From: Ascidiella aspersa | Taxonomy: Eukaryota | Direction: 5' to 3' | Assembly (NCBI GenBank): GCA_963924565.1 | Contig: OZ004610.1 | Location: forward strand, 30,194,001-30,258,000 | Length of the DNA stretch: 64,000 bases | In this document: one piece after another, positions 1 through 64,000 of the stretch | Layout of the letters: every line of letters starts with the position of its first letter | Position numbering within the stretch: position 1 is the stretch's first letter | Program-made: the position numbers and the translations under genes | Notes under the pieces: model-generated | The model's input: the letters and a program-made list of their open reading frames with translations, nothing else | Database searches by the model: none | What the model was told of the DNA's origin: nothing

Positions 1-648
1 GGAATCCTGCTCTAGAGTCTAGACAACAGTGGAGGAAATTGTAACACACAACTAGAAACTGATAAAGGAAAAGCACAATGCAATCTTACTAACTGAAAAT
101 ACGCTGATTTTGTCAAGCCTTTACCGCACTGAAACACAGTACTAATCGCTGTTACGCAAAAAAACAACAAACATTGCATTGCGATTAAAAAAAATTATCA
201 ATATTAAATATAATAAAAAAATTAAAACGAAACCTACAAATGTAAAATAACCTTCCAACCTTTAATTGTATGGTCTTTGATAATCATTTCACATCTAATT
301 ATATCAAATTTTTTCTGATTGGGTCGAATAAGGTTCAAGCCTCCTATTTTTCTTTTAACATAAGATATCCCATTATAGTAACGCCCTTTCCAAGTTGACC
401 AAGTAGCAACTTTTTAAGTACAAGCCTTGGAACACTTCGACTTCAAAGACGAGCGCTTGACTAGTCAAAGTTCTAACTGTAGCACTTTCGGCTTTTATTC
501 GAAAACTCAAGAGTTCACTCCACATGTCTGGGCTGCCAAAATCACGTGACTTTGGCCTAAGCATTTTGTGATCGCTTTTCTGGAAAATCGTTCTGTGATG
601 TGTATTTAACACGAATCTGTCTGATCGGTCAATGTGTTATTTTAAAGG

Positions 649-866
649 AACAGGTGAATTGATCAATTGTGAAATTGCTATTTTGGCAAAATTTTAATAA
701 AGTACCAACGTTTCGACCACCTATTCTGGAATATACGTTACTAGAATTTCAAGAAACAGGTAAATTCATCAATTGTGAAATTGTTATTTTGGCAAAATTT
801 TAATAAAGTACCAACGTTTCGACCACCTATTCTGGAATATACGTTACTAGAATTTCAAGAAACTGG
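649..866. repeat. 106-bp tandem duplication (2 near-identical copies)
   Basis: AGTACCAACGTTTCGACCACC at 701 and 807. Confidence 0.9.
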
Positions 867-1135
867 CATTTGGTCATCACTGGACAATGGTTATACTCGG
901 AAAATCTTCAATGTTTCAGAATCAAGTTAAAAAAAAAGTATGTTGAACTTCCATACCTTAAGCTCGTGTTTTTAATGTTAAGTTTCTAAATAACAGCTGT
1001 TGATTTTGGTTCTTTAATAATTGGTTTTGCTTGTCAAAGCACCAGAATGTACATCCAGGTGAATCAATGGCATAAAGTTAAAAAATCAAAATCAATGCAT
1101 TTTGGTGACCCCGACGCAAAACGCGATGAACTCAC

Positions 1136-2235
1136 CGTCCGGATCCTCGGAGCTGGCCTGACTCAGCGAGTACGAGTGTCGAGCCGAACTCTGTCCACTC
1201 GAAGCCGAACTCGCACTCCGGGGCGAACTCTTCGGAGTCACTTCCAGTTCCTTCGGGACCTTGCTCTTGACCTTGACCTCTGCACTTTCCGGTTCGACGA
1301 GCACGTCCACGTAGACGGCGGGCAGGATTCCGGTGCTTCCCCCAACCTTGCCTTTGTACCTGGGTAATAGGAAATAGGCGTTGTTAGAAAATAGATTCGT
1401 GATTGGTAAAATATGCGTAGAAACGCCTAAAAGAGTAGTTTAATGTTGCATTTTTTAAATTAAATAAGATATTATCTTTTGAATTTTAACTTTTATTGTA
1501 AAGAGATGGAAATCACCATCTTGCCTTTGTGCCTGTGTAATAGGAAATAGGCGTTGTTAGAATATAGATTCGTGGTTGTGAAACTATGCGTAAAAACGTA
1601 TAAATGAGTCTTTGGTGTTGCATTTGTTTTCAACTAAATAAGATATCATCTTTAAAATATTATATTTTATTGTAAAAAAGATGTAATCATATCGATTGTG
1701 GATCATATGGTGTTAGTTTTTGAAAAGGTAATTCTTTACAGATTCCCGGGATGCCTTGATAAAGGCTTAGCGAAATCAGTCAGCCCAATAAGGATTGTAG
1801 TGCAAACAAGGTAAGGCTAAGATAACAAGTAGCCTGTGGTGAGGTTCGAACTTACGAATTGAAAGATTTTTTTAATTATCTTCAACTTTTTTTATGGTAT
1901 GAACTTGGATAAACGGCATAAAAAAAACAAGGGAACTTCTCTGCCACAAAGCCCGAAATCAAGATCAAGAAGGCTGTCAACTTCACAGCTCAACATATTA
2001 CATTTTACGTGATGCTTATAGTTATATACTTCTAAACTAATTTAAATAAAAAAAAACGCAACCGTTGAAACACAACAATGCACACTTACCAGTTGGCGTC
2101 TACTTTCTTGAGAAGCAGTATGTCGTCTCCCTTCTTAAATGACAGCTCGACTTTGGAGCTGCCGTTAAAGTCGAACTTGGCCTTGGCTTGGCCGTTGCGG
2201 GAAGGTTTTTCAGGCGAAGAGGATGGGGAAATAAT
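1136..2235 (-). CDS. SORBS exons (2090-2235, 1136-1359) encoding second SH3 domain
   Basis: [35 protein letters not shown]|[19 protein letters not shown]; the Trp codon is split TG|G across the intron. Confidence 0.93.
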
Positions 2236-5200
2236 CTGTGAGAGTTAGAGTTTTTGTCAGATTTACGTAAAAAGAAAAAACACCATTTATCTAACTCAGC
2301 GGTTCTTAACCAGTGGGCAATGAAAACATTTTGAGATGGGCCTCAGACCAATTTTAAAAAGCGTGATTTATTAGCGAATTTAGTTTCATTTATGTCGCTT
2401 TAGTTAATTTTACAGACTTTACTTAATTTTACAGGACTCACTAATGCACGGTGATGTTTTTTGTTCTCTAACCCTATTATATTTAAAAAAAATTATTGAG
2501 CCACAGAATTTTTGTGCAACGAAAATGGGTCACAAAAGAAAAAAAGGTTAAGAACCAGTGTAGCCTACTAACTGATTCCAACAAGTTTCAACATTTTTGG
2601 CCTCTACAAGCATCGTTTTTAGCCTGCTATACTTTTTACTAGCCAGTTTATCTGGGCACATAAATCAAACTTATATAATACATAGCTGGGAATTTTTTTT
2701 ATTCCCAATTACGAACATGCCATAAAACAGGGTAAATATTTAAAGGCGCTAAACGCATTCTTTTAAAAGTTAAATACATTTTTTATCTACTTCGAAACGT
2801 TCCACGGTAGGCTATCATACTATATATTTTAAATCTTTCTTAACGCTTCCTCCGGCCTTACAAATCACCAAAAGTATTGAACATGTGCGTAAGACGCTGG
2901 AAAAAAGTCAACCCAGAAAAAAATCAAAATCAATATCTTTAAAGCAAAGGAACAACCCGTACATCTAGGTATTGAACCGGTATGATTCCAGTCTGCTTGC
3001 CGTCGACGGTTTCAGCCTGGTACCAGTCCTCGTTCACCCGACGGGTCACGATCAGGGTCTGGCCTTTCTTGGCCGAAAGTTCCTTGGCCGTTTGGGCGCT
3101 GAAGTCGAATTTGGCGCGCGCCGGTTGACGCAGTTTGCTTTCCTGGTCAAGAAATTGCGAAAATTAAAGCAGTGATGGGTACACTATGGAGGATGCACGA
3201 TCTAGCTTGATATTGAATTGCGAAGCCAAAAAGGTCGAGTAGATCCGCATCAACTTTATTAAGACATTTCGATATGAACTTGTTTCGCTATCAGTTAATA
3301 TGACTGAGATGTAAGTCAAAGCATCGCTAAATTAATGTATGATAACTGACGCAGTTTGCTCCCCTGGTCAAGAAATTGCGAAAGTTAGAACAGGGTGGGG
3401 TACACTATGCACGGATCTGTGATGTGATAATGAATTGGAAAGTCAAAAAGGTCGAGTAGATTGACATCATCTTGATAAAAAAGTTTCGATACGAACTTGT
3501 ATCATCCTCAGGTGATGTAACTGAGAAGTAAATTGAAGCATCACTTATAAAAGGTGGGACGCAATACTTGCTTTAATATACTTCTCAGTCACATTTACTG
3601 AAGATGATGCAAGATTGATGGAAGCTCGAATCAAAACGTCTTATCAAAATGTTGTCGATCTATTCGACATTTTTGCCTTTACACTTCATTATTAAAATAT
3701 TAAACAGGGTTGCAATGCAAAAAAGTTTTGTTTTTCTAAACAGGATTGATGCTATTGTTTAAAAGTTTGGTCTGCATATAAGGCTATGGATCTTTTTTTA
3801 AGAGTAATCTTTTTTAAACCTATGAAATAGTGTTGGGTTTTAAACAGCTATTAGCACAATCAAACAGCCTCTATACAAGACCTGGGGAAACTAAGTTTCA
3901 ATCCGAAACCCAACCAAAGTAACTATACAACTCACAAAAAATAAACAAAGAGTACGTTATGTAGTCTGGTAATGATAAACAATTCATACTCCCTAAATAT
4001 TGAATCCCCTTTTTCTCGTAATACCCTGTATTGATAGCCGCACTGTCAATGCAGCAATTGCCTTTGTCAGCAGTTTAGCATCCAGTGGTGTGTAACAAGC
4101 GGTTGTGTGTTAATTGCATTAGGTTTTTGTTGGAGAGCCCGCTTCGACAAACAAAGTAGTAGAACGAACCTTGTACCAACGACATAAGACACACGACCTG
4201 GGTCACAGGTACAAATGACTTGAGTCACGTAGTCTACACGGCTATTATTACTCAACGATGGGTCCCTTTTAAGTGTCATAGTATCTTAAATAACTAATGT
4301 GACCTAGAAGTCGCGTTTCTAGCGCAATTGAACCGACAATTTAAATGGTAGCGGTAGAAAAGTATTTTTTGTTTTTCTAGTCTGCTGCCTTGTTGGCGCC
4401 ATTGATCGACATATTCGGTGAGTTTGCGATGGCTTTCGGTGTACTTATGATACGTAAGCCGTAATTGTTGGTCAAAATGCGGCTTACGAAGGGCTAGATC
4501 ACAGTTGTTAAACACATATGTATGTGTATCTTTCATTGGTTTGAAAAATAAATTATTTTTTTATTTAATTCTAGAACGTGTCAATCAACATATTCCCAAC
4601 GGCAGAAAACAATTAAAATAAAGTTACAAAAACAACACGAAAACAACTTTACAAAGGGTAGCTTTCTGATAACGTTGAAGGTTGCACTTTTTGCGCAAAC
4701 TCAGCGTCGCTAAATTGATCAATGACAGCTTCAACAAAGCAGGAAGTCACATCGTGTTCCTTTAAGCAGGGCGCAAACCTTACGCTGTGCACGGCTGACA
4801 CGTGTCAAGCTTACACACCTAAACAACGCTTTTTTTGGCCGCTCTTACAACAACCAAGTCGGTTTTTTTTTCTTACAACAACCAAGTCGTAAAAATGTGA
4901 AGTGGTGCCTTCCCTGTACTATTTAGAACCAACATAAACACATCGAACAAACATTGAAAAAAAATCAAAGGCTGGCTTTACAACTCTTTCATTTTGATCA
5001 ACAAAACTCTTTCAGGCATATCGGTAATTTCCTGAAATACCTAATAAAATGGCAAACCATTCTAATGCATGCTAATGGCGTTCTGTCTGGTATACTTAAT
5101 ATGCATTCGGCAAATATAAGATACTGAATGCCTTTTTGCGCACAAAAAGTTTAACAGATTAAAAATATGTACTCACATCTTTGCTTTGTGTTTTCGGTTT

Positions 5201-8200
5201 CACTTGGGGAGGGCTGGTTTTCGTCGGTGCTGCAAAAGTACTAGGATTTTGAAATCTTGACAAATATGTCATAGTTTTTGTATGTATACAAAATATGGCT
5301 AAAAACTGTTTTTTCGGCTTCTTCTTACGAAATGGTATGATCCCTCAATAGAAATTAGGGCGTAAGTTATAAAGAAATTAATAACAAGCGGTTATACATA
5401 ATGGCAACCATGTGTCCTCATTTAAAGGACAGGGTTCATTTTCTAAGACACAAGTTCAGTTTGGGGGTAAAGTTTTAATTGAATAAGATCTATTACCACC
5501 TCTTAACAGAAAAACAAACGTTTAAGGTCAATTTTCAACAAGCGGTTATGGTAAAAACACGCGACACGCGTCCTATTTTAGGAGTGATAAAAATGGGCAG
5601 CCCAAAGTTTCTACATAAACGCTGCAAAACAAATCAGCTGATTATAACCAGAAAGCGTAAAAACAACTCTTAACAGAAAACCAATAGTTTGAGCCCAATT
5701 TTTGCACAAGTCAATAAGCGGTTAGTAAAAAAACACGAACCTTTCATGGGTGATAAAAATAAGTCAGCATCAAGTTGTCAAAATTAATCAGCTAACCCAA
5801 AAACCTCACTTTTTTAGGCGTAGACATCACCGTGGCCCACAAAAAACGTCATTTCCCTCAACTCTATTTTCGCCATTGTTTTTACGCAAGAGAACCCGAC
5901 TCTTTTTAAAGCGACGCAAAGTGAACCGGCTTAAAGTAAACAACAACAAAAAAACAAAGGCAACATCACTTACCCGACATTGCGTTCCTATATGCAGTGT
6001 AGGAAGTGGCACTGGCAGCGGCCGGACTCGTATCCACAGTTACTTGCGAACGAGAGGGCGGTGGCTTGTAGCTGTAGTTAAAAGAAGTACACTTTAGACC
6101 AGTGCTTCCCAACCTTTTTCAGTTCGCGACTCCCTTTTAATGCAAGTTTTATTGTGCGACCCACAATGAGATTGTTATCAATAATTAAAAATGCAATTAA
6201 TTTGAAATAAGATTAACAGCAACATAAAACCTGCATCTTTACTACTGGCGTAAGTACTGACATAGTTAATGCGACACAACACACCTAATTGTTACGTATT
6301 TGTTACATTGTTGAATAAATGTTAAAATGCAATAATACCCCAATCTAATAGAAACCTTTAACATTTCGAAATGCTTCGCGACCCACCTGAAATAGACCCA
6401 CCGGTTGGGAAGTACTGCGCTTTAAACCAGTTTACGATATCGTGAAACTTTACAACAGCAGTTTCGGATTGCTTGTACAGCCAATAATGAGATTGTTTTA
6501 CCTTGGCAAGCAAAATACATGCGGTTTGATGGATGAGTAAGAATCGGTGACGATTAATAGTAATCTCTTGGGACGCTTTCAAAGTGCTCTGGACCTAACT
6601 GTACCGCAACCTACCAAGGGGATAGGTGGACTTTTATCACAAATTATATATTCCCTACGCGAGCCAAGAAAGTACGTTGAACGGCGAAGGCCTTAGTAGT
6701 TTTGAGGTGAATGTGACACCGGCAAACTAAGCTCAAAAAATACTATTACGTCAGTATAAGTAGTTCATGGTGGCTCTATCGAGTAATGACGTAAATGCTA
6801 TTTGTTGTCTACCAAACACATTTGTTCTCTACAAGTTTTTAGATTTATTGCACTGATTTGGCGACGCATACATTTTATTAACCATGGGTAATATTAGAGG
6901 TGCTGTTTTTAAAACTGTAATTCCTAAACGCGTTACGTACCAGTAGTGACTAAAACCGTCACTTGAATATAAATAGTTTTCTGAGAATACAACTCCTTAA
7001 AGAAAGTGGACCGAAAGATTTTTTACCGAAACTTGCAAGTTTTGAATTATAACGTGCCTTTAATGTTGGCCTGTACAATTCCCTTAGACCTCATAACAAA
7101 CTTTCACTATGCCTAACCTAACAAGCTGCTAACACTTACTCGAGTTATACGATCCACCTTGTGAGACAAACACCACTCTAGCAAAAATACTTAGCACCGC
7201 AGCACTTCTTACAGCATAAGTTATGCAGGCGACTATAGGACTGACAGCATGCTGAGGCTAGCGCTAGTCGCCCACTCACAACAGCACGCCTGCTATGCAA
7301 AGCTTTCAGGCCGCGAGATACGTCATATTTCCTACCGTTTTCCGGTGGACGAAAGGCGGCCTGGAATTAGATTTAAATCGACCTAAAAAGGCTGCGCCCT
7401 GGCTCGATAAAGACTTACTTTCGACGGCCGATTTGGAATGGGAATTCAATTTGCTGAGGCTATGTGGGTGGGTCGTCTACTGTTTGTTGTGAATGTTTAG
7501 TGCTGGAAATAAAAGCGGTACAAAGCGACCTCATTGAATTTCTGCGTTTGGTGCGATATACTGTATGCGTTTCTACATGGAAATATTTGCGTTGTTTATC
7601 TTTATTTGAATCGAACCTTTGCCATTACTAAAGATTCAGTATTTTCTTTCGAAAAATAGAATCTGCCTGAACCTGAATGGTGAAAAACAAACGGTTCTGG
7701 TTGCGCATCATGATAAAGTACAGATATAGAACTTAGTAACCCGGAAATCAGTTAGTTGTTATATGATAAATAGATCCACTTGATAAATAGGCCTTTACTA
7801 ACTGCAACAATCCCCCAAAAAGATCTATTCAGTTGATCTGCTTACAACATCGCCAATTAGACGAAATACTATTGACGTTTTCTATTAAATGACCCTCTTT
7901 TGATCTCTAGCAATATCCTGCACATCAGATCAGCGTTCGGTTCAACCGAATGGTTGAACTAACAATATACGACCGGCCTATACAAACTGTTATCATGAAG
8001 TATGCGGTTAGAAACTAAAGCAAAAGTAGAGGCGCCAGGGAATAACTGGCGTTGCCGTGATGGAAACACTAGCTGGGCAAAAGCGCAAAACGCAAGCAGA
8101 CGGACAATACCGTTGGTTATTAACGCGATAAACATAACGGAGGTCTTGTGAACATGGGATTAGTTTATACAGGGTCGTTCTTACGGTATCATTAACCCTG

Positions 8201-11200
8201 ATGGCGTTCTGTATACTTTGAGTTAAAAGTTCGGCATCCAGAATACAAGTCTTATTTGCTATTATTATAATTAGGACTAATTTGCTGCCCCCCACCCCAA
8301 TTTCATACCAATATGACTACAATACATCATGGTCTTGGGTCACAAGGATCGCTTGACGAAAATGATGCGCAGAAACAAAACTAGGGAGGTTAACTTTGAT
8401 GTTAGTTAACAGCTTCCGACATGTAGTGTACAATTAGTTAAATGCGTCTTGGAGGGTATAGGTATAATGAGGTGCGAAACGTACAAAAGCAAGCCGCGAC
8501 CACAAATGGCGTATTTACTTATGAGTAAGACACACACAGCACCGGTTAATACTTCCGCAGTGGACTTTCATTTCTGTACGACTTACAATACATTCAGTCC
8601 GTAACAATAGCACTCGTGCGGTTTATATCAACACCCATTGTAAGGGTGCGTTTTGAAAGCAGTCGGTGGTTTAAAACGCTCGTATAGAGCTGCGTGTTAT
8701 TGGTTTAACCGAAAGCAAACGGCAAAAGTTGAATTGACCTTACCTTGGAGATGCCGGGGGTACGCTGTTTTTCATTTGCTGCAAAACAAAAACGCAGATT
8801 TTAAACCACCGAAAGTGTAATCAAAGTACAAGCCCCGTGGTTAAACTCTGGAGTATTAAAGGTTTTCAAACTGGTAATTTTGAAAATAATAGGGAACGGT
8901 AATCCACCCAAAAACAAAAGTAGTGTTTGCCTTTATACATGCTTTACATTTTTATTATTATTTAAAGCCAAATATACCATATGTCCTCAGATGCCAATTA
9001 TCATGTTATTCTGGTGTTGTTATGGAAGTAGTTCATTCCATTACAATTAATCACAATAAAAAAGGGGTTTATTAAAATCTATCAGGTTCTTTACCGAGGT
9101 AATGATAATAAAAACTATATGAAGCACTTATTTAGAAGCAATCAAACCGAACTAGTTTTGTTGAGCTTATTTTTTAAATAGATTTTGCTTTAAAATAAAA
9201 GGGCTTGCATAGCAATGTATTGTACACATACAGCCCACTTACCAAAATGAGCAAACGTTTGCAAATCATGTCCGAATTTTACGTAATAGCAAAGCGTGCA
9301 TTGTCTGTGTGCAAAAGCGCGTGTAACCCAACATTCCAAATTTGCAGGGCTCCTTGTTAAATTTTAAAAAAGTGGAAAACAGATTTTTTGCACTCATCTC
9401 AGTGTTATGTGTGCAATGGACTGGATCCCAAAAACGGTTATCACAATTTTTCAAAATTTCCCAACATATTTTTAGCTTTACCTTGGGTAACAATACACCA
9501 AACGTAGGTTACATTTAAATAATTCAACCAAAACTGAATGCAAACTATCTCTTACCTCTTTTACATCTAAATCCCAAATCTGGCCAGTCTGGTGAGAGAA
9601 AAAAGGGAAAAAAGAGAAGTTAGAAATTAAAGAAAGGGGATGACGTAGGTTTACAAACGCGCGTCATCAGATAACGAGACACTATTCTCGAATGGAGATA
9701 TCTATTATGTGACACAAATGACATTCGCCCATTAAAATGACAAATACAAAACAAACGACTACGGTAATGCGCGATTGCATACAGTGTGACCACGATAGGA
9801 ATTCTCACCGTTTTCGGTTTAAGAACGTCGTCGAAAAAGTCTCCCCACTGCATATTGGAGAAGTCATCTAAGCTAGAGCTCCGTCGCTACAAAGTCACAT
9901 AATTTACAGCGTTGAGAAAAAGGTCGAGCTGCTTTTTCGGCAGAATTTCAAACTGAAAGAAAACGAAATATCCTACCCGGCCAGTGGTTCTCAACGTGAC
10001 TTTCTCCATCATGATGGTAAAATCCAACACAAAACATGCAACAAAATTGGGGCGTAAGCAATGCTCCTTACTAACAAAGAGTTTTGTCAGACAACTGCAA
10101 TCTAAGAACTTCTGTAAAAACAGCAAAAAAGTGAACCTCAATAGAACACTAAACGCTTAGATTTAATATAAAGGCCTACAACGCAGCCGCACTTTTATCA
10201 GTCTAGGCCAGTGGTTCCCATCCTTTTGTTCTCGCGACCCCTTTTAAGTTTTGGATAACTTACGCGGTCCCCGATTATAGTGTATGATACATAACCCTGA
10301 GTCAATAAAAAAAACATTTAAAAATTGGCAAAAAAATTCGAATTGGGAAAAAATCAAGACGATGTATCAGTACTAAACACGACAGGTTAACTGCAGTAAA
10401 AGCCACGTAAACACAAATGTTAAAATTGCGATTACTTTGGCTCCTTCTATACTGCTAAACTTTAAGTTTATATTGCTTATATCTTATGACGCTTTTCTTT
10501 GTCAAATACTACACGGCGACCCCTTCCCCCCCCCGAAACAACCCCTTGCGACCCCTTTTGAGATCGCGACCCCCAGGTTGGGAACCACTGGTCTAGGCGT
10601 AAAATAACTAATTTAGTCGCCTAAACAAAGCTATCTTCCCTAATATGCTGATATAAGCTTCTTCACCTTCAAACTGATTAAAAAAATGGAAATTCAAGGC
10701 GACTTTGCAACTCAGTGTTTAACCAAATTTATGGCACACGGGCGCCTCGCAAATACGAGCGACTGGCAAAAATCTCGAAAAGCACGGCCTTTCAATTGCG
10801 CCCCCCGCCGCACAACAATATACAAACAAACAATCAGCTGAATGACATTCCAGGGGCCTTTCAGCTGACCGCCGTGCCGAAATTCAACAGTCGGACTGAC
10901 AACAACAAACACAACAACAAGAGAACGATTTCTGATGGCTCCGGTTGAATTACACACGCGCCGATTAACGTTTAGGCTTCTCGTCCGCTCGATTAGCGAG
11001 AAAGCTAACGTTACTCTTATTGTGGCGCGCACAGAGCTCAAACAATCGCTTATTGTATAAAGGCCGGGGCCCATCTACCAGCGCGCGTGTGTTTTGTACA
11101 GCCTATGCTGTCAGGCTGGCTGGGTACCGTAAGAGCGTCGGGTGCGGGTTCTTGAAAGGTTTAATTCGACACTGTTGCCTCGACAAGAATGGGCAAAACG

Positions 11201-14200
11201 CGAGAGAGCGATCGACCCTAGTCCCTAATGTAGGCAGTGTCCCTTGAGGCCACTTCAAAAGGAGCCCAGCCCCATTTCCACGTTCGCGCCATAAGGAAAA
11301 ATAAAAAAGAGAAAAATAATGAAAATCCAAATGTTTTTCACAAAGCTAATAAAAACTGGCTAATTGAAGGAAAAAAACAGCATGTTGTTTGAAAGCGGTC
11401 TTCTAGTTTCTAGGTTTACAAAAGAAATGAAAAATGGCATAAAAGATTGTTTAGTAAAGATAGAGTGGCTATTCAAAAAGAGCTTGGCGCGATTTCCCAC
11501 CCTCGCGTCGTGACGTTTTCTGGCCCCGAAATGTCAAAAAAAGAAGATTTTAGTCGGACCAAAAAAGGCGAAAAATAAAACATAATATTTTTAAAGCGTA
11601 GTTCACAAAAGAAATTCGTAGTTTTACAAAATGAATGAAAGATTGCCTAAAGGATTGGTAAGTAAAGATAGAGCGGCCATATTTCCTTTGGCGAATCTAA
11701 AGCGGCAATGGGATCTAGGTAAGGACTTTTGAGTCAGATCACGAGGTCAGTATAGCGTATGGAATATTCCTTACCAAACTTCGCCACAATATAGCTTAAC
11801 ATATGGACCAACTGCCTGGGCTGTAAATCACCTTGCTGACGAACATCGCATTCGCATGTCTAGTAAAGATTAAGCGGCTAGCATATCCTTTAACCAAGAA
11901 GTGAAAAAAATTACGTTACAGGATAAAAATATGGTTTGGGCGAATCTACAGCGGCAATGGGATCTAGCAAATGTTAAAAAAACGGCGCAAAACATGGCCA
12001 AAACAGCACGTTTAAAGGGATAGGACTGGCCCACAGTGAACAACGGAAATCGAGAGGGGGAAGCGGATAATTGCGAGTGCGGTCTGTGAGTGCGAGTAGC
12101 ACGAGTCCGACGGGGGGGTCGAGTGCCTCGTTGACTCGCTTCGATGGCGCTACGGCTGCGTCGGTGAAACACGTAAAAGTGTCGGCCCAAAGCCGCTCGA
12201 GCGTCAATTGTTTTCGACTGGAAACGCGTGGAGTTTGAAGTTATGACGGGGACTGGCTGTCCGCAAACGATGATTGACTGCTGCTGTTATAATGGATTCG
12301 CAGTGGCGCAATAGTGTAGTGTGCTTCACATGTGATCGAAAAAAATTTCAGTTTTATAATTATTTAATCGCGTCTTGTTATATCATATTCGTTCCGAAAC
12401 TGATTATGTTCCTTTAGTCCAGTTTTCACTTGGTGTTCAGCGGAACACTGATGTTCCGTGAAAGATCGTAATGTTACGCTTTTTCGCAAAATTATCTTCT
12501 GTGCGAACTTCCGAGCAATATTCGGCTTTAAAAAGAAGAAGTATGGCGATAGACAAAAGTAAATGGTCGTTAGCTGCCTGAGAGCTTTTCTATTATAATT
12601 GTTTTCCTTGTGTTTTTTTTGCCATTTTATTTATTTTATAAAAAAAATAACATTTTTAAATCTTGAATGCAGGGGTTCGTTAACTGGGCTCCAATGGACG
12701 CTTTGCGGGCCGTGGACAAGGTCTGGGGGTACATTAAGGTTCATTGGAATCCTTGTGTAAAATTAAAAACACAGGGATTAGTTTCAAAAATATAGACCAA
12801 TAAAAAAACGCTTTGCCATATCCTTTCTAACCATAAGTACGACCAGAAACTTCAAGTTTCTTAAGTTTACTGGTATTGTGACGTAATCTTTAAAAAATCT
12901 TCATGTACACCCTGATCCACGCTTTTTCCTTAGAAATCGCTCAATAATGCATTTATGTTAAATTGAACAGCCCTTCTCCGAAGTATCGAGTAACAAGTAT
13001 CGAATTCCAACGCGACTTTCAGCCGCACTCGCTACGCCCGCTTGCCTTCTAGCGGATGCGAAACTCGATTCGGCTGAAAAGCGAAAAAGGCCGCGGGACA
13101 TTATACATCCGATGATATTTCACGTGGATTAAATTTCAGTTCGATTGCAGAGGAATGACAAAAAGGATATGTTTTATTATCTGTTGTCCTGTAAAAAAGC
13201 GTTTAAATCCTTGGTTTCACAACTAAGATAAAAGTGATGGTACGCGAGGGATCTTCACGGGGTTCTTCAAACGAACTTGAAAAAGTAATGAAAAGTGGGT
13301 TATTGTGGCTCTTTGCAGTATGTTTATTCGGCAACTAGCGCTAGAAATGATTTATGAATTAATTTCGTGGGTTAAAACCATGTTAAACCAAGTGTACTCT
13401 TTAAAAAAACAGGTGATACGTAATAATAGTAATAATCGAATTGGTAGAGAGCATACGTTCAAAAACATTGGTTTCAATGGCGCTGTTCTGTCCCAAAAGT
13501 CCAGTTTTAACGTGCCCAAACTGCGAAATGCGTAGCTAGCAATTAAATCCAACTTGCCCTTGACTACGCAAAGCTCAACTTTAATAGCGCGAAGCACAAC
13601 AAACAACAACAACATCACGCTGTCCATCACTTACTGTAGAGGAAATGTCGTAATGCACCCCGAATCAGATTTATCAAAAACTGCGCGTAAATAACACTAG
13701 ACAAGCGCATATCCCTTCAACGATGTTACAAAGTTACAAGCCAAAACGTTGCCATTTTATTCACTACATTAAATTGGACAGTTTACCAGGCCGAGAATCA
13801 GCCGGCCCCCTATTCTGTATCAGTGGGTAAATGGCAAGGGAAAAAAGTTTATAAGGCGACCGACCTTTCTAAGATACACTAAAAACGCAGGGGGTGGTGT
13901 AACTGCAACTTGCTTAAAGATGGGTGAAAGTGGCCAGGTACGGGGTTTAAAAAGGGGGGGGGGGCGACCACTTTTTGGCTGGCCACCCAAAGCGGCCAAA
14001 CGGGTTCGCCCTTTAAATTCGCGGTAAAGCGACGACCGGCAAAAGTCGTGGCAAACTTTCCGGGAAAAAGTCGGGACTTCCAGCATTTGAAGCGAAAAAT
14101 GCTACACACGCTACTTAACAAGAAAAGGGGCATTTTAACGCGCAGGCAAGCGTGCGGATTGTCTTGGGGTGGGGGTAGGGTCAGACTTGGACAACTAAAT

Positions 14201-17200
14201 TTAATTTGGCTTTTAAATAAATTTATTTTGGCCTTTTAAACTTTTAAAATTATTTTAATTTTCTCAAAATAGATTAGAATTAGAATTACCGAATTCTTCA
14301 AAAAACGAATTTCAGCTAGAATTTGAACTAGGACTACGTTTAATTATTCACGATCAATCTAATGTAAATTCTGATAAGAAATAAATCGTAAATATGTGTG
14401 TGCCAATTTTTTCTCCTATTGGGCAAAGCAAAGCTTTTCAGACTGTACAAATTACATACAAGTGGTTCCAAACAAAGACTTTTATTTCAAATACTTCGTT
14501 TTGACTGAGAGACAAAAAATGCCGTTGGACAAAGCAGAATTTTTGGTAAAATCCGAATTAGATTAGAACTAGAATTAGAGCACACAAGCAATTCATAAAT
14601 TAGATTAAAATTACAATTAGCCGCATTTTGCTCTAATTCGTTGAATTAAAAAGTAGAATTATCTAGTTGCCCAAGTCTGGGTGGGGTATCTACTCGGAAA
14701 GAGGCCCGGAACGACGCGCCAACGCCACAGAGGAATGCAAACAAAATGCCTAATGGACGAGGGTGAGTGACGGGATGAGCTGAATGTATATAGGGGTGGG
14801 CTAAACTCGACGAGGCATTTCTAAAGCAAGACACGGGTGGCGAAATATTCCGCAGAATTGCCCTCAATCGCAAAGGCGTTGTTTTTAGTATTGGACAACA
14901 TTTTATGGGGTATTGCCAGTAGTATAAAAAAAAAAACAACAACATGGTACCAAATCAATAGTCGTAAATATTTCGTGGCAAAAACTTATTAAAAAACCTA
15001 ATGCAACTTATTTAGGTCCTACGTCATAAGGCGTTTTTTTGCATTTAACGACATTTTAGGGGAATATTTGTCGGTAGAAAACAAAAACAACAACATGGTG
15101 CCAAATCATCAATAATAATGGTAAATATTTCGTAGCCAGAACTGATTAAAAAAACTTAAATTATTATGGCCTTACGTCATACTACGACGATTACCAAAAA
15201 ATACTGTTTTAACGGGTTTACCAAAGTGTCAGCGGTACACTTTTTACCTATCCACCATTTGTACGACAACGATCGCTACAAAACATTTAAAAAGTGCATA
15301 TTATCACAAACTCCACAAAAATACCAGCTAAATTTAAACACGAAGTCACGTGACAGCAGCTCAAGACCATTTTGACCTTCGAATCGACTTGGCAAACAAC
15401 AGACCAAACTCAAAAACGGCATCCATTTATGGTCTTAAGACATAACTGGTCTCTGAAAGCTTGGGGAGTGCTGCGGGTTTAGCTCAGCTTAAAGCTCTTA
15501 AAGGTAATAGCGGCCCAAAGCAGAACCCAAAGTCGGAAAACGCTTGTAATCAGTCTGTGGATTGTCATGCAGAAATGGGGATACTGGAAACGCGGAGGCT
15601 TAATCGTTTCCGATATGTCTGATCTGATAAATGCGAAACAAAAGAAATCGGCAAGTGATGAAACGATTTGAATGCCAAGGGTGCGTTTTTAAAGAAAGAA
15701 ACGCCAGAAATGATAGAATGAAAGAGAAAGTCGTTTTTCCTACGATAATTTTTTTGACTACTATTTGTCGATATCAGAGAATAACTCATTAAGGGCCCAA
15801 TGATAGAATGGAAGAGAAAATCATTATTTCTACAACAATTTTTTGATTACTCTTTGCCGATATCAGAATATATTTCAGTAAAGTCCCAAGCAAAACGGAT
15901 TTATAGACTGCTTTTCATCGGGTAACATTACTTTTTGTTTTTAAAAGTTTTTCCATCGAAAGAACAACAACAGAGCCATTTCTAGATGTCTGAACCGTTT
16001 CCAACTTAGTATGAAATCAGTCGCACGAAACCATGCAGTGTGACGGACATAGACTTCTGTCCATAGGGTAACATTACTTTTTTTTGTTTTTAAACTTTTT
16101 GCGTCGGAAGAACAACAACAAAGCCATTTCTAGATGTCTGAACCGTTTCCAACTTAGTATGAAATCAATTGCAAGAAACCATGCAGTGTATGTAAAGCGC
16201 TTGAACCTATAACGAAATGGCGAGATTGACGTTTCTCGAAACTTCGATCCAGTTTAACTGAGTTAACACTGGAGTGGTGTTGTGTGAGTGACAGTCAATG
16301 CGAGCATATACGAACAGCTGAAACGACGTGGGTAGCACGACTTACGACTCCGTAGGTTTGCAGGTGTTTCTCGGAACGGCCGATGTTGGGGTAAAGCCGG
16401 CCCCTTCGCCGACGGGGCTTCCCCAGGTTGTCCAGGTTCAGTTTGACCTTGAAGGGGTGAAAAGGAGGCGAAGTATAGAGAAGAGACGAAAAATAAGAGT
16501 TGGAAAAGTGGGTAGAAAAAGGATAGCAGAAAAACAATACTGGAATTATTTAAAGTATAGACACAAAAGTTGCTAAAAAAAGGTACAGAACAGTTGGAAT
16601 TGGGGTAACCTTTGATTTGGCAGGCAGAATGCGTGCTGTAGCTTTTATTATACATTTTCTTCTGTAGCCCTTTTTATAATAAAGTTGAGGACAAGTGCAG
16701 CTGTAAAACTACGATAACTAAAAGTCGATTTTGAGAAAAAAACCTAAAGGAACACTTTCGATAAATAACTTTTCAGCGAATCTCATACGGCTAATGCCGC
16801 ACCCCGACATATTGGACGTTAAATTTCCAGGAGTTTCAGGTTCGAATCTCGCGTCGGGCGCAAACTCAACAAGTACCGGCGCTTTTTCTTACCGGTTCAT
16901 TTTCGACCACGTAGGGCGCTGCTGGTTGGTAGTCGGTGATGCGACCGACTTTCGTGGGCTTCTCGATGTCGACCGAGCTATGGTGCTGGACGGTGCGGTC
17001 GCTGAAAAGGTAATAATGTGGTTTAATCAACTAAATAGAGATTGAATAGGACAGGGTTGCCGCACAATTTTGTGACAAAAATACATTTCGAAGACTTTTC
17101 AAAAAAAAAATTGTAGGTTTTCTTAAAATTGGACCTAAGATTGGATCGCTCGCGGCTCGACGTTGAATATTATTCAAAAGCAAAACAGTATGAGTGTCGT

Positions 17201-20200
17201 GATTTAACACAATTTAAACACTTTTAATAGTTTTATAATGGCACTTTTGAAAGACATGACTTAAGCTGGACATTTTTTAAATAACATAGGTTTTTTAAAA
17301 ACCTTTTTTATATGTAAATCAATTCAAAGATATTCAAACACTTGACTTTGTGGCAATCCTGTAGGAAAAATTGAATTTAAAAACATTCGCTTTGTGTACA
17401 TGAAGCCGCCTAAAAGTGGATAAAATGCCGTTACAAGGTCAAACTGGAGTATACAAGGGAAACGAAAACACAGAGCGTTACTACGATCGATTAATTAATA
17501 CATCGCTTCGCTTACACGGCTTCGTTACAAGCACATCATTGCAGTCTTTGTTGTCACACAAAGATACGCAAATTTTAACTAAGACCATGTCAGCAATTTG
17601 CGTTGAAACAAATATAACTGGAACTTTTCTATGTTGGTACTTCGTCCCTAGTGGATTTTTGGAACAAAATGCGTAAAGTAGAAATAAATTCACTTACTGA
17701 GATAAACTATGTTTAAAAATCTAAATCAGATAAAATCAGATATTTATAAACTTAGTGCCTTGAAATTACAACAGTTGTTTGTTGTGCGACTTTGCCAATT
17801 TCGTGAAGTTCAAAGCAACAGAAGCACAAATGTTGAACTGTTCAACTTACTTTACTGAAACTTGGTCAATGGCAGAGGCTGGTCGCTCGTCATTTCCTGT
17901 ACACAGAGTAAGAGTTTTAAATCATTCGGCGAAAAAGCTATCCAAAAAAACTAGTCATGCATTTATAAATTGTACTAATGCAAGATGATTTGCAAGAGTA
18001 GAAATTAAAATCCACTACATATATATATAGCATATACGCTTGAGATTTTTTAACAAAGGTAAACTTTACTAATATACAATAATTCACAGATGATCAGGTG
18101 TGCAGTAAACATTGAAATACGCATAAATTAACGCAATCCAGAAAAAAATGTCATGACTGCTTGGAAATATTCAGCAGCATTAAATAGGTCGAGCAAATGA
18201 ACATTATCTTAAAAATGAAGTTTCGAAACCCACTTTGTGAAATCTATTTAAATATTTCTAAAAGGCGGAATGCAATCCTTATTATTATGAGTTTTCAATC
18301 GTCCAGAGCTCATTAATAAGCATATTCAGGTTATGAAAAGGTACAGCGGTGTGCAAGTGTTACAAGTATATATTGAAACATATTTTTTAAGATAATGTAG
18401 ATTTAACTTTTTTTTAGCTTTGACATTAATTTTCAAGCCATATTGGAAAATATTAAGCAGTATAAAGCTGATAATATTAAGCAGCATTAGCGAATATACA
18501 ACCCACCTTCTCCCGTTTCAATCTTGTGCATTTGCTTGAACATGTTCTTGTACCAATGCTTGGAATCGTCGACCGTCTGAAACCGCACAATCAACAAGGT
18601 TAGGCGCGAGCATGTCCGACCGTATACGGCGCTCATAATCTGCTCCCTGTTTATCTTAGTGGCGACATTAGACGTTTGCTTCTCAGCAAATGTCGCGATT
18701 ACGTCACTGGTGTTTAAACTGTGTATTGCGCCATACTTCGTGATCAGTTTGGTTTGACTAATAGCAAAGGATATGACCTTCACCTTCTAGCGTAGGCCTA
18801 CTGGTTTTATGTAAACGTTTAAATTGAAATCGATTTTTTTTCACAGGCGTACATGGAACAGCTTACAATTACGACATTGTATACTCGAGCCAACGGGTTA
18901 TACGTCACAACAAGTTGAATCTCCAGCAATAGGTCGGGTGACGTTTAAGCTGATTAACTCGGTTAACAAAAAATCCAATATTATGTGTTTAGTTTTCTGC
19001 ACAAAACAGTGACACAAGTTGGGCGAAAACGAGTGGTTGTGATATTTAGGACAGTAGTTTATCATTGTGCATACAAACGACATTGTAGGTGTGTACTTTA
19101 TTGATTTGATTCACTTGGAAGCTGGTAGGCTGGTCCAAGCATTGTGTACCGATGTAAACCGGAAATTTTATTCGCTTTGATACCAAATGGTCCACTTTTT
19201 GAGAATCAACAGCTGTTTTTATTAAACCCTATTTCAAACGTGTGCCACTACACAATCCAATTACACCTTAGATTTGAATGCCAAAGGCACTGTGTACCAA
19301 GTATAGTGAAAAGAAGATCGCTATTTGCGAAATATAAATTCACATCGTCGGCAAATAACACAAACGCCAAATGGGCGTCACAGAAATGACAGAGACAAAC
19401 CGCAGACAACGACGGCGCGAAAGATTAAAAGTCACGCCCGTGAAATCCGCACCGCAAGGGGGTTCTTAAACTAGAGTCCTACTTTTAAGACTAGTTTTAG
19501 GGGTCCATGACGGCCTAATGGAAATATAAGTGTATAGTTAAAGAAGTAATCATTTTTTAGAAAAATACTTCAATTAAAATAAAGCGGTTTTGGACTGAAT
19601 GTAGACTCATTTACACTTTCACATTTTTTGGACAGAAATCAGCAGATTTCTGAAGTCTATTTGTGTTATTACAACAATTCGTGACGTCATTTTTGGAAAA
19701 TTGGTTCACACGCTGAGCCAAAAAACAATTTAGGCGTCCGCAGTAAAAAAAAGTTTAAGAAACTCAGTGTACTTTCTTATTTGTCACACAGCCACCAAGG
19801 AAATATTTTCGCAAATTCGTTTCTCCCCAAATTAAATGTTTACGTAAAGCGTAGGCAGCATACGGAATAGGAATTGAGTCTTATCTATAAGCCACGATAA
19901 GGCGTGTAGGCTATATCGGTTACATCAGGACACAAATATGAGCTATCAGTGATGAATTGGACAAAAAGCGCCAAACGTTTAACACGTTCTAATGGCATCA
20001 AGCCGTTTTACTAGTACTTTTGTTTTTTCCACGATTAAATTTTTAGATCAATTACACCAGGTTACACCATGTACGGATCTGTAATGTAGCTTGATAATGA
20101 ATTTCAAAGGCAAAAAGGTCGAGTAAATCGGCACCATTTCAATCAAAATTAACTGAAGATGATACAAGTTCGTATCGAAACGTCTTAAAAAAGGTGATGT

Positions 20201-23200
20201 CGATCTACTCGACCTTTTTGGCTTTGTAATTTGTCATTATCAAGCAATAATACACCAATTTGTACTAGAATTCATTATCCAGCAATAGTACACCACTTTA
20301 TTTTCATAAGCCTGTTGCTTTGGCTGTGTGACGATGCATTCTATACCACATTTTACGCACAAAACAGCAACAAGACAAGCCACTTACACTTCGCAGGGCA
20401 AAGGGGACGCCGTTGTCGTTCACAGGTCCGATGCCGGTGTGGTGAGGCGCCTTGAACAGGGTGGTTTTCTTGGTGCGTTCCAGCACGACCGACTGGTGGT
20501 TGCCGTTATCCGCGGCGGGGTAGTACGTGTCCGTGTGAACAAGCTCGCCTACAGAGAGAGAGAGAGAGGCGTCAAATGATTCCCTTTTTGTTTGGTTAAA
20601 GAGAATCGATGTACTTTCTGCAAAAAGGCTACGGAAAACGTATACCACTTGTTTTATTTGTGTCCTGTGGCGTGTTTATTCTGGGAAAACGTGAGCGCGT
20701 GGTTTAAGTATGAAACTACGAATATCGTGTATTTTCCCCCGAGCAATTACTCTTCGGAGTGCACAAAGAACATTTGTGAATTGTGTCCTTTTATATGCAA
20801 GGTATACTGTATGTAATTTATCAATGTGTACCATGTTACGCTTTTTCGCTATGTTATCTTCTGTGCGAACTTTCGAGCGATATTCGGCTTTAAAAGGAGG
20901 AAGTATGGCGATATACAAAAGTACATGGTCGTTAGCTGCCTGAGAGCTTTTCTATTATAATTTGTTTTCCGAGTGCCTTTTGCGCCATTTTTGTTAATAA
21001 AAAAAAACACTAAAAAAAGAGGGAGAGAGACAGCACGTTTTAACATTTAGCGTACATAAAACATAACTTAGCCTCATAGGCTCAAAGAATAAAGCAGCAA
21101 TAACCGTGAGGTGTTTGGGTTTGTTTGGTACATTTTGTCTGTTAAAACAGTAAGCGTATAAGAAATATTTCTTATAGTGCTAAATACACAATTTTCCTTA
21201 AAAGTAAATACCGCCGTATTTTCCGATCATTGCAAGCGAAACTTTAAAAACAAAAATTCAGCGAAATGACTGCAGATGCCAAATCCGTAAACCGCGGTGA
21301 TTTTTAGTGCTTAAATTTGTTTTCCGAAATTTTACAATGTCAACAAACGTGCTTTAGAAATTAAAACGAAAGTACCTAGTGAACGGGTTAAATGTATGCA
21401 CGCTATGACAGAAAATGAATATGTGATAATGGAAATTTTTTGACCCTTGCAAGATAAATGTCGACCTCAATTCCTGATCAGTAACAGCAGAATACTCTAG
21501 CAAATCAGGTCAGACACTATTAAAAGATCTTATATTTATATATATAGTTCGTCAGCAAAGGCATCGAATGATTCATTCGAATTAAGATATACTGACGATG
21601 CCTTTGCTGGCGAAATATATATATAAATATATATGTTAAGATCTTTTAATAGTGTCTGAACTGAATTGCTAGCTTTGCGTATACTGCTGTAATATGAAAA
21701 TAGGTTTATGGTTGTACCTTATCTGCTAACAATGGTGGACTAAGCACTCTTATAGCATTCCTTAATAAATTAATTTTCTGAAAATGTAGAATAATAATAA
21801 ATGTGCTTTAGATATCAAGGCCAAAATACTACGGAAACTCGGCAAAAGTATGCACCATTTCAAAAATATATAGGTTTATGGTTGTACCTTATCTGCTAAC
21901 AAAAGTGGACTAAGCACTCTTAGCCTTCCTTACCTTCCTGGGTTGTTGTTTGATAGACAGCGCCTTCGGGAAGCTTCTCATTCGGGGTAATTCCAGTCTT
22001 GGCTGCACAAACAAATCGGTCAGCTGTTAACTGACACAGTCAACTATAAGCGTGACCTATGTGACCAGCTTAAGAAATTAGAAACATTTGTTACCGTGAT
22101 TCACTGCTCTATATTTCCCAGATTACAACTAGGGAAGTGAGATATTAGGCGAACCTAGGGTGGTTTCGGCGCCGATCCAATTAGTAATGACGTCATTTAT
22201 GGAATAGGATCGGATCACGATATTTTTCTCCAAAATATCGGTTATCGCAATCGAAATAAAATGCCGAGTATAGGAAATCCGTAATTCGAATCGTGTATGC
22301 GTGGTCATGTGCATTGTACAGTGAATAAAGTGGTTTGAGTGACCGAAGTGCCTCCTTGACTTTTTACTGGTTAAAATATACTTGTACACCTACAGTAAGA
22401 TCATTGCCGATAATTCTAGACTTTTTGGTGGAAATTAAAAGGTCCAATTTTGTAATTATCAGTGTTTTGAAAATTCCTTTGCGGTCACAAAAGCCAAACA
22501 TTAGAAAAACCCTCATTGTACCAATGACCACCTGGCTTGAACAACAGTTTCATTTAAAACCGTGCCTTTGTCATAAAATGGCCTATGCTGAGCTAATAGC
22601 TAGGTTGACAGTTTACTGAACATTATTTCGAACATCATGAGCGCATTGGGCATATCTAATACAAGCGTGTTTGCTTGTACGTTAGCGTTGTATATTGTTC
22701 GACTAAATATGTCGTCATGTTACACACCGAAAAACATTGTTAAAATGGACAAAAATGAAACAAAATAGCATACTGCAGTGTTAAAGCAGTGCTTCTGTGC
22801 GTGTAACTTGATTGTTTTTGACTAATTGTAATTTTATGATATAACACCCATTAATTAATATAACCGCATGACAGATTTTTGGTAAATCGCTTTACTGAAA
22901 AAAGGTTTAAACATGAAATTAGTAGGAAAAGAAAAAATGGCATCGAAATTATACACAAAGAATAAAGACCTAGGGTGACAAACGATGTTATTTAAAGTCA
23001 TACTCAACAGCGGCCAACTTTGAAAAACCGGTTAAACCATTGTTTGAAACAAGGAAATCCGCCCGGTTATAGAAACAATAGTCGGTGCATTCTTACCATT
23101 TTGCGAAGTTGGGAAGGGTTTTCCTGCCACAGAGAAAGTGCTGGAACTCTCAACCTTGGCTTGGGATGAGTTGCTTGGTTTCTGCAATGCAAAAATTCAA

Positions 23201-26200
23201 TTTAGGTTCGGCTTCACTATAAAGCAGTTGTTCTTAACCTTGTTTCTTGTTGCACCCCTCTCAAATAACCAACCAATTTTCGCACCCCTTCTAAAATTGC
23301 TTAAATCACAATAACCATTTGAATTTTATTTTTATACAAGTAACTGGTACCATAGTAACACAACACCAAAATATGAGTTAGTTTTACATTTAGCTGAGCA
23401 GAAAATCAATTACAATAATTCTTTTTCTGTATCTGATTCAGAATCCCGCACCCCTTAGGAACAGAGCACCCCTGGCTAAGAAACCCTACTATAAACTAAA
23501 GTTATGTTCTAACAAATGTTGCACGTGACGACAATTGTACAGTATAAAGCAGTGGTTATTAACCTTTTTTGTGTCGTAACCATCAAGGATATTTTAGTAA
23601 GACGGAGTAGAAACATCAAAGAACAGATAGAAGTAGGTAATATTTTTAACGTTTCTAATATCTCTTTAGTTATTTTTAACATGGCCATATTCCAGCTACA
23701 TTGAGGATAACTTAATGAATTCAATTACACCTTTTAAAATTGTATGAACCGAAACTACACCAATAAAACGATCTAACGAGGCTGATAGCACTTCTTGCTG
23801 TTTAACGTTCAGAGACTGTAATATATCATTCTAAAAATTACCCCCTTTATAAAGATAATTACCCAGCGGCAAGAACCACTGCCAAATAGCTTAATTGTTA
23901 TATACAGTATAAATATATATATATACATATATATATAAACGTATTCCCCGAAAATTGGCATACATTAAGTATCAGATGCATTACTTAGTTCAAAAGTTTA
24001 ATGGGGCTATCGTGACGTTAAAAAATGATAAGTTCATAACCTATAGTAATCTTTAAGTAATGCATTTTTTTCAGAAATGGTTCAGATGTGTGGTATAATC
24101 AATAACTGTGTGCTTTCAAGATAAAACGCTGTTAAAAACAGGCAGCGGGTGCGAATTTAACCCTCCCATTGACAGGAAGTACGTGGTAAGTATTTTTTTG
24201 TTGAGATGTTCGTCTTTTTTGGCCAGAGTACTTGACTATATGTTGTGTCCGTAAATCTCGTTGTCAATTCGTTACAGGTAAGGCGTTTATCGTGAATATT
24301 TCGTGGTGGAAGCATTATAAGATTTGCCAAAACCACTGCTAAATGCCATTTTATAGTAAAAAAGTGATGGATCAAAACCTTTATCTCGTAGTAAAGGCAA
24401 GGTGCCTTTAACATTACAATGATACATAAAATAAAACAAAACTACCATTTTAAAGTGCAGCAAAATTAAAAGGAGGAAAATTAATAGGTCACGTCACATG
24501 TCGTAGTACAGACAAGGTTCTAAGCGATTACAAGCTCTACATCAGTGGTTCCCAACCTTTTTTCTTTCGTAGCCCATTTTCGTTGTACAAAAATTCTGTG
24601 GCCCTAAACATTTTTATGAATGGACAAACTATAAAAAGGTTTAAAACAAAATATAGCAAAGCCTAATAACAATAAATTTACATTTCATTTACATTCCTAC
24701 TCAATTCCTCCCCAAGCCATTATTCCTGTAAAATTAGGTATAGTGACTCAAATGAAACTAAATTCTTTAAAAAATCTAGCTTTTTTTAAATTGGTCTGTG
24801 GCCCATCTAAAAAGTTTCCATGGCCCACTGGTTGAGAACCGCTGCTCTACATAAAAGAGAAGAAACAGAGGTAAAAATATCCGCAAAACTTTGGAGTCCC
24901 ACTGCAAGCATTTATAGAAAATTGTAGATTTTAATGAAAGAGAAAAAAGGTTCAAACCACAAATTTCCTACTATGAGAATTTGCCGTGTGTCCCTCAGCA
25001 GGGTCACATAGCCGCCGTGGTCTTTCCCGTTCGGGCTTCTCCTTTGCAAAGCATCGTTGGAAGGGGTAAGACGCCCATCGCCGTTGGAGGGGTTTGGATA
25101 ACCCGGGTATTTACCCGAGTTGTTTGAGCTTCGGGAATCGCTTCGCGGTGAAGTTGGCGTCTCCTCGGATTGCGGAAAAGAAAGAGTTTCAAGTAAAAAG
25201 GAGAAAAGAAGAAATGTGTGGTTAATTGTCGCAAGGAAAAGAGAAAATGTCTTAAGAAAAATTTTATTTTAATATAATATTCTGGCTTAGATTGAATTTT
25301 TTTTACAAAACGTCGTAAGAATATCAAAGCTCATACAAAAATAGGTATCATTTAAACGTTTAAAATAACTCTTCATTCAGTTTCAACATAGATTATGTAA
25401 AATAACTTTCAATTCATTTTCAACATAGATTATGTAAAATAACTCTTCATTCATTTTCAACATAGATTATGTTTCAAAATGCTACCTAATTCTGTATGGG
25501 CGTTGACATTCTTACTACGTCTACAACCTCCAACAATTATGCTCATGTATTAACTAAGTTGGGCCAAAACAAGTCAAACTATTAGAGAAACAGAAGAAAG
25601 TTATTACAGAGATAAAGTTGAGTGCCTAAGACAGTAAAGAACAAATAGCGAAAAGAAAGCTTTTTTTTCAGCGAGACACAGGGAAATATTTTGCGCGTGT
25701 TTATCCGTCGTCGTATTTCAGTGCTCTTTGATGTCGCTCGCTGTGGTCTTGAGATACCGATCAACGCGATAAGCCTACTTTGCTCGAGATTTTCCCTGAT
25801 ACGACCAACACGTGGAAGCTTCTATTCAAAACAGACTCTTGATTATAAGATACTATATCAGTTTGATTATGCTAAACTTTCCTCCGTCGCTTTTGGAAAT
25901 ATACAAACCATAGATTTATATTGAGACATTTACCCTGCGCTTATACTATACACAGCCGATTGTTTGGTGTACAAAACGAGATACGATACACTTGATAACA
26001 GGACCACAAACACGTTTACCATGATTATATATATCGCATTATTTATTTATTTCCGTAGACTCATAAATACGTATCCTTACGTGCTGTCTTTTAAACCTTT
26101 TGAAGCCGACATGGCATCAATTCTCTTTAGTATTTACACACATAAAACAGTCACGTTTGCAATGTTCATATATATATCATTATTTATTTCCGTAGGCTCG

Positions 26201-29200
26201 TAAATACACATCCTTACAAGCTTTTTTTTAACGTTTTGAAGTCGACAAGGCATTTGTTCTTTAATGTATTTTACACACTTAACACAAACACGGTTACAAT
26301 GCTTATATATATATGGCATTATTTATTACCGCAGACTCATAACTACGCTAACGTATCCTTACAAGCTGTCTTTCAAACCTTTTGAATTTGACAAGACATC
26401 AATACTTTTAAATGTATTTTAAACAATTAGAACAATTACGTTTACTATGCTCATATTATTTATTATTTATTTTCTTGGACTCGTAAATACGTATCCTTAC
26501 ATGCTGTCTTTCGAACCCTTTGAAGCCAAAAAGCATCAATACTTTTTATTGTATTTTACACACTTAATACAATCATGTTTACCATGTTCATAAATATAGC
26601 ACTATTTAATTACGTAGACCAGTAAATACGTATCCTTACGTGCTGTGTTGTCAACCTTTTGAAGCAGAAAAGGTATCAATTTTCTTAAATGCATTCACAG
26701 ACTTCAATCACGTTTACTGCACAATTACGTTTACTATGTTCATATATTTCGCATTTTTATTTCCGTAGAAGGCTTAAATACTATTTAATGTATTTTACAC
26801 ACTTTATATAATCACGTTTATAAATTCGTATCCTTACATGCTGCCTTTCAAACTGTTTGAAGCCAGCAACAAGACATCAATACTCTTTAACGAATTTTAC
26901 ATAATTAAATAAAAAATGTCCGGCTTACTCTGGCGTTTGGAATGGTGACTGCACGAAAGCCTTTCGGCTTGCTGTTGAAGTTGAAATGTTGGCCAGGGGT
27001 GGTCGAGGCCAGTTCATCGGCGCTTGGTGGGGGAGGGAGGGGGAATTCATCGGGGGATTTTGACGTGGGGCTCCATACCGCTGGTTTTACTGAAAGTCCC
27101 CGCAAAAAAATAATTTGGGGGTTAGATATCTATTGTTGTGCACCTTTGCAAATGGAAAATAGTCGAGTTTATTTTGCACACTTTAAAACGCAAAACACAT
27201 AAATATTATTTTGTTATTTTTCTTACCTTTCTGATAACTCTTGATTCCATTTACTGCATTGTTGGGACTCTAAAATGAAATGTTTTTAACAGTCTTAGTT
27301 TCTCATGCTGTAATTATCAAAACATAACAAGTAATTTAAACCTACAGGACCACTTTAAATTTATATTAACCACCAACATTATGCTAAATAGGTTTCATTG
27401 GGTTATTGGTGACGCAGGTTTCAGGATCGACAAAGTCTATTATCTAGCTTCTCTATAAATTAATGGCTCAAAAAATTACCAAGTTTTGTTGAGTTTGATT
27501 GTTCAGAAAGTCACTGGGTGGAGGGGGTGGTAGGGGGGCCTGCACAAAATCATCAGGACCCGGTTTCATTGCACCTACATCAGTGAACAAAAATAAACAC
27601 TATTTATTTAGTGGTTAAGACAACACTAAGTAATAAAATAAATTTTTGAGATGAAGGTGCCACATAATTTAGCCAATGATTTATGTTTAATGTAAAAGTG
27701 GAAATTTGTCTAAGTAACTTTTTCACCTAAATACTTTAAAAAGTTTTACTTTTCTTTTTTTACAGTAAACTTAAAGTAATAGCTAAACTTACCTAATAGT
27801 ATAAATTATAAAGTACAAATATTTATCAACAAAGCTTTGAATAAATAGTTTTAAACTTACTTTTTATACACAGTAATAAAAAACATTAATTTTGTACCAT
27901 TTTTATACTATTCAAACCATTAAGTAAAATAGCTAAATAGCAGTCTATACTAGTCTATGCATGCAAAAATTACTGGCTTTTCAATGTTAGTAGGCATGCA
28001 AAGGACAGCAACCAGCCATGTTACCTTTTGAAAAAATTGCACCTGAATTAACTGCATCAGTTTCACCACATTCATCATGCCACAAAACTGCACCTTCGCT
28101 TAACAAAGAGCTAGCCATATCAGAGTCAAAACGAGCGACTACTACTACTACAGATGATTGACTTTCTTCAGGACACAAATTGTTGTTGTTATTGTTGTTT
28201 GAAAGGTTAAGGGACCCTGGTATTACGGAGCTTTCGTCTTCGCCAAAGTCGTCAATGTCATCGTCTGTGTAAGCCCTTTCCTCTTCGCTGTCAATTGTAG
28301 CGGATGAGGACAGCGTTTTCTTGCCGTCATTCAAAGGAACTATCCTTGAAACATCCTGATCTGTGAAATCGTAGAATGTGCTTTTCTCAGGTGATTGGGA
28401 CTCTGTGACAGTGATGTTTAGTTCTGGGTTGTTTTCCTGTTCTTGATTCGTCTTGTTAGCTGACAAGATTTGAGTTTCATCAGGGTCTGAGAAGTCAGTA
28501 ATTGAAGTCGATAGATCTTCAGTTTGTTTGGCATCATACACTGAACTATCAGTACTAGGAGATTGAACTTCAAGGTCAAATGTTTGCCTATCGCCAGATT
28601 GGCTAGTAGAATCTAAGGGCATCACATTTTCATCGTCGACGTGTATTGCACCAATTTTTGCCGACAAATCTGCTTCTGTAAGTGACACACTCCCCGATCC
28701 ACTGCTTTCCGAGGCAGAACTGTGCTTTCGAGAAGAGCTAGCTCCCGACTTTGCAGAGACAAAATTCACACGCTTAAACTTGGTTTTACCGGATCCAGAG
28801 GAAAACGGAAGAGGACATCCTGGAGTCCCAAGAGTGAAGTGACAGACATGAAAGAACAAATTATTAGAAAAAATCATGCAGCGTAAATTAGGCCATTGAG
28901 TATAGGCAAGCAATTACAATATAATTAATGTGTTGTTTTAGTTTTAGTTTGATGTCTTCTCTTCACCAACATTCTAATTAACACAGCAATTCCTACTCAT
29001 GCTCTTATTTTACAATTACTCCATAAAAAATTATTAATTAGTAGCGAAATGTTAAGTGATAGGTTTGGTGCATAAAGTGGGTTAACCGAATTATTTAGCT
29101 GGCATGCTTTTGAAAAAGACAATGATGTGTTTGCAATTAGTAAATGTCAGCAAAAAGTTAAGTCAGTTATTTTTTTATAACTATTGACAGCAATTAGCCT

Positions 29201-29229
29201 AGAATGCAACACATACCTATTGTACTCAT
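1136..29229 (-). CDS. SORBS2: Sorbin and SH3 domain-containing adaptor (CAP/ponsin-ArgBP2-vinexin family), multi-exon, 3' end (third SH3) outside window
   Basis: Phase-consistent GT-AG chain: 29217-29229 (MSTI), 28025-28819, [27480-27539, 27227-27269 alternative], 26929-27089 (KGFRAV), ~25008-25163, 23097-23181, 21934-22002, 20388-20548 and 18507-18576 (SoHo: [39 protein letters not shown]), 17851-17896, 16893-17001 (GRITDYQP), 16346-16447, 9556-9588, 8744-8778, 5974-6071, 5177-5229, 2963-3142 (SH3-1), 2090-2235 and 1136-1359 (SH3-2). The symbol marks the family; it is probably co-orthologous to SORBS1/2/3. Confidence 0.9.
1347..1690. repeat. 173-bp tandem duplication including a SORBS splice acceptor
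   Basis: CTTGCCTTTGT(A/G)CCTG(G/T)GTAATAGGAAATAGGCG at 1347 and 1520. Confidence 0.88.
2297..2560. mobile_element. hAT (Charlie-like) MITE
   Basis: TIR CAGCGGTTCTTAACC / GGTTAAGAACCAGTG; internal similarity to the 24543 and 47767 copies. Confidence 0.7.
2963..3142 (-). CDS. SORBS exon encoding first SH3 domain
   Basis: [60 protein letters not shown]; cag acceptor, gt donor, phase 0-0. Confidence 0.93.
3178..3700. mobile_element. Family A hammerhead-bearing repeat cluster (two minus-strand copies in tandem plus one inverted copy)
   Basis: Shared GGGTACACTATG end, AAAAAGGTCGAGTAGAT block and degenerate cores at 3259-3298(-), 3482-3512(-), 3598-3642(+). Confidence 0.7.
6100..6417. mobile_element. 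hAT MITE
   Basis: TIR CAGTGCTTCCCAACC / GGTTGGGAAGTACTG; reverse-complement relative of the 42348 element. Confidence 0.75.
10209..10590. mobile_element. hAT MITE
   Basis: TIR CAGTGGTTCCCA / TGGGAACCACTG, perfect 8-bp TSD GTCTAGGC. Confidence 0.88.
12470..12650 (+). mobile_element. Shorter copy of the same LINE 3' end
   Basis: Near-identical to ~20835-21005 (TTATCTTCTGTGCGAACTT..TGGTCGTTAGCTGCCTGAGAGCTTTTCTATTATAATT). Confidence 0.75.
14182..14679. mobile_element. MITE with internal TAGAAT repeats (hAT-like)
   Basis: TIR CAGACTTGGACAACTA / TAGTTGCCCAAGTCTG; TSD GGTAGGGT/GGTGGGGT. Confidence 0.78.
15695..16190. repeat. Two adjacent tandem duplications (~90 bp x2; ~147 bp x2)
   Basis: AATGATAGAATG..GATATCAGA twice; GGGTAACATTACTTTTT..GAAACCATGCAGTGT twice. 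Confidence 0.8.
17052..17361. mobile_element. MITE, unclassified
   Basis: TIR CAGGGTTGCC / GGCAATCCTG; 5-bp flanking duplication TAGGA. Confidence 0.65.
18507..20548 (-). CDS. SORBS exons (20388-20548, 18507-18576) encoding SoHo domain
   Basis: [17 protein letters not shown]...[11 protein letters not shown] matches the sorbin-homology signature; canonical splice sites. Confidence 0.93.
19457..19769. mobile_element. Degenerate hAT MITE
   Basis: GGGGTTCTTAAACT...AGTTTAAGAAACTCAGTG ends. Confidence 0.5.
20060..20250. mobile_element. Family A foldback element
   Basis: Inverted arms GCTTGATAATG..AAAAAGGTCGAGTA / TACTCGACCTTTTT..CATTATCAAGC around the hammerhead. Confidence 0.75.
20149..20188 (+). 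ncRNA. Minimal type I hammerhead ribozyme motif (Penelope-type), family A, intact core
   Basis: TTAA-CTGAAGA-T-GATAC-aagttc-GTATC-GAAA-C-GTC-TTAA: full core, 5-bp stem II, palindromic ACGT stem III, TTAA/TTAA stem I. Confidence 0.8.
20569..21017 (+). mobile_element. 5'-truncated non-LTR retrotransposon 3' end (L1/Tx1-like zf-RVT CCHC region), frameshifted
   Basis: [28 protein letters not shown] motif, T-rich 3' UTR, AATAAA + A-tail, GA-repeat flanks; second shorter copy at ~12470-12650. Confidence 0.75.
21485..21689. mobile_element. Family B foldback element
   Basis: ~80-bp inverted arms (CAGACACTATTAAAAGATCTTA / TAAGATCTTTTAATAGTGTCTG). Confidence 0.8.
21587..21624 (+). ncRNA. Minimal hammerhead ribozyme motif, family B, intact core
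   Basis: ATATA-CTGACGA-T-GCC-tttgct-GGC-GAAA-T-ATA-TATAT; palindromic ATAT stem III, AUA cleavage triplet. Confidence 0.72.
23225..23488. mobile_element. hAT MITE
   Basis: CAGTTGTTCTTAACC / GGCTAAGAAACCCTA; TSD CTATAAAG/CTATAAAC; GCACCCC subterminal repeats. Confidence 0.7.
24543..24844. mobile_element. hAT MITE
   Basis: TIR plus perfect TSD CTCTACAT. Confidence 0.88.
25362..25472. repeat. ~37-bp minisatellite x3
   Basis: AAAATAACTCTTCATTCA.TTTCAACATAGATTATGT. Confidence 0.85.
26005..26900. repeat. ~130-bp degenerate tandem repeat, ~7 copies
   Basis: Recurring CGTATCCTTAC..GCTGTCTTT..ACCTTTTGAAG..GCATCAAT..TGTATTTTACAC. Confidence 0.88.
28025..28819 (-). CDS. Large acidic/Ser-rich phase 1-1 alternative exon of SORBS
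   Basis: Inside the 308-aa ORF; ctccag acceptor, G|gtaac donor; 795 nt, frame-compatible with the MSTI exon and the 26929-27089 exon. Confidence 0.7.
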
Positions 29230-29401
29230 AACTGGTGATCTTTCAACTACAACTTTTCAGCGGGATGTGCATTGTTCGTATTACAGACTGGTGACAGGCA
29301 AATTGACCATCATGTAAATAACAACAGGCAAATTGAAAAAAAAAACAGAAAATAATTAGGTTTTGGTGCAGCTCGAATGGAAACAGATATGAACAGGTTA
29401 T

Positions 29402-29604
29402 GGCGCTGGTCTAGAATCCTACCACAACAAACATTATTTGGGTTTGGCTGCAGGGGTTAGCGTTTGGGTTTGGGTAGGTTAAGCAATTTTAAATAATAAT
29501 ACTAGACCAACCCTCACCCAAACACTAAACCGACACGTCAACCCAAATAATGTGCGTTGATTTTATAATTGTTTCAACGCTTGGTAGGATTCTAAACCAA
29601 CACC
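29402..29604. mobile_element. Merlin-like MITE (GGCGCTGGTCTAGAATCCTACCAC family)
   Basis: Same TIR family as 40428-40630; further copies at ~30472-30661 and ~57830-58012. Confidence 0.7.
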
Positions 29605-30917
29605 AAACCGTTACTCCTGCTGTGAAAAAAGACATGCAGTTGTCTTCGACAGCCTTATAAGGCTTGGTACAGGTCGCCTTGCCTGGCTACATGTAACAGA
29701 AACCGTGAGTGGTCTATCGTGGCATTCCGCGCATATTCTCAGCGGCGATTCCTCGTGTTCTGAAACATGCCTGTGTACACAAGACTCCAGCTGCCTGGAT
29801 GGCGGTCTGAGGCTAAAGCGAAAACGCCAAGGCTTTACTAGCGCCTGGAAAGCATCACTGTTGTGCATGCGGTCTGAGATAACTTGTACTGAGTCAGATG
29901 CAACAACTAACGGCAGAGACAAGTGTCCCGCGTCGCCCAGACACGTTAAACTCTCGCAATCGCCGACAGGACACCCGCAAATTAGCTGACGTAAGCGCGG
30001 GCCGAGTCTGGCGCTTGCTATCTCAGCGTAAGACGGGAACGCCGGGATAAACTTGTAATTACACAGTCGCCGGCTGTGTCGCAAACCTGGCACCGCCGTT
30101 TTTTTCTTAATCGACCTTCGCCGACCGATCAGGCTTCGGCCTTGGCCTTATAAGGCGTGACGTGATAGCGGAACTTGGGAAAACGCGCCGCAAAAACAAC
30201 CGCACCGTAAGTCTCAGCTTTAGCGCTAGCGGGCGTTTCTAAACGCTGAAACGGTAATCACAACAAACCGCCTTTTCCGAAGTGACGTTTGAACACAACA
30301 GTCGGTCCACTAGTTGAACGACGGAAGCGCGTATCACAAGGGAATGTACTACGGAACTGACTCACAACCAAGTTTTTTTTCTTCTAAAAATACTGCACAA
30401 AATAAACTCTCCAAACGTGGCCTACAAACCGCAATAAAATCTACGCATATAACCAAATTAGGGGAGACACTAGCGCTAGTCTAGAATCGTACCACAACGT
30501 AAGTTTGGGTTTGGGTAGGTCAAGTATTATCATTAAAAAATAAATATAATACCACTTGACCCACCCTCACCCAAACACCAACCGACACCCTAACACAAAT
30601 ATTGTGCGTTGATTAAATAATTGTTTCAACGCTGTGAAGATTCCATAATCTAGACCAGCACGGAACATTAGATCTGAAACGAATAAATTTTCTACAAGTT
30701 GATCTGCAACTGAAATATCAGTACCTGGCAAAATCAAAATGCACAGTATTTAAAACTACAGATAGTCAACGACCTAAACCCGTCACCGACACAACGCTAA
30801 TGAACACAACTCTACAGGAAACTTTTACATGTAACAAACACGCTAAGTTAGAAAACGACTACGGTTTACGGTTAACGACCGGACAGCGCCGTTCTACAAA
30901 AGGTGCCAACTAGTTAC

Positions 30918-31110
30918 CGCAATCTTCAGATTCGCTGCCCCGCGGAGAAAAGGTCTCCAGGTACTCTTCTTCCATTTTAGAGACGGTTTCATTGAGAACG
31001 TCCACCAAGGTGTCAAGTTCGGATGCGCGCCGTTGCGTGAAGGTCATTTCGGGCGAGGAAACGACCTTGGAGCGGGGACGACACGCCACGAATTCGCGTC
31101 GCGATTCCAT
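30918..31110 (-). CDS. Alternative first coding exon of SORBS (MESRREF...SEDC)
   Basis: ATG-initiated 64 codons + G ending at a gtaact donor in phase 1, compatible with downstream phase-1 exons; GC-rich promoter-like context. Confidence 0.6.
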
Positions 31111-33177
31111 GCAGCAATTTCCCGGTGATTTCTCGCAGTAGAAAGCAAACCTGACCGCCCCACAACAACTGCTGTTTGTCGAAAACGCCGACCGCTAAAC
31201 CGCAAAAAGCTTTAGTGACAATAGGCTTAACAAACAGCGCCCCTTTCAAATCGAGTCCTATAGTAAAAGGCACAGCGCGTCTTTTGACATCGCGCGCGCG
31301 CTCTTTGCCTGTCATCGCGCTGTTTTTACTTGTTCGTACGCAAATAACCTGAACGGTCGCCGAGTACATAGAGTTACCTTTAGCGGGCGCGTCCAGTTTA
31401 AAATGTCAACAGGCGCTTTATTGAGCCCGGGCGAACCTGGCGAACCTTAAACGCAGCGAACACTCGACTTTGCTGTTACAAGGGCTCAGTCGCACAAAAA
31501 ACGCAGCCGTTCTCAAGACGCGCTGTTGTAAAACCAACTGCTTGTACGGTCTGCAGGCGGCTAATTTTTTTACGAGCGGCGAAGCTGTCAACTGGCGCTA
31601 TTGCGCTAGGAAGCTGAACTACAGCATACTTCTGCCCGCAAGCAGTAGCGAGTACCTGTCGACGCTGGCATACCTGGGGCAGAAAAACAGCAGGCGTAGC
31701 CGCTGCAAAGCCGTCGGAAGAAAGCGATATTGACATAGCGGCTGCGCATTGAACCAAGTCAGGGGCAGCGATTTGGCGAAACAGATTACGAGCTGCAACG
31801 GGCCTCTGCACGTTTAAAGCCTCGCGGGCTTAGAGCGACCGCGAACTGCAACCTTCTATTTAAAACATTTTAAAACCGGCCGTTAGCTTTACCGGTCGTA
31901 TATAGGCTTTTAGAATCACACTGGCAGCACGGAATGTTACCTTCATGTTAAAAAGTTTTTAAGGCGCGGTTATCTACAATTGTCGATTCAAGTTAGGCTG
32001 CCTGAAACGCCTGACTTCTAGACCGCTAAGCACATATCCAAAACTGCTTTCAGTTCTTTGTACCTTTACAATAACCACTCCACACGGCACAGCCGCGTCA
32101 TCGGCACATTTAATTCACACAGCAAACACTCGAACATTAGATTGAGGTGGTTCAATGTGTGACGGTCGACTGCCTAACACTCCTGGCAGTTCAGTTAATC
32201 ATCATACCTCAGCGCGAGGCCTTTCGCTGAAAGTCTCCTAGGCCCTTGCCTGTCGCTAAGCCGCCTGCACAAAAGGTCGCCTTTATCCTGCTCAAAACGG
32301 AAGCAGTGTCACTTATCGAAGGGTGCCTTTTTCACGCCGCTGCTGCAGCTTGGTTTATTCAACGAACGAAGCCCTGATGCGACAGGCGACGGTTGTTGTG
32401 GCTTGTTTGAAAGCATTAAAACGAGCTCTTGTTACACGCAGGTAAAACAACAATTTCGCTGATGGTGGGGATACATGTTTTGGACATAGCGCTCCGCTGT
32501 ATACGTTCTGCGGAAAAGCCTACATTTGGTCAACTTTACACGTAAATTAGACGAAATAAACTCCAAATTTTCCAAAAAATTGAGAATTAGGGTCTTGGTA
32601 TCTATAGCTTGATACTTTAACTGTAGCTTAAGTTAAGTTTACCATAGTTTCGTTTATAGATAAATGGCAGTCACTTGGCATAAGTTACAGCATCGTTGCC
32701 ATTTGAAAAGCAAGTCTAACGAAATAACGCAAAAAATCAAATTGCTGTTCCTAAGCACTCACATTCCGCAAATCTACAACCGAAACGCTACCGAACATAA
32801 AACCGTTTTGACGGCTTTGCGATCCGCCTAAAACAATGCAGCGCTAGCAGTTTCAGTAAACAGGATTCGCCTTAAACCGTGATGGACTAGTGGTTTTGAC
32901 TGCAGCGCATTTAAACATTCCAGCACCCTTGAACTAGCAAGTTAAGAGGGGTCACCCTGACGGCGAATCCCAACGAAAATCGATTCGGCGACTTTTTATC
33001 TGCCCCAAGTGGGATCGAACGTCGCTGGCTTGTGGGTTGGCAAAAGTTTTAGATACCTTAAAAAATGTTTAAGTCGCTTTTCCAAATCGGTGTGTTACCG
33101 CCCATTTAAATCCATTGCGTTATTTCCCTCCGAAAATTAACAATTTTGAACTGACGTACATTTTCCAAAATACTGGA

Positions 33178-33496
33178 AATGAATTGCAAAGCCAAAAAGG
33201 TCGAGTTGATCGACATCACCTTAATTATGACGTTTCGATACGAAGTTGTATCATCTTCAGTTAATGTCATAATGTCATTATCTGAAGATAATATAGGTTT
33301 AAATATGCTGTTGCTACCAGGCATAGTATATTTAAAATAGGTTATTCTGGCATATATTTCTATAACCAACGTTATATAATATAAGTTTGTATAGAAACGT
33401 ATTAATCAAGATGATGTTGATCTACTCGGCCTTTTTGATTTTGCAATTAATTACCAAGCTACATTACATACCCGTACATACTACATAGTGTACCCA
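33178..33496. mobile_element. Family A foldback element
   Basis: Left arm carries the minus-strand hammerhead; right arm is a degenerate plus copy ending CATAGTGTACCC. Confidence 0.7.
33225..33264 (-). ncRNA. Minimal hammerhead ribozyme motif, family A, intact core
   Basis: Minus strand TTAA-CTGAAGA-T-GATAC-aacttc-GTATC-GAAA-C-GTC-ATAA; first stem I pair mismatched. Confidence 0.72.
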
Positions 33497-34314
33497 ACGA
33501 AAATGACTTTTCAACAAAAAGCGGTTTAAACTTTTTAAACACAAAAGGCGCGCTTCGAAGCTTTAGTTGGTAAAAAATTTCCTAATCTGAAGCCATGGCA
33601 GTTTACAATGCTATGAAGCCATAACCAACATCAACAATTCTATTTCTTTAAACCGAAGTGTTTGCGTCTGATCTAACAGTGTGAAATTTTTCACTACCAT
33701 CGACTAACCACCACCAGCCGAGTTTCTAACGCCGATGCGCCGTCTGGCGCGACTGGTAATCCTCGAAGGTAAATAAACTCTTTCCTTCCTAAAACAAAAC
33801 GAACGGCGGCGTTGAATTTACCGGGTAACGTTTTCCTACATAATCAAGGCCGAGTATGTCTGCCGCTTACTTTAAAATTTCAAGCTGTGACAATTTGTAA
33901 GCTGATCGAGAATTTTCTTTACGCTAATCTGTCAAAATTGAAGCTTGCCGTTTGGCAACCGTATACATCAAACGACGGCGCAATGGTTGTAAAATGTTAA
34001 GTAGGGCATTTTCTGCGATTAGCAGAAATTAAACGTATTAATACTCGACTCATAAGCGTATCTATAAATGACCAAATATAGCAGAAGCTTCCCAAACGAA
34101 TATAATAATATAAACTACTAAACAAAGGAAAGCTGCCATTGCCAATAGATCGCAAAATATAGCTGGAAAACTCAGCACCATACAGTGGTACGAAACACTT
34201 GCTTCTTCTTTGAAACGGGACCTGGCCGATATTTTGTAACTACTATTTTTTCAGACAAAAGGCCGGCGGGTTAGTGTGCTTTATATAGCTTGCAAGGCTA
34301 AATATTTTAACGAT

Positions 34315-34360
34315 CGGTGAGGTTCAAACCTACGACCTCGGCCATACCGGCCAAACCTAC
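34315..34360 (-). mobile_element. Possible tRNA-derived SINE head fragment
   Basis: Minus GAGGTCGTAGGTTTGAACCTCACC B-box-like; similar fragment at ~1838-1857. Confidence 0.35.
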
Positions 34361-34720
34361 CCACAAAGGATCAATGGTAACGCAATTTTACAATCCCTGT
34401 GAGACGAAATCCTACCAGCAAAACTAACTACAACTGAACGACAAAGCAGTGACGGCAAACTAGTTGTAGCGCGGCACTGGTCAAATTGCGTAAATAGCCC
34501 TCTAAGGCAGCACACGACACCACCGACAACAGTGGCAATTCCTCGAAGCTAAATCGGCCTTTTCTCTCTGCGGAGACCTAGAATAGAAAGGTTGGGCGCG
34601 ACGCGACGCGAGGCAAAAGATGAGGGGCAAGATAATGAAGCAGCTGCGGTGACTCGGCGACCTATTGCTCCCATACACGCGAAAGCGACCTACAAACGGC
34701 TAGCCTACTATACTCTAGTG

Positions 34721-35106
34721 CAGTGGTCTCCAACCTTTTTATTAACCGACCCCAATCAAAATGACAACAAATCAGAATTTAGATGCGAACCCTTTGTTTT
34801 TTTCCGATAAAGATTTGTTTTCCGATAAGCACTCCTTGAAATAAATAACACAAATTTATGCTTAAATTGTGCAGAATTCCAGAGAACAGGGTGGTTGGTT
34901 GGCTACACCAAAATGACAAGTTTAAATTAACACATGGATTTAAAGTTAACCCATGAAACGACTTTTTTATTTTTTTTTTACCATTTTTAATATACCTATT
35001 GCGCTAGATTAAACCACGAGCGCAACGAAACCGCCAAAACCGCAGGAATTGGTGAGCGATGGCGACCCAGAAAATATTTAGACAACCCATAGGCTGGAGA
35101 CCACTG
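34721..35106. mobile_element. hAT MITE
   Basis: CAGTGGTCTCCAACC / GGCTGGAGACCACTG; TSD CTCTAGTG/CTTTAGTG. Confidence 0.8.
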
Positions 35107-35135
35107 CTTTAGTGCGCCGGTGTGTTGCATTAATA

Positions 35136-35565
35136 CAGTGGTCGGCAAACTGTGGGCCACAGATTTATTTTTAGTGGGCCGCGAGTTACTTTTGAATAGC
35201 TTATAGTGTTATCATGTAGTTGCGGGCCGCGTAATAGCCGAACATTCATTCCACTTTATTTTAAAAGTTGGTGTGGAATAGAATTTTTTAATTGGCTCAG
35301 CTTGTCAAGGCCCACGTGCCAAAATGTGGTCCTGGGTGCCTGTAGAACACTATTTTTTGCCAACTTTAACTGTATGTAATTCGCGCGTATATTCTTCTTT
35401 TATACTATGTCTACCTTATGCTATGGCAATGTTTTGGACACCAAGGCGCCGTGTTACATTTCATCTTAAAATCAAATATCCTGAATCCCCACTTTTTCGT
35501 AGTGGGCCTTCCTAGCTCTGAAAAGAATACTTTGGGCCGCGACAAAAAAAGTTTGCCGACCAGTG
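35136..35565. mobile_element. hAT MITE
   Basis: CAGTGGTCGGCAAACT / AGTTTGCCGACCAGTG; GGGCCGCG subterminal motifs; TSD CATTAATA/CATTAAAC. Confidence 0.8.
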
Positions 35566-36247
35566 CATTAAACAAGGCCTGTCCACCCGAATGCGAGCCG
35601 CGACGATCTTTTTGATGTTTGTGCTTTTTTCTGGCGTCCATTCATTTCCCTACCGGTGAATTTTTCTACAGGTCGCTTGTCAGTAATCAGTGGGGAGCCG
35701 TTTTCCATTCAGATGGAAAACAAATCACTTTAATACATTAAATAGGTGGCACAGGCCGCCCAAAACTTGCCTAAGCTATTTCCTGAAGAAAAGCAGAAAG
35801 TTTTGAAGAGCTCTCTAGCAAAAATTAAAATATTTTATGATCCTAAAAACAAGACGGCAACGTATAAATAAACGCAATTAAAGACCAACAATAAATAAAA
35901 GCTAATTAGGAACAAAGGCACAATTAAAAGCACACCTTCTACTACTGTTAATTGAAATAGGTTACATATTCTAAAAAAATAGTACTCAATGCATCAATTG
36001 AAAAGGCAACATGGCAAAAGCATTGCTAAGAAACATTTCTTACAGTTTCGGAAAGATAAAAATCAAACTCTATGTCACAAACAATCAAACAGTGATACAG
36101 TATGGCCACAGCAATGGCGATTGTCATTAAACAGAGCAATAAAACTCTAGGTAAACTGACTAGATCTACAGTTAAATACCATGATTAAAAGCGATAGGAA
36201 AACATTAATTAAGACATTCTTGCAAAAGGAAAACGTTAAAGCAAATG

Positions 36248-39200
36248 TCAAAGATTGTCACTGCCCGGAAACTCCTCTTGCAAAATTTCAGCGGCAGGTA
36301 ATGGTGGCACAGGAGGAGAAATAGGAGCAACGTGGGTTATCTTTCGACAGTGAGGTTCAGAATTGTCCGGGGCAGCAACAGTAAAAGGTTTGGCAGCCAT
36401 GAGATCAATTCTGGGCTTCTTGTGAATCAGTGGCTTGACAATTTTCTTTTTTTCTCCAAAGGGTGCCAAAGGGGACTTAATGTTTTGTTCTGGCTCTTGT
36501 TTTGGTAGCTCAGTATTTGGATTTTCATGAGTTGGAGACTTTTGTGACTTGTGTCTGGAACGGAGCGACTCCAGCTCTGTTTGTATGCCTGCGCTTCTGG
36601 TTGAACGCTGTTCCTCGACAGTCTGTCTCAAAGCGAAAAGTTTAGACTGTACAAGACCAGAGCGTGTTTGCTTGGCAGATTGAGAGGCGGTAGAGGTGGT
36701 TGTAGTCACTTTGACTTTCTCGAACAGAGATCGCTTTTGATCAAAGGCAGTTTTGCTTTTGACAGCATAAATATGAACGCTGTCCATTTGATCTTCTGTA
36801 TTTATTACGATTTCATTGGATGAGGTTTCGGTTATTTCCAAGGTACCTTTTTGCTCTGTAGATACCGATACCTCCATTTTGTCTTTTATTCCTGTCTGAT
36901 GTATTTCAATATCACTGATATTGCTTTTTCTAATTTCACAACTGTTCTGAGAGTTCTCCTTTGCTTTGTCAGGAACAGTGAGAATTTCTGCTTTGTCAGT
37001 CGTAACCTTATTAATTTGCACAGCAGGTAAAACAGAAACTTTTTTAATTGTCGGTGTAGGTAAAACTTTTTCCAAGTGACCTGGTGAGGGTAAAACATTT
37101 GTTTTGGTCAAAGGAGATTCTTCCTTAAGTTGAAAGGTCACAGATTTTTTTTCAACTAGTTTTAAGGGGACTTCCTCTTTCTCTTTAATAACAGAGGTTT
37201 GATTACTTTGTTCAATGCTAATTGACATGTTATCATCCGATGTTCGAAATATTTCCTCTTTGCCCATGATATTTGAAGGGGGAGGTGGTAAATTTTCATC
37301 TACCACAGGTTGAGACACTCTATTACTACTAATATGTTTGTCCTGATATTTGGCGTCATCTGTTGTTGGTGTAAATGCCATCGGTTGTTCGATAGCAGCC
37401 ACTGATTGTTCAGTGGTTGGAAGATGATTCAAAATTTCAACACCAGTTTCTACTGTAAGAAATTCTAAACTGTTTGTCTCTGATTTTTCTTCAGCTTCTA
37501 GTTTTACAGGAGGCTTTTCTACAATTTTTTGAATATTAATTTCTTCTTTAATTTCACGATGAGAAATATTTTCATCCTCTATTTCTGGAGTAGTAATTGG
37601 ATCTTCCTTAGTTTCAGTAGACAAGTCATTTATTTCTTCAGTTTCTTTGTCGCTTAGTTTGTCTTTAGTTTGTGGAGGAAAAATTAGTTCATCTGTAATA
37701 ACTGGTGGAGGAAGAATATCTTTTTCAGATTCAAAAGACGTATTTTTTCTTTTAATTTCATCAGGGATACATTTTTCTTCAGTTTCTGGAAGTGAAGTAA
37801 ATGTTTCTTCAGTTTCTATTGAAGAGATAGGAGTTTTATCAGTTTCTTGTGGGGTGATTATTTTTTGTTCAATTTCTACAGTAGTACCATCCTTTATTTT
37901 CACTGTAGGTAATAAATCTTCTGTTCCCAAAGTGGATGTGATTTCTACAGACTCTGATGACTGCCCGGAGTCATCCTCAAAATCTGGCAAAGGCAACTGT
38001 TGTTCTTGGGTGGTCACCATATGAGAGGTTTCTTCATGTCTGTTTGAGATGACCAGCGATTCTTCAAACTTATAATCACCCTCTTGTAAATCAAGTGAAT
38101 TAGCGTCTTCTGGTTGGCCATTTTCCAACAGGAGCTCTTTAGGTGGAGGAGGTAAGCTTGAGAACGAACTTGCGGCATTTAAGGTAGAAACTTCTAGCAA
38201 AACAGTCCCGGCCTTAGACGCCTTAAGCCTTTCTGATTGGTCTAGTTGTTGTAGATTAAATGGAGTTGGTTGATCAAGTTCTTTTACATGTTGAATTTCA
38301 TCAACTAACTGTGTTGTGGTTTGACGTACCTCATAAGGCAAATAGTCCTCTGCAAATGTATTTACAAAGGTAAAGCCTTCATCATTCATGCTATTTTGCC
38401 TATCATCCAAGTTTAGTGGTGAACTACAATCTGAAGTTGAAACCAATGCATAACTTCTATTGGTTACGAAAACAGAAGACTCACTTGTTGCTTCTTGCTC
38501 TACATAGACTTTAAACCCAGTAATATTTATCTGTTCATGTTCACCTCCGATCGGTGCTTTTAAACTCGTTTGGTTTTGAATTGTGTCCGCAGCATTCTGA
38601 CTACCTTCATCAACTGTTTCATCAAATTTTAATTTTTTCGCAACAGAATTATTGGAAGTCTTGTTTGAAACTTCATGCTGGTCTTGTTTAGCAACTGAGA
38701 ATTCATCGTGTGGCTGTACTCCAAGAAAAGAAAATCGGCCAACACTGTTTCTAATCGAACCGCCAGCTGAATCTAAGACATCATCAACCAGAGTTGAAAA
38801 CGGGTCAAAAATTTCCTCATCTTCAGATAGGCTGGGAAAAAGACTCGCTTGATATGGCAAAGGATTTTCCATCTCTTGATTTCCTTCACTTACCGATGTT
38901 TCCACATTTAAAGTCGGTGTGGTGACAGGGTAATTATTGAGCTGCCTTTCGGATGCAGTTTGTAACTGATAAGCCAAAGCAAGCAAATCTGCATGTAGGT
39001 CGTAGTTTGTTTGGCCAAAGTCCACTGCACTGAAGGAGTCTCTCTTGTCAACGGCTGTATCAGCAAAATGTCCACATTCAGCTTTAAAGCTCATTGAGTA
39101 CGGCCTCCACTTTTTTGATAGATTTTGAATTGCACAGTGTATTTGGGATGGATCATTGTCAGGCAACGAATCAACATGTTGCTGTAGGAATAGCTGCTCT

Positions 39201-39268
39201 GACCAAACAAATAAGTCCTCGTGAACTGATTTCAAATCTTTTCTTACTGTTTTGATTTGCTGGGCCAT
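36248..39268 (-). CDS. 1006-codon intronless ORF, acidic/Pro-rich disordered protein; probable giant alternative 5' exon of SORBS
   Basis: Far longer than chance; acceptor tttgtacag at ~39297 just upstream of the ATG; LPPPP motifs like those in SORBS exons; same strand. Only a weak donor (A|gtgaca near 36262), so the link to SORBS is inferred. Confidence 0.7.
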   Translation of the reverse strand: MAQQIKTVRKDLKSVHEDLFVWSEQLFLQQHVDSLPDNDPSQIHCAIQNLSKKWRPYSMSFKAECGHFADTAVDKRDSFSAVDFGQTNYDLHADLLALAYQLQTASERQLNNYPVTTPTLNVETSVSEGNQEMENPLPYQASLFPSLSEDEEIFDPFSTLVDDVLDSAGGSIRNSVGRFSFLGVQPHDEFSVAKQDQHEVSNKTSNNSVAKKLKFDETVDEGSQNAADTIQNQTSLKAPIGGEHEQINITGFKVYVEQEATSESSVFVTNRSYALVSTSDCSSPLNLDDRQNSMNDEGFTFVNTFAEDYLPYEVRQTTTQLVDEIQHVKELDQPTPFNLQQLDQSERLKASKAGTVLLEVSTLNAASSFSSLPPPPKELLLENGQPEDANSLDLQEGDYKFEESLVISNRHEETSHMVTTQEQQLPLPDFEDDSGQSSESVEITSTLGTEDLLPTVKIKDGTTVEIEQKIITPQETDKTPISSIETEETFTSLPETEEKCIPDEIKRKNTSFESEKDILPPPVITDELIFPPQTKDKLSDKETEEINDLSTETKEDPITTPEIEDENISHREIKEEINIQKIVEKPPVKLEAEEKSETNSLEFLTVETGVEILNHLPTTEQSVAAIEQPMAFTPTTDDAKYQDKHISSNRVSQPVVDENLPPPPSNIMGKEEIFRTSDDNMSISIEQSNQTSVIKEKEEVPLKLVEKKSVTFQLKEESPLTKTNVLPSPGHLEKVLPTPTIKKVSVLPAVQINKVTTDKAEILTVPDKAKENSQNSCEIRKSNISDIEIHQTGIKDKMEVSVSTEQKGTLEITETSSNEIVINTEDQMDSVHIYAVKSKTAFDQKRSLFEKVKVTTTTSTASQSAKQTRSGLVQSKLFALRQTVEEQRSTRSAGIQTELESLRSRHKSQKSPTHENPNTELPKQEPEQNIKSPLAPFGEKKKIVKPLIHKKPRIDLMAAKPFTVAAPDNSEPHCRKITHVAPISPPVPPLPAAEILQEEFPGSDNL

Positions 39269-40427
39269 GACCTTTCCACAGTTGGTTTATTGCACTCTGT
39301 ACAAAGCTAAATAAACAGTACAAACAAAATACATAAAACTGCAACAATAACAAAAAACATCAACGGGACTGTAGAAAGCAAAGGGTTTCCAATGCATTTA
39401 TTGGAAAACAGAATTTAAAATTAATCACACATTTTATAGTTTTCCTTTTAACTTAAAACACTGTATTTAGTGTAGTACCGTATATGAAACTAATTGAGTT
39501 ATTACAGAAACACTTAAAAGCGCTATTGATTTATTGGTTACAATGCCACACCAAACACGTCAAATAAAACATAATTTGTTGCTGCCTTGAACCCAAGTGT
39601 GTGTTGCGCCGTCTGCTATACAAACTACCTAATGATGCCCTACGGCGATGTCGCTACTTGACTTCATTAAAACGGTTCGTTATACAGTGTACACACACTG
39701 CTACCTCAGCGCGAAAAAACACTCGAGAACAGGCAAACGCAGATGGTAAACAGATCTGATTGAGCCGTGTGATATCTTATCGTCAAATCGCTGATGGTAG
39801 GCTTATTTGGCGCCGGATGTACGCTAAATTGCAGCAAGTGCAAGTTCAGCTTAAACAAGGCTAGGGTGCGGTTCGGACTTTTCTTTTATGTACGTTCTTT
39901 GCATAGGCAGGGCGAGATTTTATGCCGCGCCGAGCGTACGGTTTGTTTTAGCGCCGTTTTCCTTCGTCACGCCACGAGACTTGGTTACGCACCACGTGTT
40001 TTGGCAAACAACATCACGTGACTGGTTTTGTATCAGCTGTTTGTTCCCGAGATCAAAACTGGAGAAATATAGTTACTGGAAGTGAAGTAACTTTAACGGT
40101 GAAAACCCAGTTTATTGGTTGTTTAAATTATTATTTGGTAATATATTTGTCCTTCATATAGTGGTTAATTAATACACCAGAAAAAATCTGATTGAAAGAC
40201 ATTGTATTTTGCAGCGTATCGACTTATTCAATGTGTGGTTTATGACGACAGATAAAATTGTTGGCGTTTGCAATTTAGCTTAATATACTATACACAGCCG
40301 TTCTACGCTGACGCTAAGTTTATGCGAACTGAAGCAAATCAAATGAATAGGAATCTATTTTATTTGTTTTGCTGTTCCATCTGTAAGAAGCGTTGTTTTG
40401 TACTCAAAAAGTGATGTCAAATTTGTC

Positions 40428-40630
40428 GGCGCTGGTCTAGAATCCTACCACAACGTTGAAATAATTATTAAGCAATGCATAATATGTGGGTTAGGGTGTC
40501 GGTTAGTGTTTGGGTGTGGGTAGGTCAAGTAATATTGTTTAACACTATTACTGGACTCACCCAAACCCAAACGCTAACCGGCACCCTAACCCAAATAATG
40601 TTCGTTGTGGTAGGATTCTAGACGAGCGCC
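40428..40630. mobile_element. Merlin-like MITE
   Basis: 28-bp TIR starting GG, perfect 8-bp TSD AATTTGTC, CCCAAACC/CCCTAACC internal motifs. Confidence 0.85.
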
Positions 40631-40752
40631 AATTTGTCTAGTCATGCTAATCCTTTTTATGTTAGCCAATTTAGATAGAAGTATTTTATAGGTTTTGTAT
40701 AACCAATGATTTTGCCAGTTCCATCAACTAAGTTGGATAAAAGCCTTCAACA

Positions 40753-43700
40753 ATGTACTCACCAACAGTAAGTTTTGTTTAGGAATAATTAAACATATTC
40801 CAACATATGTGCAGGTCTAAGGTGGTAACAGAAAACATTCTGAGGCGGTAACAAACCTGACTGCATACCATAACTTGTGGACACCAAAGATTTGGGCGCT
40901 CCTTCAGTTGTGCATGTAGAAATATATGCAAGCACATTGTTAGTGTTTGGGTGAGGGTGGGTCGAGTGTTATTATTAATTGACCCACCCTAACCCAAACC
41001 ATGTACATTGTGGTATGCTGTATTTTTTGTTTGTTTTTTTGCATAACTGAAGGAGCGCCAAGATTTGCGCCAAAAATTCTTTTATCTAAAATCCTATGTT
41101 AAACTAAGACAACGTATATGACAAGAAATGACTATTTTTTAATAAATTTACTAGGCTGTTGATATTTCACGCCAAATGGTCACTGACGTGATTTACGGCA
41201 GCATTCTATGCCAAAGATCTTTGGCGGGAAGGTACAGGAATGCAATCGGGGCAACAGAAAGCACTGCTTTAAAATGGAAAACATTTCTACTTAGGTTGGA
41301 ACGATTTACATTTTCAATCTAATTGTTGGAACTGGAGCACTAACTCTTCCAAAAGCTATGAGCTCAGCTGGTTGGCTTCTCAGTTTGATTCTTCTCTGTG
41401 TGTTAGGAACAATGAGGTATGTTGAAGCTATTAAAAGTTTAAGCCAATTAAATCTTGGAAGATGCTTTTTACCTGGACACTAAAGTAGTTTAAATTGGCA
41501 TATGTTCACTAACGGGCGCAATGGGCAGATAGCGTATGGGCACTTCCTCAGGCTATTTACACAGCTAACAAAGTAATTTAAATCTATTAAGAATAATGCA
41601 TAAAAGTTATGCAAACGGTGCAGTTTAAAATTAATTCTACCCCACCCAAACCCGAACGGGGACCCCAACCTTAACCTAAATCAATGCCTAATCACATATG
41701 CATAAGGATAAAAGTGGAAAAGAGCATTTTGGGCAAATAGCCACTTCCTAAATCTTTTACTTTACTTAAATAGACGTAATGGCAATTCAGTATAAAGCTA
41801 AAAACTTAACATCTGGTTTTTAATTTTTACTTTTCTAATCAATGTAGTTACATCACAACAACATTTGTTGTAGAGTCTCTCTCTATTGCAAATGCCTGTA
41901 TTCGCGAAAACAAGAAGGATTCAATTGACGAGGTTTTAGATTGTTATACTATTTATTATACCTCATGGTGGCAATATATGTTTATTTATGGTCATTTTGT
42001 TATATTAGGACACTGATGCAGCTGAAGGAATTGATTCTGAATACAGTGATAATGACTATTCCAAAAACACAAACGTGCGCATACGGACAAAAGATCATTC
42101 AGAGCAAACTCACTTGTTAGTTGATACTGCTCCATGTAAGAAAAGATAATATGAAAATAAATTTCATGTATTAATCTATTGATGTTACTTTCAAACATAC
42201 TGTGTTTATAATGTTAAAAAAAACGTTTTTTCCTCGTTTTAATAAAGTATTCTTTGTACTCGAAATGATGTCTTTCCCATAGAAAGTTAGCTATATTTTT
42301 CACCAATGTTTTCTACCTCATTTTAATATGTCTTTAAAGATTTAAGCCAGTGCTTCCCAACCAGTGGGTCGCACCCCATTGATGGGTCACAAAGCTATTT
42401 CAGGTGGGTTGCGAGGCATTTCTAAATATTACCGTTTTCTATTAGATCGGGAAATTATTGCATTATATTGTTATTTTTCTGATTAATTTGTTTTTCATTT
42501 GTTTGGTAATATCTCATTGTGGGTCGCACAATAAAACTTGCATTAAAAGTGGGTCGCGAACTGAAAAAGTTTGGGAAGCACTGATTTAAGCAATTATTTG
42601 ATGTATTTTGCAGCTACCGGTTATAGCAGAAGTCGATCACTTTCGCAAACTGACGAATTTGAAATCACACAAGCAGTGGAGATGGGTGGAATGGCCGACA
42701 TGTTTTTCAACAAAGGTAGCAAGCCGCCCAATTTAGTTTTAGTGATATGTTTGCTGTTTTTACCAAATACATACTGTAATACAAGGCAGATACTGGAAAA
42801 AGAATCTTAGTTAATTATTATTAGGCAACATTTATTTTTTAAGTGGTTAGGACTTAGAAGTGAATATAAAAGACCACAATAAGTATATTTTAAACTATTA
42901 CAAGTATTTATGTTACATTGGTGTAGGCATAGAATAACACAAAAACTTGTCTTCAAAACATCCCACTCATCCGAGGTACATCTTATTTCCTTTGCCCCTA
43001 ATTTTAGTTATATTTTAAGTTGGAAGAACGCTGTTCTACCTCTGCATTGCGATTTATCTCTATGGCGACTTGGCTATATATGCAGCTGCTGTACCAAAAT
43101 CGTTGAGAGACATTGTGTGGTAAGAAACAAAAATAATTTTAAAAAATTAAAAAAAATGTTTTTTTTGTTTGGCCCAGCTTCAAACTGTTTATTTGGATTA
43201 ACTAAGAGTTTTATTGCAAAAAATGTGTTTTTATCCAATTGTAAATTAGTAAACCTAATTGTTTTTGCTGTGCTCCCATATGTGATATTTATGTTTTTTT
43301 TTTATTTAAAACAAATTAATGAAAAAACAACCTATTGTTTATTTTAAAACTTTACTTTCAGCCAAAACATGTCATGTGCAGCAAACTCATCCGATCCGCC
43401 ATCGGACAATGATATTTGCTGGGGAAAAACTGTGACAAGAATGGATGTTTATAGAATATTTGTTGTAAGTGATACAATCAAAAAGTGTTTTAAGCAAACA
43501 AACAATATCACTTTCATTATCAAACCTTTGTAATAAAACATGATCCAACTGAAACAATTTGTTACAATGTGTTCACCAATTTTATTAAAAATAGTTGCTT
43601 ACTATACTGTCTGTTTTCAATTAATATAATCTATCAAAATTAGGCCATCTGAACTCTTTTAAATTAAGTTAGCACTTAAACGAAATAGTTCAACTGTTTT

Positions 43701-46700
43701 TAATGTTTCTTTGATAACTTGCCTTTCAATTGGCGCAATATATATTTTTTTATTTTTTAGGCTATTTTTGCTGTCGTCCTGGGCCCTTTTACCTACTTCA
43801 GTGTTCAGAAAACCAAGTATCTGCAAATCCTCACAACGCTGTGCCGTTGGATAGGTAAGCTGACTAACATAGTTATGATAATGATCAAAACCAGCTTCTC
43901 TGGTAATTGTATTTGTTAACCAACATTTCGGCAACCTATTCAAATAACCTTCGCCAGGGTGAATGACACTGAACGCTGTACTACGAGCGACGAGCGTGTA
44001 CTACGAGCGTTCGATGTCATTCACCCTGACGAAGGCGATTTAAATAAGTTGCCGAGACGTTGGTGAACAATTACAATTACCAGAGGAGATGTTATTTTGT
44101 GATTTTTATGACTAGGCCTGGTAGCAACAGTTTATATATAGTTGTTATGTGCCAGTGTATAATGTGCAAATTTTTATACTATATATTGTAAGCAGATGTG
44201 CCACACCAAAATTTGTATAAAGCATTTATGTCCTTAAACTAGGCCAAATTCTGTCCATATACAGACTGCATATCACGTTCAAGGGCGTCACAAAGGATAT
44301 TTCAACTAAAAAAATACATATTCTCCCCCTGATGTAATAAAGGAAAATTTTCCCATAAATGTCAGTAAATATTTAGACGAAATTAAAACTTAGTTGCTGT
44401 CAATCAGCGCTTTAAGAAATCTAACAAAAAACATTTAGTCAAGTTATTCCACAACCAGACTTATAATGATTTAAACAAAATTCTAATGAATTAAAAGTTC
44501 GTACCATGTGATCTCAAGATTTACTTTTAACAGCCGAACGCGCTTTCTAATACAAACAAAACAAAGCAAAGCTTTCGTGGTGGCATATCTGCTTGTCGGG
44601 AAGTTAGTGTTGATTTGCCTGGACATTATTGTCATCGCAGTGCTAGGTCAAATCTTATTTGGGCGATATTTCGAACGAATTTAAGGTTAAGTATCTATAC
44701 CTCGTCAGTTATACAAAACTCCTAGACTGGCCTCATTTTATAAAAAAAGGTCAGAAAGGGGTTTCAAACTTCTCTAAAAATCGATGTTTTACGTTTAAAA
44801 AAACACCTGAAATAAACACTTCACGAAAAATGCCGTTTTTTCTGCAGCCTTCATAACGATGATAGCCCTCGCCAGCGCTCACATGGCTCGCCAAGGTGCG
44901 ACTGCAAAACCACCGGTGGCCAACTTAGCCGGCGTTCCCAACCTCTTCGGCGTATCTGTGTACTCGTTCATGTGCCAGCACTCGCTACCGTCGCTGGTGA
45001 CTCCTATCCGTGAAAAACGCAACCTTTATAGGATTCTGGCCTCCGACTACCTCCTTATACTGCTCTTCTATGCGCTGCTTGGCTTCACCGCTGTTTTTTG
45101 CTTCTCCAGTGACGCCCTTATGGACGTCTACACCCTCAATTTTCAGGTAGGTTCGTTTTTTTTTCGCGAAATGAAACCGAAATGTGGTTTGTGTGCGATT
45201 CGCTTTGAAATGACAAGAGGGCGTTATAGACGAAGCGACTGTTCAATTCGATTTCATCTGTAAAGTACATTGGTTAAACAAGTGGTTCTCAAACTGGGGT
45301 CCGCGGTCCATTTGGGGTCCGCGAGACAATTTTCTGGGACCGCGAAGCACCAAAAATCAACTAGACCTCCTAAAGGAGAACATTTTAATTTCAACGTGTT
45401 TGCGCCTGTCATCAAAAGCTACGATTAGTTGTTCATTCACGTGATTGCATGCTTTGAGCTGGATTGTGCATTGTGACGTCATAATGATGCGTTGTGCTAA
45501 TAAGAATTACGTTTCTACAGCTTGCTGTGCTGCCATTTTGTGGGTTGTACGGTCGCGGTTTTAAAACTTATAGTGATGGTTTCACTCAAATAAAGTGATT
45601 TTGTGAGCGTTACAATACGGCATAGCCTACCTAAGACTGTAAGAGCACCCGTCCCATCAAAACGTGTTATTTTATGTTTATTTGTGTGTATTTTTCAGGG
45701 AACCGCGAGCAATTGAAAAAATTGCTAGGGGACCGTTGGGTAATTTTTTAGAAAAAGTTTGAGAACTACTGGGTTAAGCCAAGTCGTCTAAAAAATACCC
45801 TACGAACGCGCTTTGCAGGATAGAACTATCAGAGGAAGGAAAAAACTAAGTTAGTCAATTATAACGTAGCATTAAGACCGGGCCAAGAGGTTTCGCTACA
45901 AAAATAGCACAAGTACCTTGTACAATCGCCAGTAATGATTGTTTTTTTCACAAATTATGTCGTAGATAATGTTTATAGTCTGTTACATTATATATATTTT
46001 CTAAAATGTCGCAGATGTGTCTTAGTTTAGTCGTTTACAAAATTATTTATTTCTACAAATCTTGTCTACAAGATAACTAATCAAGGCACATTCTAAGAGT
46101 AAGTCATAATTTTTCAAAAAATATTTTATAACCCAGAATAGCACAAACACAACCTAAAATCAATGGAATAGTAATTAGTTATCTATATGTAAAAAAGTAC
46201 CGTTTGATCAAATAGATCAAATCTCTTTGATTCTAGATAGGAGTTTATAGTCTTGATTTCTATATATCAGTTTGTAGTCAAAAAGTATTTTCAATTTTTT
46301 ATACAATAGGCCTACATAATGCATTGCTCCTACAACTGATATTTCTACTGTATTACATTTAGGCTTATTGCAAGTTTCAACAATGAAATCCTTCTTTAAA
46401 AATTAATTTTGATTGTTGTCGCAGGATTCCTGTTACGTCACAGACGTCGCATTCCTCCGCTACTTTCTCGGCCTGTTTCCCGTTTTCACGCTTTCCACAA
46501 ACTTTCCCATTATCGCCGTTACCCTCCGAAACAACCTAAAGGTATATTTCGACCAAGTGCAATTTTTTACGTTTTTTTGAGAAAGGTTTTAGTTGTTTCT
46601 TGTTGAGTGGCATGACAGTGCCATCATTTGCGGAATATATATGTTTTGTATCTCCTTACTGAACATGACATTTTGGTCGCGCACCACCTTATAAATTGTT

Positions 46701-48589
46701 ACTTTTACTACCAACTGGTTTAAAAAATCTCTTTTGTTTAAGTTTCCTTTTAGTCGAAAATCACCAAATAAATTAACGAAATACCTTGCGCTAAAGGTGC
46801 ATGAAACTTAACAGCAAAGTACAGAGGAAGTTTTCTTTTAAAACTTCCTCTGACGAACCTCATAAAAAATCCCTCACGTACACCCGAGAAACGTGAACAG
46901 TTTGAAAGTTTATCGTTCAGTATTCCTAGAAGTGTAAAATATTCAAGTGTAAAATATTCATTTTATAGCATTACTCACTTATTCTCTCGCTAAGTGTACT
47001 ACATTTTTAACAACTCTTCTCTACACAGTTTTAACAACTCTTCTCTACACAAATCAAAATACGTTAACTTCCCTAAAATTCTTCCAAGGCCCTCTTCAAA
47101 GGCTGCAGCAGTTCGTTCGCGGCCGATCGCCTTCTTTTTCCCACCCTGGCCATAATACCGCCAGTGGCCGTCGCCTTTGCAACCAACGACCTCACCACCC
47201 TGGTTGGCATCACTGGGTCTTACGCAGGAGCTGGCATCCAGTACGTTGTGCCCGCTTGCCTTGTACTGATGGCGAGACGCGAGGCAAGCCGTGTTGTTTG
47301 CAGGTCGTCGGCAACCAGGAATCGCCTCAGGTAAAACTCGGGCACTTTTTTTGAGGGGATTGTCTCATGTTAATCGCAAGAGGCTGTGGATATAGAACAT
47401 CGTTGACTTGTTAGATTGACGAACTTTTCGGTTTTGTTTGTTAGTGCCATTAGCAGTGTCCACTGTGCAGACGTGGAAGCCTTATATGAGCACAGCATTT
47501 TGCCTAACCTCACCCCTAAGTACAACACCAAGTTTCCTGATAATCTCAACGCCAACTTATTTTCTACCCCTAACCACCAATAAGCCGAAACAGGCCAAAA
47601 AATCCGGTGGCAAACTAGGGCGCCCAAACGTAGACACCAAAACGGCCGATGCCAGACAGAAGGCACCCGATCGTCTCATCCCTACAGTTTCAGGCGTAAT
47701 TTTACATTTAGGCCTTATTCTGATGAATTTATGACCTATTCCGACAAGTATATGTTTTACTTAGGCCAGCGGTTCTCAACCAGTGGGCCATGACTCACTG
47801 GTGGGCCATAAGAACATTTGAGGTGGGCCACAGACCAATTTCAATAAGCTAGATTTAGTTTCATTTGTGTCACAATATTTAATTTTACAGGAATAATGGC
47901 TTGGGGAGGAATTAAAAAGGAATGTAAATTTATTGTTCAGCCGCAAGTATCTCACTAATGCACAGTTGAATAAATAATCTGTTTTGAAATAGGTTCTGCT
48001 GTATTTTGTTCTAAACCTATTTTAAAGGTTTTTCTTCCATAAAAATTCTATTGGGCCACAGATTTGTTTTGCAACGTAAATGGGCCATGAAAGAAAAAAG
48101 GTTGAGAACCACTGATTTAGGCGATTAAGTTCTTTTTTTTTGTTACTGCATATATGGTCGTTTAAAGTTTAAACTATACGACGTAGAACTAGTTTTATTC
48201 GTATGCTGTGACCCGACCGTCCTCAGAACTTGATCCAGAAGGTCGCAAGCTCGCAGCCATTCCTGTACATTTTGTTCCGCATTTTTTATGTATTTAATTA
48301 CTGTATATTTCAAACAGGTGTGTTATATTATTCTTCATCGACATACCAACGGTTATTAACGTATTGGCCTGGATTGTAAAATCCTTTCAAAAGAGTCATA
48401 TTTTTGCACCAGTACAAAGCTCACTTAATGACAAAGTTATTTTCTCTTTTTTCAGCTTAACTTTTTACCATACGTTTTTTTCGTTTCAGGTCGCCTTTCT
48501 CACGTCGTCTCTGGGTGTTCATGGTTCTCATTTGGGCGGCGATTTGTCTAATCTTTGTCACAACAAATCACATCTTGTCACTCACTTGA
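40753..48589 (+). CDS. TMEM104: Transmembrane protein 104 (amino-acid transporter-like), 12 coding exons
   Basis: Exons 40753-40767, 41295-41416, 41848-41932, 42009-42135, 42614-42715, 43020-43119, 43362-43464, 43761-43854, 44848-45146, 46425-46541, 47089-47330, 48490-48589; motifs FNLIVGTGALTLPKA, YLYGDLAIYAAAVP, VQKTKYLQ, YSFMCQHSLPSL, STNFPIIAVTLRNN, VGITGSYAGAGIQY. Confidence 0.95.
40895..41059. mobile_element. Merlin-like MITE
   Basis: TIR GGCGCTCCTTCAGTTGTGCA / TGCATAACTGAAGGAGCGCC; TSD AAGATTTG. Confidence 0.85.
41457..41748. mobile_element. Merlin-like MITE
   Basis: GGAAG...CTTCC ends with 8-bp TSD TAAATCTT; CCTTAACC motif. Confidence 0.65.
42348..42583. mobile_element. hAT MITE
   Basis: TIR CAGTGCTTCCCAA / TTGGGAAGCACTG; TSD ATTTAAGC. 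Confidence 0.88.
43870..44115. mobile_element. Family C foldback element in TMEM104 intron
   Basis: ~105-bp inverted arms (CTCTGGTAATTGTA..TTGTT / AACAATTACAATTACCAGAG), central TGTACTACGAGCG duplicated. Confidence 0.8.
44020..44067 (+). ncRNA. Hammerhead ribozyme motif, family C (GAAA to GAGA mutation); inverted partner at 43915-43962 on minus strand
   Basis: TTCACC-CTGACGA-A-GGCGATTT-aaat-AAGTTGCC-GAGA-C-GTT-GGTGAA; 6-bp stem I, 8-bp stem II including G-U pairs. Confidence 0.65.
44190..44594. mobile_element. MITE, unclassified
   Basis: TIR AAGCAGATGTGCCAC / GTGGCATATCTGCTT. Confidence 0.65.
45280..45771. mobile_element. hAT MITE
   Basis: AGTGGTTCTCAAACT / AGTTTGAGAACTACTG; TSD GGTTAAAC/GGTTAAGC. 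Confidence 0.78.
47767..48114. mobile_element. hAT MITE
   Basis: CAGCGGTTCTCAACC / GGTTGAGAACCACTG; TSD ACTTAGGC/ATTTAGGC. Confidence 0.85.
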
Positions 48590-49240
48590 ATAATTAATTA
48601 TATATTGCCACTACAGACTACAGTGCCACCCTTTTAACGTTTGAATTCCGCCCTAGGATCATTTAAATATACGCTCTGTGCCTCGCACTGTTGTTTTAAA
48701 CGAACGAGTTGTGGATGAAAAATTTTCGGTATGCAATTTTTAACGGGTGTGAGCGATTTTTAACGGGGTGAGCATTTTGTTTGTGCAGACATTGCAACAC
48801 TGTTTACAAACTTTACTTTGTTTTCTAAACCTTATTTATGTGCAATTTTAACTTTACATTCTCACATATAACGCGACGCAGCCTAATAGAACAACGTGTA
48901 AATTTCGAACAGTAGTTGCATCTCTGGTGAATATTTAGTTTGCCACATTGTGCCTTTTGTTTAAATGTTGCAGATTTCTTACACTGCTTTTGTTGGTCTA
49001 ATTTTATCTGGGACTTAAAGGGGAAATGTTGTTTCTTGTTTTTTTGCGGAAGAGTATTTATTTGTTATCCACGCCAGTACAACCTATCTAAGTTATTCGC
49101 TAATTAGCTCCCACTGATTTCGATTTTCAACATATACGCATTTCGCTTTCATATTTGCATTTAAATGTCAACTCACTTTTTACTGTAGTTGGTCAGCTTA
49201 AACTGTTATTCATATGAGTTTCTATTTATCCGAAATTAAC

Positions 49241-50085
49241 TTTACTATTCCATATTTTTATTTGATTGTTCAGTGAGCTTTATCCCGTTGATGTGACCTA
49301 CAAACGCACTCGTTGAAATTCTCAGAAGAATTGTATGTGCAATGTGCATTTTGGAATGCAGCATTTGGTTTTGATTACAAGAACAAAAATCTGATTTTGG
49401 TGATTTTACTTTACACGATTAAAATACGTATATATACTGACGACGTTCGACTAAGCTAAAAACAGTTGTTGTTACGGCAGCAGTCGTTTATTTACAAATC
49501 GAACAAAACATATATAGACAATGAAGATTGCAAGCTACTCTAAAACACAAGGTTCACGAGTTATAAGTTTATAACCCATAAATCTTTGTTTCTCAACCTA
49601 TGGATCGCGACCCAAAATGGAGTCGCAGTTTGATTTGGTTCCGTTGCTGACTGCGCTTGTTTTATACTTGAACTTTATATGACTGTTTCCGATAAAATAT
49701 GTCCAATGATAATTGAACAACAAATCCTGAAGCTATACCAATACGTGCCTCATATTAATTAAATTAGAATTTTACCATTCCATATTTTTATTTAATTGTT
49801 CGTTGTAGCTTTATCCCGGTGATGTGACCTACAAACGCACTCGTTGAAATTCAAGAATTGTATGTGCAATGTGCATTTTGGAATGCAGCATTTGGTTTTG
49901 ATTACAAGAAAAAAAAAATCTGATTTGGGTAATTTTACTTTTTAGGATTAAATATACGTAGCCTACTGCGACGAAAGTTGTTGCGGCAGCAGTCGTTTAT
50001 TTCCAAATAAAAAAAACATATATAGACAATAAAGATGACAAGTACGTTACATTAAAATACAAAGTTAACATAGTAGAGGTTTATA
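49241..50085. repeat. ~300-bp direct duplication of the TMEM104 3' end region
   Basis: GATGTGACCTACAAACGCACTCGTTGAAATT..GATTAAA at ~49290 and ~49821. Confidence 0.88.
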
Positions 50086-50122
50086 CCCCCTTTATTGGGT
50101 CGCCTACTGCAGTAGTTTTATA

Positions 50123-50683
50123 CAGGGAGTCGAACCGTTTGACTTTTCCGATTCAGTTCGGTTCGGGTTCAAGATTTTTTTCGGAATCCGGTTCAGTTCC
50201 GGTTTCGGTTCGGAGGAATTTAAAAGTTCCGGTTCAGCTCCGGTTTAACCATCGCTATTTCAAAACCGGTTCATAAAGTTCCGGTTCAGATATAATATAA
50301 TTTGCGTTAAATCTCAAAATGTGGGTTGATAAATGTAGAGAATAATCTTTGAATTGTAAGTCATTTAATCGAAGTTCCGTGACTTAATTAAAAAAACAGC
50401 AACTCAATATTGAAATATCTAAAAAATAAAAAATCAACGATTTTTTCATTCAATATTCATATTTTTTTCATAAAATTTCGAGCATGGCGTAACTTGACTC
50501 AAACCGCTTTTGTTTACAGGTTCGGGTTCGGTTAAGGTTCAGGTACTTTCAAATTATTCGGTTCAGTTCCGGTTCGGCTCCTTAAAATCTTATAAAAACC
50601 GGTTCAGGTTCGGTTACGGTTTGGAAAAAATTGACCCAAAACCGGTTCATAAAGTTCCGGTTCGGTTCCGGTTCGACTCCCTG
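50123..50683. mobile_element. hAT non-autonomous element with many CGGTTC subterminal repeats
   Basis: TIR CAGGGAGTCGAACCG / CGGTTCGACTCCCTG; perfect TSD GTTTTATA. Confidence 0.9.
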
Positions 50684-51140
50684 GTTTTATATGGTTCAAT
50701 TTGTTAAGATTGGTTCTTAACAAATTTTCTGAGTAATAATAATTTTCAAAATACGCGGAAGCAATATGAATACGTGCCTCATATTAATTAAATTACAACT
50801 TATAAATGCTAATGTCTTATGTTTTGCTCGCTTACAAAAATCTCAGTGAAGAAAATTGGTTCGCCAAAGTTTCTCTCTTACATACTTACGCTTAGTATTT
50901 GGGTCGCAACGATTATTATATAATATACAAGCCGATGAATTATGTAAGATTGCATTTGAAGATTTGGGCAAAACCTTTGCAGTTAAAACAATCAGGAGCA
51001 AACATTCGCATGTAAGTAAAATTAGTTTTCTTTCTTGTTGTTAGTTTTGATGAATGCCAATGGATAATATCTCGTGTTGTTTATCGGTCTTTATATTTTA
51101 ACTGGCACATACAGGGCACCAAAGTCTTAAGTGCTTAGGG

Positions 51141-51582
51141 CAGGGGTGTCCAACAAGCGGTACGCGTGCCAAATGTGGAAGGCGACCTATTGAAAAATGG
51201 CACGCAAGCCCCCCTAAATTACTTAATTTTTTATTCAGCCAATTGTCAAAAAATACTTATTTTTTTATACAGTAAATTGTCATTGTTTATTCACAATATA
51301 AAACAATCGCGACAACTAACAATTACTTCTAATACTATAACATTATATTGTAGTGGAGGCTAGCATTCACATAACTATAAAGTTTGGTGTGAAGAAACAA
51401 AAAGCCAAAGACAGCTCACCGACGGACACTTAGATGCAGTTATGCGCACTGTTACTACACGTTTTTATTATTTGTAAAAAAACGCTTTTATTATTAGAAA
51501 GAATTAGTTTCTAAACTTTGGAACGGAAAGAAGTAATAGGATAAAAATTGGCAAGCCGGCATGTTTGAGTTTGACACCCCTG
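51141..51582. mobile_element. hAT MITE, apparently nested in an older small element (~51112-51616)
   Basis: CAGGGGTGTCCAAC / TTTGACACCCCTG; perfect TSD GCTTAGGG. Confidence 0.85.
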
Positions 51583-51634
51583 GCTTAGGGCCCCTAAAAT
51601 ACAAGATCCGGCCCGGCAAGTATATAGCCACGTC

Positions 51635-55716
<4,082 letters not shown>

Positions 55717-55774
55717 TTTGCTATGCTATCGCGTTGCTGTTCACCAGCTAACTGACTCCGTGCGTGTTTTGGCG

Positions 55775-55910
55775 CCGCTATATATGCCAGCTAGCTCGCG
55801 GTGAAATTTTCTAATCTTGCTTTGCGTCGCGTGTAGTCTACAAGTCTCAGAACCAATTTACCGCGCGTTTTGCGGGTGGGAAATTACCTGCTCAAATTTT
55901 ACAATCTTGC
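55775..55910 (-). promoter_or_regulatory. Putative ficolin promoter (TATA-like box and kappaB-like site)
   Basis: Minus-strand TATATAG ~65 nt upstream of the ATG; GGGAAATTACC at 55878-55888. Confidence 0.4.
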
Positions 55911-58397
55911 TTGACACATTCGGTGTATTTGGAAGGAAAAATATGCCTTGTGGGCCTTGTGACTAATTCGTGGCTTTTTTCGGTTTCTAACACAATAATT
56001 TATACCGTTTTCTCACTTGTTTGGTGGACGGCTTTTCTCGGTAAATCCGACTTCAAGAAAATGATGCAATCAGGTACCCACATAAAATGCATATTTTAGG
56101 CGTGTACATTTCCTTAATGCAGGTGAAACAGCGGATTGCTGCGAAAGCAAATCCTGTCTCTTTTTAGGTTTATTTACACACTGACATTTTATGTTGTTGC
56201 TTGCGAATTGTTTTGTGGATATTTGCGCACCTCAGTACTATCAGCATATGGAACTACACAAAGTTTTATATACGACAAGTGTTTTCGTAAAACAATTCCT
56301 GAAAAATCACCATGGTCGTTATTTTAGCTGTCAGTCACGCATGAATAGATACCGGTTACATTTGTGTCTGAATTTGAAACATGTGAGTGAAATTATCTCA
56401 GGTATGGTAGTGGTAGGCTGTCTGTATCATTAACCTCTATTCTATTTATACTTTACTGGTAAAAATCTAATTTGTGACATGACAGAAAAAGCGACCATTT
56501 TTTTGGCCAAGAACTAATAATTGTTATTTGAAGTCGATTATCCGGATCGGGTCTGAAGCGTTGTCAAAGCTGCAACGGCTGTTGATTGGCTCGTTTCGGC
56601 TTCCGACATGACGTAGTTAAATTTACTGACATCTAAATGGTAAAGTGAAAAAAGGATTCTAAAAACATCTCCTGTAAGTTATATGATTTCCTGTCAGTTA
56701 TATTAGGCCGGCATCAACCCGGAATTTGCATTACGATATGTAAAGGTTGAATACGGAATAGATACCGATAAATAGAATTTCCCAATTCTATATTCTCCCT
56801 GTTTTATTGTCGCGAAGTTATTACACCTTTTGTTATGATTGTGATAAAATAATTTAGACATTCCTATAGGTGGAAATTAATTTAATTATTTTCAACTAAA
56901 AGGCCAGTTACCACATAGTGTGCTAGCATAAGTATGACTAACCATTTTCGTTACTCAGCTTTGCGATGTGATTCATTTTTTGCAACGCTTGATTAAAACG
57001 AAATCAAAGGTTTGCAGATTAACATACTAATATAAATCGGACATTTATATAATTAAGTAACCGCCATTAACCAGAATGGAAGTATTTTGGATCTCAACAA
57101 GATCTTGAGGGCAGAGCATCATCATTTTGGTGTATAGCTTTAAATTTTCTGAAAAAAACTAAAAAGTTTGGTTATTTTACCCTAAGTACATGCCTGTTAG
57201 TTGTCCACCTTAGTGTTCTTAGCTCATGGTCTACAAATAAGCCTCATTATGTAGCTTTGGTATTGGTACATATTGGCTAGGCATATTCAGTATACTTTTT
57301 AAAACTAAAAATTATAAAATTAAATTATGGGGTAAAAAAAAATTACATTGGGGTAATAAAAAACACTGTTTTTTTTACCCGGTTACCATAGAATCGATCG
57401 GGGTAAAAAAAATATATATATCTAAAAAACTAAAACAGCTAGAAAAGTAAGGTAGTTTTTTGTTTAATAGATTAATGTTATGACACAACACAGAATAAAG
57501 GCAATTGCCATAAACTTGGTTGTATAGGAATTACACAAACGTTTCTAATGGTCTTACAAACTTGGTGTTGAAACAAATTGAATTTTTAACTTTAATTCGT
57601 GTGCTAAATATAAATTCATAATTTAAATAAAACTACCTAAAAGAAATCGTTTTGGTGCACATATATAGCCACAGTTCTCTGAAAATGTCTCTAATTTTCA
57701 CATATTTGCTTGTGTTGCTTAGTTGCAGCATTATTATATAATAATTTATTCCTATCTGAAAAAATGGGGTCGCAATGTAAATTCTGATTTAATTTAAATT
57801 GGGGTCGCTTATTAAAAAGCTTGGAGACCACTGGTCTAGAATCCTAACACCCCGTTGACATATTTATCAAAGTATAGCACATTATTAGGTTAGGGTGGGT
57901 CAACTGTTATTATATTTTTTTTTCCCAGTCTGCAATTTTAATTTTGACGAGCGGTTTCATTGCTGTACCTAAAAAAATAACAAAAAATGTGTTAGAATTC
58001 TAGATCAACACCCAACTAATTAAAACTTGATTTTTGCAATTTGCTAATTCAGGTGTGTACAGAAATTGCTTAAACAAAACCTAGGTGCAGAACCAGATTG
58101 GGATTTTTACGACAAATTTTTTAGTATATAGTATCTATATATAATTCTCAAATTGTTTTCCTTGTATTCTTTTTGCAGGTGGAGAAACATCAGTTTCCCA
58201 TCTATTAAAACTTTGTTTAGGTGCATTTAACTAGTTTGCCCTCCTTTAGGCGGGAGAGACGCGTGTGTTAAAACTCGGTGAAGGCACTCAAGACCTTCGC
58301 CTTATTTCATTCCCCTTTTTCTCAACATTTCATCCCCCCAAACCAAGCTTTCAGCAACCCAACAAAAAGATTTTACTTTCTATTTTGTGGAGCAAAC

Positions 58398-58544
58398 ATG
58401 GCCTTATAAATCCTCCCCAACATGTCTATTGCCGTCGACATCTCTCAATCTGTCCGCTCGTCCTTTTTCGCCTCTTGCAAGCAATCCTACTGCCATGTCT
58501 TCCCGTTCGGGTGTGGCACCGATCGCCAAAGTTTCCAGCTCTGA
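58398..58544 (+). promoter_or_regulatory. Two uORFs in the RNF10 leader: 3-codon uORF (58398-58409) and 40-codon uORF (58422-58544) overlapping the main ATG out of frame
   Basis: aacATGGCCTTATAA; caacATGTCT...TGA; main gccATGT at 58495 lies 73 nt after the uORF2 start. Confidence 0.65.
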
Positions 58545-61500
58545 AAATGTATGCGCGAAACAAAAAGAAGGTAAGTGACTTGTTTGCCAAATTTCTCCAT
58601 AGAGAGATTTTGCAGTTTAAAACAACCAGAAATTATATTGTGAGAAAAAAACATGTTGGACCTTTTTAATTTATCTTTAACTTCAAAGTTTGTAAACTAT
58701 ATCAGTCATACATTTAGAGTCCCATTATTTGAAATTAAATATATATAGGACATGCTTAATTGTTAAAAACTGTCACGTTGCTAAACACAACACATATATT
58801 TTATAATGTGCCTTTGTTCAAGATAATTATGTTTTTTTGATAAGTTAAGTGTTGTTTCTTAGATCGTCCCCGCAGCAACAACACAACCAAGTTTATCGCC
58901 AAACAACAGCGTCAGGAATTTAACAACCAAAGAAATGCCAGTGCATCAAACCACAGCCGCTACAACGCCAACAATCACAAACAACCGAAAACAAGAAATG
59001 CACACAAATCTTGGGGTGGAAGAAGAAATCAGGTATATAAATCTAAACAAGGAGTAAACTGTCATCACAGAGTTTCTTGAAACTCTGTCAATAAAAATAT
59101 AGATTTGTTCTTTTTAGCGATTTTTTAATTTATTATTCATACTAAAATGTTGTACATAGGTAACTTGTCAAATTTAGGGAAATTTTAACTCCTAAATTAA
59201 AAAAAAAAAAACATGCTCTAGGAATTATCTTAGGAAATCTCTCTTTTGTGAGTTGGCTCTTAACTTACTGTCATTAAATTGACCAGAAAAGCACTCCTTT
59301 AACTTCTATATTATACTGGTTAAAAAATTGGCTTTTTTTGACAATAACTTTGCTGATACTTTACCCATAATTGCACAAACTGTTTAGGTGAAGTCTGAAC
59401 AGCGCGATGCATTCTCACCTATTCCGGTGGAACAGCATGGCAGCAAGAAGACCAACCTGAATCATTTGCTCAATTTCACGTTTGAATCAGATGCTGATGA
59501 TTTTCGTGTTAGCAACAGTGCAAGACCTAAAGGGTCCTATAACTGGCACAATAGCTACAAGGCAGTTTTCAACAAGGAACAGTTTATACAGGCTAAGTAA
59601 GTGGCCTAAACCAATTTTAGAAATTTTCTTTAAAAATCCTTACGTTGTTCTATTTAAAATTGAATCTAAATTTAGAAAAAAAATTTCAATTGTTTTTTAT
59701 GTAAAATGTTTTATTTTTATATGGAACACTTTAATTTTCATTTAGCTAGCCAATTAATATGTATCCAACTTTAAACAGATTTAAAATTTATCGAATTTCT
59801 TGTTTTAAATCTTTAATACAAGAACCATTTTCCGGTTGTTGTTATTTAAAAGAATTGTTATTTTATTTGAAAATTATTAACCACAGTTGCATTTTAGCAT
59901 CATTTTATTCAACAATTTTTATTTTCAGCTGCCAACTGGTCGTAAAGTCTGGACCTGATTACAGTGCATTTCAAAACGATGCTGACCTTGTTATTGATTG
60001 GGAATTGGTTGAAAAAGTGGTGAGTTCACAGTTCAGGCTGTTACTAGCTCTTTTCAGGAAATTGTAGTTATTCAGTTATCACAGATAATTGGAACTGTAA
60101 CGTGGTCCATTGTGTTTTTTCCTTCATTGTTTGCCTGGTTTATGTATATATATTTTCACCTATGGTTGCAAAAATGCCCCCCTGAAGATTGCCCGAATAG
60201 ATGGTTGAAACGTTGGTACTATAATCAATTTTTGGAAGAACAATTTTACAAACAAACAATGCGTGGCAGCAACAGTATATTCAAATAAAATTGGATTATA
60301 AAAATTTGTGTCTTTTAGACCAATCTAGTGCTGGTTCTGTGTATTGACTTAACCCTAAAAGAGCAACAAATTTGTTTTTGTGATTAGGTTTAGTAATTGA
60401 TTAAACTTTTATAAAGCCTATTTAATATATTCTTTGTTTATTTCCTTTTTTTACTAGAATATGTGGAGTCCAGAAATCCCTCTGTGTCCGATCTGCTTGG
60501 ATGAACCTTACGCTGCCAGAGTCACCAAGTGTGGCCACATCTACTGCTGGCCTTGCATCTTACACTACTTGGCCATTGATGACAAGAAGTGGAGAAAATG
60601 CCCCATTTGTCATGAGGCAGTTCATAAAAGCGATTTGAAAAGGTAAGAAACTGTACAAGACTTTTAAGAACTGACTCTCTTTTCAAAATTCTTTCAGTGT
60701 TAAAAAAATCTTGCTGTGGTTTGTACACTTTTTATTAAATGGATTTGTTACCTTGGCATTATAAATAAATCGGAAAATATGATTTTATTAACACCAAATT
60801 TGTTTTGAATTTAATTATCTGATGTACTCGGGACTTCTGTTTTCAACATCAAGGATTTGAGATTTAGATCTATTAACAATAGTCAAAACAATTTTTGACT
60901 CGCTTTTCATACATTCAGCATGTTTACGATTTTTAAACTTGTATTTATAACCAGTACTGTACTTACAATGTGATGTGCTGTTAATTAGTTTACTATATTT
61001 TTGTGTTCCATTACAAAATAAGCAGTTTAATATGACCTTTGCATCTCATTTAGTGTGTCAGTATTCAAGGAGCAACTTTACAACCAGCAGCAGGTCATTA
61101 CAATGCAGTTAATGAGACGGACCAAGGGATCTATTGTGGCATGCCCAGTAACCCACGATACTGAGTCCGACGCTGACAACTCCATGTTCCAGTTCTCTGG
61201 AAAAAAGGAAAGTTCTTTGGTATGTTAACATACTAGGCATGCTACATGGTTAAAAGTACAGTTTAAGTTTGGAAAACCAAGTTATATATATTAGTGTTGT
61301 TTAAAGTTTAAACATTTTTTATGGTTCGGTTTATCAAGCTTTTTTTCATGGTTTAAACTTCAAAACTGGAATGATAAAAGAATTATGAAAAAAATGCTAT
61401 TATTTTCAAATGGCTTGTCAAGCTTAAAAGTTAAAAATACTATTAAAAGCGCCAATTTTCAGAAATTTCATGTGTATTATAGTTTAAAATTTTGCTATAA

Positions 61501-64000
61501 TGCATGAAAATGTAAGCAAATAAATAATTATTTAAGGGCGACCCAAATGTGGTTCAATAATAACAGAAACACTTCTAACTTATTTTTGTGTGTGTACTGT
61601 TAATAACTGGACAGGCTTGTTTTTAGATGTCACGAAATTTGAAACACTTGGTTGCAGAACCAGATCAAGTCCTTGAAAATATTGTACAAGTTGATATGGA
61701 GGAACTGAAGTTCAAGCTAGCTGTTGAAACTGATGTAATTATTCTATTATTTTGTATTTTATTTTATCTAAATCTAGACATCATAATTGTTATTGTTTCT
61801 GAAATGCATTTATTAGTTTCTTTTATATTCTGCTTTAAAATTTAATATTCTATACATCTTCGACGAAAAACGTGCATTAACAATTACCATTCATGTTCTG
61901 CAGGAATTGGAAAAACAGTTCATTCAATCTGCTATAGACTTGTGTAAAGATTGGGAAAGTAATGTTATGAAATCTGTTACCAGCCATTCTGAAGACAATG
62001 CCATTCTGTTGGATGGTAATTGCTATATGATACAAGCCCACATCGAATGTCGTGAAAACAGCAATGTTGTTGTTTTCATGAATGTCATAACTTTTAATGC
62101 TAAATGGTGCTGTGAACATTTTGTTATGGTTTTGGGGGGTTGAAAACACAACCCTTTGTTTTGGTTTTGGGGGTTGAAAACACAAGCCTTTGTTTTGGTT
62201 TTGGGGGTTGAAAACACAACCCTTTGTTTTGGTTTTGATTAGCGGCATCACTTTGCATTAAACGTTAAGACTTCCTGTTAGAAATGATGTCATAAGCCAT
62301 GCAGTTAGGTGTACTTTAAGACTTTATCTAAACAATTTAACTAAGATGTGTTCAATATCGCGGTCTTAAAATATATAGATATCATCTTATAAGTATCACC
62401 TGTATATTTGGGCATTAAACATACAAAGTTTTACTTGAAGAAAAACTTTTGTTGAAATTAGATATTCGTTTTTTGTATGTATTAAAAATAAAAAAACACC
62501 TTTAGTAATGTAGTTTTACTGTTTTGGGATTATATATAAAACTATATACTTCACCAATTTTTTGACCTATTCTAAATTACAACAGTCAGTTATTGCCATC
62601 TCAAAGCAACAATTATATACAGCTTCTGTTGAGTCAACAACTCCCATCAAACCACTGAGCCCCGATGGAGTGAAATGCATATCAATAAAAGCTGAGTCAA
62701 CCAAGCAATGTGCAAGCATGTCTGATCCACATGACCGTGTTTACTATTTTTACCAGGTCAGCTGTCTATATTATGCCTCAACAGTTAACCATCATAATGT
62801 AATTAGAAATAATTATTACCAAACTTTGATCAGTTTCTCTGATGCTTCCAGTAGCTTACGATTGATAAATTTGTGGATATATGTATAATACAAATGCAAA
62901 GCTTTCATTTCGTTTAGGCAAGTTATTTCACCACCACAATGTAATAGAAATAGTCATCACCAAACATTGGCCAGTTTTGCTGATGCTACCAGTAGCTTAA
63001 GATTAATAAATTTATGAATGGGTATAATATTAATGACAAGCTTTCGTTTAGGCAAAAGATGGCCAGCACATGTATCTACATCCTCTTAATGTCCGATGCC
63101 TAGTTCACCAATACGGCAGTTTCGACAAATGCCCATCCGAAATAACTGGAAAGATTCTTGAAATGCAAGATTTCACAATGAATGAGGTATATGTAAATGT
63201 ATATATCCCTCTTATAATGGGGAATTGCTTTCTCACTTTGTGTCTGTTTTAACTAGTGACTATCTTTGCAATCTGCATATGTAGTTTGGAAATCAAAACC
63301 AATATTGTCAGCTTGACAACGGCAATCTTTTTGGTTTATATAAAAAAAACATGCATTGCGAAATAAAACCGCTTCAATTTTACTAAGAAAGTCACTCAAT
63401 GTAACTGCGAAAGGTTTTGTGAGGGTGATTTATCAGTAAACCAAAAAAACACTTCTATTCAGTGCTACTGAAAACTAATGGATCGGATCTGATACTGAAG
63501 TCTTAATCAATTTATTAACTACACAATGGCTTACACAAGTGCATTTATATCTTCATCAAATACAATACGAAGCAATGCTATTAAAGCAGAAACAGCATAA
63601 GTGTAAGTTAAACATCATCACCAAACGCTTCATTTAACTAACAAGGTTGGCCCATACCGCTCCATGTACAATGGAAAGCACCATGTGCTCAGTGACCTTC
63701 GACCGTAAGTCATAGAATGCTTAAATAACTAAATAAGTCAGAGAGCACTTCCATTAAAATGCACAAGGTCAATTGTTACACTTTTTAAAAAATCACCAAA
63801 TAACTCCCACCTTCACAGGGAACACGAAAGAGGAACCGATACCTTTGCCATCTTCCGCTTTCGCTTGAGTTCCACATCATTGAGCTTGACCTCCGACCCC
63901 CGATCCTGCATCGAGGCACCTTGGACTTTTTTCGTGATCAACTCGAGCGAAGGTCGACTCAGCGCAAGAAGAAATCGAGAGATGAAAAGAGGGTCCTGCG
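58495..64000 (+). CDS. RNF10: RING finger protein 10 (E3 ubiquitin ligase), 3' end outside window
   Basis: Exons 58495-58570, 58863-59032, 59388-59596 ([10 protein letters not shown]), 59929-60019, 60458-60642 ([27 protein letters not shown]), 61054-61219, 61627-61734, 61904-62015, ~62590-62756 (YYFYQ), 63052-63186 ([15 protein letters not shown]), 63819-end. Confidence 0.95.
60180..60216 (+). ncRNA. Hammerhead ribozyme motif, family D, decayed stem II
   Basis: CC-CTGAAGA-T-TGCC-cgaatagat-GGTT-GAAA-C-GTT-GG; related 3' halves (GGTCGAAACGTTGGTACT) on the minus strand at ~701-730 and ~807-836. Confidence 0.55.
62127..62237. repeat. ~29-bp minisatellite x3.5
   Basis: TGGTTTTGGGGG(G)TTGAAAACACAA(C/G)CCTTTGTTT. 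Confidence 0.9.
62790..63056. repeat. ~134-145-bp tandem duplication including an RNF10 splice acceptor
   Basis: AATGTAAT(T)AGAAATA..CTGATGCT(T/A)CCAGTAGCTTA..TTTCGTTTAGGCAA twice. Confidence 0.85.

What the first reader, a model, noticed from the sequence alone, without database searches (positions are those of the whole stretch)
701..60216. Multiple unrelated families of minimal hammerhead ribozymes, mostly in tail-outward foldback elements
Seen: about a dozen intact or decayed hammerhead motifs in 64 kb, in at least 4 families with no shared flanking sequence (A: 3.3k, 3.5k, 3.6k, 20.2k, 33.2k, 53.7k; B: 21.6k; C: 43.9k, 44.0k; D: 60.2k, 0.7k, 0.8k). All share one plan: CTGANGA, one extra nucleotide, stem II, GAAA, a loopless palindromic stem III (ACGT or ATAT), the cleavage triplet, then stem I. 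Stems I and II differ between families but keep pairing. In families A-C the motifs lie in 200-300-bp inverted repeats, with the left motif on the minus strand and the right on the plus strand. Known: minimal hammerheads with palindromic stem III that cleave as dimers typify Penelope-like element pLTRs, which often insert inverted. Inference: an abundant class of non-autonomous, ribozyme-bearing retro-foldback elements (retrozyme-like) that repeat finders would mislabel as DNA MITEs.
Basis: partly seen in the sequence, partly recalled or inferred. Interest (0 to 1): 0.88.

Follow-up and report, generated by a model that had tools for sequence, protein, structure and literature searches.

The report
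Truncated Penelope retroelement ends with hammerheads
The hammerhead ribozyme motifs are real, but they lie in the last ~100-150 bases of Penelope-like retrotransposons, whose published insertion mechanism already explains the inverted-repeat "foldbacks", so this is a clear example of a known kind rather than a new class.

Summary
All twelve listed motifs exist at the stated places. They follow the plan described: CUGANGA, one unpaired base, stem II, GAAA, an ACGU or AUAU palindrome, then stem I. Only two are fully intact (20153-20184 and 21592-21619); the rest are decayed.

Genome-wide there are about 5,900 intact motifs against about 240 in reversed-pattern controls. Stems I and II covary between families.

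The Penelope-like element (PLE) link is now direct for families C and D. In locus L053 the family C unit starts about 60 nt, and its hammerhead about 110 nt, after the stop codon of a reverse transcriptase plus GIY-YIG endonuclease reading frame. Family C copies form a ladder of 5' truncations reaching into that frame. The 5' part of family D overlaps an endonuclease C-terminus.

The foldbacks show the published PLE insertion signature:
- two inverted 5'-truncated copies with their 3' ends outward;
- a 28-35 nt tail at one end only (28 of 30 family A foldbacks, 9-10 of 12 family C foldbacks);
- AT-rich target-site duplications of variable length, 7-16 bp.

They are neither DNA MITEs nor retrozyme-like circles. 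No reading-frame-bearing master was found for families A and B, so a dedicated non-autonomous status stays open for them.

RNA-seq gave only background coverage and no read ends at the cleavage site.

First-stage notes on other windows of this genome report the same kind of element; none has been followed up.

The parts
20060..20254 (.). Family A foldback. The inverted 5'-truncated arm with its tail is on the left (about 20060-20136). The sense arm is on the right (about 20137-20254).
   Evidence: Inverted arms 20100-20136 and 20195-20231 are 86% complementary. BLAST to the family A unit matches on both strands. More than 30 genomic copies align end to end.
20153..20184 (+). Intact family A minimal hammerhead: CUGAAGA, unpaired U, 5-bp stem II, GAAA, ACGU palindrome, GUC. 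Predicted cleavage falls between 20184 and 20185. Stem I is the 4-bp UUAA/UUAA pairing.
   Evidence: It passes the strict descriptor. The exact 32-mer occurs 435 times in the genome against 0 for the control.
21484..21690 (.). Family B foldback. The left arm (-) is truncated inside the hammerhead. The right arm (+) carries the whole motif.
   Evidence: Inverted arms 21497-21566 and 21596-21672 are 94% complementary; BLAST agrees. DNA depth over this stretch shows it is a multi-copy repeat.
21592..21619 (+). Intact family B minimal hammerhead: CUGACGA, unpaired U, 3-bp GCC/GGC stem II, GAAA, AUAU palindrome, H = A, 5-bp stem I.
   Evidence: It passes the strict descriptor. The AUAU class has 1,878 genomic matches against 134 for the control, and many have the same GCC...GGC stem.
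3176..3305 (-). Family A arm with tail. The hammerhead core is decayed.
   Evidence: 80% identity to the family A unit, unit positions 50-180. Sequence read.
3398..3518 (-). Family A arm with tail. The core and stem II are intact (3484-3511), but the ACGU palindrome has been deleted. This arm is a local 222-bp tandem duplicate of the 3176-3305 arm together with about 55 nt of flank.
3587..3695 (+). Family A arm facing the 3398-3518 arm. The hammerhead is decayed, with an insertion in stem II.
   Evidence: 76% identity to the family A unit. Sequence read.
33178..33267 (-). Family A arm without tail. The hammerhead at 33229-33260 has an intact core and stem II, but stem I is broken.
   Evidence: arms 33174-33254 and 33376-33456.
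33376..33502 (+). Family A arm with tail, partner of the 33178-33267 arm. The hammerhead is decayed. The 121-nt centre between the two arms holds a family C/D-type tail fragment (33302-33324, minus strand).
53585..53690 (-). Solo family A arm. The hammerhead core is decayed (CCGATGA).
   Evidence: 76% identity to the family A unit. Sequence read.
43884..43977 (-). Family C arm without tail. The hammerhead at 43922-43957 has CUGGCGA in place of the core and AUGU in place of ACGU.
   Evidence: 89% identity to the 3' end of the L053 PLE. Sequence read.
44002..44130 (+). Family C arm (44002-44096) followed by its roughly 30-nt tail containing GCCTGGTAGCAACAG. The hammerhead at 44026-44061 has GAGA instead of GAAA. 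A target-site duplication of about 9-12 bp (ATAGTT..TTATG) flanks the foldback.
60115..60283 (+). Solo family D copy ending in the GGCAGCAACAGTATATTCA tail. The hammerhead at 60182-60214 has lost 3 nt relative to most genomic copies, which breaks stem II.
   Evidence: 78% identity to unit D. Alignment of 31 genomic copies.
663..835 (-). Two head-to-tail 106-bp units of a D-related variant. They keep GAAACGUU and stem I but have no CUGANGA.
   Evidence: Matches to unit D positions 144-210 at 88-90% identity. Sequence read.

Best explanation
The motifs are the minimal hammerheads (min-HHRs) that Penelope-like retrotransposons (PLEs) carry close to their 3' end. In families A, C and D the ribozyme sits 45-55 nt upstream of the proximal 3' end of the element, and about 70 nt upstream in family B. 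Almost any 5'-truncated copy therefore keeps it, which is why thousands are scattered through the genome.

The foldbacks are single insertion events. The PLE endonuclease cuts both target strands, and each 3'-OH primes reverse transcription of element RNA. The two cDNAs run toward each other and are joined at a variable point. The result is two inverted, 5'-truncated copies with 3' ends outward, flanked by one target-site duplication.

Reverse transcription can start at either of two sites about 30-35 nt apart. This produces the optional tail, which is nearly always present on one arm only.

- Shown here: the anatomy, the physical link of families C and D to an RT/GIY-YIG reading frame, the truncation ladder, the variable duplications, the one-sided tail, and the covariation of stems.
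- Taken from published biochemistry and inferred here: double-strand priming and the two start sites.
- Not shown anywhere: what the ribozyme does for the element. Published work finds weak, dimer-dependent or protein-assisted cleavage that is dispensable for insertion in vitro.
For: **Link to a coding PLE.**
- L053 encodes an RT fragment (GSPVS...RYVDD) followed by a GIY-YIG nuclease (GVVYSIPCADCNLVYIGETGR).
- Its stop codon is at 1417-1419. The family C unit starts about 60 nt downstream and its hammerhead about 110 nt downstream, on the same strand.
- Family C copies start at L053 positions 1317, 1346, 1360, 1369, 1390, 1426, 1465 ... 1534, and all end at about 1596-1612.
- At three further loci, endonuclease-coding matches lie immediately upstream of family C units (C2:19.77 Mb, C1:22.06 Mb, C4:18.12 Mb).
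- The 5' part of family D overlaps endonuclease C-terminal coding remnants in L065, L066, L074 and L079.
- A further family, J, shows endonuclease, then hammerhead, then the GCCTGGCAGCAACAG tail in order at C1:1.418 Mb, with an inverted partner hammerhead upstream.

**PLE abundance and architecture genome-wide.**
- At least 875 endonuclease candidates exist, and all 150 that were scored have E<1e-30. Open frames reach 815 aa.
- Their start points form a ladder, and there are at least six head-to-head (-)(+) pairs.
- Pfam GIY-YIG matches exceed the family cut-off.

**Foldback anatomy.**
- 28 of 30 family A foldbacks have a 33-35 nt tail on exactly one arm. Their target-site duplications are 7-16 bp and AT-rich.
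- 9-10 of 12 family C foldbacks have one tail, with duplications of 8-12 bp.

**Ribozyme structure.** Across 22 sequences from at least 7 families the covariation score is 0.59, against 0.24 in shuffles (0 of 500 reach it) and at most 0.17 when partners are slid. The three innermost stem I pairs are paired in 19-21 of 22 sequences, although stem I was not a selection criterion.

**Literature.**
- PMC4209133 describes the same min-HHR, including the unpaired base 5' of stem II, the long helix II and the short helix I.
- PMC8557442 describes the inverted 5'-truncated copies and the 30-40 bp tail at one end.
- PMC11167929 shows both strands cut and extended, and the tail as the interval between two RT start sites.
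Against: - For families A and B, the two with intact motifs in this window, no reading-frame-bearing copy was found. None of the first 100 listed exact family A hammerheads lies next to any listed endonuclease match. All 30 fetched family A copies are short foldbacks.
- The L053 reading frame has two in-frame stops. Its RT and endonuclease pieces score below Pfam's cut-offs on their own.
- Thermodynamic folding alone prefers an alternative pairing to the hammerhead fold.
- RNA-seq shows no read ends at the cleavage site.
Confidence: 0.85

Rival explanations
1. Families A and B (and perhaps others) are dedicated non-autonomous mini-PLEs. These would be short non-coding RNAs that keep only the hammerhead, the RT-recognition region and the tail, and are copied in trans by PLE proteins. 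They would be an invertebrate, foldback-forming counterpart of the proposal that animal retrozymes are non-autonomous PLEs. This refines the best explanation for A and B rather than excluding it.
For: - Family A appears to be the most abundant family. It had about 2,000 first-look candidates, 435 exact 32-mers, and DNA word depth about 10^4 times that of unique sequence (a rough measure).
- All 30 fetched family A copies are 290 bp or shorter.
- No listed endonuclease or GIY-YIG match lies beside a listed family A hammerhead. By contrast, five of the 20 distinct family C loci fetched reach into the reading frame.
- Non-autonomous PLE derivatives are documented (PMC8557442 for Chlamys elements; bioRxiv 10.64898/2026.07.22.740005 for vertebrate retrozymes).
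Against: - The family A loci were chosen by similarity to a short foldback, which biases them toward short copies.
- Only 150 of at least 875 endonuclease candidates, and 100 of 435 family A motifs, were listed, so the adjacency test is weak.
- The family A sense arm extends at least 60 nt upstream of the ribozyme in two loci, and no defined 5' end was found.
Confidence: 0.35
2. The elements are retrozyme-like. Tandem or dimeric units would be transcribed, self-cleave at the hammerheads, and circularise, with the circular RNA then copied back into DNA.
For: - Occasional head-to-tail copies exist: the tandem family A units in L012 and the 106-bp tandem at 663-835.
- A palindromic helix III implies that two ribozyme copies are needed for activity (PMC4209133).
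- A first-stage note on another window reports a 197-nt tandem with hammerheads. That note is unchecked.
Against: - The window's only tandem lacks the catalytic core.
- The dominant arrangement is inverted, which would sequester a sense ribozyme in a long hairpin.
- RNA depth per unit of DNA depth over families A and B (about 0.8-1.3 per thousand) is no higher than over neighbouring unrelated repeats (about 1-3 per thousand). No molecule ends pile up at 20184/20185 or 21619/21620, and no back-joins were reported.
- Published retrozymes carry canonical type I hammerheads with loop-loop contacts, not min-HHRs (PMC7229834).
Confidence: 0.06
3. The elements are DNA-transposon MITEs whose terminal inverted repeats contain hammerhead-like strings by chance.
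For: They are short, AT-rich, palindromic and abundant. Their hairpins give sub-threshold matches to microRNA models in Rfam.
Against: - The two termini differ, with a tail on one arm only in 28 of 30 foldbacks.
- Target-site duplication length varies from 7 to 16 bp.
- The central junction varies between copies.
- There is a ladder of 5' truncations into an RT/endonuclease reading frame.
- Motifs are enriched 14- to 38-fold over reversed controls, and the stems covary.
Confidence: 0.02

Closest known systems
Minimal hammerheads (min-HHR) of metazoan Penelope-like elements (Cervera and de la Pena 2014, PMC4209133)
   Same: - The CUGANGA/GAAA core.
- No helix III hairpin, only a palindrome that can pair between two copies.
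- An unpaired base at the 5' end of stem II.
- A long helix II (5-8 bp here) and a short helix I (3-5 bp).
- Several sequence families per genome, with thousands of copies.
- A location next to the PLE reading frame.
   Different: - Family B and its relatives have a very short (3-4 bp) GCC/GGC stem II and an AUAU rather than ACGU palindrome.
- Catalysis was not tested here.
Canonical EN+ PLE insertion architecture (Craig et al. 2021, PMC8557442) and its biochemical basis in an Anolis Poseidon element (Frangieh et al. 2024, PMC11167929)
   Same: - Heavy 5' truncation.
- An inverted 5'-truncated copy joined head to head.
[quoted passage not shown]
- AT-rich targets.
- A hammerhead a short distance upstream of the RT start sites.
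- RNA-seq shows no ends at the ribozyme site.
   Different: - Here the arms are often only 90-170 nt, so the insertion looks like a MITE.
- The tail is on exactly one arm in 28 of 30 family A foldbacks. That is stricter than two independent choices of start site would give.
- In this genome's family C element the ribozyme follows the stop codon, whereas in the Anolis element it overlaps the start codon.
Animal non-LTR retrozymes (Cervera and de la Pena 2020, PMC7229834; Li et al. 2026 preprint, 10.64898/2026.07.22.740005)
   Same: - Hammerhead-bearing non-coding repeats.
- A proposed dependence on PLE enzymes.
   Different: - Retrozymes are tandem 170-400 bp units with canonical type I ribozymes, and they are abundant as linear and circular RNA.
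- Here the units are inverted, the ribozymes are minimal, and RNA is at background level.

Membership tests
Penelope-like element (canonical EN+ clade) | Single reading frame with a reverse transcriptase followed by a C-terminal GIY-YIG endonuclease | tested here: met
   - L053 positions 412-1416 encode RT motifs (GSPVS, RYVDD), then GVVYSIPCADCNLVYIGETGR...EH.
- Pfam scores are RVT_1 E=0.015 and GIY-YIG E=5.8e-4, both below the cut-offs for these fragments.
- The nearest Atlas clusters are eukaryotic GIY-YIG/HTH_animal proteins.
- Genome-wide GIY-YIG matches exceed the cut-off, with open frames up to 816 aa.
- This copy has two in-frame stops.
Penelope-like element (canonical EN+ clade) | Hammerhead motif in the untranslated repeat next to the reading frame | tested here: met
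   The family C hammerhead lies about 110 nt after the L053 stop codon. The same order is seen at three more loci and for family J.
Penelope-like element (canonical EN+ clade) | Frequent 5' truncation and an adjacent inverted 5'-truncated copy | tested here: met
   Truncation ladders appear at the DNA level and the protein level. Foldbacks are documented.
Penelope-like element (canonical EN+ clade) | [quoted passage not shown] | tested here: met
   Family A has a 33-35 nt tail on one arm in 28 of 30 foldbacks. Family C has a 27-33 nt tail on one arm in 9-10 of 12.
Penelope-like element (canonical EN+ clade) | Direct pseudo-LTRs flanking a full-length reading frame (partial tandem) | not tested
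A 3,422-bp periodic array of GIY-YIG matches at C2:30.63 Mb hints at tandems.
Minimal hammerhead ribozyme (min-HHR) | Conserved core, paired stems I and II with covariation, and a palindrome in place of helix III | tested here: met
Minimal hammerhead ribozyme (min-HHR) | Self-cleavage at the predicted site, as a dimer or with protein | not testable with these tools
   RNA-seq shows no ends at the site. Folding energies do not favour the active fold. Published min-HHRs cleave poorly in vitro.
Animal non-LTR retrozyme | Tandem unit repeats with intact ribozymes, expressed as abundant unit-length linear and circular RNA | tested here: not met
   The only tandem in the window lacks the core. RNA is at background level, with no ends or back-joins. 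This rests on one RNA run, about 6% of it sampled.
MITE (DNA transposon derivative) | Symmetric terminal inverted repeats and a target-site duplication of fixed length | tested here: not met
   The ends are asymmetric and the duplications range from 7 to 16 bp.

The most novel reading that the evidence does not exclude
Two linked readings are not excluded.

(1) Family A, the commonest hammerhead repeat here, and family B have no coding master. They would be dedicated mini-PLEs of roughly 150-250 nt, copied in trans. Such a MITE-like, foldback-forming class of non-autonomous PLE has not been described for invertebrates.

(2) The near-absolute rule of one tail per foldback (28 of 30) means the two RT start sites are not chosen independently. 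One reading is that the two protomers of a dimeric PLE protein sit on adjacent sites of one RNA, and each serves one target strand. The genomic fossils would then record the geometry of the insertion complex.
Probability: 0.3. Interest if true: 0.45.

Novelty: new member of a known kind. Interest (0 to 1): 0.25.

Why it matters
Practically, these short palindromic repeats number in the thousands, sit mostly in introns, and would be mislabelled as MITEs or hairpin RNA genes. Several already give sub-threshold matches to microRNA models. Annotating them as truncated PLE ends would correct this genome's repeat library.

Scientifically, the foldbacks are a large natural sample of PLE insertion products. 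The variable junctions, the one-sided tails and the target-site duplications can be counted to test the recently proposed double-strand priming and two-start-site mechanism.

The existence and architecture of the ribozymes, and their link to PLEs, are already published, so the finding confirms rather than discovers.

Tried and rejected
- **Rfam.** It gave no hammerhead match at the gathering score or at E<=10, on the whole window or on a 141-nt cut-out. I attribute this to the missing helix III hairpin (my inference) and do not count it against the motif.
- **Chance matches.** The pattern hits at 37612-37812 lie inside a 1,012-codon open frame and have no stems, so I discarded them.
- **Longer family A variant.** A query from L072 recovered mostly family D and another unrelated repeat, which said nothing about family A.
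- **Coordinate adjacency.** Exact family A hammerheads were compared with the listed endonuclease matches. Only one pair lay 3.2 kb apart (C2:22.84 Mb). About 0.1 such pairs are expected by chance, so I did not count it.
- **Junctions as fossils of self-cleavage.** In about 25 family A foldbacks the inner ends of the short arms scatter from -10 to +25 around the cleavage site, with no sharp peak at +1. The sample was also biased by how it was fetched, so nothing can be concluded.
- **RNA evidence.** One run, about 6% sampled, showed repeat-level coverage on both strands and no coverage of the unique flanks. It showed no pile-up of ends and no supported back-joins.
- **Folding.** The monomer, the dimer and a natural tandem all adopt alternative pairings or arm-to-arm hairpins rather than the hammerhead fold.
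- **Sequences left alone.** The N-run in L053 (115-214) was left as it is.

Full report

Reading the listed places shows the stated plan at each one: CUGANGA, one unpaired base, a stem II hairpin, GAAA, a four-base palindrome (ACGU or AUAU), a non-G base, then a strand complementary to the bases just upstream of CUGA.

- An inverted-repeat search confirms the foldbacks at 20.1, 21.5, 33.2 and 43.9 kb.
- A strict descriptor finds two fully intact motifs (20153-20184 and 21592-21619) against 0.005 expected in shuffled sequence. The other copies are decayed in identifiable ways, listed under the parts.
- Rfam reports no hammerhead at any threshold. I attribute this to the absence of a helix III hairpin (my inference).
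- Genome-wide the ACGU type occurs 4,061 times against 108 for the reversed pattern. The AUAU type occurs 1,878 times against 134.
- The listed matches fall into at least nine different stem II sequences, and all of them pair.

**2. Is it a ribozyme structure rather than a shared string?**

I aligned 22 motifs from at least seven families and counted pairs for a hand-written structure.

- The four outer stem II pairs alternate between G-C, A-U, C-G, U-A and wobble pairs, with 97.7% of cells paired.
- The three innermost stem I pairs are paired in 19-21 of 22 sequences with different pair types. Stem I played no part in selecting the sequences.
- The covariation score is 0.59. Shuffles give 0.24 (0 of 500 reach the observed value), and slid partners give at most 0.17.

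The claim that the families share no flanks is only partly correct. Families C and D have similar loop II and 3'-stem sequences. Both end in a GCCTGGYAGCAACAG tail, whose 20-mer occurs 656 times in the genome against 0 for the control.

**3. What are the elements?**

Each family is highly repeated. First-look candidates numbered about 2,000 for A, about 1,100 for C and about 550 for D.

The decisive result came from locus L053, which was fetched as a family C hit.

- Upstream of the family C unit, on the same strand, lies a reading frame with RT motifs (GSPVS, RYVDD).
- After the NGYP linker typical of PLEs comes a GIY-YIG nuclease (GVVYSIPCADCNLVYIGETGR...EH).
- The stop codon is at 1417-1419. 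The unit begins about 60 nt downstream and the hammerhead about 110 nt downstream.

Comparing L053 with all loci shows that family C copies begin at positions 1317, 1346, 1360, 1369, 1390, 1393, 1426, 1465 ... 1534, and all end at about 1596-1612. This is a 5'-truncation ladder with a fixed 3' end. Four copies still encode the last 23-33 residues of the nuclease.

Searching the genome with the nuclease piece gave at least 875 candidates. The 150 scored fall into identity tiers near 90%, 72%, 55% and 40%.

- Their starts again form a ladder.
- Open frames reach 815 aa.
- Three of these matches sit directly upstream of family C units listed.

The 5' part of family D overlaps nuclease C-terminal remnants in L065, L066, L074 and L079. 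A further family, J, shows nuclease, hammerhead and GCCTGGCAGCAACAG tail in order at C1:1.418 Mb.

Families C and D are therefore the 3' ends of coding PLEs, not a separate class.

**4. Why foldbacks?**

In 30 family A loci the two arms face outward with their 3' ends, and the central junction differs from copy to copy.

- The whole is flanked by AT-rich direct repeats of 7-16 bp. Examples are TGTAAAAAC, TTTAGGTAAA, ATACTGGTATA and a 16-mer in L007.
- 28 of 30 foldbacks carry a 33-35 nt extension on exactly one arm.
- Family C foldbacks behave the same way. One tail of about 30 nt is present in 9-10 of 12, and the duplications are 8-12 bp.
- The same head-to-head, tail-outward arrangement occurs between long copies whose junction lies inside the nuclease domain, at six or more places.

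These features match published descriptions.

- Craig et al. 2021 (PMC8557442) describe heavy 5' truncation, an adjacent inverted 5'-truncated copy, and a 30-40 bp tail often present at only one end.
- Frangieh et al. 2024 (PMC11167929) showed that a purified PLE protein cuts and extends both target strands. It starts reverse transcription at two adjacent internal sites, and the interval between them is the tail.
- The ribozyme plan itself, including the unpaired base 5' of stem II, the long helix II, the short helix I and thousands of copies in several families, is the min-HHR of Cervera and de la Pena 2014 (PMC4209133).

**5. Function of the ribozyme.**

I could not show cleavage.

- In one RNA-seq run (about 6% sampled, reads accepted from 82% likeness) families A and B are covered on both strands.
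- The ratio of that coverage to DNA depth is no higher than for neighbouring unrelated repeats.
- The unique flanks are silent, and no molecule ends accumulate at the predicted sites.
- Predicted folds favour arm-to-arm hairpins or a competing pairing.

This agrees with the literature. Cleavage is weak and dimer-dependent in vitro (PMC4209133). In the Anolis element it is protein-assisted and not needed for insertion, and no RNA-seq ends were seen there either (PMC11167929).

The abundance of the motif needs no function in each copy. In families A, C and D the ribozyme lies 45-55 nt from the proximal RT start site, and about 70 nt in family B. Truncated copies inherit it.

**6. What remains open.**

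No coding copy was found for families A and B.

- All fetched family A copies are short, although they were chosen by similarity to a short query.
- None of the 100 listed exact family A motifs lies beside a listed nuclease match. Both lists are partial.
- After 90 loci no more genome sequence could be fetched. Full-length elements, pseudo-LTRs and the masters of A and B were therefore not examined.
- A dedicated non-autonomous status for A and B is plausible (about 0.35) but untested.

**7. Verdict.**

The motifs and the architecture are real and far beyond chance. The PLE interpretation is correct, and for families C and D it is now tied to a reading frame.

The proposed new class is mostly the known behaviour of PLEs at the short end of their truncation range.

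First-stage notes on other windows of this genome describe the same kind of elements (for example s1-788292 and s1-787245). They are unchecked, and I used them as leads only.

Noticed in passing
window:33268-33375, especially 33302-33324 (-): The 121-nt centre of the family A foldback contains a fragment of the family C/D-type tail (revcomp of ATGCCTGGTAGCAACAGCATAT). It is either a nested mini-insertion or a template switch between RNAs of two PLE families during junction formation.
   Followed up: partly
window:3100-3520: A local 222-bp tandem duplication comprises a family A arm with its tail plus about 55 nt of flanking non-element sequence. Because other family A copies have unrelated flanks, this looks like a post-insertion duplication rather than a longer element. 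Another first-stage note links it to a duplicated splice acceptor.
   Followed up: partly
window:29436-29550, 30500-30579, 40928-41015: Hairpins rich in GGGTTTGGGT give sub-threshold matches to several microRNA models. The best is mir-1265 at 33.9 bits against a gathering score of 79. They look like a separate palindromic repeat family with no hammerhead.
   Followed up: no
window:36251-39286 (-): A 1,012-codon open frame, probably a large host exon, contains repeated CTGAAGA...GAAA strings. These account for four chance hits of the loose hammerhead pattern.
   Followed up: no
window:19400-19800 and 20600-21010: Two further multi-copy repeats without hammerheads are transcribed at about the same RNA-to-DNA depth ratio as families A and B. 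Their DNA word depth is 100-600 times that of unique sequence.
   Followed up: no
L072:1762-1878 (G000:C5:1.2195 Mb): A roughly 115-nt repeat has many genomic copies at 90-94% identity, which suggests a young family. It is unrelated to families A-D.
   Followed up: no
G000:C2:30628752-30640503: Five GIY-YIG matches lie here. Four are on the same strand at an exact 3,422-bp spacing, each in a frame of up to 293 aa. This looks like a tandem PLE array and is a good place to read pseudo-LTRs.
   Followed up: no
L004:446-487, L006:1428-1469, L022:95-141: Three more intact min-HHR families turned up by chance in the flanks of family A loci. They have AUAU or AUGU palindromes and GCCG/UGGC, GCU/AGC and GCCAU/AUGGC stems. 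Intact motifs therefore occur about once per 30-50 kb.
   Followed up: partly
L053:115-214: A run of N lies inside the RT-coding part of the PLE copy.
   Followed up: no
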